Virus record (IMG/VR): IMGVR_UViG_3300037358_000003
Span: 37,773 to 101,772 of that record
Length of the DNA: 64,000 nt
Source: a virus
Reading direction: 5' to 3' (one strand)
In this document: positions 1-64,000 of the stretch, piece by piece
Numbering within the stretch: the first letter of the stretch is position 1
Layout of the letters: each line of letters starts with the position of its first letter
The notes under the pieces: generated by a model
What the model saw: only the letters and a program-made list of their open reading frames with translations
Databases searched by the model: none
What the model was told of the DNA's origin: nothing
Translations under genes and position numbers: made by a program

Positions 1-11535: not shown

Positions 11536-11569
11536 TTGACATATTCGCATAAAAGCGCATAATAGAGAT
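11536..11569 (+). promoter_or_regulatory. promoter, leaderless mRNA
   Basis: TTGACA(11536)-N16-CATAAT(11558)-N6-ATG(11570). Confidence 0.78.
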
Positions 11570-11827
11570 ATGACCACCACCCAAACCACCGAAGCCCTTC
11601 AAATCCCCACCTACAGCGGCGTCATCACCATTGAGTCGGGTGCTGCCCACCTGACCTCCAACGGTCGCCACGTGGGGTTCATTGACCTCACCACCCCCAT
11701 CACCCACGCCGACCACGGCGACTGGGTTGCCGTTGCCCACAACTCCACCGGCGCCTTCCGCGTCTCAATGACCGAGTTGGCAGCGGTCATTCTTTCTCAG
11801 GCCCTTCACCTGGAGATGGGGGCGTGA
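11570..11827 (+). CDS. leaderless hypothetical protein (MTTTQTT...)
   Basis: ATG at TSS; C-rich third codon positions. Confidence 0.75.
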   Translation: MTTTQTTEALQIPTYSGVITIESGAAHLTSNGRHVGFIDLTTPITHADHGDWVAVAHNSTGAFRVSMTELAAVILSQALHLEMGA

Positions 11828-13057
11828 GGTCCGAGGCTGATCAAATAGCGTTTCTAAACGATTGTTTAAACAAGGTGGACGCTACGGTGGAGAGAATCAC
11901 GATGGAGCGAGACAAATGGCGACGACTGCTGGTGGATGCCGTAGGTGAAGACGTGGCCGAGATGAAGTACCGTTCGGATGCTTGAGATCCCAACCAGTCG
12001 GTGGGATGAACATGATGGGTCCGTAGAGTACGGATGGCGAAGTGACCACGGTATTGCATACATCGGTAGCCGAGAAAACGTGGTTGGGTGGGCTGCTGGA
12101 CTCACTGACCATATCGTGGCCCTTGTGCCGCTGGCCGAGTACGATCAGATGATGAACGAGAGATGGCAGGACGACTGTGAGTGTGGCCATGGACGCTGGC
12201 AACACCGCCCCAAGTGCGGAGCGTGGCCCGTTGATCCAGCGTGTGGATGCGCGGAGTTTCGGGAGGTCATCATTACTGATGACTGAGATCCCAGACCGCG
12301 CACTCAACTACATGCCAGATATTCCGATTCCGGTCGATTTTCGACACAAATCCGAAGTGTCTGCATGTAGTCACGATGAAGTGATCCAAGTGAACGTAGG
12401 CATTTGGAAGTGTCAAGATTGTTCTGTTCCGTTTGTCCCGGGCCAGACAGAAGAACTACCGTGGTACCAATGCCCGATCCACCCGGATCTTCTATGTTCA
12501 CTTCATGATAACTACTGTATTCATTTCAACGGAGAGGGCGGACCTGGGTGCGATTGCGCGTTGCCTCGCCGTCTGGCCGAGCATGTCGGGAATCTACGTG
12601 CAGAGCCGTTCGGCACCCCCGACCAACCCGAAGGCGATCCTGATTGGGGTCCACATCGTGTCTGAAATCCCAGACGGGGCACGGGAGAAAATGGCACGAT
12701 GGCTATGCGACCGCAGTAGCCTCTCATTCGATGATTGCAGTGTTAGTGAGCAGGAGAAGTGGTTGTGGGAGGCAGAGTTCACGATCTGCAAGGTACTAAG
12801 GTTGTGCGATGAATTCTGAGGTCCAGTTCGTCGGGTTTCATCTGGACTTCTTTGTTGGCGAGCGCGTCACCGTGCGTATAGAATCAAATGGAGATGTCAG
12901 ATATGTAGGGGGTGCCGTGACATCTAAGTCCGTTGACGGGAACTACTGGACGACGAGTGTAGATTGCGACGATGGATCGTCTGTGGATGTTCGTGAGTAC
13001 GTCGTCATGGCACCCCGTGTCTGAAATGTCTACTATTAGTGCAAGTTGTCCACAGGG

Positions 13058-13092
13058 TTGACAGTTGGGGATTAAAGGCGCATAATCCATAT
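13058..13092 (+). promoter_or_regulatory. promoter, leaderless mRNA
   Basis: TTGACA(13058)-N17-CATAAT(13081)-N6-ATG(13093). Confidence 0.82.
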
Positions 13093-13470
13093 ATGACCAT
13101 TACAGACATCCCCATCTACCTGCGTAACCCAATTCACCGCCCAGTCCATGAGATCGTTCCGATCCCAGGCCATTCGCGTGACGAGTACGGCTCCGGTCGG
13201 GCCAACTCCATCTGCGGTTGGTGCCACAGAGCGTCCGGCGTCTACAAGGACATTCAGACCTGCATCGACAGACTGGTAGAGCACCACCTGAACGACTGCG
13301 ACGGAGAGCAGGTGCCCAGCGTCATGATCGTGGGTCCGCCCGACTCCCGCAGGTCCGAATTCGCTCCCAACTACGAGATCGTGGACGGTCACGCCTGCCA
13401 CATCAGTTGGTGCAGGGCATTCAACGACTTTTACCCGCACGTCGGGGACGCCTACAACAGCTACGCCTAG
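13093..13470 (+). CDS. leaderless Cys/His-containing hypothetical protein
   Basis: Start reassigned to the ATG at the TSS; followed by a GC-rich hairpin. Confidence 0.75.
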   Translation: MTITDIPIYLRNPIHRPVHEIVPIPGHSRDEYGSGRANSICGWCHRASGVYKDIQTCIDRLVEHHLNDCDGEQVPSVMIVGPPDSRRSEFAPNYEIVDGHACHISWCRAFNDFYPHVGDAYNSYA

Positions 13471-13847
13471 CATTGCCACCACGGTTGGCGTATCGGGGAT
13501 CGTTCCCCCGGCGTGGCACCATGAGTGAAGACAACCCGCCAGTCAGCGACACGCTGGTCAACTTCTGCCAATGCGAACCAGACTCCCACTGGACGACTGG
13601 TTCAGATGGCGGTGATATGCGGACGGATTGTCAATGTCGATGCCTTACCTGTCAGGAATTTTGACGAGATGACGAACATTGATCCTGACTACGTGATCCA
13701 ATTGCAACGCGCAGCTTGGGTTGCTCGTGACTGTTTACGTTCGTACCTCAAATATGGGGATTGGGATGAGCACGCAGATTACGGAACGCAGGCCGCATTT
13801 GATGCCCTGTCTGACGCACTGATACCCGATGACGAAAATGTAGAGAG

Positions 13848-13882
13848 TTGACAACCGTGTCGTGTGAGTATTAAATAGAGAT
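13848..13882 (+). promoter_or_regulatory. promoter, leaderless mRNA
   Basis: TTGACA(13848)-N17-TTAAAT-N6-ATG(13883). Confidence 0.65.
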
Positions 13883-14145
13883 ATGACCAAAACGACCGCC
13901 ACCCCAACATCGCACGACGATGAGTCTCCGTGTCAGCACTGCCAGTTTCCAGTTGAAGCTAACATGGGTCAGGCTGGTGGTCCGTTTCCTTACGTTCACT
14001 CCATGACGGGACAGGCGTTTTGCAAGGACGAGCAGAAGTCCCTGAAAGATGCATTTCCTCCGAAGATTGAAGGCAGATCCCACGGAATGTCCGCCAGCGA
14101 GGTGCGGAAGGCCATTGCGACCAGCGAGCGCGCATACAGGAAAAT

Positions 14146-14514
14146 GTGATGAGTTGGGACGCGTGGCTGACAAAGGATTGCGGCATTCGTCCATGTGACG
14201 AACAATCTCACGTCTTAGGCGATTGGAACTACACCCACAACACCAGCAAAATGATTTACGGGGTGTTGATGCAGACGAACGACTATGACACGACTCCCGG
14301 CCCGTGGTGGAATCTCCTGAATGGCATGAATGGTGCCGAAGGTGGACGCTATCTCGACACCATTATTCGTGGACTAGAGGCCGATCCGCAGAAGTTTGAG
14401 GCGTGGAATCCCGAGAACAAGTGGGGAAGTTACGATGGTTTGTTGGGCGTACTCAGAGAGATGCACAAGGCGTGCATCATCGAACAACCAACGATCTGGG
14501 GTGCCTGTGGATAA
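14146..14514 (+). CDS. conserved-looking phage hypothetical protein
   Basis: NYTHN...LNGMNG...NPENKWGSY. Confidence 0.75.
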   Translation: MMSWDAWLTKDCGIRPCDEQSHVLGDWNYTHNTSKMIYGVLMQTNDYDTTPGPWWNLLNGMNGAEGGRYLDTIIRGLEADPQKFEAWNPENKWGSYDGLLGVLREMHKACIIEQPTIWGACG

Positions 14515-15693
14515 CCCGCGGGAATATCAACCAATTACGACGCACCATCCAGTAGTGTGTGAATCTGGACTGACGTGGAGGGAACTGGCCTCACAGCCCA
14601 AAGACTTGCTAGTGGAAATGACTGACGAGCAAATCGAACAGATCAGGGAGCGGATGGCCGAGAACGCACCGTGTCGGTACGACCGTGACCACGGAGGCCA
14701 TTGGGTTCGCGACCAGCAGGGAACGAACCGTTGGTGTGACGGGATACGTCCACAGGAGGGCCAGTGAGAATCGAATGGTGAATCCCGTGGCCTTACTGCG
14801 TGATATGCGACGACGGGGACTCTCCCTGGTGAGCAAGAACGGACATTTCCGAGGTAAGACCTACATCACATTGGGTGGAGAGAGATGGCAAGGTGTCCAC
14901 TCTCCAGATCGGTGTAGTGGCGACGTTTGTGTTATCCACAATCCGAGCCAGCACCACATGCGTCAGTGGCCCATGCACCTGCGGGATACTGGGTTAATTG
15001 AGCGGATTTGCGAACATGGAGTGGGCCATCCGGACCCCGACAGTTGGCCGTTCTTCGATAGAATGTACGGTCATGAACCCGGCACATGGTCGATTCATGG
15101 ATGTTGCGGTTGCTGTCGTGCCGACTGATGATCCAACCACAGAGGCGATCAACAGAGTTGTGAAGCTGAACGTACTCTGGCACGAGGGTCGTATTCAGGC
15201 GAGCGACTATATCGGCTTGATTGATCTCATCCATACGTGGTGGCGAAAGAGTCTGCGTGACTGACGAACCTGAGTCGTGTCCGGACTGCGGGCATCCGAT
15301 GCAGGATGACGATGGCTGTTCATGGCCATACTGTCCCGATTGCATCGAGGGTGAGTACCCGTGGTGAGTGGTGAGGATATCATCAACGAGTGGTTCTTGT
15401 ACGCCATGACTGGCGACAAGGATGCGACCGTGACGATCTTATTGAAACAACTGCGAGGATCTATGCCAACTGACGATTCCAATCTTGCGCGTGTACTGCG
15501 AGCGTTACTGTCTGCTGGTGACGTGACGATTGAAGCTGTCGAAGCTGGCGGATTGGGTAATCGGCGCACAGGCTACAGACTGACCGTGAACTCATCGGTC
15601 GTCGTGGACGCTCAACATATTCAGGCCATCAAGCACTATGGAATAGTGGAGGGTATGTAACGGATCACCCTTGGGCTTGAAAATCGCCCAGCA

Positions 15694-15815
15694 TCTGACT
15701 GACGCCCCGAGCGTCACGGATCTGTCTAGTCGGGTAGACAGAGACCAGTCAGAGAGCGACGGAGGCGGTTAGTCCACCAAACTAATCAGAGAGACGTTCG
15801 ACCAAGAGCGTCCGT
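15694..15815 (+). promoter_or_regulatory. structured leader upstream of Rpf-like gene
   Basis: TCTGACTG/CAGTCAGA closes GACGC/GCGTC and TCTGTCTA/TAGACAGA hairpins; a second junction ends just before the SD GGGGAGG. Confidence 0.5.
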
Positions 15816-15829
15816 CCGAAAGGGGAGGC

Positions 15830-16306
15830 GTGAATATCCGCGCTCTAATCGTAGCCGCTGCAATGGCTGTTTCCGTTATCTTCGTATCGTCTATATTGTC
15901 TAGTCCACTAGACAAGATCCACAAAGCACCAATGGCACTCGTCAGAGAGGCTGACCTAGCGGATATCGTACCCACTACATTGGCGTCTACGCTCGATCCT
16001 CGCCGTAATGCGGGAATACAACAAAGCAGGAGTACCGTGACGCCTACGACGACCCTGGCGCCCTCTGACGCCACCTCAGTTGATACGTCAGACTGGGCGT
16101 GTATCCGATTCAATGAGTCCAGGGACAACTATGGCGAACAGGGTGGCGGTGCGTATCAGTTTGAAGACGGTACGTGGCAGACCATCACTGGCCTACCTGG
16201 CTCGGCGGAGGACTATTCGCCAGCGATACAGGATGCCGCTGCGCTGAAGCTCTACGCTGAACGTGGGTGGGAGCCGTGGACGACTAGATACGTGTGCGGG
16301 CTGTAA
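15830..16306 (+). CDS. secreted Rpf-like transglycosylase
   Basis: N-terminal signal/TM; DWACIRFNES (catalytic E), GAYQF..GTW, QDAAA..LYA..GWEPW. Confidence 0.88.
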   Translation: MNIRALIVAAAMAVSVIFVSSILSSPLDKIHKAPMALVREADLADIVPTTLASTLDPRRNAGIQQSRSTVTPTTTLAPSDATSVDTSDWACIRFNESRDNYGEQGGGAYQFEDGTWQTITGLPGSAEDYSPAIQDAAALKLYAERGWEPWTTRYVCGL

Positions 16307-16309
16307 CTC

Positions 16310-16344
16310 TTGACATTTTCGCCCCATTCCTATTTAATGGACTG
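16310..16344 (+). promoter_or_regulatory. promoter, leaderless mRNA
   Basis: TTGACA(16310)-N17-TTTAAT-N6-ATG(16345). Confidence 0.65.
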
Positions 16345-16526
16345 ATGATGAATCAGTCCCGCGCAGGGATACTCATGGTGGACCCTGGAAGTGATGATGC
16401 CAGGCGATGCCGTGACGAGATATTGGTGCTGACACTGCGGCTGCAAAACGAAAGGAACCCAGCTACAGCTGTCATTCTTGGTGCGGCGATTGATTCCCTG
16501 TTCGATGATTACTTCGGGGAGATGAT

Positions 16527-16799
16527 GTGTTCGTAATGCTCGCTACAGCCTACTACTCAGACACGTTCGACAACTACCTTCGTGGCGTCGTTCTTTGTCT
16601 GGCAATCATTGCACTTGGTGTAGCCATTGTTGTGTTCGTGCGACTCAAATACCGCAGGGACAACAGACCGCCGTTTAAGCAGCCGTCACACGTTGCGTCC
16701 GTCAAGATGCCATACGATCAGGACTTCGGCCATAGTGTGCTGGACTGGGATCATGTTCCCGTCGAGTGGTACGCACAACACGCCAAGAGCGAGTCGTGA
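16527..16799 (+). CDS. single-pass membrane protein
   Basis: Hydrophobic segment GVVLCLAIIALGVAIVVFV. Confidence 0.65.
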   Translation: MFVMLATAYYSDTFDNYLRGVVLCLAIIALGVAIVVFVRLKYRRDNRPPFKQPSHVASVKMPYDQDFGHSVLDWDHVPVEWYAQHAKSES

Positions 16800-17712
16800 G
16801 CGCATTAGAGATTACCGCAAGAGCGCTGTACGCGTGGGATCTGCGACGATACGCAGGAATTGATGTGCCCGACTTTTCCTTACTCAATGACGGCGGTAAG
16901 GAGCAATATCGCGAGCAGGCATCAGCAGTGTTGGACGCCATTCATTTTGAGAACGTGCTGCGTGGAGCGCAGGAGTTGCTGGACTCAATGGACGTACTTG
17001 ATGAAATGGGGATTCTGTGAGCTATTACCCAGCCGGATCAGACACGAAAATGGCGCCGTGGAATGAAGAACAATCGGAGTCGCTGCAAGACGTGTACTGC
17101 GATACGTGCGATCTGACGTGGCCCGATATGGAGATAACGTGGTCAAATCAGAGCGACTATGGCTACACTGATTGCCCGGGCTGCGGGACTGAACTTGAGA
17201 TAAAACCGCTGGAAAGGGACGAGGGCTGGTGAGCAAGTTGCGGTGGTTGCGACTCAAGATATTCGGCATCCCGCGCGCTGACGTGAGGCGCGTGCGCGAG
17301 ACGTTAAAGAAGCGTGACCCTGTTGCGATCTTGATCGACCTGGAGCCAGTCGTGCAAGATGCCGTCACATTCAGGGTACACGACGTAACTGCGCCCATTG
17401 AGGAGTCGCCGGAGATGGTACGGTGGAACGAGTACGCCATTCGCAAGGAGATACGAGCGGAGATTGTGCGACAGTTGGTGCCCGTGGTGATTGAAGTGTT
17501 GGAATGGTGACGTAGTGGTCATGCTTGGTACCAGTGATCAGTGTTGGGCTGCACTTGAGTCCGAGAAGAGTTTGATGTGTGGTGCGCCTGTCGTGAATGA
17601 TCTTGGTTTGTGTCAGCGTCATTTGGATGAGATGGCTGCGGACGCAACAATGCCCGGTCCCCAACAAGAGAGTCAGGGACCGGGCTAATCGCTTGTCTTT
17701 GATGCGTGTGTG

Positions 17713-17928
17713 TTACTTGGTGAAAACGGCCTTCAGCTTGGCGCTGGCGTAGGGTTGAATTGCCTTAACGATGGCTGTGACAATGGCACTGGCACCGATG
17801 ATCCAACCAATGTAAGGTGCGCCGAGGTGGACCGACGTAGCAACGTTCAGGACAACGGCCAAAACCGCTGACACGGAAACCGCCACGATCAGTACGTCCG
17901 TCAGTAGTGTTTTCAGGTTGATCTTCAT
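17713..17928 (-). CDS. small 2-TM protein, possible holin
   Basis: Two TM helices and basic C-terminus; last gene of the late operon. Confidence 0.55.
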   Translation of the reverse strand: MKINLKTLLTDVLIVAVSVSAVLAVVLNVATSVHLGAPYIGWIIGASAIVTAIVKAIQPYASAKLKAVFTK

Positions 17929-18311
17929 GCGCTTCCTTTACTTAGTAAATGACTGATGCACCTGGCGACATTCTCCGTAGCCAACTCGTTGAGTTTTGCA
18001 TAGCGGTCCTGCTGCTTGGGTGACATCGACAGCCATATGCTTGCGTTGAGACAGTGTACGAGTTCATGCACTGCTGCCAATTGGAGATCAGCATCAGTCA
18101 TGGTGGCTGCTTGAACAAGGCTCCACTTGAAGGATGCTTGGCGATATTCCCAGTCGCAAACGGTGGTGCATATCACGCGATCTTCGGTGCCAGTGTCGAA
18201 CGCATTCGTGACCTTGAGCCAACCAATGTCCATCTGCTCGACTAGACGATCCATTAGGTCGCGTATGCGCTGCTCGATTTCGTCCTGGTCGCGAATATGT
18301 GACTTGCTCAT
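17925..18311 (-). CDS. HExxH-containing hypothetical protein
   Basis: AVHELVHC motif followed by NE. Confidence 0.6.
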   Translation of the reverse strand: MSKSHIRDQDEIEQRIRDLMDRLVEQMDIGWLKVTNAFDTGTEDRVICTTVCDWEYRQASFKWSLVQAATMTDADLQLAAVHELVHCLNASIWLSMSPKQQDRYAKLNELATENVARCISHLLSKGSA

Positions 18312-19147
18312 GCGTCTTTCATGAATCTGCTAACTGGTGCGCCAGCGTACCTGCGCGCAAGGAAGTCTAGCGATACTTCCATGAGATCAAAGTTGCCTGC
18401 ACGCACCTCATGGAACACGAGGATGCCACGCCATTCATCCGTCGCCTGTGGACCGCGATAGTCCTCGTTGTGCAAGTAACAACTCCCAGCGATGATCGCA
18501 CGTTGACGACCACCCGCTACGGATCTTTGTGCTGATTGCAAACCCTGCTGATGGCCTTGAACGAAGGTATGGCCCACGGACTTCAAACGAGTCTCAGCCA
18601 TGCCCGAATACGCACGCCCAGTGTTCGGCTGATAGAAGTAGTGACTATATGCTACGCCATCAAGCCACAGAATATTGAGGAAATCGTGAACTTGCCAGCC
18701 GTGTTGCTTGTAGTTCAAATGATCCAAACTCAAGATGCCGTCTAGTTTCGGTTCATCCTCAATGGCGCGGGTGATGCGGTTCTCGTGATTGCCGATCAGT
18801 ATGTGTCGCTCCGGCCACCACTGACGCTCCTTGTTTTTGCGACGCTTTTCGTTGAACTCAATCAGGGGAGCATTCAATTTGTCAAATGCTTTGTTAGCAG
18901 CCTCAAGGTCGGCAAGATAACGCTTGCCCTCCATCGTCTTGCTGCCCTTTTTGTCGTAGCTGCTCAAGCTGGACATGTCAGCGTGATCGCCTAAATGGAT
19001 GATGCGAACGTTGTTGTCGTCGTGCCAACGGTCTACGATATACTGACCGATCCAGTCAAAGTGTTTGGTCGGCGTTCCGACAGCCACCTGAGTGTCTGGG
19101 ATGACAACGTGAGTTACGCTACCCTGATCTGCCAATGGGACTCCCAT
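18308..19147 (-). CDS. calcineurin-like metallophosphoesterase
   Basis: VIPDTQ, HLGDHAD, GNHE, YSH, QGH motifs. Confidence 0.9.
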   Translation of the reverse strand: MGVPLADQGSVTHVVIPDTQVAVGTPTKHFDWIGQYIVDRWHDDNNVRIIHLGDHADMSSLSSYDKKGSKTMEGKRYLADLEAANKAFDKLNAPLIEFNEKRRKNKERQWWPERHILIGNHENRITRAIEDEPKLDGILSLDHLNYKQHGWQVHDFLNILWLDGVAYSHYFYQPNTGRAYSGMAETRLKSVGHTFVQGHQQGLQSAQRSVAGGRQRAIIAGSCYLHNEDYRGPQATDEWRGILVFHEVRAGNFDLMEVSLDFLARRYAGAPVSRFMKDA

Positions 19148-19230
19148 CGCTCATAAATACACGCTTGTAGTTCACACTAGCAAGTGCTATGATGCAGCGC
19201 AACCTTTGGATTTGACGAGAGGATCATTTA

Positions 19231-20304
19231 ATGCTAGGCGGACATGCTCACCAAGGACAGAAGCGCATTCTGCTTGCAATCGTCATTGCAGGCGCTCTCG
19301 CAATAGCAGGTGTCGTCGCACTCACCATAGGCTACGGAGTACCGCCTAAAATGCCCCGTACCGTCACGACTTCCACGATGGCTACCACAACTCTGCCAAC
19401 GTCTATTTCTGCGCCCACAACGACGACTGGCACGAGCGAAAGCCAGCCTATTACGACGAGCCAATCAGGTCACGTCAACGCGTCAAAAGTGACAGAAACG
19501 ACGGTCCCGAGAACACCAGCCACGGTGACGAAAACCGCAGTGAGCGTGACGCCCGCACCACCGCCCGTTCTCTCGGCACCGACCACGACGACGGTGTCGA
19601 ACGCACCCGTCATCACTTACAGCGCCTACGTCGATCCAAGGTACACGCAAAGTGCGACGAACCCACTTGCGGCAACGTTTAGTTACAGTGCTGGAGCGTC
19701 AACTAGCGACAATGGTGTCAACGTTGAACTCGCATCATTGCCAAGTGGCACGTTGAGTCTGATGAGTGATGGGAGCGTTGAGTGCACCATGAATGTCGGC
19801 GTGCAGGTGAGTGGCAGCAGTTGCCCCGTGACGTACGCTACGTTTGGATCGTATGTCATTACGGCGGAGTACACCGAGGAGTCCAACGTGTATACAAGTG
19901 CGACGGACACTGACGCTATCGCTCCGTACTCGACTACCACTGTTGCGGTCATCAAAGGCGGCGGCTCAGAGGGCGGATTGTTGTTCGACGCCGACGTGAC
20001 CGATAGCAACGGCAACGCTGTCACGACAGGCACGGTATCCATGACTGTTACAGATGTAACGCAAGGATGGTCGTATGTCGTGACTGGCGCTCAGGGAATG
20101 GATGGAGCCGACCAGACTGCGTTCAGTTGCATCTTTATCGAGAACTACCCGAAGGTCGGTGATTATAGTGGCTGCGGCCTACAGGGACAGATTCAAGTCA
20201 CGCCGGGAACGGGCGATGAACTCACGCTTGTTGCGACGTACGTCGGAACTGTGGATTGGACCGGATCAGCGTCGTCAACCACCACGTACACGATGCCATC
20301 ATAG
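19231..20304 (+). CDS. membrane-anchored S/T/P-rich protein with Ig-like domains
   Basis: N-terminal TM, long Thr/Ser/Pro linker, beta-rich C-terminus; opposite strand to its neighbours. Confidence 0.75.
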   Translation: MLGGHAHQGQKRILLAIVIAGALAIAGVVALTIGYGVPPKMPRTVTTSTMATTTLPTSISAPTTTTGTSESQPITTSQSGHVNASKVTETTVPRTPATVTKTAVSVTPAPPPVLSAPTTTTVSNAPVITYSAYVDPRYTQSATNPLAATFSYSAGASTSDNGVNVELASLPSGTLSLMSDGSVECTMNVGVQVSGSSCPVTYATFGSYVITAEYTEESNVYTSATDTDAIAPYSTTTVAVIKGGGSEGGLLFDADVTDSNGNAVTTGTVSMTVTDVTQGWSYVVTGAQGMDGADQTAFSCIFIENYPKVGDYSGCGLQGQIQVTPGTGDELTLVATYVGTVDWTGSASSTTTYTMPS

Positions 20305-20306
20305 CA

Positions 20307-20825
20307 TCACTGCGAACCGACGAAGAACACGTGCAGGAACGTGGAGTAAGCATTGTTCTGCGTGGACAGTGTGGCAGACGCTCCCTGGACGGCGACGAGG
20401 CCCAACGTATCGCTCGCGGAACATGCCACCAACCCGCCGCCGGATGAACCGGGAAATGTGGTTGCGGTTGGTACGGTGGACCCCTGGATCACGACACTAC
20501 CGTTGTGATATACGGAGCAGTTCATGTCGTTAGCGCCGGGGCTGCCGGAACCGCCAACTTGGACCGCAAACTGAACAGAGTAGACGCCTGTGAGTGGGAC
20601 GATCACATTGTTGCTGGACACGGAAAAGCCGTAACCGTCAGCGGTGATGCCGCCAAGGGAGATTTGTGTTGGCGTGCCGTCTGTGAGTGAGGTACTGACT
20701 GAGTTGTATGCGAGAATATACGGCACTTGATAGAGAAAGGTCTCATTGTTGGCTACGCCATTCCAGTCCGTTACCGAGAGCACGTCTCCCGAAACATGAG
20801 TTACCGGGGATGTCCATGATGCCAT
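20307..20825 (-). CDS. minor tail protein (C1q/TNF-like beta domain)
   Basis: WTSP...GDVL...WN N-terminus; VP.TGVYSV pattern; follows the large minor tail gene. Confidence 0.7.
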   Translation of the reverse strand: MASWTSPVTHVSGDVLSVTDWNGVANNETFLYQVPYILAYNSVSTSLTDGTPTQISLGGITADGYGFSVSSNNVIVPLTGVYSVQFAVQVGGSGSPGANDMNCSVYHNGSVVIQGSTVPTATTFPGSSGGGLVACSASDTLGLVAVQGASATLSTQNNAYSTFLHVFFVGSQ

Positions 20826-20834
20826 TTTTTTCTC

Positions 20835-23800
20835 CTAAAGTGTAAGTACCGCTTCAGACGCTGATTCGCCAAAGCGCCAAGTTCCTAATATCGTCGGCTC
20901 CAGCAATATCTCATACGGCGATAATGAAAAAACGGTTGTCCATGTAGGACCACTCATGTCCACAGTGTGTTGAATCTGTTCCACTAGGGCATCTTGCGCG
21001 AACACGCTCCCTGGCGTTTGCCCCTGATACTGCACCGTGAGCCGATCATACAATCCCCGCTGTAACATCTGCGAAATGTTATTGCCACTGTTACCCTGAG
21101 AATTCAGAGTCAGTTGTGTGACGCGCTGGATCGGAACGCCATACCAGTTGAAGTAATTTTGCGCAATAGAGAGCGCATCAGAATTATATGCCATCTGCAA
21201 ACTCGTAAGTCCCTGAAGTGTCCTACCCCCATAGACCGAGGCCGACTGCGCCGCAGCCGCAGACTGCGCTGGTCCCCATTCTTGTAACACACCAATCTCA
21301 ACTTGCCCAGTTGTCGCAGTCGCCGGAATCCCGCTTTGTACCTCTATGTCGTTCCACGTGTCCAAGTCATCACTCGTAATCTGCAATGACGGCCCATCAA
21401 AACGATACGCCGCAGCACTCGTATCACCAAAGATGCCCTGACTCACGATGCTCGTCGGATTGAGGTACTGATACTGGCGACTGTACGCGTTGATCATCCC
21501 GTTTGGCGCCTGAAAGATCAGCCCCGGCTCACTCTCTGTTTGCGTTTGTAGATAGTTCAACGCTGACGTTGTAGTGACCGCATCTTGTTCGGCGTACAGG
21601 AGCGTCCTGAATTGATAGGGCACATTCAAAATGGTGGACGGATTAAGTTTGGCAACTTGCAGCACCTTGTTGAAACGGCCAGCCAACGGACCGCCAACAG
21701 ACGCACCGAACTCCTGAGTCTGGAACCATGTGAAAGTGTGATAGTCGCTTATGATCTGCGTCCCAGTCATCAGCGTGTCGTACAGTGCCACCTCGTCTAT
21801 GACGCCAGGAAATCCATTGGTCTCCTCTGCTTGCAGCAGCGACTCAACCGCACCACCCGTCAACACGCCATCGGCCGCTGGCTGACCAAACTTCCACGTT
21901 CCCAATATCGTCGGCACAAGAGATTCCGCTGACGTGGTAGCCGACTCAATGCCGATTTGAATACCGTACGGACTGGACCCAGTGAGCGTAACGAACGCGC
22001 CAAGGTTCAGCTCCACGCCATCGACCACCGGCACCACCGCATTGAGGCTATCGTCGTACACAACTACGAGATGGTGCCACCCTCCGTCCATGAGAACAGT
22101 GTTGGGGACGATGGCGCTGAAGTTGGAGAAACAGAGCCATTGGATTGCACCATCGGTCGTAATCGCTCCAATGGTGGTATTCCACACTGGTTGTGAGCTT
22201 CCCGACGATCCTGTCGTCACGTCCATATAGAACAAGAAGCCACTGGCACCAGAGGGGCAAATAAGGGTGCCTGTCGAGTACGACGTGCTGGCTTCCCATC
22301 CATTTCCACACCATCCAGGCGAAAGAATGAACGCATCGTTGAATGTGTTGACAGCCGAAACACTGGCACCAGATGGATTGGCTACAGAGACGAGTCCCTG
22401 ACCAACCTGAATGGCGATCTGTTCACCGCTGGCAGCGGTGGCATAAAAGACGGTGCCCACGCCACCATCGGTCACCGCGGCAGTTTGTGTCCATTTCAGC
22501 AGACACTCAAAGCTCCAGTTGGTGGCCGACTGTAGTGGGTTATGAATCGTGGGCGGTTGCGTCGTGTTGTCAATTGTGCAAAACCCACCGTTAGGGCCGT
22601 TCGTGCCATTCGTGCAGTCGAGTGCGGTGTTCGGATCGTACAACATCGCACCCGCGCTACCGTAAGCTGGCGTGCCCGAGATGCCCGATATCAGACTCCC
22701 GGTATACCCGTTACCAGACGAATCCAATGTCGTGTAAGTAGCGGGCTGATCGCCAAGACGATAGTACGCTACTGGACCATTCGATAGCACCGACTGCGCG
22801 TAGTTATTGTTCGCTAGATATTGCAGCGACAACATTTGGAAGATGTCCACGCAGGTGATCTCGGCGTCAACGTTCAACGCGTCCGTGATCTGTGGCACAA
22901 CTGCTTGAATGTACCCGTAGTATTGCGGCGACGTAACGCCATCCCACGCAGCCGTGACTTTTACTGGATTCATCGGCTTGAGTCCGAGTCCGTTATTGTA
23001 AAGATAACTAGACGTGTTCCATGTATTAAATGAGCCGTCACGGTTGTTGGCAATAATCTGAGCGCTGGCAGCTTGCACGCGGTCAAGTTCGTGCTGGCGA
23101 CCGAGCGGGCCGAGCGTCATGCTGCGCATGTAGCTAGACGCGTTCGTCCACACGCCAGTGCCCTCTAGTGGCGCAAGGAAGTTGTTGGTCGTGCTGATCT
23201 CAACGAGCGTTTCGGGGAACTGAAACTCTGGGTTGAGTCCAGCAACGCCCGCAACGAAACATGCCTCAACCGCCGCCCACGCTTGCGATGACCCCATTCC
23301 CCAATCCATCGCAGAGGCAACAGAACCGCTAAGAACAGAATACGCTGCGACGGTATTAGCCCCAGGCATTGGCAGCGCAGTAAAGCCGCCTGTTGGTAAA
23401 CCAATGGTCACTGAGTCCGTAGTGCCAACGGATATGACCAAATCACGGTCCGCTCGTGGCTGTACGGTTTGCGGAATAATCGACTCGGACGTTCCGAAGT
23501 TTTGACTCCACTGATCTAGCGGATCGACGTACCATAAGCCAGACCACTCGGTCACATTGATTGCAGCGTATGCAGCGGTGGCGCATGTGATCGTGACCGA
23601 CGCGCTGCCTCCGCTAATTCCGCGTGCGGCCCATAGTTCACAGCCGACAATCATGTTAGACGGATACGAATATCCGATCTGAATCCAACGTGATCCGATG
23701 GAGTCGGTAATGGACTCTACCGGTACGGTTGTTGCGATAGCGACTGTGAGGAGATCACCCGCAGCGGTGGAAGATGATAGAGGAACAGTTACGGATGTGG

Positions 23801-24641
23801 TATCTCCCAACGCCCCATCTGTGGTCTGCACCAGATTCGGATAGCCGGGTCGATAACTTGAACCAGTAGCAGTACCAGTGAAGGTGTATGACCCTACACC
23901 AGTCCCGTATGTGGTGAGAATACCGGCAGCGACTCCGGTGAAAGTGTACGAACCCGTTCCAGTTGCAACACCCGCAGAAATGGTGACCGTAGTTGCGATC
24001 CACTCCGCCGAAGTTCCAAGCGTAGACGATGCTGCCTGCGCTGTTGTGGTCGCACTGAGCGTTTTATAGCCAACACGCGTCGCAACTGTGTGCGATGCGA
24101 TTGTGTCGCTAACCTGAGTGAGCGACGTATAGCCTGTTGAAATTGTGCCAATGACACCATCGCCAATTTCAGAAATGACGCCAATAACGAAATCATTGGG
24201 CTGACTAAGTGTAGCGGTATTGCCAGAGTTTGCGGCGGTGGATGACCCCGTTGCGACAACAAACTTGTCGAGTGCGCCCGCCACCGCGCCGGTAATCTCC
24301 ATTCCCTGAATGGCAAAGTTCAAGTTGGTTGGACTGCTTGACAGCGTAATTTGGATGGTCGTTACTGACAACGCGGCAGGACAGAACCACACGTCTTGTC
24401 GGCCAGCGGTTGCACCAGCGAACGCACCCGTGGAGAGTTGCGTCCAGCCAGCGTTACTCGCGGAGTCTGTGATGCCAGTAACGGTAGGCGCTCCGGTGCC
24501 AATCCTGGTGATGCACAGGATCAGTCCGTTGCCAGACACCGTTGTGGTGAGACTACTGTTGGCGTTAGTTAGCGTTAGCGGCGACGAGTCGGGATTTGAC
24601 GTTGTGGCGTAGCTGAATGACTGCTTGAGTGACCAGGCCAC
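20835..24641 (-). CDS. large minor tail protein with LamG/ConA-like domain
   Basis: 1268 aa downstream of TMP; PVAYYRL, DGGWHHLVVVYD, FPGVIDEVALY; GRQHELD...NNRDG.F. Confidence 0.85.
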   Translation of the reverse strand: MAWSLKQSFSYATTSNPDSSPLTLTNANSSLTTTVSGNGLILCITRIGTGAPTVTGITDSASNAGWTQLSTGAFAGATAGRQDVWFCPAALSVTTIQITLSSSPTNLNFAIQGMEITGAVAGALDKFVVATGSSTAANSGNTATLSQPNDFVIGVISEIGDGVIGTISTGYTSLTQVSDTIASHTVATRVGYKTLSATTTAQAASSTLGTSAEWIATTVTISAGVATGTGSYTFTGVAAGILTTYGTGVGSYTFTGTATGSSYRPGYPNLVQTTDGALGDTTSVTVPLSSSTAAGDLLTVAIATTVPVESITDSIGSRWIQIGYSYPSNMIVGCELWAARGISGGSASVTITCATAAYAAINVTEWSGLWYVDPLDQWSQNFGTSESIIPQTVQPRADRDLVISVGTTDSVTIGLPTGGFTALPMPGANTVAAYSVLSGSVASAMDWGMGSSQAWAAVEACFVAGVAGLNPEFQFPETLVEISTTNNFLAPLEGTGVWTNASSYMRSMTLGPLGRQHELDRVQAASAQIIANNRDGSFNTWNTSSYLYNNGLGLKPMNPVKVTAAWDGVTSPQYYGYIQAVVPQITDALNVDAEITCVDIFQMLSLQYLANNNYAQSVLSNGPVAYYRLGDQPATYTTLDSSGNGYTGSLISGISGTPAYGSAGAMLYDPNTALDCTNGTNGPNGGFCTIDNTTQPPTIHNPLQSATNWSFECLLKWTQTAAVTDGGVGTVFYATAASGEQIAIQVGQGLVSVANPSGASVSAVNTFNDAFILSPGWCGNGWEASTSYSTGTLICPSGASGFLFYMDVTTGSSGSSQPVWNTTIGAITTDGAIQWLCFSNFSAIVPNTVLMDGGWHHLVVVYDDSLNAVVPVVDGVELNLGAFVTLTGSSPYGIQIGIESATTSAESLVPTILGTWKFGQPAADGVLTGGAVESLLQAEETNGFPGVIDEVALYDTLMTGTQIISDYHTFTWFQTQEFGASVGGPLAGRFNKVLQVAKLNPSTILNVPYQFRTLLYAEQDAVTTTSALNYLQTQTESEPGLIFQAPNGMINAYSRQYQYLNPTSIVSQGIFGDTSAAAYRFDGPSLQITSDDLDTWNDIEVQSGIPATATTGQVEIGVLQEWGPAQSAAAAQSASVYGGRTLQGLTSLQMAYNSDALSIAQNYFNWYGVPIQRVTQLTLNSQGNSGNNISQMLQRGLYDRLTVQYQGQTPGSVFAQDALVEQIQHTVDMSGPTWTTVFSLSPYEILLEPTILGTWRFGESASEAVLTL

Positions 24642-24648
24642 GAGTTAG

Positions 24649-25029
24649 TTACGTAACCGTTTGGTTAACGGCACCGCTGTTGAACACCACGGACGAGCCG
24701 AGAGAGATGGCGCCAGACAGTCCGGTCGTTGTACCGCCGCCAAGATAAGTGCCCCCGGTTAAGACTATCCACAGGCCGTAATATGGAGTGCCCCCAGATT
24801 CAGCGGGCATGTTTGAGAACGTCTGGGCATTGTTTGATGCCTGTGAGCCAGCGGACGGATTGGCAAAGGTGATCGCCTGGCGGCCATAGGCACTGCCGCC
24901 AGAGTTCGTTACCTCACTGGCGCCACCGCCGCCTGGGTTGGATGTGTGTAGGCTGAGATAGTACGTAGTTGAAGGCACGAATGCTGCGGTGAGCATCGTA
25001 TTCGCTTGTGTTGCGGGGAGGTCTGCCAT
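24649..25029 (-). CDS. minor tail/virion protein
   Basis: YLSLHTSNPG...EV...YGRQAITF pattern. Confidence 0.7.
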   Translation of the reverse strand: MADLPATQANTMLTAAFVPSTTYYLSLHTSNPGGGGASEVTNSGGSAYGRQAITFANPSAGSQASNNAQTFSNMPAESGGTPYYGLWIVLTGGTYLGGGTTTGLSGAISLGSSVVFNSGAVNQTVT

Positions 25030-25080
25030 TGCGATCCTTTGTTCTTGACAATTGGAGTGATCGGGCGTAAGATGGTGCCC

Positions 25081-25230
25081 ATGACCAAGTGGTTTGTGCT
25101 AGCGATAGTGGCGTACAACGTTTGTGCGCAGATGATTCTGGACTGGTGGCCCCTTGTGGCGCTACTGACCATTGGAATCTTCAATGGTGCATGGATGTTG
25201 CAGAACGTGCGGCGTTATCGCCTGTCTTAA
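25081..25230 (+). CDS. small hydrophobic protein with its own promoter (moron-like)
   Basis: TTGACA(25045)-N17-TAAGAT(25068)-N7-ATG; 49 aa, two hydrophobic segments. Confidence 0.6.
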   Translation: MTKWFVLAIVAYNVCAQMILDWWPLVALLTIGIFNGAWMLQNVRRYRLS

Positions 25231-25247
25231 TATTGCAGTTTACGACG

Positions 25248-25502
25248 TTAGCGAGGCACGGCATTCGTGTTGATGCCTGTTGACGTGGCCTGTTGCGTGC
25301 CCCCAGCGTACTGGCCGAACGCGTTTCCCGTCGCCCGAGCACTCTTCAACACTTTGGATGTCACAGCAGTAGTCAGTTGTGACAAGAGAGTTGGATTGTT
25401 GACCAACGCACTGACCATGCGCGGCAAGAGTGCCGCAACCAACTGATCCCCGCTAACCGTCATCTCTATGCCTGATACATCCATATCCCCATCGTTAGCC
25501 AT
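25248..25502 (-). CDS. hypothetical virion-region protein
   Basis: ORF with SD directly downstream of TMP. Confidence 0.65.
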   Translation of the reverse strand: MANDGDMDVSGIEMTVSGDQLVAALLPRMVSALVNNPTLLSQLTTAVTSKVLKSARATGNAFGQYAGGTQQATSTGINTNAVPR

Positions 25503-25509
25503 GTTCGTC

Positions 25510-28503
25510 CTATCCGATTACGAGTTTGATGCCGCCACTTGCCTTGATGCTGGTGTGCGGTAGCTGCGTGACCTTGATGCCCGTATTCAACTGACCCTTC
25601 AGCGCCGTCGTGTCTGTATTGATTTTTTGCATGGCCTCTTTCAAGTCTTCCAACTGACTCAACTTGGCCGTGTCTGTTTTGATTGACGCCTGAATGGACT
25701 TTTGGTCGGCGGCAGCGGTCTGAAGTGATTGCAGCTTCTGATTAGCGTTGTCAACGGACTGCTTATCCTGTTGAATGGCTGCTGTGGACGCGTGCACGTC
25801 CTCAGCCTTGGCGAGCACGGACTTGGCCTCATCCACGGCAGCCTTGGCAGCGTCAATGTGTGCTGTGCCATACACTGAGTCGGCGTGTGCAGCGGCTTGC
25901 AGAACGTCGATTTTGTCCTTCAGACTGCTGATATTGGTGTCAACGGAGGTCAGTTTGTCCAACCCGCCGAGCTTGGGAAACCACTTTTGTTCCGTGGTGA
26001 TCAGTGCGTTATCTGCGGCTTTTGCTTCTGCCGAATTCTTGCCGTACTCTGTGGCCTGTTGTGTCGCAGTTGCCTTCAATTGACTTAGAACTGCCATTTG
26101 CTTTTGTAGAGTGGAGTCCTTGGCGCGATCCGTATCGAGCTTACTCTGTGAGCCAGGTGCCGCTGTTGGAGAACTGGGGGCTAGTGCATGAAAAAGACCC
26201 CCAAAGGCATGATTGATGTCATTATTGATGTCACCAGTCCAGTTCTCTGCGTTGCGTAGAACTCCTGCGCTCCCCTTTGGGTGAGGTTGGGCTGCCTGGT
26301 TAAAAAACCCTTCAATTGGACCCCTTTGTGCAAACGCAGTTCCAGCAGCAGCCCCAATTCCGGCTCCAATGGGTGCAGCAAAGGGCAGGATAGCCACACC
26401 GATGGCAGCTCCCGTGGCCGCATCTCCAAGCGTGCTGGCAGCATCAGTACCGATCTTCTTACCGAGAGGCTTTTCAATAAAAGCGTTGTAAAGTTGGACT
26501 GCGATTAGTCCACCGATTCCCTTACCGATAGCACCCTTGATGAATGACCCTGCGACCGCTTCCCCGACAACTTCTTCTTCGCTTCCCGCTTCTGCGGCAC
26601 CGGCCTCACCCTCCGCCGCTCCTCCGCCAGCAACGGCGCCATCTGCATTTTGACTATCAACGGCTTGATCTTCGGTGACAGTTGCGGCAGCACCAGCAGC
26701 CTCTTTGAGTGCGGCGGCGGCTTCGTCCAGCGACGAACCTGCGGCTTGTAGGGCATCAGCCGCGGTATCTAGTTTTACGGCAGCAGCGTCAGTCTGGGTG
26801 GCGGCTTCGGTAGTTGTACTATTGTTGGCGACAGTCGATCCAGATGCCCCAGCAGCACCTACGGCCCCAGCGGCCCCAGCGGTTGAAGTGACAGTATCCA
26901 GATCGGTGGCTGTCGTTGTAGCTGTTTCGCTGGTTTCGTTGAGATCAGCATTCATGGCAGCTGTATTTGTGGCAACATCAGCAGCGGCTTCACCACTAGC
27001 CGTTCTGATTCCAAGAATTTTGCCAGCGAAGGTTTCTACAGAGTCGATTGCTTGACCGATATTCTTAACGAATCCGCTGATAGTGTTGACTGCAAAAGCA
27101 CCTAGTGCGGCAACGACGAGGGGAATAGCAACTGCGCCCAGCAGGTAGAGAACAATTCTGTTCTTGTCCAGCCACGCTGCGGACTCTCCCAAGAAATGGA
27201 TCAGGTCTTGTATCTTGGGAAGCAGGTAGTCGCCAATCTTGACGCCGTAGTCTTCTACGGTTGCTTCAACCACTTCAAACTCGTGCTTGAGCGTACTCAT
27301 TTGAGCGGCCAAAGCCTGTTGCTCGGAGCGATGGCGTTCGGCGGCGGCGGTAGCGGCGTCAAAGGCTTTAGGACCAGCAAGAATCGTGGTCAGCAGCGTC
27401 TTATTAGCTGACGATCCAAAGACTGTCGCCAAGGTGGCAAGTTGCTGAGCTTGGGTCATCCCTTGCAATTTTGGCTGCAACTGAGCGATGACGGATGCCA
27501 TGCCCACGAACTGACCCTTGGAATTGGTAACAGTGATGCCTAGTTCACTTGTTGCAACGCTCGCTTTGTGGATGGCATCGGCGGCGTCTGTGAATGTACC
27601 CCACGCTTGCGCCTGCGTGGTGGACATGCTTTCAGTAGCTGTCTCTAGTGACTCCGAACTGATCGTGCCAGCTTGGTACTCATTGGCGAGTGACCGCAAA
27701 CTGGGTGGCAGCTGGTCAATCGCTACCTTCAAATTGGCCTGCGCCTGAGCGGTCCCTGTGGCACTCTTCAGCAACGTTGTCATGGCTGTGTTGAGAGCAG
27801 ACAGAGCCTTGCGGCCAGTCTCGCCATGTTCGGTCATGTCAATAAGCAAGCCGCCGACCTGATTCAGTGGCGGCGTTAGGACGCCCAACGTCGAGTGGAG
27901 CTTGGTAACCGCAGTCGATACCTGCGACAACGATGTGCCAGTTTCACGGGCGACATTGAATAGGACGGTGCCGACAGCAGCAGCACCAGATGCCTTGACT
28001 TGGTAAGCCTGCATGACATTACCGAGCGCGGTTGTGGCAGTCGTGAGGCTTTGACCGGAGGCTTCAGCAAGGTCTGTTGCAGACTTCATTACCAGGATCG
28101 CCTGTCCCGTGGACAGTGCGTGACCTTGGACGGTTGCCAATTCAGCGGCGACACTAGAGTACGCCTGCGTCATGGCGGTTCCGCTGAAGATGGACTTGCC
28201 CGCGGTGTCTAGGAACGCACTAGATATCTGCTGCGCCTTGGCAACGGTGATGTCGGCGTTGGCTGAGAGGGTGGCCGTGGCTTCTTGATTCTTCATTGCC
28301 ATGTCGATAGAGAACGCTCCGACAGCGGCACCGACAGCGGCTAGGCCAAGAAAGACGCCCTTACCCATAGTGGCAAGTTTGTCGTTAGTCTCGTCGGCCT
28401 TGCCGGAAACCTCGTCCATCTCACCCTGTGCCTCAGCCATCTTGGCCTGAAAGTCAGAGATGGATGCGCGCAATTCAGCAATTACTGGGGGTAAGATGTC
28501 CAT
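25510..28503 (-). CDS. tape measure protein
   Basis: About 997 aa, Ala-rich helical; LPPVIAELRASISDFQ N-terminus; follows the chaperone genes. Confidence 0.92.
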   Translation of the reverse strand: MDILPPVIAELRASISDFQAKMAEAQGEMDEVSGKADETNDKLATMGKGVFLGLAAVGAAVGAFSIDMAMKNQEATATLSANADITVAKAQQISSAFLDTAGKSIFSGTAMTQAYSSVAAELATVQGHALSTGQAILVMKSATDLAEASGQSLTTATTALGNVMQAYQVKASGAAAVGTVLFNVARETGTSLSQVSTAVTKLHSTLGVLTPPLNQVGGLLIDMTEHGETGRKALSALNTAMTTLLKSATGTAQAQANLKVAIDQLPPSLRSLANEYQAGTISSESLETATESMSTTQAQAWGTFTDAADAIHKASVATSELGITVTNSKGQFVGMASVIAQLQPKLQGMTQAQQLATLATVFGSSANKTLLTTILAGPKAFDAATAAAERHRSEQQALAAQMSTLKHEFEVVEATVEDYGVKIGDYLLPKIQDLIHFLGESAAWLDKNRIVLYLLGAVAIPLVVAALGAFAVNTISGFVKNIGQAIDSVETFAGKILGIRTASGEAAADVATNTAAMNADLNETSETATTTATDLDTVTSTAGAAGAVGAAGASGSTVANNSTTTEAATQTDAAAVKLDTAADALQAAGSSLDEAAAALKEAAGAAATVTEDQAVDSQNADGAVAGGGAAEGEAGAAEAGSEEEVVGEAVAGSFIKGAIGKGIGGLIAVQLYNAFIEKPLGKKIGTDAASTLGDAATGAAIGVAILPFAAPIGAGIGAAAGTAFAQRGPIEGFFNQAAQPHPKGSAGVLRNAENWTGDINNDINHAFGGLFHALAPSSPTAAPGSQSKLDTDRAKDSTLQKQMAVLSQLKATATQQATEYGKNSAEAKAADNALITTEQKWFPKLGGLDKLTSVDTNISSLKDKIDVLQAAAHADSVYGTAHIDAAKAAVDEAKSVLAKAEDVHASTAAIQQDKQSVDNANQKLQSLQTAAADQKSIQASIKTDTAKLSQLEDLKEAMQKINTDTTALKGQLNTGIKVTQLPHTSIKASGGIKLVIG

Positions 28504-28925
28504 TAGACCGTTGCCGCCTTTGCCCAAACTGCACTAGCTAATGCTCTAAGTTCATCACCACTGTCCTGTATAGCGGGAGCCATGTACGGCTTGCCGGGGT
28601 CGTGGAGAACGTGTTGCGGATGCTGGCCCTGTGTCCAGCCGTGGAAACCGAGTTCACGGCGACGACCGTAAATAACGCTGGGTGCGGTGCGTGAGAGGTA
28701 TGAACCAAAACCAAGTGAGGTTACGTCAACGAGTCGGATGGAACGACGCAATGTGCCACGCTTGACGGGCGCGCGCTTCTTGGCGTTCTTCTCAATGATG
28801 AGAGCGCCCTTGGTGGCGATTTCGCGAGCACCTGCGTCGGCTTGTGCGACCATTTGCTCAAGTGCCTTCTTGAACTCTTCGACGCCTGTGAGGATCATCT
28901 CAATTCCGTCACCGGCCATGGTCAC
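28503..28925 (-). CDS. HK97 gp10-like tail completion protein
   Basis: AKKRAPVKRGTLRRSI, Y..RELG, PYMAPA. Confidence 0.85.
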   Translation of the reverse strand: MTMAGDGIEMILTGVEEFKKALEQMVAQADAGAREIATKGALIIEKNAKKRAPVKRGTLRRSIRLVDVTSLGFGSYLSRTAPSVIYGRRRELGFHGWTQGQHPQHVLHDPGKPYMAPAIQDSGDELRALASAVWAKAATV

Positions 28926-29440
28926 CTACTTGTCAGAGTTGCTGATTTCTTCAAACTTGTTGAACCAATCCACCATGACAGCGGGTTCGTTTAGGTAGTC
29001 CTCGTGGGACATGCCGTTCATCGACTTGCGGTAGCGGAACTCATTCCAGATTTCAACGATGTTGGGATCTAGGTCCTGTGGACGCAGTAACGTCTTGCCT
29101 TTGGCTACGGCTTTGAGGGCGCGCGCTTGGCGGTACGGACTTTTGGGTCATCCACACCACCGTCAGGGGAAAAGTCGGGACTGAGTTCGCGGACAAACTG
29201 GACGGTCTCCTTCATTAGCGCATTGACGACGGGAACTGGGAGATTGTCGATGGATTCCGTGGTGATGGCATCGGGGAAGGACCAAGAGAGAATCATGAGT
29301 TGGAGTGCGGCTGCGTCGGAGTCCACCTCGTCGTCGGATTGGAACGTCTTGAAGAGGTCGCGGCGTTCGCGGCGGGTTACGTCCCATGAGGTCTTGATTT
29401 CGGCAGAGTTGTCGCCGGGAAGGTCGATTCGTTTTGGCAT
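28926..29440 (-). CDS. tail assembly chaperone G/GT with -1 programmed frameshift
   Basis: G ORF 29105-29440; slippery C CCA AAA at 29147-29141; the -1 frame stays open to TAG at 28926 (SPYRQARALK...VDWFNKFEEISNSDK). Confidence 0.85.
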
Positions 29441-29488
29441 TGTGCTATCCTTTATTTGTTAGCGGGGGTTCTTGCGGGACTGAAATGC

Positions 29489-30382
29489 TTACGATGTGTA
29501 GCCGCACTGTTTTCTGGTTTGATGACTGCGAAGATATCGCATTCCCTTAAACGGACCATCTCCGCACTCGCACATGATTAGCGTTTTGTCATCGTTGGCA
29601 GATGGATCTGTTCCTTTTCTAATGTTGCTTTGATGTTGACGTTGTTCTGGGGTTACTATACGTAGAGTATTGGCCAGTCCAATCTTGGCTCGATGTTCAA
29701 GCGAAAGCGGGCGACCTTTACGTTTATCTGACAAGAGTTGACGCGTTTCAGGAGACGCCTTCTTGCCTGTTTGCGCCAGAGACTGACGACGCTTCCATTC
29801 ATCAGACCTCGGCGGAACTTTGCGTCCCTTGCGATCCTCGCTCATTTTACGACGCGCCTCTTCTGTGTGATGCCGACCAACGGAGCCATCCCCGCCCCAC
29901 GTCTGATTAAAAAGTTGTCCAGTGTAACGTGGGGATTTGGTGGGACCGCCAAGCATTGTTACCCACCTGCGCTCAGCATTACCCAGGTCGCCTCGAATCG
30001 TAATTCCAAGATCCGATAAAATTTCAATGAGGATTTCCCCGCCTGCGGCATGAACCGCATTCATCCATTGAACCTTATCCATGTTGTAAGTAGTTGCTAG
30101 TGTCTCGGACCTGTGTCCATTGAGTCGATATCGTGCGAGTTGTTCTGCTGTCTTATCAAAGCTATTTTCATCGCCGGTGCTGCTAATCCCAACGTAACGA
30201 ATATTGTCAAGAAGAAATTCTTCTAATGAACTACGTAGTCCATAGACGCATCCCCTCACTATCGTTGTATAATCATCTCGTCGTTTCAAAATGTATGTCC
30301 TAGCGATTTCGGGCCTTGTGTGCCTCTGCCTCAATGTGATGAACTGCCAGCAACCAATCGACGGCGGCTGAATCAGATTCAT
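29489..30382 (-). CDS. GIY-YIG-like homing endonuclease with NUMOD3 repeats (true start probably near 30260)
   Basis: CVYGL...IRYVG, N.TWGGDG, HTEEARRKMS, SPETRQLLS, EHRAKIG. Confidence 0.8.
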   Translation of the reverse strand: MNLIQPPSIGCWQFITLRQRHTRPEIARTYILKRRDDYTTIVRGCVYGLRSSLEEFLLDNIRYVGISSTGDENSFDKTAEQLARYRLNGHRSETLATTYNMDKVQWMNAVHAAGGEILIEILSDLGITIRGDLGNAERRWVTMLGGPTKSPRYTGQLFNQTWGGDGSVGRHHTEEARRKMSEDRKGRKVPPRSDEWKRRQSLAQTGKKASPETRQLLSDKRKGRPLSLEHRAKIGLANTLRIVTPEQRQHQSNIRKGTDPSANDDKTLIMCECGDGPFKGMRYLRSHQTRKQCGYTS

Positions 30383-30620
30383 CTATCTCAACGAATTGTT
30401 CATGTGTGGTGCCGGTGAATACTTTGCGATATGTGTACTCTCTGAGGTAGTCGAGCGCCGGTCCACAATCAGTGATCGGTGCATCGCCAATTAATTTGCC
30501 TTTGAGATACGCAGAAAGCCGCAAAAGCTGCGCGTGCGGAGAGTTGCCAGCCGGATCGTCCGGTCGGAAATCTACGCTGGCGTCGCTTCTGCGGCTGAAT
30601 AGTGCGGTGTGTCGTGACAT
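30300..30620 (-). CDS. stand-alone paralog of the tail chaperone T (post-frameshift) domain
   Basis: Own SD AAGGAGG; aligns by eye with the frameshift product (DF.PD..SP..Q, KGK, E.xYRK, G..HE, VDW). Confidence 0.7.
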   Translation of the reverse strand: MSRHTALFSRRSDASVDFRPDDPAGNSPHAQLLRLSAYLKGKLIGDAPITDCGPALDYLREYTYRKVFTGTTHEQFVEIDESDSAAVDWLLAVHHIEAEAHKARNR

Positions 30621-30672
30621 GGCGGTGCCCTCCTTTGTTTCAGGGGCGGTGATGTTGTTGAGGTGTTACTGA

Positions 30673-31602
30673 CTAATCAGTGAGTGACCCAAGCGTCGTT
30701 TTACCGGTGTGGCCGAACGATGTTTGGTGGTGACCGATGCCTTGTGCTGTGGATATGAAGTCACACTCATCGCACTGCGTGTTTTGATTGATTGTCCGTT
30801 TTTGATCGGCACGCTTGTGCTTTCGTACGTCTCGTTCACGGAGACAACTAGCCAAGTTCATACAGATTCTGCAAATCCGACTACCCCTGGGATTGACATA
30901 GGTAGTCTCTTCTGTGAACTCATGACCGTTCTTGCAATGTGTTACATCCGTATTCTGATTACGTGTGCGACCCTTGGCCGCTGCGTCTTTCATATTTCCA
31001 TGAAGGGTATCTAGGAACATGTGATTTGGGTTGACACATGGCGGATTGTCGCAAGTGTGGCAAACAAATAGGCGATTGGGAATTGGTCCGTTCGTCACTT
31101 CCCAGGCAAAGCGATGAGCGTAAACGCGACGCCTACTGTCATCGGTTCTTGATCCGACACCAAACATGCCATATCCGCTGGCGTTTGTGTATGCAGTCCA
31201 CTTCCAACACTCATCATCACTACGAATATCGACCTTGGCCCAAAATGCCGCAATCTTATCAGGCGTTAAATGTTGAATCCACGTATCGGAACGCAATGGA
31301 GCACGACCTGTGCCCTCGTTGGTGAGATCCCATCCTTCGGCAAACCCACGCTTAATCCAATCCCACTCAACCTCATGGGTCAGGTCGTTCGCTATCTCTT
31401 CAATGGCAGCGATAGTGGGTATCACACCATCTGCCAGAAGTGCGCGAATCCATCTATCTCGGCCAGCATTCTTGAGAGTTTTTGCCGAACTCAAATGATC
31501 GACTAAGTGCTCTGATAGAGGACTAACCGTTTGTCCAATGTAACGACAGTTCTCAAGTTCAATTGGTTTGCGTGGATCGTACAGTCCGTAAATGATGGCC
31601 AT
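30673..31602 (-). CDS. GIY-YIG plus HNH double-domain homing endonuclease
   Basis: IIYGLYDPR..RYIGQT; CWKWT..GYG, AHRFAWE, CHTCDNPPCVNPNH; THCKNGH. Confidence 0.88.
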   Translation of the reverse strand: MAIIYGLYDPRKPIELENCRYIGQTVSPLSEHLVDHLSSAKTLKNAGRDRWIRALLADGVIPTIAAIEEIANDLTHEVEWDWIKRGFAEGWDLTNEGTGRAPLRSDTWIQHLTPDKIAAFWAKVDIRSDDECWKWTAYTNASGYGMFGVGSRTDDSRRRVYAHRFAWEVTNGPIPNRLFVCHTCDNPPCVNPNHMFLDTLHGNMKDAAAKGRTRNQNTDVTHCKNGHEFTEETTYVNPRGSRICRICMNLASCLRERDVRKHKRADQKRTINQNTQCDECDFISTAQGIGHHQTSFGHTGKTTLGSLTD

Positions 31603-31701
31603 GGCTTCCCTCCTGAGAGAAAGGGTCGGTTCGGATAGATCGGTCAGTACCAACGCGCTCTCAGACGCGTCAGTACCAACCGAAATCTTTGTGATTGCAG
31701 T

Positions 31702-32682
31702 TTAGTATGCTGTACTTATGTTGTTGGTGACAGTGCAAACGATGGGACTATATCCAAAAGTCACGCTGTTCGACGTGTTGGCCACGGCGGTGAATCCGAG
31801 GTCAAGCTCAACGTAGTTCTTGCCCTGATTGATGACAGGATCAGTAAGTTGTACCGTGTTCATGGTGTATTGAATGCTGTAACCAGTGAATGGGTCTGTC
31901 AGCGTAAACGCCACAACCTGTTGATCGCGTGTTAGCGCATTGGCCCAGTAGGTCTCGCCTTGCTGAACAATAAATGTGCACTTTCCATCCACGGAAATAG
32001 GTCCACAAAAATTACTCACGGCGCTTTCGGAGCCGAGCGCATAGATTTGGCTCGTACCTCTTTTGATATCGAGTGACCAGTTTTCGACGACGTAGACGGC
32101 TGCGCCACCGATGGACGCAGAACAGTTCCATGCCGGAATCAAGTGCTGCGTAGACGATGGAGTGCTGGACACACTAGCCACAACCGTGGGTTGATTGCAC
32201 TTAAACGAAAAAGTGTTTTCGACAGCAGCATCTGCCGCAAAAGAAACGTTCAATGAATCAAGGCGCGATGCGACCATCTGGTAAGTTGCATCTACGCTAT
32301 CTGAAATGAGCGTATAACTTGGCGGCTGACTGCCAGTATTCGGCTGATTCTGCAAGCCGATCGTGTGCGTGTAAAGTCCACCTCCAACAGATGCTACTGA
32401 GTCATTGGAACCAAGTGCTGCACGAAGGAGATTGGGATACACGTCCGTGTAGGTATATGTCTTGCCGTCGAATTGCGCCATGTAGACGCCAGCAACCTTG
32501 TCGTAGATTGCTACCGGCGATCCGCGGAAGTCCGCGTCATCCAGCCACTTGACGCCTGGCGTCACCTTCGGGCTGTTGATCGGCGTCATGGTGCTGATGC
32601 TCGCAGCTGTCCCATAGGTCGATTCGACGGCCATTCCCCAATATGAGTTGGCCGTCATCAGCGGAAGGACTGTACCTGCCAT
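31702..32682 (-). CDS. major tail (tube) protein
   Basis: 326 aa; GMAVESTYGT N-terminus; lies between terminator-like and chaperone genes. Confidence 0.85.
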   Translation of the reverse strand: MAGTVLPLMTANSYWGMAVESTYGTAASISTMTPINSPKVTPGVKWLDDADFRGSPVAIYDKVAGVYMAQFDGKTYTYTDVYPNLLRAALGSNDSVASVGGGLYTHTIGLQNQPNTGSQPPSYTLISDSVDATYQMVASRLDSLNVSFAADAAVENTFSFKCNQPTVVASVSSTPSSTQHLIPAWNCSASIGGAAVYVVENWSLDIKRGTSQIYALGSESAVSNFCGPISVDGKCTFIVQQGETYWANALTRDQQVVAFTLTDPFTGYSIQYTMNTVQLTDPVINQGKNYVELDLGFTAVANTSNSVTFGYSPIVCTVTNNISTAY

Positions 32683-32751
32683 GATTTCTCCTTAGTTCGT
32701 CAACCGATTCCGGCGACTCAATTTGCCCGGTCGAGCCGGTTCGTTAACGGT

Positions 32752-33399
32752 TTACTTGGGTGATGCTAGGTTTGGATTGCATGTACGACAGACTCGATAG
32801 CCTGTGGACGGACTAATCCATGTGTTCTCTGGCGTGTATTCGTGACCATGAATGCAGTGTGTTTTGGGTGGACGTGCACGTCGAGTCGCCGTTTGTTTAG
32901 CGTGGTATTCTGGATCTTGCCAAACTCTTTTTTGGACTTCTGATCGCAATTCGCTGAATCCTGCTGACATTTCATGTGTCGATGGCTGGTTGTCCATACG
33001 CCGAGCACGAATCTCTGGATCTTGCCAGGACAACCGGATCGACTCACTTCTTTGTGCGAGCATTTCTTCCGTCAAAATGCCGCAACCATCTCCACCTTCA
33101 GTTAGGTTGAGCATGGTTGGTCCACCACATAACCTCATGTTGGCGATCCATTCAATCTCCAGGTATCCTTCTATGCTTTGAGTGCATTCCTCCAACAGTC
33201 GGATCTCTGGGCGTACTCCCTCATTCAAGAGTTTTGCTATCCAGCAATATACAGCCGTCGTGGTGGTGCTTCTACCGTCCAACACTCTACGACCTTCGCT
33301 TAGATGTGCGGCCATACGCTGTTTCAATGTTTGTCGGGTTTTCCCAACGTATCGAATACTGTTGACTCGTGGGTCATACAATCCATATATGCAACTCAC
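32752..33399 (-). CDS. GIY-YIG homing endonuclease
   Basis: CIYGLYDPR..IRYVGKT, NLTEGGDG, KTHCIHGH. Confidence 0.88.
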   Translation of the reverse strand: MSCIYGLYDPRVNSIRYVGKTRQTLKQRMAAHLSEGRRVLDGRSTTTTAVYCWIAKLLNEGVRPEIRLLEECTQSIEGYLEIEWIANMRLCGGPTMLNLTEGGDGCGILTEEMLAQRSESIRLSWQDPEIRARRMDNQPSTHEMSAGFSELRSEVQKRVWQDPEYHAKQTATRRARPPKTHCIHGHEYTPENTWISPSTGYRVCRTCNPNLASPK

Positions 33400-33950
33400 G
33401 TAAACAAATCCTCTACGACGTTCAGATGATAAAGTGACTGAAACAGTGTCACTCCACCATCCAGCGTTTTCGGCACATAGTGTTGCGCCTGAATGTCGAT
33501 GCCCCCGTCAATGCCACCCTCTCCCCATTGAAAGATTGTGCCAGTTCCATTCCCGCCATATTCAGCGTTGTCAGTTCCAGCCGTACGGTTCGCTCGTACG
33601 CGAGCAGTGAACGCGTCGCGAAACTCGTTGTATGCTATCTGCCCGCTGATGGTGTCTGGCAAATCACTCTTGAACACGAACAGAAACGCCCACGTGTACT
33701 GAACAAACTTGTGTCCACCACCCCCGTATGGTGGAGGTGGACCACCTAGTGCGATGCGCTCCTCTTTGTTGTCTGTGCAGAACATGTAGATTGTTCCGCC
33801 GAGACCGCAGCCAGGATAGCTGTTTGTGAATAACTCCGCCTCATCGCTAACCTTGGGTAACGACTGGTACAAGACGCCGAGGTTGGGGATGTTGCTTGCG
33901 TTCGGCTCTAGGTAATCGTAGATCGCTTGACTGACTGTTGCGAGCGGCAT
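33396..33950 (-). CDS. putative tail terminator / head-tail joining protein
   Basis: Size and position upstream of the tail tube gene. Confidence 0.55.
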   Translation of the reverse strand: MPLATVSQAIYDYLEPNASNIPNLGVLYQSLPKVSDEAELFTNSYPGCGLGGTIYMFCTDNKEERIALGGPPPPYGGGGHKFVQYTWAFLFVFKSDLPDTISGQIAYNEFRDAFTARVRANRTAGTDNAEYGGNGTGTIFQWGEGGIDGGIDIQAQHYVPKTLDGGVTLFQSLYHLNVVEDLFT

Positions 33951-33953
33951 GAT

Positions 33954-34883
33954 CTAATATCCGACGTACTGTTGTTTGAACGGCATCAACAAATACTCAG
34001 CCTCAGCCCAATCGCTCCCACTGCCCTGAGAGAATCCAGTCTGTTGCTTCGTTGCAGCACCCATGTCGTCCACCAAGAGTGCGCCACTTCCACGCTGCTT
34101 AATCAGTGCAGTGGTGGCGAGAATCGCCGCTTGCTTAACCGCAGGCGGAAGATTTGTGACCATCACACCCGACGCGTGTGCGTATGCAGTCGTACCTACG
34201 AGCGGCACAGTCGTCGCACCTGGAGTGTAACTGGACGCCACTTGGATTAACTCATCGTTTGGCAAGTCGTAGAGCGTTAGCGTGGTGCCTGGATAGATAC
34301 CCACAACACTGTAGGGGGTGATAGATGTAGCACCTGCCGCAACAGATGCTGTCAACGTCGATACGGGATAGCCATTGACGTATGACCACGTGCACGCGTA
34401 TTGAGTGCACGGTATAACGCCAGCCGAACCAAACCCTCCGAAGCCGCCACTTGACCCAAAGCTGGTCGATCCGCCAAAACTTACGATGAACTCTTGCGGC
34501 TCGATCCATATGTTGCCAGCGGGGGTTACTGATGCCGAGTTAGCAAATCCACCACCTGGTGTGATATATGAGAATGCGTCAATTTCCAATATGGGCCAGT
34601 AGCGAGGATGGACACGCAGAGTGCCATCACGACTTGACCATATGCGTGCGTTCTCAATGTTCTGAGTCGCAGCAAGCGTACCGTACGATCCCATGACGAA
34701 CTGGTCAATCCACGATGATGCTCGACCGATCGTTTCTATGAGTGCCGTAGCGTTTGCTTGTGCACCACCTGGGACAAGATTTGCGGTGTCCATGCTCGTT
34801 GGTGACACAGAGTATTCCGTGGCAGTAATGTAGGGAACGCGATTCGTGTACGAAACGTCGTAGCTGGAGTATGCGATTGTCAT
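33954..34883 (-). CDS. head-to-tail adaptor
   Basis: PYIT..EY, RASSWID, LPPAVKQAAI, LLMPF; start at ATG 34883. Confidence 0.75.
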   Translation of the reverse strand: MTIAYSSYDVSYTNRVPYITATEYSVSPTSMDTANLVPGGAQANATALIETIGRASSWIDQFVMGSYGTLAATQNIENARIWSSRDGTLRVHPRYWPILEIDAFSYITPGGGFANSASVTPAGNIWIEPQEFIVSFGGSTSFGSSGGFGGFGSAGVIPCTQYACTWSYVNGYPVSTLTASVAAGATSITPYSVVGIYPGTTLTLYDLPNDELIQVASSYTPGATTVPLVGTTAYAHASGVMVTNLPPAVKQAAILATTALIKQRGSGALLVDDMGAATKQQTGFSQGSGSDWAEAEYLLMPFKQQYVGY

Positions 34884-35212
34884 CAGTTCACCGCCACTAC
34901 ACCGGAGTACAAAACAGGCACCTCTGGATTGTCCGTAATCTTGACGACTATCAGATACACACCAGCGGTCAACGCCACGACGCCACCAGTGGGACCAACA
35001 AGTACCGCAGCCAAATATGGCGACGTATCCGACTGCCATTCGCCAGTGTAATATGTCGTAGTCGTAGTGGGTATCGCACTATTGGCTTGACTCGTATTGG
35101 AGTATGGTCCAAGAAACGCAAACCGCACGGCATCATTCGTCGGATTTATACCTTGCGAATTAGTAACGGGCACTTCGATGTACTGTGTGCTCGTTGCGTA
35201 GATCGAAAGCAT
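34883..35212 (-). CDS. small virion structural protein
   Basis: LVGP...GVY...KITDNPEVPV motif. Confidence 0.65.
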   Translation of the reverse strand: MLSIYATSTQYIEVPVTNSQGINPTNDAVRFAFLGPYSNTSQANSAIPTTTTTYYTGEWQSDTSPYLAAVLVGPTGGVVALTAGVYLIVVKITDNPEVPVLYSGVVAVN

Positions 35213-35222
35213 TCATCCACCT

Positions 35223-36848
35223 TTATTGCGGGCTATCACTTGACCAAACCGATCTTGCGCGCTCCACTGTCCACGTCGTCATCGCTGTTGCCGCATTCCA
35301 CGCCGTTCGTGGCAATCCAATCATCAACCGCACAAATCGACCAGGAATAAGCGTCGATGTCAACGCACCAACAAACGACACCACAGCATTGAAAATGAAC
35401 TCACGCTGACGACTGATCGCACCAATGAAACTTAACGTACTCGCTACGAGCGTTCTACTCACCACACGCGTGGTGCGCCCAGTAAATGTAAGCACCGACG
35501 CAACCGTTCGCGCCGCGCTACGTGTTACCGACCCAGCAAATGTAACGCCACCGACAAACATTCGCTGAATGCGCCTACTGAGCGTGCCAACAAACAGCAA
35601 CGCTCCAGTAAATGCAGCCTTCGTTATTGCTCTAGTAGTCGCCCCGCTAAACGAAATCACGCCACTCAGCGCAACAGACGACGTGCGATTCAACGCACCA
35701 ACGAAACTCACGCTACTTGCAGTCAGTCGTCTCGTCATTGACCGCGCACTTGCACTCACGAACGCAACCGAAGCACTCACGTTGCGAGTAACGCTACGTT
35801 GAGTTGTGCCAATCAATGAGAGTGTGCTCGTCAGCGCCCGCGATGTCTGTCGTGTGCACGATTCAGCGAAACTCAACACTCCGCTGAATGCCGCCTTCGT
35901 GACTTGTCGAGTCGTCGCTCCAGCGAACGTTAGAACGCTTGCCAGTGCAATAACGAATGACCGCGAAATCGAACCCGTCAAGTTGACCGCACCGACGAAT
36001 GTTCTGCTCGTTTGCCTACTCACCGATCCGGCAACGCTCAGGGTGGCATTGAATATCTGCACCATCACAGACGATTCAGTGAGTGTGCCAACGAAACTCA
36101 GTACCGCATTGACCGTGTACACCATGACCGAGTTTTCGGTTAATGCGCCGATAAATGGCAACGTGCCGAACAGTGTCAGCGTGGTCGCCTTGGTCAGTGT
36201 TCCAGCAAACATGAGTGTACTAGTCAGGAGTTGCGTGGTGCCTCGGCCAACGCTACCAATAAACGATAGCGTGCCGTAAAACGTCCTAGTCGTAGCCCTT
36301 GTGAGCGTGCCTGCGAATGTCAACGCACCAGTAAGTGCTCGCCGCGACTGCTTGGAGATCATTCCCTGAAATGACAGCAGATCAACGAGCACTCGATAGG
36401 TCGCTCGCGTCAACGTGTCTGAAGAGGTGACCTTTCCTGTAAACGTTCTGCTCGCAGCCCTGGCGCACGTTCCGACAAAGCTCAAAGCGCCAACAAGTGA
36501 ACGCATGATCGAGCGTGTCACCGCACTAGCGAAACTCACGGTACTAGCCAACTGGCGACCAACCGCACGTGTCGTAACGCCGACGAAACTCAGCACACTG
36601 AATAGCACCACGAACATTGATCGCGAAAGCGACTCCGCAAACGTCACGGCGCCACTCAATGTGCGACTCGTTTGCCTGCCCACTGATCCTACGAACGACA
36701 TTGTTCCAGCGAAGTGTCGAGTCGGACTCTTGACAGCGTTGCCACTAAACGAAAGCGTGTCGCTCAACGTCACATTTTGCGTGGTACCAGCGCCACCGCC
36801 ATACGGAACCGTACCGTAGGTAAATGTCCCGTACGCCCCTGTTGCCAT
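35223..36848 (-). CDS. repetitive virion protein (about 19-20 aa repeats)
   Basis: More than 20 degenerate repeats L(S/T)F.G...R...R. Confidence 0.75.
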   Translation of the reverse strand: MATGAYGTFTYGTVPYGGGAGTTQNVTLSDTLSFSGNAVKSPTRHFAGTMSFVGSVGRQTSRTLSGAVTFAESLSRSMFVVLFSVLSFVGVTTRAVGRQLASTVSFASAVTRSIMRSLVGALSFVGTCARAASRTFTGKVTSSDTLTRATYRVLVDLLSFQGMISKQSRRALTGALTFAGTLTRATTRTFYGTLSFIGSVGRGTTQLLTSTLMFAGTLTKATTLTLFGTLPFIGALTENSVMVYTVNAVLSFVGTLTESSVMVQIFNATLSVAGSVSRQTSRTFVGAVNLTGSISRSFVIALASVLTFAGATTRQVTKAAFSGVLSFAESCTRQTSRALTSTLSLIGTTQRSVTRNVSASVAFVSASARSMTRRLTASSVSFVGALNRTSSVALSGVISFSGATTRAITKAAFTGALLFVGTLSRRIQRMFVGGVTFAGSVTRSAARTVASVLTFTGRTTRVVSRTLVASTLSFIGAISRQREFIFNAVVSFVGALTSTLIPGRFVRLMIGLPRTAWNAATAMTTWTVERARSVWSSDSPQ

Positions 36849-36877
36849 CTCGTTACCTCATTATCGGTGGTACCAGA

Positions 36878-38503
36878 TCAGGCTGGGGTGATTTGTACGA
36901 CCGGCGTTCCTGCTGTGATGGTTCCTGACGTTGTGACGGATAAATAGTAGTCAGCGGGGACATATTGGCTGAACGTGATGACGGTAGCCGCGCTGAGTGC
37001 TGGTGATATGGGGTCCGTGGTTGGCGTGGATGTTGGACCAACGCCAGCGGCGACGGAACCACCAACTGCTGCGGAAATGGGGACTGAGATCGTGGCGATA
37101 ACGTCGTACTCAAGCGGACTTTGTTTTGGTGTGCCAAGTGCTAGTGAACCGAACGCTGTTGTGGCTGTGTGGGAGTCCGTGGGTGCGGTGGTTACTGCGC
37201 CGGTGGAGATGCCCGTTGTAGATAGTGTGTACCAGTGTCCAATTCCATCCGCGTATAGTTGAACCGCTTGATTTTGTAAGAGTTCAAGAGATGAGAATCC
37301 GTCAATGGTATCCCCACTCTGAGTGAGTAGGGTGACTGAAGTGCTAGTGGTATTCTTAATCCAGAGCATCAAGTTGGGATCTACAAAAACCTCTGAGAGA
37401 GGAAGTGCCACGCTTGCGGCGCCACCTTGGCACAAATACACTGGACCCTCACTGCCCGTGAGCGTGACTGGGGTGCTCGAAATACCGTCGTATTGAAGAA
37501 GAGTTTGACCAGTAAGTTGAATACCCTGGTGAAATGTCGTTAATGCGCCAACTGTCAGCGTATCACTTATGTCTGCGGTGCCCGTGACCACTATATCAGG
37601 GAGTGCTGCTCCACCAGATTGTGAGCCTGGGGTCCCCAATACTACGGCTCCATCAATCGCCACGCCGGTACCAGAAAACACTAATGAAGTTCCTAGTGCT
37701 ACTGACGCCTCGTCCGCCAAGTTAGTGTAGATCGGGGTTGCGCCCACCACGGGACTAGATGCAAAACTGGAAACGTTCACGCGGCTACCAAATCCAAATT
37801 GAGTGCCTGTAACATTTTCAGCAACCAGAACATTCCAGTACGTAAATATTTCATCAGCGGTATCGTTGTCTGTGGATCGGGTCATGACCCACGGAATTGA
37901 CGAGCCGTTGCCCAGTGCGGTGACAACGTAGATGCCATCATATATATCGGATGCTAGCAAACTTCCGGAGCCGTCGCTATCACACAGAAAAACACGATCA
38001 CCAATCGCCGGATAGCCACCGTCGATAGATAGTACGTGTACGGGCGAATTCTGTGTGATGTAATCACCTACGCCACCAGCGCCAAGCGATGTGTAAGTGT
38101 ACGCATCTACCCCAAATCCCAAGACTTGACTATAGAGCAACACCCACAACACGGGCGCCAGATACAACGGCCCGTTCGTAGCGTAATCAGTAGCGGACGG
38201 ATTATTGCCCCACGTGCTCGTGAGTGCAGTGTGCGATGTTGGGGGCCAGTTCGTTGCGTCTTCGGCGCCACGTTTGATCGTGCCATCTTTGGAACCAGAT
38301 GTGTAGGCGGTGAGATAGACGATCTCAAAATTGCCGGTGCCGGAGTCGAACGAGAGTTTGATGTAGTCGTCGTCGCCAACGATGGTGGCAAAGTTTGGGG
38401 CCACGTCGAATAGGTCGGTAATGGTTTGGGATTGGCCGACTGAGGCTGAGGTGAGGGAGCTGCCGAGGATGCCGGATTGGTTGTTGTATCGCAACTCTGC
38501 CAA
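36878..38503 (-). CDS. virion structural / fibre-like protein
   Basis: EIVY.T...RGAE, GDRVFL...DGIYVVT..W.MTR.TD; mosaic beta-rich domains. Confidence 0.7.
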   Translation of the reverse strand: MAELRYNNQSGILGSSLTSASVGQSQTITDLFDVAPNFATIVGDDDYIKLSFDSGTGNFEIVYLTAYTSGSKDGTIKRGAEDATNWPPTSHTALTSTWGNNPSATDYATNGPLYLAPVLWVLLYSQVLGFGVDAYTYTSLGAGGVGDYITQNSPVHVLSIDGGYPAIGDRVFLCDSDGSGSLLASDIYDGIYVVTALGNGSSIPWVMTRSTDNDTADEIFTYWNVLVAENVTGTQFGFGSRVNVSSFASSPVVGATPIYTNLADEASVALGTSLVFSGTGVAIDGAVVLGTPGSQSGGAALPDIVVTGTADISDTLTVGALTTFHQGIQLTGQTLLQYDGISSTPVTLTGSEGPVYLCQGGAASVALPLSEVFVDPNLMLWIKNTTSTSVTLLTQSGDTIDGFSSLELLQNQAVQLYADGIGHWYTLSTTGISTGAVTTAPTDSHTATTAFGSLALGTPKQSPLEYDVIATISVPISAAVGGSVAAGVGPTSTPTTDPISPALSAATVITFSQYVPADYYLSVTTSGTITAGTPVVQITPA

Positions 38504-38506
38504 CGT

Positions 38507-39430
38507 TCAGCCTCCGGCGACTATTTGCAATTTGAAGACCCAAAGAATTGAATCACCGTTCTCAACATTCAGGGCAGCGAAAACCTGGCGGTCAAACATC
38601 ACCGGCAAAATCTGATATGTGTCGGCATTTACAGGATCGACACCACTCAATGCGCCCGTAGCGGTTGTATACCATCCAGGCACAGAAATGTCGCCAGTAG
38701 TGTTGCTAGTACAGAGTCCCCAGAATGGAGTAGCGGCGGTCAAGTCCTCGAACACTGTTTGCTGTTGCCCAAGAACGGTCGAACTCGACGCCGTAAACGG
38801 CGCCCCAGTGACACTTGCACTCGTTGCAGCGCCGCTGGTGAAGGGTGATCCGAGGGTTGACGATAGGGTCGCCTGCGAGAACAATCCCCATTCTGTTATG
38901 GCCTCACTGCCACTGAATGAAGTTGTTGCCTGCGTGACGTAGGTGGAGACCGACGCCGTGGAGACAAGTGACTGTGTGCCAGTAACTGCGGTCGTTGTGG
39001 TTGGACTCGCAAGAGTCTCTAGAGCGATGTTATTCTGTGATGCTGCTGCTGTACCAGTTCCAACCGCGTGATAATTCGCTTGAGCAATCGTGTTGGTCAG
39101 GGTTCCGCTGGGGGCTGCCCAATTCCAATCGTTCGCTAGTGACAAAACCGCCACCTGGGTGACGACTCCGCTGCCGATGTCTCTAACATCCTTCAGCTTG
39201 CCATCACCGTCACGATGTACGGCCGTCAGATTGGTTAGCAGGTACTCATTCGCCATGTGCGTACTCACACCACGATCCTTCGTGAACATCACGCGCCCCT
39301 TACCGAAGGGAAGGTTGTACGACTTGACGTTGTGTGGCCTGGGCAGTTTCACCGCATCCAGTGTGCCGCGCATACCCATACTTGACTCTTGCATTTGTTG
39401 CTCCTTAGTTGGTGCTCCATAGGTGGGCAC
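38507..39430 (-). CDS. virion structural protein
   Basis: AVGTGT...AITEWGLF...MFDRQVF.ALNV..GDSI, tail-collar-like pattern. Confidence 0.7.
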   Translation of the reverse strand: MPTYGAPTKEQQMQESSMGMRGTLDAVKLPRPHNVKSYNLPFGKGRVMFTKDRGVSTHMANEYLLTNLTAVHRDGDGKLKDVRDIGSGVVTQVAVLSLANDWNWAAPSGTLTNTIAQANYHAVGTGTAAASQNNIALETLASPTTTTAVTGTQSLVSTASVSTYVTQATTSFSGSEAITEWGLFSQATLSSTLGSPFTSGAATSASVTGAPFTASSSTVLGQQQTVFEDLTAATPFWGLCTSNTTGDISVPGWYTTATGALSGVDPVNADTYQILPVMFDRQVFAALNVENGDSILWVFKLQIVAGG

Positions 39431-40037
39431 GGCTCAAAAATATGTCTCGTCCTTGTTGCATACTGCGTTCGCCCATTGCGTACACTTCATCCATTGGCGC
39501 CATGCCGCGACCAACGTGTAGGTGTTCAATGCGCGCGTCATGGCAAAACGACCAGCGTTCGTGAAACTTTGCGGTTGATCGAATTTCGTCGTCAACGTGG
39601 GAGTGGACGTAGGATTCGCAGGCAAGTTTGCCGGGTTCGTCAATGACACCGAACTTCTCAATATAGGATCGGTTCACAACGAAATGAACGCCAGCCATGT
39701 TGTAGCCGTCATTTAGAGCGATCACCCCACTACCATCTGGCAACTGATGCATGGCAATCATTGCAGATTCAAACCAACCGGGCATGAATGCGATGTCATC
39801 GGCACCCGTCATCACGAATTGTTCTGTGCTCTCGTCTACGCCCCTGTTAATCCTGACAGGCCACGTACCCCCACCATCATCAATGATCGTCACAGGGAGG
39901 GTTCTAGCTACCTCTGCGCACTCGCCAGTAGCGACGATGATGATGCGGTAGTCCGACGTTGATTTCTGTATGCTCTGGACGACTGGTGCTAGACGGTGCG
40001 GGCGCATTGCGGGAATAATCACGGCCACAGTTGCCAC
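39405..40037 (-). CDS. glycosyltransferase family 2-like
   Basis: VAVIIPAMRP, INRG, GADD. Confidence 0.8.
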   Translation of the reverse strand: MATVAVIIPAMRPHRLAPVVQSIQKSTSDYRIIIVATGECAEVARTLPVTIIDDGGGTWPVRINRGVDESTEQFVMTGADDIAFMPGWFESAMIAMHQLPDGSGVIALNDGYNMAGVHFVVNRSYIEKFGVIDEPGKLACESYVHSHVDDEIRSTAKFHERWSFCHDARIEHLHVGRGMAPMDEVYAMGERSMQQGRDIFLSRAHLWSTN

Positions 40038-40039
40038 AT

Positions 40040-40504
40040 CTACCCCGCTTTGTACGTACCGTCGTCCTGCTCAAGTGCTTCGGCCTTCTTACGATCCCTG
40101 CGCCGTTTTTCTTTATCACACTTACATTGTTTGCAATACCGCCAACCGTTTGCATACTGTCCATCGTATGGTCCGTGTCCGTGTGGGCACTCCGTCTTGT
40201 CTACGTTGGGATTTGACCTTCGTATATTGCATGGGGCGCAAGATGGTACGAGATTGTCTGGGTGGTTATTGATCTTGTCAAAGTCAAGATGATCTGCTAC
40301 TAAATCAGTACCCCAAGTAACTGAAGTCTCACAGTGATAACACGGGTGTGTTCCTGGTCCTATCGCATCATACAAAATAACGCGATGCTGATAGGCAAAT
40401 CCTCGCAGCGTGGCTACAGGGTGGCCGTGCGCCTTGACCTGAACATATCCAGAATCCTTCTTGATTGTTCCTTCGCCACGTTTGCGTGTGTGCTTGGTTC
40501 CCAT
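40040..40504 (-). CDS. HNH endonuclease
   Basis: YQHR, ADHLDFDKINNHPDNLVPSCAPCN. Confidence 0.88.
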   Translation of the reverse strand: MGTKHTRKRGEGTIKKDSGYVQVKAHGHPVATLRGFAYQHRVILYDAIGPGTHPCYHCETSVTWGTDLVADHLDFDKINNHPDNLVPSCAPCNIRRSNPNVDKTECPHGHGPYDGQYANGWRYCKQCKCDKEKRRRDRKKAEALEQDDGTYKAG

Positions 40505-40521
40505 GTGCCCTATTCTACAAC

Positions 40522-40812
40522 CTATTCAGCACGGTAAGTGCCGTCATCTTGCTCAATATAGATGCAAGCGCCTGGGCAATTTTCAGCAGCTTCCGCTACA
40601 GCATCCGCAAGATCGTCAGTGAAGTATGCGAGTCCTGATGCACCCTTGAGTTTCGGAGCACCGTTGGCATCTCTACCGTCATCAGAGTCATCCCAATTCT
40701 TGACGTAATATAATCCGTCGTCATGCGACATGAACACGGCGGGTGCGATTTCCTCGCACAATCCATCACCCGTACACAAATCTTGATCAATATAGACTCT
40801 GGTTCGCGTCAC
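40522..40812 (-). CDS. actinobacterial-type ferredoxin
   Basis: IDQDLCTGDGLCEEIAPAVF...AAENCPGACI. Confidence 0.88.
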   Translation of the reverse strand: MTRTRVYIDQDLCTGDGLCEEIAPAVFMSHDDGLYYVKNWDDSDDGRDANGAPKLKGASGLAYFTDDLADAVAEAAENCPGACIYIEQDDGTYRAE

Positions 40813-41339
40813 TGGTCACCCTTGAACCACCCAAATTGCACGGCAGTTCTCCGCCGATGATCATTAGCACAACGAACATCGCACTTTTCGATCTCAGTCA
40901 TAATAGCGTCCCATCGCCAACTACCTAAAATGCCAGAAATCTTCGCACGTTTGTTAGACGGATCTCTGTGGTCAAATTCTAAAACGATTATGTCGGATTC
41001 TCCACAATCCACACATGGGTGATCATTTAGATAGTCGATGAGATGTTGACGATTTTTCGTGTACCGTCGCGCTGCGCATTTGCGATTGTCTTCGTTGCAT
41101 TTTTCACCATTGGCAACACACCAGCAATGGTGATTACAAAACCTAGTGTCATTTCTTCTGTCCGATAAGTCTGCACCGCAGGCGATACATGCATGATCAT
41201 CCGGCGGTGTGTTTCTCTTATGTTTTGACAGATACAAATTGCATTCAGCACACCTCGTGGTAACCGTGTCTATAGTACCGTCTGATTCAATGACGATACT
41301 AACGCGCGTAGAGCCACACCGCTTGCACGGTTTTCTCAT
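40809..41339 (-). CDS. HNH endonuclease
   Basis: PCVDCGE.D..VLEFDHRD...EIEKCDVRCANDHRRRT; start at ATG after SD GGAG. Confidence 0.85.
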   Translation of the reverse strand: MRKPCKRCGSTRVSIVIESDGTIDTVTTRCAECNLYLSKHKRNTPPDDHACIACGADLSDRRNDTRFCNHHCWCVANGEKCNEDNRKCAARRYTKNRQHLIDYLNDHPCVDCGESDIIVLEFDHRDPSNKRAKISGILGSWRWDAIMTEIEKCDVRCANDHRRRTAVQFGWFKGDQ

Positions 41340-41556
41340 TTGTTGCTCCAGTCTTGTTCCCTGGAGAGGGTGGGACCGCGGAGGAACAAGCTCCGCAGCC
41401 CCAGATTTCATAGACGCCTTGTTCGCGTCAGACTTTGAACCCGTTATCCCTCAGCCAATCACGCCACGCATGCCATGCGACGATCCCGCCCGCAAGGGCG
41501 AGAAGGCCGACGATGGCAAACGGGGCGAGCATAACGTCAAAGATGCTCATCGAGCA

Positions 41557-41879
41557 CTACGGCGTAACAGTGAAAACGTCAGCCGCAGCGGCGCCGGGAG
41601 TAACCGTGATGTTGACGGCAGCCGGTGAGAATGGCGTAACGCCATCAGGCTCCAGGGTCGGAGTACCGTCAGCATTGGTCACGGTAGCGGACGCATTGAA
41701 CGTACCAGCCAGAACTTCAGTGATCTTGCCAGTAGTAGCGTCAACTGTAGCGACGGCAGCGTTGTCCGATGCGTAAGCAACGGTCGCCCCATCGGGGGCA
41801 ACAGCAACATCGCCCTTGTCGTCAACGAATGAAAGTGAAAGTGTGGCCGTAGTGCTATCTACGGAAATGGATGATGCCA
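41557..41879 (-). CDS. Ig-like (Big_2-type) virion protein
   Basis: YASDNAAVATVDATTGKIT; SD AAGGAG before ATG 41879 (ORF stays in frame to 42102). Confidence 0.7.
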
Positions 41880-42341
41880 TATTGGCTCCTTGTAAAGTTA
41901 GAAGTGCGTGTGTCGCGATGGTGTGGGGTGGGTGCGGGATATGATGTTCTGTCCACCATTTACAGAATCTGGTTATCTCCCTGTCAAGTTCATCTACAAC
42001 CCCTTGTTGAACTGACTCGTCTAGGTGTTCGATGCGGTCCGTAATCTCGTCAACGCGGTTATGAACCCAGTTGACAATTGAATCACGATGTCGATCGTCC
42101 ACTACACACGCTTAACAAGAAACACGATCAGCAGAACGATGACCACGAGAACTAGAATTCCCCACAGCATCAGTGCGCCACCACTTGATGAGCGACCCAA
42201 ACAAACTGGAAAATCAGTCCGCTAGTAAGTAGCGCAAGTCCGAGCGGCAAGAGCCATGCCTTAGCTGCACCGAGTGCGATTGAAAGGAAACTAATCGCTG
42301 CCATGATGCAGAGAATGAGTGCGAGTATGTTCACGTTGCTC

Positions 42342-42689
42342 CTAAAGTTGAGGCGGGCTGGAACAATTGCCTTTGCTCAGACAACCTTCAATCCAAACTG
42401 CGAATTCTGCAAGTGTTGCGTCTGCTGCGGACAGTCCATCAATCACTTTGGCCACCTGTTGTTCTAGCGCGACCTCGTTGTTCAGTGCGGTTGAATGCTG
42501 ATGGAGTAGGGGGACAATTTCGTCATCCTTAGCAATGATTGTGTGCTGTAGTTGCGTACTAGTGTGGTGATAAATCGTCGTTTGCGCTACGTTGCCGATG
42601 AGACTAAAGAGCGCAATGATGGCCGCTATGCCGACGTAGAATTGCCTGCGTCGGTCCTTCCGAGACTCGCCTTCTGGACGCGGACTCAT
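42342..42689 (-). CDS. membrane protein (lysis-cassette-like)
   Basis: One TM followed by a helical region. Confidence 0.6.
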   Translation of the reverse strand: MSPRPEGESRKDRRRQFYVGIAAIIALFSLIGNVAQTTIYHHTSTQLQHTIIAKDDEIVPLLHQHSTALNNEVALEQQVAKVIDGLSAADATLAEFAVWIEGCLSKGNCSSPPQL

Positions 42690-43129
42690 GAGTGCTCCAT
42701 GCGTTCGTCGCGTTCTTGTACGCGTTTACGTTCCTCAACTTGCTTATCAACTTCAATTCCCACAGCCTCGGCCTGTCGTTCCATGATACCGCGAAGATTG
42801 TGACCGCCATTTCCGTCTGGCTTGATTTCCCGAAGCACCTCATTCAACATTCGTGTTGTCTGGTTTTGACCTTTGGTTAAGATATCAAGTGTTTTATCGA
42901 CTTTCGTGGTCCAGCCCTGCCTAGCCGGAGTACCCGTACGTGGATCACGATCAATATCAAAGAAAAACTCAGTTAATGTACGCTGATCAAATTCCGTGTT
43001 ACGGGCTTTGAGTTGACGCGTGCGGACCAACCCCATCACGGCTTTGCCGATTCCGAGAATGGCTGCGCCAATGACGGCTGCTGCGACATAGATGAGTAGG
43101 GTTTCAGTCCCTGCTGAAATAGCGAACAC
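42686..43129 (-). CDS. membrane protein (lysis-cassette-like)
   Basis: N-terminal TM; EIKPDGNGGHNLR motif resembling actinophage lysis-associated membrane proteins. Confidence 0.6.
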   Translation of the reverse strand: MFAISAGTETLLIYVAAAVIGAAILGIGKAVMGLVRTRQLKARNTEFDQRTLTEFFFDIDRDPRTGTPARQGWTTKVDKTLDILTKGQNQTTRMLNEVLREIKPDGNGGHNLRGIMERQAEAVGIEVDKQVEERKRVQERDERMEHS

Positions 43130-43185
43130 ATCTACCTATCCTGATTCATTTCGGTGCCGCCCTGTTGGAGTAATTTGATATTCAG

Positions 43186-43812
43186 TCAGATGGTGACAAG
43201 TTCCCCGACGCGCAATTCGTCACGCCAGGGGGTTGGTACGACCTGCTCAACTATTTCAGTCAAGCCTTTTTTCCTGATTAAAATGCAAGCACCGGAAACA
43301 TACTCATCGTTGATACACTTCTTGACCGTTTCCCATACGCGGTACGGACTCAATCGCGACCCAGGTGTATCGTCTGGATAATCTTTGATCCTCATGGGAG
43401 TTTCGACTCGACCTGGAGCAATTGCAAACGCTTCGATTTGTCCCTCGTGTGCCAGTGATTGCGTCAATGATATGACGCCAGCTTTGCTTGCCGAGTATGC
43501 AGCATGATTTGGCTTGCCATGTAGACCAGCAACACTGGCGATAAAGATCAGTTTCTCCACGCCCGCCCAAATGGACGCCTGCGCCACATTGAACGCTCCC
43601 AGGAGATTAGTGGTTATCTCCTCCTCAAACGACGCACGCTCAACTGGGCCAGGATGAGAAACACCCGCGGTCAGTATGACCGTTGTAGGGTTATACACGT
43701 CCAGTGTTTCGGCTACGGCGGTAAGACTACGAACGTCGCATTCTTCATGCGTGACCTTGATCCCTGCAAAGGGCTTGCTCATGCCACCAGCGCCGAGTGT
43801 CAGTATCGTCAC
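43186..43812 (-). CDS. short-chain dehydrogenase/reductase
   Basis: TAG, NLLG, IAS, YSASK, PGRVET. Confidence 0.88.
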   Translation of the reverse strand: MTILTLGAGGMSKPFAGIKVTHEECDVRSLTAVAETLDVYNPTTVILTAGVSHPGPVERASFEEEITTNLLGAFNVAQASIWAGVEKLIFIASVAGLHGKPNHAAYSASKAGVISLTQSLAHEGQIEAFAIAPGRVETPMRIKDYPDDTPGSRLSPYRVWETVKKCINDEYVSGACILIRKKGLTEIVEQVVPTPWRDELRVGELVTI

Positions 43813-44510
43813 AGTTCTCTCGCCACCTCGACCGCCATCTCAAACAGCTGGAGTTCAGAAGGGGTACCGAGCATGGCGCTCGGAGCGTCGTAAGTGATGA
43901 ACTCGCTACCGGACTCAATCATTTTCGCAATGACCGACGAGACGTAGTATTCACCATTGCAGCGAATATCGTTCACAAGAACTTTGACAGCGTGCTCAAC
44001 GAAGTCAGTGCCGCTGCGAAAAAAGTAGATACCCGTCATCGCTTCTGACGAGATCACAGATTTTTCGGCTATCTCTTGCACGATGCGATTGTCCGTCACC
44101 ACGTAGCTGTGATGATCCTTGGACGAACGGAAGGTTACAAACACTCCATCAAATCCATCGGCAGCGTCGATGAAATCATTCACGTCAAGCGCTGCTAGTT
44201 GATCCGCATTTCCGATGAGTAAAGGTTCATCTGTGATCAACGACTCCACGCGCAGGATCGTGTCAACTGCACCTTGAGTCGGTTCGTCCAGGTGATATGC
44301 AATGTCATTGCTTGTGAGGAGCGGCCACACGTCTTCATTGGCTAGTCGTGACACAACAATCACTCTGTGTTCTTGCGCCGGACGCAAGTTGTTGATGACC
44401 CTAGACAGCATGGGCTGACCGCACACGTCTACGAGCGGTTTGGGAAGTTCGTAGCCTGCTTCAGCGAAGCGCGTTCCTAGTCCTGCGGCGGGCACAACAA
44501 CGTTTAGCAC
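43809..44510 (-). CDS. sugar-phosphate nucleotidyltransferase
   Basis: VPAAGLGTRF...PKPL, EK..IS, GIYFF, NGEYYV, LGTP. Confidence 0.88.
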   Translation of the reverse strand: MLNVVVPAAGLGTRFAEAGYELPKPLVDVCGQPMLSRVINNLRPAQEHRVIVVSRLANEDVWPLLTSNDIAYHLDEPTQGAVDTILRVESLITDEPLLIGNADQLAALDVNDFIDAADGFDGVFVTFRSSKDHHSYVVTDNRIVQEIAEKSVISSEAMTGIYFFRSGTDFVEHAVKVLVNDIRCNGEYYVSSVIAKMIESGSEFITYDAPSAMLGTPSELQLFEMAVEVAREL

Positions 44511-45188
44511 TTACACCCTCGCCATGTTTATTTTGCGAATGTATTCTTCTGAATAATGCGAGTCGTGCGAATAGTGTGTACCTTGCAGACTGTCCGTAAC
44601 GGAGTAGTCAAGCGCCTCTAGACAGATTCCTGCGACCCGTTCCAATCCGCAATGCTCAAACGCATCGTAAATCTGCGTGTCGTAATAACCAATCGCTAGC
44701 AGGCGGTCTATGACCGAGCGTTGCGCAAACATCGCTGGGCCAAGAATGCCATGATACGAAGTTGGGAACGGTATGCCCATGCGGTGTAGTTGTTGATTGC
44801 CCCACACGCTGAGGTGAACCGAGTTTCGATCCCAGCCCCAATCGTGTTCGCTATTGCTCCAGTGACGAATGGTGGTGAGTGGTTGCGATTCTAGGTGGTC
44901 AAGATTCGCAGTAACGATCAGGCTGTCAAAGATGAGTGCGTAGTGTTCGGCGTTCGGGAACCCACGAACAGCGAACGCAAATGCTCCGTGTGCATATCCA
45001 TGATTGCCAATGTCAGCAACGATGCAACCGCGGTCACGGCACCATTTCAGGTAGCTCTTGTCGTCACTATCGCTATCGACTACGACAATCGGTGGATTGT
45101 CATGATGATGCTGAATGGCGGTTACTGCCTCGTAAATGACTGGGCGGGACTTGTCAAACTTGCAGGGGATCACGAACAACATATTCAC
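44511..45188 (-). CDS. glycosyltransferase-like protein
   Basis: FVIPC, VVVDSDS, GLER. Confidence 0.65.
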   Translation of the reverse strand: MNMLFVIPCKFDKSRPVIYEAVTAIQHHHDNPPIVVVDSDSDDKSYLKWCRDRGCIVADIGNHGYAHGAFAFAVRGFPNAEHYALIFDSLIVTANLDHLESQPLTTIRHWSNSEHDWGWDRNSVHLSVWGNQQLHRMGIPFPTSYHGILGPAMFAQRSVIDRLLAIGYYDTQIYDAFEHCGLERVAGICLEALDYSVTDSLQGTHYSHDSHYSEEYIRKINMARV

Positions 45189-45386
45189 CGCCGCAACTGA
45201 GGCAAACGTGTATTTCCTTGCAAAACCATCGACCGTCAGTTATCTGAACATTGGCCCAAACGTGATACATCTCCACCATCGGTTCAGCACACTTAATGCA
45301 GGTTGCTTGGCGATAGGTAATGGGTGAGTGCGATGCTTCAGGTTCCCATTTCTCGATAAGACGCACGATCTCAGAATACGGAATGC

Positions 45387-45956
45387 TTATGGTTTCGCTG
45401 GCCACAATCCCACCACTCTAGCGTTGTCCGGCACAAACGATTGCGGCAAGACGATTGCGCCAGCGCCAATGGTGACGCCGTTGCCGATCTTGACTCGATC
45501 GCAAATCGTCGCGTTCGCACCGATCAAACAATCGCTACCGATCTCAACATCGCCAGCAATGACAGCACCTGGACACACGGTAGTGAAGTCACTAATCGTG
45601 CAGCGCGTCATGCTCACGGCGTAATTGATATGAACGTCTCGACCGAGCGTTACGGAATGCAACAACACGGTGCCGGGTGCGATGACGCAGCCGGGTCCAG
45701 CAGTAACCGACGCGCCACAAATGGCCGATGGGTCGATCAGTGCCGACGCTCCCTCTAGTATGCACATCTCAGCGATTCGTCTGCGTTCAGATGGCTTGTT
45801 GATACCGATGATGACAGTACCAGTCCACGGCATCGCTTGACTGATATTGGCATCATAGAGTGCAAGTTCTTCGTCGGGATGAACGCGCTGCCAAATTGAT
45901 AAAATATCTTTTCCGTGAGATCCTGCGGCGCAAAGTAAGTTTGTCACGTATGCCAA
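45387..45956 (-). CDS. hexapeptide-repeat sugar acetyltransferase (PglD/NeuD-like)
   Basis: Left-handed beta-helix repeats IG..C.IGANA.I. Confidence 0.88.
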   Translation of the reverse strand: MAYVTNLLCAAGSHGKDILSIWQRVHPDEELALYDANISQAMPWTGTVIIGINKPSERRRIAEMCILEGASALIDPSAICGASVTAGPGCVIAPGTVLLHSVTLGRDVHINYAVSMTRCTISDFTTVCPGAVIAGDVEIGSDCLIGANATICDRVKIGNGVTIGAGAIVLPQSFVPDNARVVGLWPAKP

Positions 45957-46600
45957 CCTTGTGCGCGATTATTGCCGATGTGAAGCACTCTCGGATCGTC
46001 GTTAATGTTGCCAAATATTCCGAAGTGGAAATTGTAGAAGTTCAGCGTGTCGGTGATGCCACGCTCTAGTCCGTCACCGGGTTCGGCCAGACACAACTGT
46101 GTTACGTCAATTGGCACAAGCATCGGGTTAAACGTGAACAAGCGATGCGTGCTGACATAACCATCACGCTGTGTGTACTCATCGGCATACTGCTGCATGT
46201 AACCACCGACCGCAGATTCCTCAGCGTTAACCGGCTGACGGTAAAGTGCGATCTGCGCGAGCAGTGGGTCGTTGTCGAGAATACCAACCATGTCGTGCAG
46301 TGGAATCTCGCATTGAGCGACCATATCGCCCTCCCAGTGCAGCACGTAGTCTGCGTTCATGTCCCACGCGGTTTCCCACGCCGACCTGACTGCGCCAGCT
46401 AGACCTCTGCGGGTTTCGTGGTGAACTTGCTTGTCAAACTGCGGGTACTGCACGCGCATTTGTTCCGCGTAATGGGGATCGCCGGAATCGTTTATTAGCA
46501 CCATTTCGTCAATGAGAAAAACGTGTTTCTCTAGTGAGGCGACAGCGTGGCGGAGGTAGTCTGGTCTGCCGTCATCCAGTACAACGCACACAATGCTCAT
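45944..46600 (-). CDS. glycosyltransferase
   Basis: GRPDYL, INDSGD, DYVLHWEGD, FTFNP. Confidence 0.82.
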   Translation of the reverse strand: MSIVCVVLDDGRPDYLRHAVASLEKHVFLIDEMVLINDSGDPHYAEQMRVQYPQFDKQVHHETRRGLAGAVRSAWETAWDMNADYVLHWEGDMVAQCEIPLHDMVGILDNDPLLAQIALYRQPVNAEESAVGGYMQQYADEYTQRDGYVSTHRLFTFNPMLVPIDVTQLCLAEPGDGLERGITDTLNFYNFHFGIFGNINDDPRVLHIGNNRAQGWHT

Positions 46601-47271
46601 CTGTTGCCCCAGATCGCGTTCATGGTCGCCACGTTTTGTCCAGCATACATCCAACGCTCAGGGCCGCTTACCGACTCATAGTGAACGATGGTTGATTCGG
46701 CCACATATTTGCAAACGTAGCCAGCCTCATTGACGGACATGCACAACGCACAATCTTCGTAACCATTGCGAAAGGATAAATCAAATCCACCAACAGCGTT
46801 GAACACACTCCGACGAATCACAAGGCAAGCCCCAGTAACGCCGTCAACAATACGTGTCGGCAACTCCTGCTTGATTTCCTCACCGCCAGCGGAACCGTTG
46901 CCGTGCCACAATCGCACCCCGCTAGTTTGCAAATCTCCCGCTGGGTGAACGATGCGAGGCCCGGCGATTGCAACTTGTGGATCATCAAATGCGGCGATCA
47001 GTGGTGGTAGCCAATTAGGTTGTGGAATCGTGTCTTGATTAAGGAAACAGATCAGGTCTGCGTGAGATAAAGACGCACCTTCGTTGGACGCAGCACCGAA
47101 GCCGAGATTAGTGGTGTTACGAACAACTGCATCAGCAGCCACATCCCAGTCTTCGCCATTGAGCACTAGGATTATTTCTATGCCCTCTGTGTTTGCGTGT
47201 AGGGCGCCCAAACACTCATCTAGGTACTTCCTGTCACCGTAACAGGGGATGACCACAGATGCATGCATCAC
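46597..47271 (-). CDS. glycosyltransferase family 2
   Basis: SVVIP, NLGFG.A.N.G, FLNQD, GACL, GGFD, YED. Confidence 0.92.
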   Translation of the reverse strand: MMHASVVIPCYGDRKYLDECLGALHANTEGIEIILVLNGEDWDVAADAVVRNTTNLGFGAASNEGASLSHADLICFLNQDTIPQPNWLPPLIAAFDDPQVAIAGPRIVHPAGDLQTSGVRLWHGNGSAGGEEIKQELPTRIVDGVTGACLVIRRSVFNAVGGFDLSFRNGYEDCALCMSVNEAGYVCKYVAESTIVHYESVSGPERWMYAGQNVATMNAIWGNR

Positions 47272-47984
47272 GGATGCAACACTAGCCGACTCGGAATCGG
47301 ATCGTGCACGGTCGGCACGTTAATGAGTTCGCCCCATTCTTTGCGTAATTGCTCATCTTCAAAATCTCTAAGCCGCTGGTAATGTGCAACATCACCACGC
47401 GCACGATCAGCGTCAGACAGCGCACCGAGCCACAAATCGCGCTTGGCGACATAATGCGAAAAGTCCCGGTACTGCCACTCCCGAATCGCCAGCACGCCAC
47501 CAACACCACCTGAAATACTCACGTCGTGTTGACCCATAGTCAGTAGCGCAGTGGGATTCCATCTGTAGCAAGTTTTGTGCCAAAATTTTGGAGCGATAAC
47601 GCGCGTGTTCCAGTTGTGATGCACGAATGCCTGAAGATACAATTTGTTGTGCGGACAGTCTGCCAACGCTTCAACAACAGTGCGACCGTCTAGTGAGTAC
47701 AGAAACTCGTCGGCGTCGAAGGGTGCGATCCACTCCGCGCCATCAATGCCTGCGTGAGTAGCGAGTCCATTCATCACTGCCGCTTGATGGAATATGGGAT
47801 TGGCGTCGTGCCGCACGTCCAACTGCCCAGTCTCCGCAGCCAGCGTTTCAACGATCTGTGCGGTGCCATCAGTAGACGGCCCAACGCTCACGTAGATGCG
47901 ATCTAGTCCCTCGCAAAGGTGGTGGCGCAACACGGTTTCAATTATTTGCGCCTCATCCCTACACGCAATAATGCCCGCAATCAC
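47268..47984 (-). CDS. glycosyltransferase family 2-like
   Basis: RDEAQII..HHL, STDGT, W..FDADEF. Confidence 0.85.
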   Translation of the reverse strand: MIAGIIACRDEAQIIETVLRHHLCEGLDRIYVSVGPSTDGTAQIVETLAAETGQLDVRHDANPIFHQAAVMNGLATHAGIDGAEWIAPFDADEFLYSLDGRTVVEALADCPHNKLYLQAFVHHNWNTRVIAPKFWHKTCYRWNPTALLTMGQHDVSISGGVGGVLAIREWQYRDFSHYVAKRDLWLGALSDADRARGDVAHYQRLRDFEDEQLRKEWGELINVPTVHDPIPSRLVLHP

Positions 47985-48154
47985 GCACGCAACTCCCGCA
48001 AGTGACGCTCACACAATCCGAGTTCGTTGGCAACGGGCGAGTAGCAGCGGGTCGGCTCACCATACCAACATTGAGTGCTCGGCATGACCCACGCGTTATT
48101 GCAAGCGGGTGCGGCGATAGGAAGACCGTAGGGGCGGTCAATGATTGCAACCAT
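47981..48154 (-). CDS. small Cys/His protein (57 aa)
   Basis: TAATG coupling to the Pup-like gene; QCW..C..PV.N.LGLC.RHL shared with the ORF at 17521-17688. Confidence 0.6.
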   Translation of the reverse strand: MVAIIDRPYGLPIAAPACNNAWVMPSTQCWYGEPTRCYSPVANELGLCERHLRELRA

Positions 48155-48300
48155 TACTCTCCACCCCTTTCATCATCCAACACTGCGTCGATCTCGTCAA
48201 TGAGTGAATCGAACTTGGCTCGGAGCTTGGCGGCGTCTACGTGGTTCGGTTTCTTCGCAGCGGCATCATCACGCTGTTGCTTGCGGGTTTGATGTTCCAT
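48154..48300 (-). CDS. pup: Pup-like (prokaryotic ubiquitin-like) protein, 48 aa
   Basis: MEHQTRKQQRDDAAAKKPNHVDAAKLRAKFDSLIDEIDAVLDDERGGE*; Pup helix motif D.L.DEID.VL plus C-terminal GGE; SD-like GGGGGGA upstream. Confidence 0.78.
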   Translation of the reverse strand: MEHQTRKQQRDDAAAKKPNHVDAAKLRAKFDSLIDEIDAVLDDERGGE

Positions 48301-48740
48301 ATCGTCCCCCCGAATGTGGACGCCTTCTCCACAAAACCAACGCTCAGCATTTGGAAATGCGGAGCGAGGATGGCACCGACATCAGCGGAACTGCCCCTCG
48401 TGTGTCCCAAATGCGGACCACAAGGAGAAATGAACGTGACGCTTAACTCGATACCTGGAGGTTGAATCCAGGCACGTCGATCACGCTGCCCATCGGTGGG
48501 GTCTGAATGGTGAGCACTAGATCATCGCTGGTCCATTCCTGAATTCCCCGGCCACAAGATGTGGGGGTGGGTGCGTTAGGTGAAGAGTCCCTAAATCTTT
48601 TGAACAGGTTCATTTTTTACCTCTATTCACTTGACACGCTCGGAATGAGCGCATAATGGATACTTGGATTATATCGTACTTGACAATTTGCTAAAGCGGG
48701 TGTGCTCTACTTATGGTGGAGAAGATACGTTCTCATGCGG

Positions 48741-49604
48741 CTAGGCTTTCGCAACCCATCCAGACCACGCACCGTTTGCTGGCTGCGTATTGACCATGAG
48801 CGATTCGTTGGATGCGCCCTGCTCGCACTCGACCACAAGCTCGCTAGCTTCGTTGACGTAGAGGATCGGGTTGCCAACGAAACCGCCAGCAAGCGGCAAT
48901 CCTTCGCTGCCCCACGGAGCGCCAGGAGTCTGGGCTTGGTAGAAGTGCCAGATCAGCCCACTTGCGTTGCGCTGGATTTGGTGGTTGGTAGCGTTGAAGC
49001 TCACCAGTTCGGTGATCATAGTGTCCTCCTGGGAGCATGGGCGTGGGTATTGGCCGAAGTCGGATTTCAGTAATAGGTCAAGGTCTGTGTCGGGTAGCGG
49101 TGGCGTGTGCGTGGACTGCTGGATATGTGAGCCAGACCACGTGGTTGCGTTGCCGGGGAAGCTGGTGGACTCGGATTGCCAGTGGAATGCGGTCAGTCCC
49201 TCGCTCGCTAGCAACTCACTCAGTGCGCCTTCGCCGTAGTCGCCATTTGTTGCGGCGGGGCGCACTGATGCGATGCCCTGGAAGTAGGGGACTGCTGTGG
49301 ATGGTGTGGGTAGGTCTTCGTCTGCGGCGAAATAAACGGGCTGTGATATAGGGAGTGAGAGTGCGGTAAGTGCTGCGTTTGCCTGTTGTGCGTGGGATGC
49401 GCCACCGCTGTAACCGCTGGACGTGTCGGTGGCTACGTCTTCAAAGACGAACCATACGTTGATGCCGCGCGATGTGAGATCAGCAAGCTCTGACGCGCTG
49501 ATCGCTTTGCCAGCGCCGGTTAAGTAGCGACCGACTGCGGTAACGCCAGCTGTGTTGAGTTGGGTGCCCGTATAGCGGGCGTCGGAGTAGTCGATTGCGG
49601 TCAC
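48741..49604 (-). CDS. DUF1906 (Rv2525c-like) glycoside hydrolase, candidate endolysin
   Basis: AIDYS, VGRYL..K.I...E, FVFE, PVYFAAD, WQS, D.D...DFGQ. Confidence 0.85.
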   Translation of the reverse strand: MTAIDYSDARYTGTQLNTAGVTAVGRYLTGAGKAISASELADLTSRGINVWFVFEDVATDTSSGYSGGASHAQQANAALTALSLPISQPVYFAADEDLPTPSTAVPYFQGIASVRPAATNGDYGEGALSELLASEGLTAFHWQSESTSFPGNATTWSGSHIQQSTHTPPLPDTDLDLLLKSDFGQYPRPCSQEDTMITELVSFNATNHQIQRNASGLIWHFYQAQTPGAPWGSEGLPLAGGFVGNPILYVNEASELVVECEQGASNESLMVNTQPANGAWSGWVAKA

Positions 49605-50129
49605 TTAGACTGGACACCACATTCCCGTTGCGGATTCGGTGATCGTGCCCTGCGTGCTCACCAGTGCGTAATAGTTGCTCGGCACGTACAGTGGGATTGC
49701 GGTAACGCCAGTGAGCGAGTCAGACTGCACGTAGGGATTGACTGGCGGCGTGGAGACCGAACTGACACCTGCGAGGATCGTGGCGCTAGTAGCTGCGGTG
49801 ACCTTGACGAACACGACGAGTTGTGCGTCATAACCAAGCGTGTTCTGTAGTGGAGTCCCGAGCGTGACTGCGACAGATGCAGATGCGGGTGGTGCTGTGA
49901 TGAGTGTCGCTGATGTGGCTGCACCAGTGACAGTGACAGATGATCCGACAAGTGCGGTGGAGGTGTTGTCGGGCGCGCCACACTCTAGGAACGCGGTACC
50001 GGGCTGGTTGGCTGAGCCGCGAGATGTGCAAAGCCATTCGACACCATTGCTGTCGATACAGGACTGGCCGACTTCCCATACTTCAAATCCGTCAGGAGGA
50101 CCAGGGTGCTTTAGGTAGTGTGTTGGCAT
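49605..50129 (-). CDS. virion structural protein
   Basis: C-terminus similar to that of the 36878-38503 protein. Confidence 0.6.
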   Translation of the reverse strand: MPTHYLKHPGPPDGFEVWEVGQSCIDSNGVEWLCTSRGSANQPGTAFLECGAPDNTSTALVGSSVTVTGAATSATLITAPPASASVAVTLGTPLQNTLGYDAQLVVFVKVTAATSATILAGVSSVSTPPVNPYVQSDSLTGVTAIPLYVPSNYYALVSTQGTITESATGMWCPV

Positions 50130-50138
50130 TATGATCCT

Positions 50139-50480
50139 TTAGGAAGTAGAATGGACGCCTTGGATTTCGACCATGTAGGACGGAGATCCGGTCGAGACAA
50201 CCTGAACAATGGCACCGAATTGGAGCGCAGCGCGTGCATTCGTAGAGCTACCGGCTGCGGCTGCGGTGACGTAACATTCGCCACCAGTGCTAGTGGTGCC
50301 GTTTGTAGTTGGAACCGGGCACGATCCGCCTTGATGGCTGACGGTCCAGAATAGTGGAGCGCTTCCTGAGATGTTCGTGACCTTGACCGCGAAACCAGCG
50401 GCAGAGAGGACCACAAGGTCAGCACCAACGGATGCTGACGATGCAACGTATGCGACGTGACCGCCGTTGTATGATGCCAT
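50139..50480 (-). CDS. hypothetical virion protein
   Basis: Beta-rich ORF with SD in the late operon. Confidence 0.6.
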   Translation of the reverse strand: MASYNGGHVAYVASSASVGADLVVLSAAGFAVKVTNISGSAPLFWTVSHQGGSCPVPTTNGTTSTGGECYVTAAAAGSSTNARAALQFGAIVQVVSTGSPSYMVEIQGVHSTS

Positions 50481-50487
50481 GTGGCTC

Positions 50488-51003
50488 CTAAGTGACTGTG
50501 AGCGATACCGCAGGCGTTAGGCCGGAGCACGCGTTCTGATTGATGGACGTATTGGCGGGCATGACGATGAATATCTCGCCATAAGTGAGGGCTGAGCCTG
50601 GCGCCATTGAACGTGGTAGCGGAACCCCGCCATCTCCCCAGGTTGTGGAAAACCAAATGGCGAGACAGGAGTCGACGTACTGACCGCTCGTTGTATCTAG
50701 CACTCCGCCTGCCTGGTCTGTTGTGATCGCTGCCGTTTCAGTGTTGAGCGTGATCGCTGAGTTCGTATTGTTGGTGACGGTAAAGTCGATCGTTTGCGTA
50801 GCGTTGTTGCCGGGTGCGAGTGATGGGCCGGTGGCGGGTTGTAGCACGACGCTGAAGCCTGCGTTGCCGACAGTGAATGATCCGGTGCCCGTGTTGGCTA
50901 TGAAGTATGCGGCGGCGACACCTGCGAAAAGTAGAGGCGCTGCAATGAGTGGGAATAGCCAGCGGCGGACGTGGTGGGTGCGTGCTGGTGCTGCGTGCTT
51001 CAT
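50488..51003 (-). CDS. secreted protein with signal peptide ending A-Y-F (SipW/TasA-like)
   Basis: Basic N-terminus, hydrophobic core, AAAYF; L.PG...F.VTN. Confidence 0.6.
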   Translation of the reverse strand: MKHAAPARTHHVRRWLFPLIAAPLLFAGVAAAYFIANTGTGSFTVGNAGFSVVLQPATGPSLAPGNNATQTIDFTVTNNTNSAITLNTETAAITTDQAGGVLDTTSGQYVDSCLAIWFSTTWGDGGVPLPRSMAPGSALTYGEIFIVMPANTSINQNACSGLTPAVSLTVT

Positions 51004-51035
51004 GTTGGCCGGTTCCTTTGTTTGGGCTGTATGTG

Positions 51036-51623
51036 TTACATGTTGCGTAGCTGATTTGCTGGTGGGTTGCGAATGTATTCAAGAACCCGCACGTCTTCAT
51101 CTGTTGGTGGGAGTCCTTCAATCTCGCGCAAGTAAGCATGACCGACTTTACGTTCTAGGTTCGGATTGCATATTTGACAGAGCAACCCACGCCAACATTC
51201 TGAACACGAGATTTTACGGCCAGGATGCTCGCATCCATGGCGATGGTCAATGTGGAATGCTTCGCTAACGTCTTCCGGACGTACACCACAAATAGGACAA
51301 GCACCACTCTCTATGGCAAGAAGTGCGTCGTAGGTTTCGGGAGGCATGCCGTGCGGCAAAAGAGTGCGATGTCTACGAGATGCCAACACGCACAGATCGC
51401 ATCGACACCCATTACGGTATTTCTGTGGTGACCCGTGAGGCGACCTGCTAGTCTCGTAGCTAGAAGCTCGCACTAGATCCTGTTTATGTGCTGCCGAGCG
51501 ACACTCTTCACAACGACATCCAGCTGAGTACTTTCGTTCTTCGCCATGTGGTGCTGGATTGCACTCAAAACAGAGCTTGTGCGTTCCGCTCGTTTCTCTG
51601 ATTCCACACTCCATACATGTCAT
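51036..51623 (-). CDS. endonuclease VII-family homing nuclease
   Basis: CPIC...HIDH.H...RGLLCQICN; Y..GCRC repeats. Confidence 0.88.
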   Translation of the reverse strand: MTCMECGIRETSGTHKLCFECNPAPHGEERKYSAGCRCEECRSAAHKQDLVRASSYETSRSPHGSPQKYRNGCRCDLCVLASRRHRTLLPHGMPPETYDALLAIESGACPICGVRPEDVSEAFHIDHRHGCEHPGRKISCSECWRGLLCQICNPNLERKVGHAYLREIEGLPPTDEDVRVLEYIRNPPANQLRNM

Positions 51624-51785
51624 CTTCTAATCCCTCCACTAGAGGTCTATGCGAAATGGTCAACGAATGACGGGCTAGTGGTTCCATCGCCCATTGACCA
51701 AGTTCCCGCCGCAGAAGACGATTCTGCGCAATGAACCATTGCGGGAGCCAGTGCTACAGTATAGCACTTAGTTTTTTTCTACTGC

Positions 51786-54700
51786 CTAGCTATCGCTCAA
51801 CGAGGGAGGCGTAGTGCCTATTCCGACCCCCTGAATTCCGGAAATCATTCCGTTCCAGGCCGGGGCGTAGTGGCAAACGAGTTGTTACAGTTGTGTTACA
51901 ACTGGTCACGTCATTTCTGCGTGACTCTTACACTCTCGTGCAAGACCAGACTATATCTTCATCCACTTTCGTGGAGCACCGTACTTAGTCGTTGAACCTT
52001 CCGCAGTGAAGCGGCTCGGCTGCTGATTGTCCATAGCAACTACTTCTTAGAACCGTCACGCACACTTTTTCAAGTCACGTTGTGGTGTAGTTGATTGACT
52101 GGAGTTTCCAGCAATTCTCGGTGTTTGCTTCCGCTCATTGCTGAACGGTGACTCTATTTCTAAAGTGCCAATCTCGAAAGTCGAAGCGTCGTACGTAAAC
52201 TGAACCACGGGCCACTGAACGGCCACGTAATCCTGCGGCAAAACCATGACGCTTGTTTCCGAGACATTGCTGTCAGGAATCGGAAGCGTCTTCTGCCGAA
52301 TCAGCGAGTTTCCCTGGGGAAACCAGGGGTGAACCGTCAACGGAACCTCGCTACCAGTGACCTCATTGAGGATCGAGGTAACAACCGTACCCGTCTTCAC
52401 GCCACCCATCTCGTTCTGACCAATATAAACACGGTAAGCAGAGTTGGCAGCGTTGTTCACGATGGCATTGGAAAGCTGAAGACGGTCGAAACCGTTGATC
52501 CAGACTTCCTCTGGATCGCCCTTCACTGCCTCGTACAGTGAACCAAAAGCCGTCTGGTACTCGGTACCAGGGTTCGTGGTGCTGAACGCAGCGTTGAGGC
52601 GAGTAACGTAACCACCAGAAGCGGCAGTGTTCGTCAGGAGGCCATCGTAGTTATTTGCAACCGCAGACTGATCAGCGCCGCTAGAAGCGACCTCAGGACC
52701 AGAAGCAGGCTGCGACTTGATGTAGCCAACGTTGTACCCGGTACGACCTGAGTACACGAAAGGACCGGTCGAAACCGATCCGACGTACAGGTTGTAACCA
52801 AGGGCGCCGACAACATCGGAACCAACGGTGACCTGAATGGCCTGACCAGTCGCAACAGACACAGAGGCAGCGGCGGTGGCCGGTCCCTGGTGCATGCTGT
52901 AACCGTTCGTGCCCAAAAGGTCACCAGCGTCAGCAGCCACAACAACCCAAGAGGTTGTAGCAAGTGCTGGCGTAGCAACACCAGACGGTGCGACCGATGC
53001 AGAAACGGCAGCAAGAGTGACGGATGCGGGAGTGCCAAGGGCACCGGCATAGCCAGTCTGTGAGCCGCGACCGTAGATCATCAGGCGCTCGTCTAGAAGC
53101 ATGGTCGAATACAAAAGGGCGGTGTTGCTCAGGGATCGAATGTCTTCGACAAGATTGTTACGCGTCCCTGAAACGCGGACCGAGCATTTCTGTCAGTCTC
53201 TGCATGTCTCCATGCAGTTCGGACTATATCTTAATCTGTTTTGTTGTGCTTCGACATATTGCAATACGCATGTGTCGCCTGCACGTTGCTGTACGCATGG
53301 ATACCGCCCCTACTAAGAGGAACGATGTGATCGACATGCAGATAGCCTGGATCGTAGCGGTTTGTGATGGTATCGTCAATTTCCCAGCCACATAGCTGGC
53401 AAATCCAATCATCTAAATCGGCCACAACTTCACGGTCGACTGGACCATCTACCGTCACACCACGTCTACGCAATAAATAAGCCTGAGAATTTGCGTAACT
53501 CTCGCCCGGATGATCTATCCGATATTGGCGAACTCGCTCTCGTTCCTTATCTCTATTGTTGACGTAGTGTTTCCTAGATCGTCGTCTGCTCGCATCTGGA
53601 TCTTTAATCCGTTCCGCAGCAGCGCGGTCTCGTTTCTTTTGACGATTTGTCTCAAGATCGGAGTGGTAGTTGTTTCGACCGCTTTCTAGGTGATCCTCGC
53701 GATTTTCGGCATACCATTTTTTGTTGTATTCTCTGTGGTACGCGAGTCGCTTTTCTCTATCTTTGTACGGCATTGTCAAATCTCTCCTGTCCGAGAGTGT
53801 AGATGGTTGGAGTCAATACGGGGACAGCCGCACCGACCCCAACCAAACCTTTTGTTAAACAGATTCCACGGTGATAGTCTCTGAACCTTCCCCTGTTACC
53901 GGGGCTCGGCTGCTGATTTTCTCTATCATAGCACTTTTCAAACCATCACGCTCGCCATTTGGGGCCACGTTGTGGTGTCTATGCCTACCGAGACGTTCCA
54001 GCAATTCTCGTGGTTATTGCCTGCCTGATCACTCAGACAGCGGACCTCGTTAAAAAGCCCTGGCCTTGGTACTCCAGATTGTTACCCGTTCGACCAACGG
54101 GGCTACGTCATTTCTGCGTAGCTCTGCATGTCGCCATGCAGTTCGGACTATATCTTCACCCGCTATTTGCGGGGCTTCGCGTGTAGTCTCTACGGACTCT
54201 CTGCTTGCGCAGGTTGCCTCGGTATCGTCTCAGGGAGAGTTTCACCGATACAGCGAAGTTTGCAGTCACCTATTGCTAGGCTACAGACCGAATACCAGCC
54301 TGCCATGAAACACTGTCCGACAACGATGTGGTCACGTAATTAAGCGTGACATCGTAACCGGCGTAGCTAATGTACATATTGTTACTCGCTACTATATGTA
54401 TGACCCTTAGTAGCGGCCCGCATCATTTCTGTGCGAGTCTGCATGTCGCCATGCAGATCGGACTATCTCTTAATCTGTAATTTACGTAACGTATTTGTAG
54501 GTATCGCCATCACGAATTTTGCGAATGGAGCTTGTCGGAACGTTATACTTACGTCCGATGGATGCCATTGTCACGCCATCAGGTGCGAATCTGCGGTACG
54601 GTCCATACATCTTGCCGATACCTGCTAGTTCAAAAAACCTCTGAACGGTGTCCTCGTCGGTCATGCCGAGCCGCATTTCTAAGTGCGGTCCACCATCAGT

Positions 54701-55674
54701 ACCCGGTTTTTTCCAACCGATCCAACCTTCACCTTCAAACAATCCGGCCATCCATGCCAGATTTTCTCGTGTCCAATTTTGCGATACCACTGAATTCCCT
54801 CCTGTCAAAGGTGTTAAATAAATGGTTGACGTTAGCGCAGTGACAGCTACGTCAACGCCAACCAAACCGTTATTACAGACTCCGCGTACTTAGTCTCTGA
54901 ACCTTCCTCATAGTGTATCACACCTCAGAGGCTCGGCTGCTGATTTTCTCTATCAATCGCTTTTCAAACATTCACGCACGCCGTTTCCAGCCACGTTGTA
55001 GTGCGATTGCTTAACGAGATGTTCCAGCAATTCTCGCGGTTATTGCCCGTCTATCGCTAGACGGCGACCCCACATAACTGAGGTCCACGAATGTAGCTAA
55101 GCCCACCTGGGCCAGCGTTCGTGGTGGACTCATTGATACCAGGCTGCGTGGTCGTCTGACCACCAGTGCCGGTTCCAGTAAATCCTGATATCACCTTGAA
55201 TCTGCGACTTCCACCCTGTCCCTTTACACGCGGAATGCTGTTACGCAACGGCGTGGGGCGGGGAGTCAGGAGCTTGGCCGGAGCCTCAAGATCGAAGGGA
55301 ATAAGCCCAGTAGCCACAGGGCTAGTAAGCGTCCACTCCTTTGAAAGCACTTCGGAGCGAGCACCGCTCCAAGTGGACTCGGAAACGCTCTTTGCCATTT
55401 CCACATCGTCAAGAGCCTTGCGGACATCACCCGAACGGGTAGTGTTTACGCGAGTTCTCGCAATAGGGAAGGCATTGGCGCGCTCCGTGTCGATTGGGTC
55501 GCCCCACGTCACCTCTCCAGTAATACCAGATACGGTGGATTTGGTCATTTCCTCCACGAACAATTCGTGGCGATCAACCATTTCCGCACGCTCGGTGCTG
55601 GTCAGAGGACGCTTCGGCTCACCCAATCCAGGACCGATGTCATAAAGGGCATCAGCCTTTGGGATTGCATACAT
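51786..55674 (-). CDS. major capsid protein, 5 exons (55674-55081, 54374-54297, 54074-54056, 53149-52163, 51877-51786), about 589 aa
   Basis: Spliced frame is continuous: ...SYIRGP|YISYAG...VSWQA|EYQGQG-F|EDIRSLS...FEIGT-F|CHYAPAWNGMISGIQ...; total 1770 nt; FDLEAPAKLL.PR.TPLRN motif; follows protease and scaffold. Confidence 0.9.
51878..52162 (-). mobile_element. group I intron 4 (285 nt, no ORF)
   Basis: P AATTGCTGGAAA, Q AATCAGCAG, R GTTCAACGACTA, S AAGATATAGTCT; exon ends in U, intron ends in G. Confidence 0.9.
53150..54055 (-). mobile_element. group I intron 3 (906 nt) with HNH ORF
   Basis: P1 GGGCU/GGUCC with U:G; P AATTGCTGGAAC, Q AATCAGCAG, R GTTCAGAGACTA, S AAGATATAGTCC; terminal G. 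Confidence 0.92.
53231..53773 (-). CDS. intron-encoded HNH endonuclease
   Basis: CQLCG...HVDHIVPLSRGG.H..SNVQ..HAYCN..K; lies between R and S (P8 loop). Confidence 0.9.
   Translation of the reverse strand: MPYKDREKRLAYHREYNKKWYAENREDHLESGRNNYHSDLETNRQKKRDRAAAERIKDPDASRRRSRKHYVNNRDKERERVRQYRIDHPGESYANSQAYLLRRRGVTVDGPVDREVVADLDDWICQLCGWEIDDTITNRYDPGYLHVDHIVPLSRGGIHAYSNVQATHAYCNMSKHNKTD
54075..54296 (-). mobile_element. group I intron 2 (222 nt, no ORF)
   Basis: P1 CAGGCU/GGUCUG, P10 GUAUUC/GAGUAC; R GTAGAGACTA, S AAGATATAGTCC; terminal G. Confidence 0.9.
54375..55080 (-). mobile_element. group I intron 1 (706 nt) with LAGLIDADG-like ORF
   Basis: P1 GACCU/GGGUC, P10 AUGUG/UACAU; P/Q/R/S consensus elements; terminal G. 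Confidence 0.92.
54482..54790 (-). CDS. intron-encoded single-motif LAGLIDADG-like protein (short, possibly degenerate)
   Basis: LAWMAGLFEGEGWI...MTD motif; start after SD AGGAGG. Confidence 0.75.
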   Translation of the reverse strand: MVSQNWTRENLAWMAGLFEGEGWIGWKKPGTDGGPHLEMRLGMTDEDTVQRFFELAGIGKMYGPYRRFAPDGVTMASIGRKYNVPTSSIRKIRDGDTYKYVT

Positions 55675-55690
55675 AGAAACCTCTTTTGGT

Positions 55691-57694
55691 TTACGAACCA
55701 ATCCCCGCAATCTTCACTCGCAACGCCTTGGCGCGCTCGTTACATTCGCGACGATAGTTCATGTCTTCATGGGATTTCGCAAGACGCTCATACTTGGCAA
55801 GTTCCAAGTCAAGCGCATCACGCTCAGCACTCTTGTTGATCGCATCCTGTGGACGCGTGCGAACAATCGCACTCGGTGCCGCCATCTTCTCTACGGTAGC
55901 GAGACGTGCGTCACGATCTTCCGCAGACTTCTCCGCAGCCGCAAGTTGCTCTTTCAGACTATCGACCGCAGTAGTTGCCTTTGCGACAGCCTCTTCAATT
56001 GCCTTTGCGACCGCTGCGTTTTCGGCAGCTTCCTTCTTGGCATTCTTCGCAGCCTTGAGTGCCTTCTTGGCAGTCTTGGCGGCTTCGTTTGCTTCGATCT
56101 CTTCGGGCGTCAGTTCAGCCTTGGCAGCGTCGTCAGCGGGTTCCGCAACGGCGTCGTCATCGGCAGCTTCAGCCTCGTCAGCGTCCTCGTCCTCAGCTTT
56201 TACAGCTTCAGCGGACGCCTTGTCCTTCTTCGCCTTCTTAGCGGGCTCCGCAGTGGGAGCGTTGGCCTTGAAAGCCTCAGCGAGAATGCCGACGAGCTTT
56301 TCATCGCGCGCGTCGAGCACCTTCGTAAGCTCGTCAGTTGACATATTCTCAATCTCCTTGGACAGTGCGTCCATGTCTATTTCGTCAGCACTCTTGCTGG
56401 CGTTTTTCTTGGGGTCATCGTCACCGAGTACCCCACCAATGTGATCAGCCAAATCCTTGGCCTTGTCACGTGCCGCAGCGAGTGCTGCAACGGTCTTACC
56501 GGCCAAACGTCGGCCAGCCTTGATTACGACTTCATCATCTTCGTCAGCCAAAGACTTCGCAGCCTCAAGTCCCTCATGGAACGCAAGCTGCGACATCACG
56601 CCGAGCGCATCCGAAACTCCGCACAAAGCCTGAGTGGCTGCGTACGCGTCAAACACGTCGTTGCCTTCGCCCATGGCTACTTCAGTTTGTTCACGGGCGG
56701 CGAACGTGCGGATCAGTTCCGCTGCCGCCATGAGTGCCATGCACGCGTCGGTTGCTGTCTGAGCGTCTACAGCTTCCCACTCTGGGGAGCCAGGGGCGCC
56801 TGGCGCAAGTGTTGGCGTGTCAGCGTCATCGTCGCCAGAAGCGTCGTCAGTAACTTGCGAAGCGGCTGCGGCAAGCGCCGGGTTTGGAGCACTAAACACG
56901 CTTCCATCAGCCTTCGCTGCGTCATCGCTCACCTCAATGTCGAACTTCTTCGCAGCGGCCTTAATGGCGGGCATGGCCTGGTCGCCAAACGGTGACTGCG
57001 ATGCACGCGCTAGTGCGTTGCGAACGTGGGCAGCGTCTTGGATCGGGAAGTGGCGCAGCGAACGTGGCGTGGTCTTTCCGTCAGCGTCGAGCTTGCCGCC
57101 CTTTTCGATATAGGCAAATGCGCTGTCTGGGAGATCGTTCTGGTCGGCGGTGGACTGTGCAGCCTTGTCAACCGTTTCGCGATTCTTGCTGTCGCCCACA
57201 CTGACATTGCCAGCGTCGGCGTCAACAGTGTTGAGATCGTTACCGCCATCGGACTTGCCAGTACCGCCGCAACTATCACATTGCCCCGTGGAATCGGTGC
57301 CCGATCCACCACACGCTGCGCACTTGTCAGCAACGGGGACATCGGCGCCACTTGCGGCCACGCCGGATTCCTTGATTGCAGCGAGTTCAGCAAGTGACTT
57401 TTCAGTGTCGCCGGGCTGTGGCTGTACGCCAGATCCTTGGCACTTCGGACACTTGCGGTGACCGTCCATGATCTTGCCGCTACCCTTGCATGTGGTGCAG
57501 TCGGGGCGCTTGTCGTCGGAAGATTCAGCATCCGTCTTGGCGATCTCTGCGAGCACACCCTCTGTGTCTGTGACGGTTTCACTGCCATCTAGCGACTTGA
57601 GAATAAGCCACTCAGTGCCATTAGCTGGACTTGTCACGGCGTCTACGCGATCAGGGTCGATTTCAAGTAGCTCGGTAATTGCAACATCGGGCAT
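55691..57694 (-). CDS. scaffolding/maturation protein with four CxxCxGxG motifs
   Basis: VDAVTSPANG..LILKS; CTTCKGSG, CPKCQGSG, CAACGGSG, CDSCGGTG; Ala/Lys/Glu-rich coiled-coil C-terminus; directly upstream of the capsid gene. Confidence 0.78.
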   Translation of the reverse strand: MPDVAITELLEIDPDRVDAVTSPANGTEWLILKSLDGSETVTDTEGVLAEIAKTDAESSDDKRPDCTTCKGSGKIMDGHRKCPKCQGSGVQPQPGDTEKSLAELAAIKESGVAASGADVPVADKCAACGGSGTDSTGQCDSCGGTGKSDGGNDLNTVDADAGNVSVGDSKNRETVDKAAQSTADQNDLPDSAFAYIEKGGKLDADGKTTPRSLRHFPIQDAAHVRNALARASQSPFGDQAMPAIKAAAKKFDIEVSDDAAKADGSVFSAPNPALAAAASQVTDDASGDDDADTPTLAPGAPGSPEWEAVDAQTATDACMALMAAAELIRTFAAREQTEVAMGEGNDVFDAYAATQALCGVSDALGVMSQLAFHEGLEAAKSLADEDDEVVIKAGRRLAGKTVAALAAARDKAKDLADHIGGVLGDDDPKKNASKSADEIDMDALSKEIENMSTDELTKVLDARDEKLVGILAEAFKANAPTAEPAKKAKKDKASAEAVKAEDEDADEAEAADDDAVAEPADDAAKAELTPEEIEANEAAKTAKKALKAAKNAKKEAAENAAVAKAIEEAVAKATTAVDSLKEQLAAAEKSAEDRDARLATVEKMAAPSAIVRTRPQDAINKSAERDALDLELAKYERLAKSHEDMNYRRECNERAKALRVKIAGIGS

Positions 57695-58221
57695 TAGTTA
57701 CTCCTAAGTGCAGCCAGGGCTTCTGGCGTAGGCGTCCCGCGCTTAGCGCGGCCTTGGGGACTTAGCCCGTTCAGACGCTTGGACTTGATTAGATCCCAGG
57801 TTGGCGAATCCCACTGAACAGCCATAACCCAGTCTCCGTCTTGTATGGTCTTTGCGATCCCGTCGTCACCTTCGATGACCCAATCAGGACCGCGATGTAT
57901 GCCGCTCTCAACGACGGTGCCGTGTCCCTCAGTGCCGTCCTGATGTTGCAGGCCGATGGAACGCGATTTAGACGTGAACGCCCAGCACGCTTTCTCGACA
58001 GCTGTCCGACCAGCGAAGTCGATATGTCCGTCAGCAGCAACACCCTTGTCGGACTTAGAGTGTGGGTATGCCAAACCAACCGTGACCATCGACTCTTCGA
58101 CGGACTTGAAGATGGCACACGCAGCAACATCATCTGAATCCGCTGGCAATTCCTTGGTAACCGATTCGTCGTCAGGCTCGACCGTAATCTTCAGTCGAAA
58201 GTTCGCACTGGGCATCTTCAC
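57694..58221 (-). CDS. XkdF-like prohead serine protease
   Basis: D.HIDF...VEKACW.F, GLQH, VVES, GDWV, W..IKS...NGLS. Confidence 0.85.
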   Translation of the reverse strand: MKMPSANFRLKITVEPDDESVTKELPADSDDVAACAIFKSVEESMVTVGLAYPHSKSDKGVAADGHIDFAGRTAVEKACWAFTSKSRSIGLQHQDGTEGHGTVVESGIHRGPDWVIEGDDGIAKTIQDGDWVMAVQWDSPTWDLIKSKRLNGLSPQGRAKRGTPTPEALAALRSN

Positions 58222-58482
58222 TCCGGGTCTACTGAAATATGGACGTGATACGCGCCGTCGTGTGAATGCACGCGCAATGACTTGGTGGAGACTTCGCCAG
58301 TGGCGCCATCGTTGCCAGCAAGAATGTCGTCTAGGCCGTCTTTGATGTTTTGCACGACTTCGGCCAGTGTGAGGTCGCCGTCGTTGGCGTCAACTGCGCC
58401 AGTTATATTTACTAGTGAGACGTGACGAATGTCTCCGTGGCAGTTGGGGTAGTCGCCGCAGCCGCAATCGAGACACACGGTG

Positions 58483-58869
58483 TCACGCAATCCGCAACGG
58501 CACGACGCCGAATGGGTCAAGGTTATACACCAAGCTGACGCGGTGATACCCGTCTGCGATATCACTATCAACGCCATGATTGACCACGAGCACAGGACTC
58601 ATCGGCTCGCCTTTAGCGACCTTCAACAAGTTATGCAACACACCAGGATCGTCAATCGGCAATGCATTCAGACCACACGCACGCAGAATGTCGTTGGCAC
58701 GACGCTCGGTAACCTTCGCCTTGCGCAAGTTCGCTACGAGGTGTTGTGTCACGTCAGGGTCGTGCTTCATGGACAGATAGGCAGCTGCGGCGTCGAAGTC
58801 GTGGTCGGCCACGTCCTTGAGCCAGTTGAACACTGGGCGGATTTCAGGCGCACGCTTTTTCTTGCTCAT
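58483..58869 (-). CDS. ParB N-terminal-like protein
   Basis: SPVLV...IADGYHRV. Confidence 0.6.
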   Translation of the reverse strand: MSKKKRAPEIRPVFNWLKDVADHDFDAAAAYLSMKHDPDVTQHLVANLRKAKVTERRANDILRACGLNALPIDDPGVLHNLLKVAKGEPMSPVLVVNHGVDSDIADGYHRVSLVYNLDPFGVVPLRIA

Positions 58870-59240
58870 GAGTTGTCCTTGATCTTGCTACCTTGCGGTA
58901 CGAGGACCAGGGGGATGCCAGCTAAATTTGCACTCTTGGCGTTAACCATTGTGGAGTCAATGAAGCAATGTACGTCATTCGCTACCATCCACGCTGACTT
59001 GTCGTCAGCGATGTCTCCACCAGGATGCGCCATGATGACGAGTTCATCCCAACACTGACCGCAACCAAGCGATGTCAGATAGTCGCACTTCTCTTGCCAG
59101 CGTTGCTGCGTAGCCGTGTCGTCGCCAGTCCCAGTCACGACAATCACTGTATGTCCGCAACTTTTTAAGGCGCTCATAATGGTTTGAAACTGAGCGGGGT
59201 TTGCGTCAATCGTGTTATCTAGGTCCAGTACTGTTTTCAC
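58866..59240 (-). CDS. HAD-like hydrolase
   Basis: LDLDNTI, VVTG, K, FID motifs. Confidence 0.7.
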   Translation of the reverse strand: MKTVLDLDNTIDANPAQFQTIMSALKSCGHTVIVVTGTGDDTATQQRWQEKCDYLTSLGCGQCWDELVIMAHPGGDIADDKSAWMVANDVHCFIDSTMVNAKSANLAGIPLVLVPQGSKIKDNS

Positions 59241-59251
59241 TGCGACCTCAC

Positions 59252-60295
59252 TTATGCAACCAGTACGTCCAATTTAGAGAAGTCACCAGCGTTGACTTCG
59301 TGTTCCCATATGTGAATCACATCGAAGCCGTTATCTCGGTAAAACGCGTCCTTGCGTGCGTCTTTTTCGGGAATGCCTGGCAGCGTGTGCCAGTAATCTC
59401 CGTCAACCTCAATGATTGTCTGACCAACTAATAGATCGGGCGTGAACCTTCCGAACTGCAAATACTCGTCATACAACAAATGGCGCTGGCGGAGTTCTTT
59501 CGCAACAATTCGTTCGATGCTAGATGTTTTGCGACCCATGTAGCATCTGCGAGAACAGTAAATCCTGTAGTCGTTAGATGGCACGACTTCAAATACCGCG
59601 CCGCAGTGGGCGCACGTTTTGACAATCCGCTCAACTCTCGTACCAAAGAACGTGCCGTTCTTGGCTTCCCAATAACATTCTGGACTGCAATATTTGCGAG
59701 GATCTGTTTCGCGAGTTTCGACTTCTAGGCCACACTGTTCGCATGTGACGATTTTGCGCGGCAGTGTATTATTGCCAGGTTTACCTGTTACGCCTTGCGT
59801 GTGTGGCCGTGGCTGTGATCGCTTCTCCGCTAAACACCCATCACAGAACCGACGCTTTGTTGGAAGAACGACATCACACGCTTCGCAGCGTCTCTCAACC
59901 CGCAACGCCTGCGATGCGCATTCTCTGTTGCAATAGGCTCGTCCGTTTGAGTTCTTGCTGAGTTCGCTGATCTTTCGGATCAATGGCGCATCGCAGGTCG
60001 AGCATCGCACCTCTACTGGTGGGTGCAGCGTCCGCAGCGGCTTATCCGCATGCACATCTCCGGTTCGTTGCTTGCGTCTGTAGTGACTATTACACAATCC
60101 ATCGCCATAGCACGGAAGCGGGCAATCATCAACGCTGCAATAATTGCGAACGATCAGTGACCCAATCGGACTATTGTCCCTAACATCACCCGTCAATCGC
60201 CAGCGCTCATAGTGGGTATGGCACCACCCACGGGCGTCAACTGGATTGGGGCAGTCTTCCACGCTACAGACTTTGTCTCTTGACTTTGTTGCCAT
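59252..60295 (-). CDS. zinc-finger repeat protein with C-terminal DUF559/Vsr-like endonuclease
   Basis: CSV..C..C..HY and YCS..C repeats; PD...IEVDGDYWH...D..KD. Confidence 0.82.
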   Translation of the reverse strand: MATKSRDKVCSVEDCPNPVDARGWCHTHYERWRLTGDVRDNSPIGSLIVRNYCSVDDCPLPCYGDGLCNSHYRRKQRTGDVHADKPLRTLHPPVEVRCSTCDAPLIRKISELSKNSNGRAYCNRECASQALRVERRCEACDVVLPTKRRFCDGCLAEKRSQPRPHTQGVTGKPGNNTLPRKIVTCEQCGLEVETRETDPRKYCSPECYWEAKNGTFFGTRVERIVKTCAHCGAVFEVVPSNDYRIYCSRRCYMGRKTSSIERIVAKELRQRHLLYDEYLQFGRFTPDLLVGQTIIEVDGDYWHTLPGIPEKDARKDAFYRDNGFDVIHIWEHEVNAGDFSKLDVLVA

Positions 60296-60462
60296 AATTC
60301 CTCCTGCGAAGAGGTTCCATTGTATCAAACCCTGACTCGCACGAACGCAGTTCGCAGCAACGAACATGCGAGTCAAGAAAATGCCCAGCGGGGGCGATGT
60401 GGTCGTCAGTGCGGGAGGTCACGGCACGACACTGCATCGTGAACCGCAACCGCTGGGCAAAC

Positions 60463-61455
60463 CTATGATGCGTCAGAGTCTGCGTCTACGCTGTCACCAG
60501 ACGTGTCTGTAGTGTCGTCTGAGCCGCTAGAAGTAGTGACGACGGGCAGCATGGCGCACCGACAATTTGGATGAATAGGTGGCATCGCCTCATCGTCGTC
60601 TATGTCGTACTGCGTGTTGCCATCGTCAGACAGATCAAGGCACTCCTGACAGGCGTCGTCCTCGGTCAAGAGGGTATATTTGCCAATGTCAGCAGCCTGG
60701 TACGAATCCTGCGTAGCCATGCTCATCATGCGAGCAGTTTCTGTATTGGCAATCAAATCAGCACGTGAATCACTGCCAACCATGTCAGCAATGTTCGCAC
60801 TCAACGTGTCTACCGAGTCGCCAGACGCAAGCGATTGAGCTATCTGTGACTCAATGCGATCCATGTTCGTTTGCGTGATGCCATCGAACGTGTACTGAAG
60901 TGCAGACATGATGTCTGTCCAGCCACCAAGCTTTGTCAGGTCAGCGGCTTCGGCCCATCCTGGCTCCCATGAGTCCCAATCAACTCCAGCGGTCAAATTC
61001 TCTAGCGTCTTATCAATGCCAGCAGTCGGGATCTGTCCCATGGCGGCATGTACGCCAGCAACGTAACTATCGCCAGCCAATCCACGCAACAAGTTCTGCA
61101 AGTCTTTTGACGTTGCGATGGGTTGATTAGGCATCGCACCTTGAGCCGCTTGCTGCGCTGGCGTCAAGTTTGTACTGTCGCCAGCAGCCTTCTTGGCGGC
61201 ATCGTACTTCTTCTTGGCACGCGCAACGATGGCGGGTAGCTCGGACTTGAGCTGATCCTTGAGTGCGGCTGCAATCTTGTCGCTATAGTACGCGACGATT
61301 TTGTCATGCAAAACGTGGTTCGGGTGTTTGCTCCACGCCGAACCAGACGACGCTTTCGCAGCTTTGACCAATCGCATGATCTCATCTTCGACCATGGCGA
61401 TCTCTTTGTTGATCTCGCTCCGTGCAGCCTCGGTCAACGCATCAACAATCGTCAT
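60463..61455 (-). CDS. MuF-like minor head protein
   Basis: RADLIANTE, C.EC, PPIHPNCRC. Confidence 0.9.
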   Translation of the reverse strand: MTIVDALTEAARSEINKEIAMVEDEIMRLVKAAKASSGSAWSKHPNHVLHDKIVAYYSDKIAAALKDQLKSELPAIVARAKKKYDAAKKAAGDSTNLTPAQQAAQGAMPNQPIATSKDLQNLLRGLAGDSYVAGVHAAMGQIPTAGIDKTLENLTAGVDWDSWEPGWAEAADLTKLGGWTDIMSALQYTFDGITQTNMDRIESQIAQSLASGDSVDTLSANIADMVGSDSRADLIANTETARMMSMATQDSYQAADIGKYTLLTEDDACQECLDLSDDGNTQYDIDDDEAMPPIHPNCRCAMLPVVTTSSGSDDTTDTSGDSVDADSDAS

Positions 61456-62124
61456 GCCATCACCGGCTCAACTCCGTATAATGCTTGGATTGCGTACCAC
61501 TCGTCAAACGAGATAGCGCCGTCACTGAGCATGGCGTCATACGCATCCACTAGTCCAACGGGCTGCAACTTCGGTTCGTAGTCGTCCAGTTGTCGCTGCG
61601 GTTGCGGCTTGCGAATGAATGTGGGAATCGCTCCACCGTGACGCTTGCGACCAGTAACAATCGGCGTAGGAACTGTCGAGTTCGTACCACTCGCAACACA
61701 CGTGAAGTTGACGAAACATTCAGCGTTGCCAGCGAGTACCAGCGTACCAGTAGCGGCGCAAGTGAACGTAACGCTTGCGGATGCATTGCCGGTGAGTGCG
61801 CTAGAGCCTTGTGCGTTGGGGAAACGATTGCGACCCTGGAAGAAGTCGAAGGCGTCAGGTCCGCCGAAGAAGAATGACGGATCAACTCCTGGCATGGATA
61901 CCTACTTAGCTAGGCGATACGGATGCAGTAGACGTGCCACCAATCGGGAAAAACGCATCAAGCGCCGCGTCGCTAGTATTAATCATCAGAGTGCCAGAGG
62001 TGCCATCAGTGACAGCGCCCACAGACGTGATGAATTGCGTAGACCCATCGGGATTAGATGATTGAGATTTTGCTACAGCTTCAAAGTCAATTTCATAGTT
62101 GGTTACAGACACGACACACTGCTT

Positions 62125-63366
62125 TCATGTAGATGCAATGGCCTTTAGTTCAAAACCACCCATTCGCTTCACTTCAATATTCTGAAATCCAGCATCTTCA
62201 AGAACCGATCGGAGCTTGTGGTCCGTGAACATCATCTTGTGGCGATAGTAGATATTGCCAGCGTTAATCGCTTCCTCGTAGCCGTACATCATGTCCTTGA
62301 AGCGAATCGGGCCTGACGGAGATTCATACGCCACATCGTCCAGATTGGCACCAGCGCCGATCTTCTCGGCAACTTCACCGATATCTGGCACACGAATGTC
62401 AATCGTGCCGCCATCCTTCAGCGCCTCTCGCATACATGCCAGCACGGTCGGAACTTCTGTAGCGTCGTAGTGCTCAAGGTTGTGGCTGCAAAAGATCAGG
62501 TCAAAGTCTGCCAAGTCATCCCACGTAGCGGGATCGGTCGCATCGCCAACCACGTCCACGGTGCCATCATCCACGATGTCAAGCAGCGTGTGCTCCCAGT
62601 TGCCGTACTCTGACGGCAGTGGCATCAGCTTTGATCCGCCACCCACGTTGAGCAACCGTCCGCCAGTGTGGCGAGCGCGGGCAACAGAGATGTCCTCCAT
62701 GTCCTTTGGATGCAGCGTCTTAGCCTTCGTGTGGCCGAGCAGCACGCCGCCATGACCCCAGATTGTTGCACCGCACTTACGTGCACGCGTACAAAACGTC
62801 AGGTCTTCGCCTACTCGCGAATCGTTGATGTTGTCGTGACCAAACCACGGCCACGGATCATCAGAGTACACATCACGCATGTGTTCAAGTAGTTCGCGAT
62901 GCATGAGCGTAAAGCCCATACCGCACACCGTTAGTTCCATGATCTCGTTCTGTCGGAACGAATCGACCGGCACGTACTCTTGGTCCTCTCTTTGCGAGAA
63001 CCAGCATGGACGAAGCAGATCGTTGTCACCAAAGTACGTGACGTATGCGCCGCACATGACTTTCGTTGGATCGCAGTCGTCAATCATCTTGTACACGTCT
63101 GGCGGCATGAACGTGATATCCCAGTCGAGCATCAACAGCCAATCGGCATCAGTCTTGTCAAGAAATGCCTGAACCAGCATGCAGCGGCCAGCTGGAATAT
63201 ATCCACCTGCGGCGGTTGTGTAGCCGCCAAATATCTGTCTACCCTGTGCCGGATTAGAGTCGTAGCTAAGAAACGCTATGACTGAATCCACGAAGCCCTG
63301 TTGCAACAATTGCATGCCGCCAAGCGGACTGGGTAACCAACCAAGTGCAACCTTAGATTCGCTCAT
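62125..63366 (-). CDS. glycosyltransferase - SAM methyltransferase fusion
   Basis: WLLMLDWD, GMGFTL, GEDLTFC (GT); LNVGGG, CSHNLEH, LK.GG...VPD (MTase). Confidence 0.85.
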   Translation of the reverse strand: MSESKVALGWLPSPLGGMQLLQQGFVDSVIAFLSYDSNPAQGRQIFGGYTTAAGGYIPAGRCMLVQAFLDKTDADWLLMLDWDITFMPPDVYKMIDDCDPTKVMCGAYVTYFGDNDLLRPCWFSQREDQEYVPVDSFRQNEIMELTVCGMGFTLMHRELLEHMRDVYSDDPWPWFGHDNINDSRVGEDLTFCTRARKCGATIWGHGGVLLGHTKAKTLHPKDMEDISVARARHTGGRLLNVGGGSKLMPLPSEYGNWEHTLLDIVDDGTVDVVGDATDPATWDDLADFDLIFCSHNLEHYDATEVPTVLACMREALKDGGTIDIRVPDIGEVAEKIGAGANLDDVAYESPSGPIRFKDMMYGYEEAINAGNIYYRHKMMFTDHKLRSVLEDAGFQNIEVKRMGGFELKAIAST

Positions 63367-63926
63367 GCCACCTTGTCCGCATTGAACCAGCACCCCGTGA
63401 GAACAGTCAATGATCCGGCCACGCTAGAGATGCTGCCAGTCTGACCGTTGACCATAATGGATACACCGCCCGTTTGCGATGTTGCGGTACCTCCCTGAAT
63501 CACACCAGCCAATCGAACCTGTCCAGTGAATGGTGTGGTGCCAAGAAACCCGTTGACCTGTGCGGACGTAGTGGCTGTTGCTGTCACGTACGCGTTCTTA
63601 AACACCGTAGCGCCAGTCGTATTACCAAATGCACTGTACTCAATAGTTGCACCAGCGGGCACGGCTATGGCCACTCCTGCCGCACTAGAACCTGACGATG
63701 CAAATGCCATATTCAGGACCGCCTCAAACGCGTAGTTGAGGTTTGGCTGCACAATGGGGAACGTCAACCCAGGAATCGCTGTCATCGTCACCGTGTCAAT
63801 CACGGTACTGGCGGTGTTGCGAACGAAGTAAACGTCCTTGCCCGTACCAAGATTGTTGATGATCGACTTCTCTGCTGGCAGCGTGACCGAAGACGAATCA
63901 ACAATCATTGTTTTGTTGCCGGTCAT
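63363..63926 (-). CDS. virion-region hypothetical protein (may extend past the window edge)
   Basis: Beta-rich ORF; the reading frame upstream appears open toward the window end. Confidence 0.6.
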   Translation of the reverse strand: MTGNKTMIVDSSSVTLPAEKSIINNLGTGKDVYFVRNTASTVIDTVTMTAIPGLTFPIVQPNLNYAFEAVLNMAFASSGSSAAGVAIAVPAGATIEYSAFGNTTGATVFKNAYVTATATTSAQVNGFLGTTPFTGQVRLAGVIQGGTATSQTGGVSIMVNGQTGSISSVAGSLTVLTGCWFNADKVA

Positions 63927-64000
63927 GTCATTGCCAGTAACGAAGACCGAACCGTATGTGCCAGCATTGAGTGTCAGTGCGACGGTGTTGACGGAGGCTC

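Follow-up and report, generated by a model that had tools for sequence, protein, structure and literature searches.

The complete genome (101,772 bp) of an uncultured 102 kb phage carries eight copies of a structured leader, all of them on the minus strand and located exclusively before genes of homing-endonuclease types. We propose that the leader is probably a cis-acting RNA element in which a kissing-loop interaction between two hairpins locks the Shine-Dalgarno sequence (SD) and lowers translation of the nuclease. Six copies (S1-S6) lie within the window, i.e. the 64,000-nucleotide stretch of DNA that was analyzed, and two (S7 and S8) outside it (Table 1). The original prediction, which listed six sites with their loops and complements, was correct as to all six, including their positions and strand, but the complete genome raises the total to eight.

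Architecture of the leaders

In each leader HP1, a long GU-rich hairpin of 12-22 bp, is joined through a linker of at most 22 nt to a short hairpin (HP2), in which an anti-SD tract pairs with the SD. A loop-loop (kissing) helix of 6-8 bp completes the structure, the HP2 loop being the exact complement of the HP1 loop. The eight leaders share this architecture and are divergent in sequence, with the loop pair differing between almost all copies. No evidence for a self-complementary loop or a promoter-like box emerged in the leaders. HP1 comprises 17-22 pairs in seven of the eight copies and only 12 in S5, and its folding energy ranges from -23 to -30 kcal/mol. It is far longer than the presentation of a loop would need, which hints at a second role. 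HP2 by itself is weak (-1 to -9 kcal/mol), while the kissing helix contributes about -6 to -10 kcal/mol, as estimated from duplex energies only, the folding calculations being nested and without pseudoknots; the values for individual copies are -8.8 kcal/mol for 7 bp in S1, -9.0 kcal/mol for 7 bp in S4, and -9.8 kcal/mol for 8 bp in S5, where the SD (GGAG) is in the 3' arm of HP2.

The complement of the HP1 loop abuts or overlaps the SD, and the anti-SD tract is present in all eight copies, so that the geometry buries the SD, as had been predicted. The same prediction described the pairing as a pseudoknot, and the HP1 loop does indeed pair exactly with the bases adjoining the SD; however, because this complement is itself the loop of HP2, the leader forms a kissing complex rather than a pairing of a hairpin with a single strand, and its topology is that of a kissing-loop lock, not of a plain H-type pseudoknot. 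An additional small hairpin is found upstream of S5 only; its loop, GAACAAG, repeats the core of the HP2 loop and is a second possible partner of the HP1 loop, and its reverse strand scored as a match at 41385.

Table 1. Leaders and the genes that follow them, with minus-strand positions in the window unless stated otherwise
Feature	Position	HP1	HP1 loop	HP2 (5' arm / loop / 3' arm)	Start codon	Description
S1 leader	60296..60378 (-)	60378-60330	CUGCGAA 60357-60351	60314-60300 CCUC / UUCGCAG / GAGG	AUG 60295	
S1 gene	59252..60295 (-)					347 aa; zinc-ribbon repeats and weak DUF559/Vsr-like C-terminus
S2 leader	54791..54864 (-)	54864-54823	CUGUCA 54846-54841	54811-54798 CCUU / UGACAG / GAGG	GUG 54790	
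S2 gene	54482..54790 (-)					Intron-1 ORF, 102 aa, GUG start; LAGLIDADG-like
S3 leader	53774..53849 (-)	53849-53801	CUGUCC 53827-53822	53797-53782 CUCUC / GGACAG / GAGAG	AUG 53773	
S3 gene	53231..53773 (-)					Intron-3 HNH endonuclease, 180 aa; PF01844 HNH, E 6.6e-12
S4 leader	51624..51709 (-)	51709-51651	CCACUAG 51681-51675	51645-51633 CCU / CUAGUGG / AGG	AUG 51623	
S4 gene	51036..51623 (-)					Endonuclease VII-type nuclease, 195 aa; PF02945, E 1e-9 and 2.4e-11
S5 extra small hairpin	41413..41429 (-)					GACGC-GAACAAG-GCGUC, upstream of S5
S5 leader	41340..41403 (-)	41403-41371	CUUGUUCC 41390-41383	41366-41346 CUCCAG / GGAACAAG-A / CUGGAG	AUG 41339	
S5 gene	40809..41339 (-)					HNH endonuclease, 176 aa; phrog_2255 'HNH endonuclease', E 5e-23
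S6 leader	31603..31688 (-)	31688-31637	CUGAGAG 31664-31658	31625-31608 CCCUU / CUCUCAG / GAGGG	AUG 31602	
S6 gene	30673..31602 (-)					309 aa; GIY-YIG-like N-terminus and HNH_3 (PF13392, E 1.8e-8)
S7 leader	genome 9532-9451 (-)		CCCGAUAA			Outside the window
S8 leader	genome 13795-13715 (-)		CUGAGAA			Outside the window

Covariation and recurrence of the leaders

A descriptor requiring a stable hairpin (HP1 energy <= -22 kcal/mol) and a 6-nt loop complement adjoining an SD and a start codon matched eight times in the genome, compared to a mean of 0.25 in dinucleotide shuffles (n = 12). Cognate loops form 6-8 contiguous Watson-Crick pairs in 14 of 14 cases, compared to a mean of 3.1 bp for the 182 non-cognate combinations, only four of which attain 6 bp. 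These two results exclude a chance origin of the leaders. Neither the scan of the whole genome nor a search of 84 kb with covariance models and filters off revealed any copy beyond the eight. S3, S5 and S6 have z of -4.1, -3.9 and -3.9, respectively.

The claim that the sequences differ while the pairing covaries is borne out by the alignments. In the homologous leaders S2 and S3, 6 of 28 pairs are changed on both sides and 98% remain paired, with no compensatory changes in the slid controls. Five leaders were also aligned with a covariance model that contained no kissing pairs; in this alignment, pairing of the kissing helix is complete (100%) and four of its six pairs show compensatory changes. 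Across the whole structure, compensatory changes affect 20 of 28 pairs, a number equalled by none of 500 shuffles. Among the covariance models, R1, for which S2 and S3 were the sole input, finds S6 (26.7 bits, E 6e-5). Model R3 finds S1 at 60292-60382 (18.2 bits, E 0.03), and model R2 gives a weak match to S4 at 51623-51706. The suggested comparison with Rfam returned no match for the leaders to any known motif, RF02996 included, and nothing similar was found in the literature searched.

The leader acts on the sense RNA, since every HP1 contains two to six G-U pairs and, in all eight copies, is 7-11 kcal/mol more stable as the sense strand than as its complement (in S1, with 17 pairs of which four are G-U, -25.8 versus -17.1 kcal/mol). 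In nested-only folding, the probability of the SD being unpaired is 0.17 for the leader genes versus 0.43 for 71 others (p = 0.005), although one leader gene has an SD accessibility of 0.59, a point against the proposed lock.

The architecture also recurs independently in an unrelated phage lineage. G002, which shares only three weakly similar proteins with the present phage, has together with its kin six leaders built in this way in front of EndoVII and HNH genes; their HP1s have 13-14 pairs, and the descriptor scan of G002 gave four matches, compared to 0.3 in shuffles.

Nuclease genes behind the leaders

The prediction of a common structure before different nuclease families holds, as the genes behind the eight leaders are of the HNH, Endonuclease VII, GIY-YIG, DUF559/Vsr-like and LAGLIDADG-like types. 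Some of these assignments are weak. The S1 protein matches DUF559 and MTES_1575 with E about 1e-3, sub-threshold against curated cut-offs, and phrog_1271 'HNH endonuclease' with E 2.5e-28; the intron-1 ORF matches LAGLIDADG_3 with E 0.038 (0.006 by six-frame search) and phrog_5046 with E 7e-9; and the S5 protein has weak zinc ribbons only in Pfam. The N-terminal 107 aa of the S6 protein are 40% identical to the GIY-YIG protein of S8. The leader is not universal among the nuclease genes of the genome: every leader precedes a nuclease gene, but two HNH genes (window 40040-40504 and genome 27173-27862) have none.

The structural-gene block holds six copies. S1 follows a MuF-like gene, S4 lies directly after the capsid gene, S6 after the tail-tube gene, and S2 and S3 are in the P8 loops of capsid introns 1 and 3, respectively; S7 and S8 lie in other parts of the genome. 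The leader is part of the inserted nuclease cassette, because leader and ORF together fill the P8 loops of introns 1 and 3, compared to a plain short P8 in the ORF-less introns 2 and 4, and because one relative without a nuclease after the tube gene has no leader there either. In another relative, G001, a homologue of the S6 protein (62% identical) occupies the same insertion site without a leader. This homologue and the leader-free HNH genes indicate that a phage can carry such a gene without the leader.

Proposed action, alternatives and known RNAs

In the proposed mechanism, HP1 would fold first during mRNA synthesis and display its loop of 6-8 nt; HP2 would form next, its pyrimidine anti-SD tract pairing with the purines of the SD, and its entire loop would then pair with that of HP1 in a kissing complex resembling TAR-TAR* or RNA I-RNA II. 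The SD would thus end up fully base-paired where the loop-loop helix meets the stem of HP2. Because HP2 alone is weak and the kissing helix adds the energy given above, HP1 could serve as a clamp that tightens an otherwise leaky SD hairpin into a lock. Judging from this geometry, the most likely effect of the leader is to hold the production of the nuclease at a low level. The expected outcome would be damped translation of the nucleases from the transcripts of the structural-gene block and also inside the capsid-gene introns, where ribosome traffic could disturb splicing.

Hairpins that sequester the ribosome-binding site (RBS) regulate I-TevI, I-TevII, I-TevIII, segB and Aeh1 mobE (PMC2988022). 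Like the present leaders, these T-even hairpins are cis-acting RNAs that pair with the SD upstream of both free-standing and intron-borne phage nuclease genes (PMC2988022); both are carried on long polycistronic transcripts, and they share the rationale of limiting the output of the nuclease and keeping ribosomes off the intron. However, in the T-even phages a single hairpin pairs directly with the RBS and a late promoter within the structure provides relief (PMC2988022), whereas in the present leaders a short, weak SD hairpin is held by a second, long hairpin through a loop-loop helix, the loop pair varies between almost all copies, and the leader has no promoter consensus.

It is tempting to suppose that the leader does not damp translation constantly but works as a regulated switch, whose lock would open at a defined moment when HP1 is cleaved or unwound. 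The agent could be RNase III, attacking the 17-22 bp stem or the coaxial stack of HP1, kissing helix and HP2, or else a competing partner of the HP1 loop. This would give timed expression, in analogy to the T4 late-promoter mechanism for I-TevI, and timed relief of an RBS hairpin is indeed used by T-even nuclease genes (PMC2988022). The excess length of HP1 in seven of the eight copies and the duplicated loop GAACAAG of the third hairpin at S5, which could compete for HP1, agree with such a switch. Nonetheless, we regard it as unlikely: the HP1s of S5 (12 pairs) and of the G002 lineage (13-14 pairs) are short for RNase III, and only S5 has the decoy hairpin. No trans factor and no relief mechanism for the lock were found, and no promoter consensus is present in the linkers (those of S3 and S5 are too short for one) or in or near the leaders.

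It is very improbable that HP1 is instead an mRNA-end element, i.e. a 3' stabilizer or processing site of a highly expressed upstream gene (capsid, tail tube or MuF-like), with the SD pairing having arisen secondarily, as an adaptation of nuclease genes inserted beside it. S1, S4 and S6 follow genes that fit this scenario, and L092, a relative without a nuclease gene after the tube gene, keeps a long imperfect hairpin there; however, that hairpin has neither sequence similarity to the HP1 of S6 nor a downstream complement of its loop. Moreover, no gene ends within the P8 loops that harbor S2 and S3, the tube gene of G001 is followed by a nuclease with no hairpin between them, and the leader tracks nuclease genes rather than highly expressed ones, as S7 and S8 illustrate.

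Hairpin terminators without a U-run have been proposed for Actinobacteria, and a stable HP1 directly upstream of a gene (-23 to -30 kcal/mol) could in principle be a transcription terminator or insulator that blocks read-through into the nuclease gene. This is highly improbable, as no HP1 is followed by a T-run, a terminator scan was negative at the sites, termination at S2 and S3, inside the major capsid gene and upstream of exons that need to be transcribed, would abolish capsid synthesis, and the exact loop complement and the anti-SD tract would be left unexplained. Finally, a DNA-level signal (a cruciform, nuclease target or recombination site) or a chance resemblance, suggested by the location of the elements at the borders of mobile cassettes, has practically no chance of being correct, and is already disfavored by the strand-specific G-U pairs (the complement being weaker in all eight copies), the pairing partner adjoining the SD, the near-absence of matches in shuffles, and the compensatory changes.

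Among RNAs of other functions, the cobalamin riboswitches resemble the kissing-loop lock in that an upstream hairpin kisses a downstream one bearing the RBS (L5-L13) and stabilizes the RBS-occluded state (PMC5028336). Their kissing loop is stabilized by a ligand bound to a large conserved aptamer (PMC5028336), whereas the present leaders have no aptamer and no Rfam match; their loops are fully complementary over 6-8 bp, and therefore no ligand should be needed. In the Guanidine-II (mini-ykkC) riboswitch, two small leader hairpins likewise kiss beside the SD, but through conserved ACGR tetraloops that need guanidinium, and the result is a genetic ON switch (PMC9300104). The present loops are longer (6-8 nt), variable between almost all copies, and paired by plain Watson-Crick complementarity. 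In the ColE1 RNA I-RNA II and HIV-1 TAR-TAR* complexes, loops of 6-7 nt pair with every base and stack into a quasi-continuous helix; these are two-molecule complexes, known from antisense control of replication or as in vitro models. The leaders have the full loop pairing in common with them, but form the complex within one mRNA and bury the SD in it.

Architecture of the leaders and the genes they precede

All six sites listed in the original prediction were confirmed as described: at each of them RNAfold yields a strong, GU-rich hairpin (HP1; z-scores from -2.3 to -4.1 against dinucleotide shuffles) upstream of a nuclease gene. The predicted pairing of its loop next to the Shine-Dalgarno sequence (SD) stands, but the simple pseudoknot does not, since at every site a short second hairpin (HP2) carries the complement of the HP1 loop in its own loop; HP2 had been noticed only at the fifth site, and the folds reveal it at all six. 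A pyrimidine tract complementary to the SD (anti-SD; CCUC, CCUU, CUCUC, CCU, CUCCAG and CCCUU in the six copies) forms the 5' arm of HP2, and the SD itself forms its 3' arm. Because the HP2 loop is complementary to the HP1 loop, the leader constitutes an intramolecular kissing complex.

The number of copies had to be corrected from six to eight, as two more (S7 and S8) lie outside the window, each recovered in both of two whole-genome descriptor scans. The scan criteria were an HP1 energy of at most -22 kcal/mol, a 6-nt Watson-Crick loop complement, and an adjacent SD and start codon; they retrieved eight matches in the genome, whereas 12 dinucleotide shuffles gave 0.25 on average and never more than 1. 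HP1 comprises 12-22 pairs (17-22 in seven copies and 12 in S5) and a loop of 6-8 nt, a linker of no more than 22 nt leads to HP2 with its 3-6 pairs, and a spacer of 3-9 nt separates HP2 from the start codon. The anti-SD/SD stem is found in 8/8 copies, with the kissing complement abutting or overlapping the SD. In five copies the complement ends with CAG directly before GAGG, so that one part of the extended SD (AGGAGG) pairs within the loop-loop helix and the rest within the HP2 stem.

Leaders, nuclease modules and other features discussed in the text (w, window; g, genome; L001 positions are genome positions)
Feature	Position	Strand	HP1 loop	Gene or content	Family or E-value
S1			CUGCGAA	zinc-ribbon protein, weak DUF559/Vsr-like C-terminus	phrog_1271, PHROG "HNH endonuclease"
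S2			CUGUCA	LAGLIDADG-like, 102 aa	PHROG "HNH endonuclease" family; weak Pfam support
S3			CUGUCC	HNH	PF01844
S4			CCACUAG	Endonuclease VII type (Endonuclease_7)	PF02945
S5			CUUGUUCC	HNH	phrog_2255, PHROG "HNH endonuclease"
S6			CUGAGAG	GIY-YIG-like N-terminus and HNH_3	PF13392
S7	g 9532-9451	-	CCCGAUAA	GIY-YIG and NUMOD3	PF01541 (Pfam)
S8	g 13795-13715	-	CUGAGAA	GIY-YIG	PF01541 (Pfam)
Rejected ninth copy	g 31616-31708				E 0.56
HNH gene, no leader	w 40040-40504	-			phrog_9443, E 4.5e-27
HNH gene, no leader	g 27173-27862 (L002 7173-7862)	-			PF01844, E 2.6e-6
LAGLIDADG_3 domain, no leader or own start	L001 15583-15750	-		inside 927-codon frame	E 5.9e-8
Third hairpin at S5	w 41429-41413	-		GACGC-GAACAAG-GCGUC	
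Anti-SD/SD hairpin	w 30621-30655	-		CCCCU-GAAACAA-AGGAGGG	
Hairpin after tail-tube gene	L092 2505-2560	+			
Upstream hairpins, second lineage	L247 13232-13255	-		loop CUUAGCGG	
	L247 6835-6858	-		loop CUUAGCGG	
	L159 1423-1442	+		loop CUUAGCGG	
HP1 top of S7	L001 9499-9510	-		GAGUGCCCGAUA, 12 nt	
HP1 top of L160 leader A	L160 573-584	+		GAGUGCCCGAUA, 12 nt	
Fifth EndoVII gene of G002	L246 16886-16992 (G002 36886-36992)	-		CCUAGGAG at SD	
Nuclease gene behind G002 C1	L247 12750-13191	-		HNH part, AP2-like frame	

The eight genes served all belong to a recognised nuclease family, with weak Pfam support in the case of S1 and S2. Family searches of the genome revealed three nuclease modules without a leader, namely two HNH genes, one of them (window 40040-40504) just two genes downstream of the S5 gene, which has a leader, and a LAGLIDADG_3 domain within a 927-codon frame. 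This domain is probably the homing-endonuclease part of an intein in a large phage protein. The leader is found on 8/10 separately translated nuclease genes, and neither the whole-genome descriptor scan nor model searches of 84 kb with filters off detected it before any non-nuclease gene. An anti-SD/SD hairpin also precedes an ordinary 106-aa gene (start at 30620 of the window) after the S6 nuclease; it has no upstream kissing partner, and a similar sequence precedes the homologues of this gene in an 86-kb relative of the phage (G001) and in a contig from a relative (L092).

Selection of the structure at the RNA level

The minus strand carries all eight copies. The sense strand folds better than its complement by 7-11 kcal/mol in 8/8 copies, and HP1 contains 2-6 G-U pairs per copy. 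Both features argue that the structure has been selected at the level of RNA, on the coding strand, and the strand asymmetry of folding excludes a role at the DNA level.

The claim that the pairing covaries while the sequences differ is borne out by S2 and S3, by an alignment of five leaders, and by a matrix of loop pairs. The leaders S2 and S3 belong to two paralogous introns and are homologous to each other; six of their 28 pairs are changed on both sides (four in HP1, one in the kissing helix and one in HP2) and 98% of the cells are paired, compared to 37-48% and no compensatory change when the partner was slid by 1-3 columns. Covariance models of the leader were built iteratively and included nested pairs only. 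The model of S2 and S3 found S6 (E 6e-5), the second-round model found S8 (E 2e-4) and S7 (E 6e-4) as well as, weakly, S1 and S4, and the third-round model found S1 (E 0.03) and S5 (E 9), with all matches at the correct coordinates and no additional copy. A candidate ninth copy reported by the third-round model does not fold and was rejected. In the five-leader alignment 20 of the 28 pairs of the whole structure are compensatory, a value reached by 0/500 shuffles. As the nested part has been fitted to the model, the kissing helix alone provides an unbiased test of covariation; with the kissing pairs withheld, the kissing columns of this alignment are 100% paired and 4/6 pairs are changed on both sides. 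In a matrix of 14 leaders, drawn from this phage and from the second lineage described below, contiguous matches span 6-8 bp between cognate loops versus a mean of 3.1 bp between non-cognate loops, of which only 4/182 reach 6 bp, two of these four being the homologous pair S6/S8. None of the loops was found to be self-complementary. Since each copy has its own loop pair, the leaders may represent a set of naturally orthogonal translational locks.

Putative function and comparison with known systems

HP2 alone is only marginally stable (-1.2 to -8.6 kcal/mol), and the loop-loop duplex contributes a further -6.3 to -10.2 kcal/mol. With the kissing term left out, the calculated accessibility of the SD core is 0.17 for the leader genes versus 0.43 for 71 other genes with a good SD, called with a crude ORF picker (Mann-Whitney p = 0.005). 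According to these folds, the leader would most likely serve as a clamp that holds translation of the nuclease low. The copies located in introns may also shield splicing from ribosomes, in analogy to I-TevI, for which such protection has been shown (PMC2988022).

It is also possible that the leader is a timed switch. HP1 is longer than needed; compared to the roughly two turns of dsRNA of an RNase III processing site, it has 17-22 pairs in seven copies and 12 in S5. In addition, a small third hairpin is found just upstream of HP1 in S5, and at S5 only; its loop duplicates the core of the HP2 loop, so that the HP1 loop of S5 has two possible partners and the third hairpin is a possible decoy or switch. 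A small ORF lies upstream, and its TGA (41430-41428) overlaps the 5' arm of this hairpin. No match to a sigma-70-type promoter, a consensus that may not be the phage's own late-promoter type, and no promoter-like box was found at any leader, and the linkers share no common motif, those of S3 and S5 being too short for a promoter. No leader contains a terminator-like site (a GC-rich hairpin followed by a U-run), and a role as a terminator is excluded for S2 and S3, which are located inside the putative capsid gene.

No selfish genes are commoner in phages than those of homing endonucleases, and to our knowledge it is only in a few T-even cases that we understand how they are controlled. The clamp proposed here would represent a second, structurally distinct solution, used eight times in one genome with five nuclease families. 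Like the leaders described here, the RBS hairpins of I-TevI, I-TevII, I-TevIII, segB and mobE (PMC2988022) sequester the SD of a homing endonuclease by base-pairing, probably to the same purpose; however, they are single hairpins, relieved by an internal late promoter that produces late transcripts without the inhibitory arm. The regulatory kissing loop of the cobalamin riboswitch (PMC5028336) follows a similar clamp logic, but it depends on a ligand; no Rfam match to the cobalamin aptamer was found at the leaders, in which HP1 is a plain hairpin. In the guanidine-II riboswitch (PMC9300104) two hairpins also kiss, but their loops have a conserved ACGR sequence, which is absent from the eight HP1 loops, and the logic is ON. 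The "unusual hairpin" of Aeromonas phage 25 seg43 (PMC2988022) abuts the SD and has no loop complement, and no leader was found at the EndoVII genes of Mycobacterium phage Konstantine, Gordonia phage Mollymur and Klebsiella phage KLB7.

The comparison with Rfam that the original prediction had proposed gave no family of Rfam 15 that matches the leader sites: the gathering score is reached by group I introns only, and the weaker matches include nothing of relevance for the leader sites (E <= 10) or for the second lineage (E <= 5). The int-alpA RNA motif (RF02996) has no match at E <= 10 in the phage genome or in G002, a record of the second lineage. In full-text literature searches, neither a kissing loop nor a pseudoknot was found to be described for the leader of a homing endonuclease.

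Insertion sites, relatives and a second lineage

The record is a complete genome of 101,772 bp (54% GC) with direct terminal repeats, the window covering bases 37773-101772. An Lsr2-like domain in one of the nucleases hints at an actinobacterial host. The six leaders of the window occur in the block of structural genes, which includes a MuF-like gene, a tail-tube gene and a gene split by four group I introns, whose exons match no Pfam family and which is putatively the major capsid gene. In introns 1 and 3 the P8 loop is filled by a leader and an ORF, with HP1 starting 5-8 nt past the 5' strand of P8, whereas in introns 2 and 4, which lack an ORF, P8 is plain and short. The leader is therefore a part of the inserted ORF cassette rather than of the ribozyme. 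At the tail-tube site this phage has a leader and a nuclease, G001 has a 62% identical nuclease directly past the stop codon of the tube gene and without a leader, and L092 has neither. L092 exhibits a long imperfect hairpin after its tail-tube gene, unrelated in sequence to HP1 of S6 and with no downstream loop complement.

The leaders are mosaic. S2 and S3 have a common HP1 and nucleases of different families, while S6 combines the stem base of S7 with the loop, HP2 and N-terminal codons of S8. None of the three relatives of this phage (the 86-kb G001 and contigs of 4 kb and 9 kb) contains the leader, and a scan of the genome contigs for P0002, which together with P0003 is the closest homologue of the S6 nuclease in the protein collection, gave no match.

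The search covered homologues of the S3, S4, S6 and S7 nucleases at about 220 loci, and the motif was found only in a second lineage, represented by G002 (60.6 kb), L159 and L160; an alignment of the proteins of four EndoVII genes proved too divergent for use in a scan. G002 contains four copies (C1-C4) versus 0.3 in 20 shuffles, L160 contains two, and L159 also carries the leader. This lineage is unrelated to our phage, with which G002 shares three weak protein matches compared to 45 for G001. No cultured phage matched 22 kb of the window or 20 kb of G002 in megablast, and neither lineage thus appears to have a cultured relative. All leaders of the second lineage precede Endonuclease VII or HNH genes; their HP1 has 13-14 pairs and a UU bulge and is followed by a linker of 0-6 nt. 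The HP1 stem is identical in C1 and C3, but the loops differ, each with its own matching complement, and C4 differs from the L159 leader by one compensatory loop change. The covariance model built from our phage did not detect the G002 leaders, and MAFFT could not align the leaders of that lineage in structural register. The two sets share a common architecture, not sequence.

The proposed lock recurs in an unrelated lineage and is absent from Rfam and from the literature searched. The leader is a candidate signature for the annotation of nuclease cassettes in uncultured phages. With its length of about 80 nt and its natural compensatory variants, it also offers a small system for testing how loop-loop pairing tunes translation. 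A bolder and rather doubtful proposal is that the leader is a portable, genome-specific module for taming selfish nuclease genes, each lineage imposing its own style on unrelated families or exchanging it among them. The separate loop pair of each copy would prevent cross-pairing on one transcript, and either cleavage of HP1 or a decoy hairpin such as that of S5 would release the lock on a signal. If so, the leader would be a true switch that times homing, and not just a damper.

A small hairpin is located upstream of each leader of the second lineage, with one loop sequence common to three of them and without a match in Rfam. The top of HP1 including the loop is identical in S7 and in leader A of L160, which serve different nuclease families (GIY-YIG and EndoVII, respectively); by a rough estimate, this identity is borderline beyond chance. 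A fifth EndoVII gene of G002 is preceded by an HP1-like hairpin with no clean loop complement at the SD, which may be a degenerate or variant leader. The nuclease gene behind C1 is frameshifted, with an HNH part of 85-89 aa followed by a separate AP2-like frame, and judging from its sequence it resembles a homing endonuclease in decay that has kept its leader.

Follow-up and report, generated by a model that had tools for sequence, protein, structure and literature searches.

Why would a phage carry a short gene resembling the one for the ubiquitin-like protein Pup, and does its product tag proteins or block the host system that reads the tag? The gene lies in a stretch of 64,000 nucleotides (the window), comprising bases 37773-101772 of a virus genome record that is 101,772 bp long, carries direct terminal repeats and has a G+C content of 53.6%. 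That the gene is phage-borne, as the first-pass annotation had assumed from the window's sequence, agrees with these terminal repeats and with the presence of genes for a tape measure protein, an endolysin-like protein and HNH nucleases. We refer to the predicted product as mini-Pup, and divide its coding sequence as follows.

48154..48300, minus strand: the complete mini-Pup coding sequence, supported by the Pfam Pup model, an HMM of cellular Pups, and pN/pS against the pup gene of metagenome contig L031
48241..48300, minus strand: residues 1-20, a basic N-terminal segment (QTRKQQRDD...KKPNH), defined by alignments; AF2 pLDDT about 71-72
48169..48240, minus strand: residues 21-44, a single amphipathic helix, VDAAKLRAKFDSLIDEIDAVLDDE, defined by profile alignment to Pup chains in the PDB
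48157..48168, minus strand: residues 45-48, RGGE, a conjugation-type C-terminus, supported by codon alignment with the L031 pup and by an independent contig

The open reading frame (ORF) runs on the minus strand from 48300 down to 48154, and consists of an ATG start, 48 codons and a TAA stop (48154..48156). Its complete reading is MEHQTRKQQRDDAAAKKPNHVDAAKLRAKFDSLIDEIDAVLDDERGGE-stop, and its C-terminal stretch is ...LIDEIDAVLDDERGGE-stop (also given as ...KFDSLIDEIDAVLDDERGGE-stop). A Shine-Dalgarno-like GGGGGGA (six G and an A, 48311..48305, minus strand) is located 4 nt 5′ of the ATG, and the 27 in-frame codons upstream contain no alternative ATG, GTG or TTG start. The TAA overlaps the ATG of a 57-codon ORF (47981..48154) as TAATG, and all neighbouring genes are on the same strand as mini-Pup. 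The 48-residue frame, its Shine-Dalgarno-like sequence, the TAATG coupling and the GGE ending had all been pointed out in the first-pass annotation and can be read directly from the sequence; the strand, which had been left unstated, is minus. Among the 3022 stop-to-stop frames of at least 20 aa in the 101,772-bp genome, mini-Pup is the only one that ends in GGE, and one other ends in GGQ. A 151-nt permafrost metagenome contig from a different study is identical to 48118..48268 and so agrees on the RGGE-stop; neither this stop nor the deletion junction described below is therefore peculiar to one assembly.

Across the 48 codons shared with the L031 pup, a codon alignment yields pN 0.17 and pS 0.91 (synonymous sites saturated); the protein has therefore been under purifying selection throughout a long divergence. 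Judged by these features, the ORF is a genuine gene that selection has maintained, and it encodes a shortened Pup homologue. In the surrounding DNA, we found no Rfam RNA family in 47900..48800, no 13-mer of the 460-bp region upstream of mini-Pup that recurs elsewhere in the genome, and nothing above expectation in a scan for consensus promoters and terminators. A peat metatranscriptome (X8) contains two short pieces identical to the phage (47014-47149 and 50375-50500), neither of which is on the mini-Pup ORF. The former falls in a GT2 glycosyltransferase gene, and the latter covers the end of a 113-codon ORF (50139..50480) and the start of a 171-codon ORF (50488..51003). These pieces hint at phage activity in peat, with DNA carry-over as a possible source.

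The relationship to Pup, which the first-pass annotation had proposed, is borne out by profile searches. The Pfam Pup model (PF05639) matches mini-Pup with 21.7 bits (E 3.9e-4), aligning residues 4-43 to positions 9-54 of the 69-position profile. This score is below the curated cut-off of 27 bits, and the TIGR03687 score of 14.1 is below its cut-off of 41.45, because the C-terminal helix is missing; a full-length sister protein, P0004, reaches 67.9 and 57.6 bits with the two models. An HMM for which only cellular Pups were used (52, from actinobacterial genomes and metagenomes) assigns mini-Pup 28.4 bits, while the best of 2000 shuffles reached 14.7. A profile made from mini-Pup and its six nearest relatives matches the Pup chains of structures with Mpa (3M91, 3M9D), the Mpa-proteasome (7PX9), Dop (7OY3) and PafA (4BJR) at 6e-11 to 1e-6. 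When 1.8 billion representatives were searched exhaustively with phmmer, seven proteins matched mini-Pup. The closest full-length match is P0004 (65 aa), which is 67% identical over residues 2-44 and which, by its scores with both models and its C-terminus YVQKGGE, is a textbook Pup.

Other searches returned little. Among GenBank phages, neither a megablast of 8 kb nor a tblastn of the mini-Pup ORF gave a match, and a tblastn of a cellular Pup (from locus L038) gave none either, probably due to low-complexity masking. IMG/VR scans with two alignments (A1 and A2), the endolysin-like protein and a membrane-protein alignment (A3) found no relative. In scans of genomes and metagenomes, the 48-aa query produced nothing at the tblastn threshold, and a 65-aa query produced matches.

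A small acidic helical peptide might resemble Pup by chance, and the scores under the Pfam and TIGR03687 cut-offs would fit this explanation, as would a PDB search with the single mini-Pup sequence, which returned no match. However, the 67% identity to a bona fide Pup extends over 43 residues and includes the variable N-terminal part, and in the trees described below mini-Pup is nested inside a Pup clade. Together with the HMM scores, the PDB profile matches and the pN/pS values, these results rule out a chance likeness, to which we assign next to no probability. By these sequence comparisons, mini-Pup shares common descent with cellular Pup. The earlier term 'Pup mimic' thus holds in that the protein is related to Pup, but not in the sense of mimicry by convergence, since mini-Pup is a homologue derived from the full-length pup of its own lineage (see below).

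The two modes in which Pup is bound help to interpret what mini-Pup has kept and lost. Pup is disordered; on Mpa/ARC, its residues 21-51 form a single long helix that lies antiparallel in the N-terminal coiled coil, and the disordered N-terminus is threaded into the pore (PMC8755798). When bound to PafA and Dop, Pup forms two short helices, orthogonal to each other, that occupy a groove, and its C-terminal Glu is placed in the active site (PMC8223512). Residues 1-20 of mini-Pup are the counterpart of the disordered threading segment, and are about 5-7 residues shorter than in full-length relatives. Residues 21-44 correspond to about residues 27-50 of M. tuberculosis Pup, the helix with which Pup enters the Mpa coiled coil, and all residues equivalent to 27-50 are present. 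This helix includes helix 1 of the PafA/Dop-bound form: FDSLIDEIDAVLDDE aligns to TDDLLDEIDDVLEEN, and the D-L-L-D-E-I-D-x-V-L helix motif is present. AF2 predicts a single helix at 23-45 with pLDDT 92-95, and L26, F30, L33, I37, V40 and L41 form a hydrophobic seam along it. Relative to P0004, the ten residues AEAFVKSYVQ (A51-Q60 of M. tuberculosis Pup) are deleted in frame, with the junction between 48168 and 48169, and [K/R]GGE is retained. The second helix (A-E-x-F-V-x-x-Y-V-Q), which provides the two-helix fit to the PafA/Dop groove, is absent from mini-Pup, in line with what had been noticed at first pass.

Mini-Pup is therefore homologous to cellular Pup (Actinomycetota; PF05639, TIGR03687; M. 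tuberculosis Rv2111c) over the N-terminal segment and the central helix. Common to both are the D-x-L-[IL]-D-E-I-D-x-V-L motif, a G-G-E end, one long helix by prediction and an N-terminus of low confidence. However, cellular Pups are 62-67 aa long, whereas mini-Pup has 48 aa, no helix 2 and a shorter N-terminal segment, and it has an Arg where cellular Pup has a Lys before GGE. Unlike cellular Pup, it is also phage-encoded, has no dop, pafA, arc or prcBA nearby, and falls under both family cut-offs.

One reading of the retained parts is that mini-Pup inhibits the pupylation enzymes: helix 1, together with GGE in this copy, might sit in the groove or the active site of PafA or Dop without being turned over productively. 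Helix 1 (DSLIDEIDAVL) is complete and part of the PafA/Dop interface, and the GGE end could reach the active site. Yet the loss of half the binding surface should lower affinity for these enzymes, while the Mpa-binding surface is complete. We thus regard such inhibition as quite unlikely, and take the same view of its possible outcomes, less tagging (through PafA) or less untagging (through Dop).

We then considered where the gene came from, for which its surroundings are informative. The following features flank mini-Pup.

48741..49604, minus strand: Rv2525c-like glycoside hydrolase, endolysin-like, upstream of mini-Pup (PF08924, E 1.1e-16; PHROG endolysin, E 5.7e-16)
47981..48154, minus strand: 57-codon Cys-rich ORF, whose ATG overlaps the mini-Pup stop
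43186..47984, minus strand: sugar-modification cassette, downstream of mini-Pup, assigned by Pfam

The mini-Pup locus is not linked to dop, pafA, arc/mpa or prcBA; the neighbours are the endolysin-like gene and glycosyltransferases, and neither PF03136 (PafA/Dop) nor PF00227 (proteasome) has a match in the whole phage genome. L031, the 1846-bp NCBI metagenome contig that carries the P0004 gene, is not a dop-pup-prcBA locus either. Downstream of its pup and one small ORF are four segments that are collinear with the window from about 43135 down to 41338, with protein identities to the window phage of 56%, 38%, 49% and 90%. L031 is therefore a fragment of a related phage with a full-length, GGE-ended pup. 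As far as this comparison shows, mini-Pup descends from such a full-length, ligation-ready (GGE) pup of its phage lineage.

The two phages differ around the gene. Roughly 5 kb, made up of the 57-codon ORF and the sugar cassette (three GT2 glycosyltransferases, a hexapeptide acyltransferase, an unassigned gene, a nucleotidyltransferase and an SDR/epimerase), separates mini-Pup from a membrane-protein gene, whereas the cassette is absent between pup and the membrane-protein gene of L031 (L031:362-1018). The cassette is thus an insertion/deletion polymorphism between relatives. At the site of the 57-codon ORF, L031 has an unrelated 63-codon ORF. The 57-aa protein has no family in Pfam, PHROGs or ESM Atlas. 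The analysis also gave a weak Pfam 'Pepco' match (E 0.075), which proved uninformative; we found no paper pairing Pepco with Pup. An ORF fragment upstream of pup in L031 does not match the endolysin of the window phage, and the gene order 'endolysin then pup' was seen solely in the window phage and in Streptomyces phage Dagobah.

Just 5′ of mini-Pup is a 218-bp stretch (48376-48593), overlapping a 56-codon minus-strand ORF (48443..48613), that contigs from two other peat runs match with 0-1 differences. The flanks in those contigs are unlike those in the phage, with loose ends at 48376 and 48593, and one of the two contigs also has an inverted copy of 48570-48593. The stretch, which has no Rfam family and is single-copy in the genome, may represent a module that is shared or mobile.

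There is precedent for a lone phage pup, since GenBank annotates gp36 of Dagobah (QMP84414.1) as 'ubiquitin-like protein Pup'. This 78-aa protein ends in FVQVGGE and is encoded directly after the endolysin; the Dagobah genome paper does not mention it. Dagobah gp36, P0004 and mini-Pup are alike in being encoded by a lone phage pup without Pup enzymes and in ending in GGE. In contrast to mini-Pup, however, P0004 and gp36 have kept both helices and are recognized by the Pup models (67.9 and 47.8 bits). PafA could ligate them as they are, which is not to be assumed for mini-Pup.

Several other Pup sequences came up in these searches. MT835496.1 ('UNVERIFIED: Bacteriophage sp.', human faeces) was rejected as a source of a phage Pup, with ARC-, Dop- and PafA-like ORFs found around its pup. 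Positions 39633-47716 (locus L003) constitute a high-GC, actinobacterial-type pupylation locus, in which a 1021-aa ORF that resembles ARC/Mpa at its start and Dop at its end, and whose garbled middle suggests frameshifts, is followed by pup (63 aa, GGQ) and then by a 467-aa gene of the Dop/PafA family; the record probably represents bacterial DNA or a scaffold that contains a prophage. Two contigs of about 65% G+C (L032:1130-1321 and L033:584-775) encode a 63-aa Pup ending in YVQAGGE that is not in a dop/prcBA locus, next to an HNH-like ORF, a small zinc-ribbon ORF and other short ORFs. This is probably another mobile-element- or phage-borne Pup. In two further homologues, P0008 (91 aa) and P0025 (83 aa), the frame runs past GGQ into a shared extension beginning AVRVI. 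If real, it would require proteolytic processing before ligation, as in ubiquitin precursors, but it could be an artefact of gene calling or of a stop codon. P0019 and P0020 (65 aa) end in K-G-D-Q rather than K-G-G-Q, and belong to a large group of short-contig Pups, of cell or phage origin, with the signature EHEAAAMVSSFVQKG...

A profile search of a 5.8-billion-protein collection for further short Pups revealed four more, all metagenomic and unannotated: P0033 (46 aa), P0003 (46 aa), P0006 (47 aa) and P0032 (48 aa). They share with mini-Pup the N-terminal shortening, the helix and a K-L-R-x-[KQ]-F-D signature, where full-length forms have K-L-K-x-D-L-D. Unlike mini-Pup with its RGGE, they stop directly after the helix, in ...L-x-x-E (in one case ...L-G-T-N-E), without GG. 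RGGE is thus found only in the window's copy, although the final residue is Glu in all five short forms, and the Mpa/ARC-binding helix is kept whole in every one of them. With 16.7-23.4 bits, all five are under the Pfam cut-off and have no precomputed Pfam domain; being below curated Pup thresholds, mini-Pups are missed by routine annotation. The five short forms group into a single clade in maximum-likelihood trees (support 100/94 with 61 sequences and 99/97 with 16 sequences), and this clade is nested within full-length forms, among them the phage-borne P0004. Mini-Pup is the first branch of this clade, and the other four group together with 88/84 support. On these trees, the simplest history would start from a full-length phage Pup that lost helix 2 while keeping GGE (the form of mini-Pup), with GGE lost afterwards; two independent truncations are a possible alternative. 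What is new here is this helix-2-less mini-Pup clade, with the window's copy as its GGE-retaining early branch.

Such shortening could also be taken as progressive decay. Mini-Pup has deletions at both ends compared with full-length relatives, and its own relatives are truncated further, as might be expected if it were a functionless remnant of the phage's pup gene. A remnant would not be expected, however, to have an intact frame with a Shine-Dalgarno-like sequence and translational coupling, to show a pN of 0.17 at saturated synonymous sites, or to be accompanied by relatives such that five diverged sequences keep an open frame of 46-48 aa and the hydrophobic seam of the helix. We therefore consider decay very unlikely.

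If the protein is functional, host PafA might ligate it via its C-terminal Glu to lysines, and mini-Pup would then be a working miniature tag that redirects or jams host pupylation, either as a shorter tag that still recruits Mpa or as one that marks proteins without efficient threading. The intact GGE end is of the type that requires no deamidation by Dop (PMC8223512), and the conserved final Glu of all five short forms also fits. Work on an engineered short Pup is relevant in this regard (bioRxiv 10.1101/2024.09.06.611731). It found that ligation does not require the N-terminal half of Pup, and that K61R retains PafA activity while abolishing poly-pupylation, so the Arg of mini-Pup at this position is compatible with PafA. 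The engineered sPup used for proximity tagging (the C-terminal 28 residues, in a K61R variant) resembles mini-Pup in being shortened, in having Arg at position 61 and in ending in GGE. However, sPup drops the N-terminal half, keeps both helices and is still used by PafA, whereas mini-Pup keeps the N-terminal half and helix 1 and drops helix 2. The 28 residues, both helices included, are the shortest PafA substrate reported in that study, and the PafA/Dop groove takes Pup as two orthogonal helices, which speaks against ligation of a protein lacking the second. In addition, four of the five short proteins have no GG, so the shared function of the clade cannot depend on GGE. Ligation of mini-Pup is thus, in our judgement, unlikely.

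Any function of this kind presupposes a suitable host. The phage encodes a WhiB protein (63.1 bits) and an Rpf-type transglycosylase (30.7 bits), two families that, among 14 control genomes, both match only in Corynebacterium glutamicum. It also encodes the Rv2525c-like hydrolase. An actinobacterial host is well supported by these three genes, and by this gene content the host is very probably an actinobacterium. From this we infer that it has a Pup-proteasome system, as the first-pass annotation had implied, with Mpa/ARC. The phage's DNA is present in peat metagenomes of several studies. The cellular Pups nearest the phage clade are from small-genome actinobacterial MAGs (55-57% G+C) and from Acidimicrobiia, and a full ARC gene was found in all five of the MAGs checked among those with such Pups.

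The reading that we favour, tentatively and at not quite even chances, is that mini-Pup is a non-conjugated decoy for the host unfoldase Mpa/ARC that would damp Pup-dependent degradation. It is favoured because the Mpa helix is complete, half of the PafA/Dop interface is gone, the phage encodes no Pup enzymes and the sister proteins lack GGE. Free Pup is known to bind Mpa without being degraded (PMC3769308). In the proposed mechanism, mini-Pup would be made during infection and stay unconjugated, and its helix would dock on the N-terminal coiled coils of the host Mpa/ARC ring, where it would compete with pupylated proteins for recruitment. Proteasomal degradation that depends on Pup, for example of phage proteins pupylated by the host, would thereby be damped. 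The RGGE tail would be the leftover of an intermediate step, already gone in sister lineages. Two observations count against this scheme: a pure decoy would have no use for the RGGE that the window's copy retains, and helix 1 is also in the PafA/Dop interface, such that those enzymes could be the target instead of Mpa. Between decoy and tag, both of which had been envisaged for this gene from the start, we lean to the decoy on comparative grounds, as the pattern of four GGE-less sisters favours a protein that only binds over one that is conjugated. Overall, the sequence evidence suggests that mini-Pup is probably a block on the protein-degradation system of the host, not a protein tag. Extended to the whole lineage, the idea would be that phages captured a host degradation tag and reduced it to its unfoldase-binding helix, giving rise to a family of non-conjugatable anti-Mpa/ARC decoys; this wider scenario is conceivable, though in our view less likely than not.

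We found no papers on phage-encoded Pup in the literature searched. A 2026 review describes lysine depletion in actinophage proteins as a 'compelling but experimentally untested' adaptation to pupylation (PMC13696103). A lone full-length phage pup leaves the direction of its effect ambiguous, since it could mean more tagging or interference. A clade that drops the ligase-binding helix, and then GGE, while conserving the unfoldase-binding helix, points to interference. This clade also supplies a peptide of 46-48 residues that is directly testable as a natural ligand of Mpa/ARC. If the interpretation as an anti-Mpa/ARC decoy is true, the window's copy, with no helix 2 but GGE present, would be an evolutionary intermediate, these proteins would be the first inhibitors of the bacterial Pup-proteasome system from viruses, and pupylation and proteasomal degradation would be processes that restrict phages in Actinobacteria.

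Follow-up and report, generated by a model that had tools for sequence, protein, structure and literature searches.

We conclude that this complete phage genome very probably contains a single HK97-fold capsid gene in which one family of group I introns has colonized four conserved positions and whose transcript is spliced to yield a product of 589 amino acids. The genome (IMG/VR record IMGVR_UViG_3300037358_000003; 101,772 bp) belongs to an uncultured phage and comes from a metagenome assembly rather than an isolate; terminal repeats are present, and its completeness according to CheckV is 100%. We analyzed a window of 64,000 nucleotides (positions 37,773 to 101,772 of the record), whose coordinates are used throughout, and the exons, introns, and intron ORFs described below lie on its minus strand. 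The host of this ~102-kb tailed phage is probably an acidimicrobial member of the Actinomycetota.

A search with the general group I intron model (RF00028; cmscan), as suggested in a preliminary description made from the sequence, returned exactly four matches in the window (E values of 8e-16 to 6e-10), all on the minus strand and inside the inserts that had been predicted, and these are the only matches in the whole 101,772-bp genome. Each match spans the full model (positions 1 to 253 of 253). Intron 1 (54375..55080; 706 nt; 70.4 bits) lies in phase 0 between RGP and YIS, and intron 2 (54075..54296; 222 nt; 50.9 bits), which is ORF-less, is likewise in phase 0. Intron 3 (53150..54055; 906 nt; 50.8 bits) lies in phase 1, between GQG and F, and intron 4 (51878..52162; 285 nt; 66.9 bits), also ORF-less, lies in phase 1 after FEIGT. 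The gathering score of the model is 50 bits, which introns 2 and 3 barely exceed. An independent search for the boundaries, constrained only by the Rfam positions, a T at -1, a terminal G, a frame without stops, and optimal alignment to the intronless homologue P0008, gave the same four introns as the preliminary description, exact to the base. The last base of each 5' exon is T, and the last base of each intron is G.

Joining 55674-55081, 54374-54297, 54074-54056, 53149-52163, and 51877-51786 gives a frame of 1,770 nt that encodes 589 amino acids with no internal stop. Exon 1 (55081..55674; 594 nt) encodes residues 1 to 198 and matches phrog_13692; its ATG at 55674 has a GAGG 8 to 9 nt upstream, and the stop codon of a scaffold-like gene lies 17 nt before it. 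Two micro-exons follow, one of 78 nt (exon 2, 54297..54374; 26 amino acids, YISYAG...SVSWQA) and one of 19 nt (exon 3, 54056..54074; EYQGQG plus the first base of a Phe codon). Exon 4 (52163..53149; 987 nt) matches phrog_13692 at an E value of 1e-60 and has 581 homologues, and exon 5 (51786..51877; 92 nt including the stop) encodes FCHYAPAWNG.... The junctions fall in phases 0, 0, 1, and 1, and both of the split codons, at introns 3 and 4, are Phe codons (T/TC and T/TT). Thus the gene structure proposed at the outset stands in all of these particulars: four group I introns, two of them (introns 2 and 4) ORF-less, the length of the restored frame, both micro-exons, and the split Phe codons.

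That proposal depended on intronless homologues aligning across the predicted junctions, and the spliced product aligns without gaps over all four junctions with nine of them (562 to 574 amino acids; 60 to 77% identity). Intronless P0008 (573 amino acids) is 78% identical to the product, with 571 of the 589 residues aligned, and the protein encoded by exon 2 is 100% identical to the corresponding part of P0008. Relatives with three to five introns in the capsid gene are likewise restored to frames of ~566 to 569 amino acids. Codon differences in exon 2 are overwhelmingly synonymous (152, versus 13 nonsynonymous, among 11 relatives), and those in exon 3 are exclusively so (22 versus 0); both micro-exons are under strong purifying selection. 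The junction peptides of the predicted spliced product include RGPYISYAG, WQAEYQGQGFEDIR, and EIGTFCHYAPAWNGM. An intein explanation was rejected because the inserts contain stops in all frames and fit the model of a ribozyme. Additional mini-introns without a core were also rejected, given the gap-free alignment around the junctions and the extent of the alignment to P0008.

The capsid exons match no Pfam family and only PHROG 13692, which is of unknown function. Profile searches against PDB sequences found no capsid, only weak matches to phage structural proteins over an inserted domain, and a fold search was therefore needed to identify the protein. An earlier AlphaFold model from 34 close homologues was poor (pLDDT of 53) and was replaced by a model of P0008 from a 100-sequence alignment (pLDDT of 83.7; pTM of 0.74). 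The top Foldseek matches of this model in the PDB are all HK97-fold capsids, with a probability of 1.00, and include those of SU10 (7z48_F; E value of 1e-10), Pa223, SPO1, D3, and HK97 (1ohg; E value of 4e-7). The split gene is thus predicted to encode an HK97-fold major capsid protein, in agreement with the preliminary description; exon 4 accounts for the spine helix, for the beta-rich domain that is inserted, and for the greater part of the A and P domains. Upstream are genes for a MuF protein (PF04233) and an XkdF-type protease (PF14550) and the scaffold-like gene, which encodes 667 amino acids. By tblastn, the capsid gene occurs at one locus in the genome. Among GenBank phages, the locus has no megablast match, and a tblastn search with exon 4 found only distant matches, at 26 to 28% identity, in Brevundimonas and Thermoanaerobacterium phages. 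Related capsid genes are also present in bacterial chromosomes (metagenome-assembled genomes [MAGs]).

When the four 5' regions are folded at minimum energy, the last U of the exon pairs with a G in each, as had been anticipated together with the terminal G, and a further 3 to 6 bp of P1 involve the exon. P1 comprises the U.G pair plus 4 bp in intron 1 and plus 6 bp in intron 2 (where P10 may extend over 4 to 6 bp), and the P10 pairings of introns 1 to 4 amount to 5, 4, 3, and 1 bp, that of intron 4 being weak. Exon 3, short as it is, serves two helices without overlap, P10 of intron 2 through its 5' end and P1 of intron 3 through its 3' end. Across the 19 introns of the family, P1 averages 3.7 bp with the intron's own exon, compared to 2.3 bp for mismatched intron/exon pairs; in all four introns described here, the guide is matched to its own exons. 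Each intron also ends with a conserved GUAACAAY motif followed by the terminal G. Intron 2 is the most divergent of the four and is without the P5 extension that is present in the others. Double changes preserve pairing in 41 of 67 consensus pairs among nine ORF-less family members. P7, which forms the guanosine-binding site of group I introns, is paired in 45 of 45 cells (nine sequences); of its five pairs, two are variable and occur as two to three pair types each. This pattern indicates that compensatory changes have maintained the intron helices, including P7, across the family. By our reading of the cmscan alignment, these introns have no space for P7.1/P7.2 between P7 and P3', and they therefore probably belong to a subgroup other than IA2, in which the introns of phage Twort are classed.

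In the mechanism that we propose, the late transcript would lose all four introns by two-step transesterification initiated by guanosine. Each guide sequence would first form P1 with the 5' exon of its own intron, the U.G pair marking the cleavage site, and then P10 with the 3' exon, and the five exons would be rejoined into the 589-amino-acid reading frame. In-frame stops occur 6 to 7 codons into introns 1 to 3 (7 codons in intron 1) and should keep ribosomes off the folding core. Intron 4 has no early stop and allows 35 codons of read-through into its core; this and its weak P10 could reduce the efficiency of splicing. We infer that splicing occurs, is efficient, and proceeds without a protein helper.

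Open reading frames are present in introns 1 and 3, and the cmscan alignments place both in the P8 loop, where nucleases had been predicted. The assignment is clear for the intron-3 ORF (53231..53773; 180 amino acids from the ATG at 53773), which encodes an HNH homing-type endonuclease: residues 127 to 180 match PF01844 (E value of 6.8e-12), the HNH beta-beta-alpha-metal motif is present, and PHROG HNH/EndoVII families are also matched. This ORF overlaps the 3' strand of P8 with its 3' end and terminates at the junction of P8 and P7. The intron-1 ORF (54482..54790) is weakly LAGLIDADG-like and consists of a first half-domain and a C-terminal helix-turn-helix. It likely starts at the GTG at 54790 (102 amino acids; AGGAGG 7 nt upstream), and the longest frame starts at the TTG at 54865 (127 amino acids). 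Its match to Pfam LAGLIDADG_3 is below the cutoff (E value of 0.059); residues 36 to 87 match PDB chains of I-HjeMI, bI3 maturase, and I-AniI with E values of 0.005 to 0.04, and LAWMAGLFEGEG is the motif that aligns with the first one in these proteins. About 50 residues of a LAGLIDADG domain are recognizable before the helix-turn-helix tail, and the aligned two-domain enzymes have 254 to 269 amino acids. At 102 to 127 amino acids, the ORF appears too short for a canonical LAGLIDADG enzyme. The intron-encoded endonucleases are presumably active, and it is likely the HNH and LAGLIDADG-like proteins that drive, or once drove, homing into alleles without introns when infections are mixed. For the ORF-less introns 2 and 4, co-conversion would be the only means of spread, the alternative being passive persistence.

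The apparent shortness of the intron-1 ORF as a nuclease, together with the presence of the bI3 mRNA maturase (2ab5; E value of 0.009) among its best matches of solved structure, suggests a reading in which the introns are real but at least one of them requires help, either from a maturase-like function of this ORF or from a host factor. Production of the capsid would then rest on assisted instead of autonomous splicing. The missing P5 extension of intron 2 and the weak P10 and long read-through of intron 4 would fit such assisted splicing. However, the similarity to the maturase is marginal and confined to ~50 residues, none of the four cores is incomplete, each matching the general group I model over its full length, and the phage group I introns studied so far are self-splicing in vitro (general knowledge; PMC3984707). 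We therefore regard assisted splicing as unlikely, though not negligible.

Far less probable is that at least one intron is splicing-dead, which would make this capsid gene copy a pseudogene and the element that contains it defective or in decay. Two of the four RF00028 scores are at the threshold, and prophages can decay in bacterial chromosomes such as those in which related capsid genes are found. Yet covariation of the intron helices across the family, P7 included, speaks against a dead ribozyme, and a pseudogene would be difficult to reconcile with exons that are in frame and without stops, with the strong purifying selection on the micro-exons, and with the position of this gene as the only capsid gene of a genome that has terminal repeats and is rated complete. 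Equally improbable is an assembly artefact in which the contig merges intron-containing alleles of different strains and no phage has all four introns: the record is a metagenome assembly and relatives show presence/absence polymorphism at many sites, but introns 1 to 3 are separated by just 78 and 19 nt, so that single reads cover their junctions; the same multi-intron layout is seen in the independent contigs L021 and L023; and the exon-4 ORF is recorded on two contigs.

Among five related phages, this intron family is found at no fewer than 14 capsid-gene sites (19 related introns). The sites fall in conserved capsid segments, and the insertion site of intron 3 (between GQG and F) is the most conserved motif of the capsid family; L023 has an ORF-less intron at the same site. 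The capsid genes of L021 and L023 have five and four introns, respectively. Boundaries are approximate at three sites (L021 site 202, L022 site 525, and L020 site 125), where the guide G was located implausibly far into the intron. A scan of IMG/VR with the core string GAATTGCTGGAA..AATCAGCAGCCGAG matched at least 120 contigs, none with the capsid of this phage; it is a string shared by group I cores in general. A speculative extension, which we consider improbable, is that the capsid gene of this acidimicrobial phage clade is a standing arena for one fast-retargeting intron family, whose members group according to the region of the gene and not according to the genome, and that the intron load is nonneutral, acting in competition between phages, in the gating of capsid synthesis, or in both. 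If so, rivals without introns would be subject to marker exclusion driven by the endonucleases when infections are mixed, and four obligatory splicing steps would gate capsid synthesis.

The preliminary description had also presented four introns in a capsid gene as unusual. The count holds, but the claim of rarity should be tempered, given the five-intron relative and a published capsid gene in five pieces. The latter belongs to the Zeta group of crAss-like phages (cMAG OLRF01000054; Yutin et al. 2021; PMC7886860), where the major capsid gene lies in five fragments, with protein domains of group I intron type in three of the four intervening segments. That gene resembles ours in being in five pieces, in coming from a metagenome-assembled phage, and in being broken up by gene callers; it differs in its unrelated lineage, in its Bacteroidota host, and in being combined with stop codon recoding. 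Its introns were identified via the encoded protein domains, the part of the report considered here giving no splice junctions or ribozyme models, whereas here four ribozymes (two of them in ORF-less introns), base-exact junctions, and the predicted spliced product are resolved. According to the passages that cite it (in PMC6669764 and PMC3706429), the study of Landthaler and Shub (1999) found three group I introns in orf142 of Staphylococcus phage Twort, a similar case of several related small introns in one phage gene, with three rather than four. Capsid introns are known in mycobacteriophage LittleE (Cluster J) and lactococcal phage Tuc2009, with splicing shown by reverse transcription-PCR and N-terminal sequencing (PMC3706429). 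As in our phage, the exon ends in U, the intron ends in G, and a homing endonuclease is encoded within the intron; in LittleE, a large siphovirus of Actinomycetota, the major capsid gene likewise contains the intron, which is of group I type. However, both have one intron per capsid gene, compared to four here, and the endonuclease gene of LittleE is on the opposite strand (PMC3706429). What is new is one intron family at this many capsid sites in five phages, a relative with five introns, and the location of the sites in conserved segments.

Few multi-intron structural genes of phages have been published, and this one, from an actinobacterial-type phage, is a further case that is cleanly resolved. 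The 19 related introns at 14 sites, with guides matched to their own exons, form a compact natural data set that could inform studies of how group I introns reach new sites and of how a late gene with high expression tolerates several obligatory splicing events, even where an exon of 19 nt has to be joined.

Gene callers fragment this capsid gene, and capsid-based taxonomy and counts of phages will therefore be distorted for the family unless introns are modeled. This large family comprises 986 clusters at 50% identity and has no Pfam model. Partial proteins make up 82 of 120 among the closest database matches to the capsid; some of these end at contig ends, and many end in short nonhomologous tails at recurrent break points, as judged from the protein ends of the fragments (many of 340 to 390 amino acids).

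We conclude that the capsid gene is very probably expressed by way of four precise splicing events. A covariance-model scan of the 64-kb window gave four Rfam matches, every one to the group I catalytic intron (RF00028), all on the minus strand and each within one of the four inserts that a preliminary description, made from sequence alone, had named as group I introns. The scores were 70.4, 66.9, 50.9, and 50.8 bits (gathering score, 50), and the rest of the 101,772-bp genome has no RF00028 match. Starting only from the Rfam positions, an independent boundary search required T at position -1, a terminal intron G and an open frame, and chose the boundaries that scored best in alignment with an intronless homologue. 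It returned the boundaries previously proposed, to the base: 55080-54375 for intron 1, 54296-54075 for intron 2, 54055-53150 for intron 3, and 52162-51878 for intron 4 (all minus strand). T is the last base of every 5' exon and G the last base of every intron. Joining the five exons yields the 1,770-nt, 589-aa frame already described, with no internal stops, and the junction phases (0, 0, 1, and 1) reproduce the two Phe codons said to be split by introns 3 and 4.

A search with exon 4 recovered 581 relatives, and many of these have an unbroken frame of 572 to 574 aa. Failure of intronless homologues to align across the junctions had been set beforehand as a possible refutation; since nine such homologues (562 to 574 aa, 60 to 77% identity) align with the spliced product without a gap at all four junctions, the claim stands. 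P0008, the intronless homologue used as reference, is continuous through RGPYISYAG, SVSWQAEYQGQGFEDIRSL, and FEIGTFCHYAPAWNG. Compared with 11 uninterrupted relatives, codon differences number 152 synonymous and 13 nonsynonymous in exon 2 (78 nt) and 22 and 0 in exon 3 (19 nt). Because synonymous differences dominate, we infer that these micro-exons are translated as protein in the spliced frame. In a set of nine ORF-less introns of this family, 41 of the 67 consensus pairs remain paired despite changes on both sides; the P7 pseudoknot is paired in 45/45 cells, with compensatory variants GACUA/UAGUC, GAUCA/UGAUC, GACCA/UGGUC, and GAACA/UGUUC. The codon differences and this covariation lend indirect, sequence-based support to working splicing.

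The capsid exons have no Pfam match, and the gene matches PHROG 13692, a family without assigned function. With 34 close homologues as input, AlphaFold produced a poor prediction (pLDDT 53). Profile searching across 1.84 billion representatives delineated a capsid family of 986 clusters, and with P0008 at the head of a 100-sequence alignment the model reached pLDDT 83.7 and pTM 0.74. The top Foldseek matches of this model in the PDB are exclusively HK97-fold shells (SU10, Pa223, SPO1, phiXacJX1, D3, and HK97; probability 1.00 each), so the anticipated HK97 fold is recovered in the intronless homologue. No second capsid copy was found in the genome by tblastn. Upstream lie genes for a Mu-F-like minor head protein, an XkdF-type prohead protease, and a 667-aa Ala/Glu/Lys-rich scaffold-like protein. 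The last of these (57694-55691, minus strand) has DnaJ-type CXXCXGXG zinc-finger repeats close to the N terminus, besides the long Ala/Glu/Lys-rich tail, an unusual composition for a scaffold. Free-standing nuclease genes flank the head genes: a 374-aa HNH and DUF559/Vsr-like protein is encoded between the MuF and protease genes (60376-59252, minus strand), and a 195-aa endonuclease VII-like protein immediately downstream of the capsid gene (51623-51036, minus strand).

The four introns are built to a common plan of P1, a short P2, P3 to P8, and P9, followed by a hairpin whose CAGAAAUG loop is conserved, then by a variable terminal hairpin and a 3' end consisting of GUAACAAY, 1 to 3 nt, and G. 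Core identity is 72% between introns 1 and 3, 63% between introns 1 and 4, and 47 to 55% between intron 2, which lacks the P5 extension, and the other three. In the minimum-energy fold of all four 5' regions the last exon U is paired with G; besides this U.G, the guide pairs with the 5' exon over 4, 6, 4, and 3 bp in introns 1 to 4, and P10 with the 3' exon comprises 5, 4, 3, and 1 bp. The first bases of the 19-nt exon serve P10 of intron 2 and its last bases P1 of intron 3, without overlap. Introns 1 to 3 present an in-frame stop 6 to 7 codons past the 5' splice site. Intron 4 lacks such an early stop: translation continuing past exon 4 could extend for 35 codons, into P3-P5 (52162-52056, minus strand), which may make the splicing of this intron less efficient.

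Two introns had been credited with nuclease ORFs in P8, and both ORFs do lie in the P8 loop. The intron 3 ORF, which probably starts at ATG 53773 and runs at its end into the P8 3' strand, encodes an HNH endonuclease (Pfam E value, 7e-12). For the intron 1 ORF the likeliest start is GTG 54790, which is preceded by an AGGAGG site and would yield 102 aa. In its long frame, residues 36 to 87 align with the region around the first LAGLIDADG motif in I-HjeMI, bI3 maturase, and I-AniI (E values, 0.005 to 0.04), and a helix-turn-helix tail follows; the product is below canonical enzyme length and is a putative nuclease. The ORFs of these two unrelated proteins are preceded by a homologous leader (54882-54785 and 53862-53768, minus strand). 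In the long hairpin of this leader (GGTTTGGTTGG...CCAACC), the loop is CUGUCA or CUGUCC and complements the Shine-Dalgarno region (UGACAGGAGG or GGACAGGAG). This arrangement may be a loop-Shine-Dalgarno pseudoknot that restrains nuclease translation.

Among 80 IMG/VR loci that encode this capsid, 4 have an interrupted capsid gene. RF00028 matches within the gene number five in L021 (an 88.6-kb contig; two slightly below the gathering score), four in L023, and three each in L022 and L020; removing the introns from L021, L022, and L023 restores frames of ~566 to 569 aa. Two chromosomal, prophage-like copies in metagenome-assembled genomes (MAGs) of uncultured Acidimicrobiaceae also carry one or two group I introns each (L206:5336-5579; L207:5293-5473 and 5825-6119). 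The five phage genomes together have 14 distinct insertion sites (P0008 positions 111, 115, 125, 181, 202, 207, 213, 229, 492, 522, 525, 538, 543, and 549), and only 213, 538, and 549 occur in more than one genome. At site 213 the window has the HNH-bearing intron and L023 an ORF-less one. The sites fall in significantly conserved segments, their mean conservation being equalled by 0 of 10,000 random site sets (P = 0.04 for the window's four sites alone).

All 19 introns belong to one family (nearest-neighbor core identity, 57 to 86%) and tend to group by gene region rather than by genome, in a short tree with weak support in places. Intron 1 of the window (site 181) is nearest to the L023 site-213 intron (78%), to which the window's own site-213 intron is 72% identical. 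P1 pairing averages 3.7 bp with the intron's own exon versus 2.3 bp in mismatched combinations, with boundaries approximate for three introns of relatives. This pattern is consistent with repeated moves to new sites close by, the guides being retargeted each time. Fragments make up 82 of the best 120 database proteins, many with short nonhomologous tails at recurrent break points (~493 to 500, 521 to 528, and 552); part of them may be mere contig-end cuts. In L020 (IMGVR_UViG_3300044470_000004), a capsid exon segment (residues ~160 to 230) and the start of its intron are tandemly duplicated (3423-5362), leaving two identical 5' splice sites, atgcgact|CAAAGCGG, ~550 nt apart. The duplication could stem from incomplete homing or recombination, or it could be an artifact of assembly.

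Both the observation and the interpretation of the preliminary description are thus confirmed. Judged against the isolate literature, its view that four capsid introns are unusual is reasonable, but the window gene is not the first of its kind. Mycobacteriophage LittleE has one capsid-gene intron, with demonstrated splicing, and lactococcal phage Tuc2009 also has a capsid-gene intron (PMC3706429); Twort orf142 is cited as having three introns (PMC6669764, PMC3706429). In Jug phages, the mean is 18.5 group I introns per genome, and terL is broken into two to three pieces (PMC12880540). The closest parallel in the published accounts consulted is the crAss-like Zeta-group capsid gene, described by Yutin et al. 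(2021) as five fragments with group I intron-type domains in three of four intervening segments (PMC7886860). The window gene is a well-resolved further case of a known type, and what is gained is family-level context: one intron family at no fewer than 14 sites in a large and still unnamed capsid family of actinobacterial-type phages.

The genome (direct terminal repeats, 53.6% G+C) is 100% complete according to CheckV. Its nearest chromosomal capsid relatives are in uncultured Acidimicrobiaceae MAGs (61 to 69% identity), with remoter ones in Streptosporangiales and Amycolatopsis (37 to 42%), and an Rv2525c-like endolysin is encoded downstream; these findings make an acidimicrobial actinobacterium the probable host. 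A possible virion glycosylation module, made up of several family-2 glycosyltransferase genes and a glycosyltransferase-methyltransferase fusion, adjoins the virion and lysis genes (45944-47984 and 63393-62125, minus strand).
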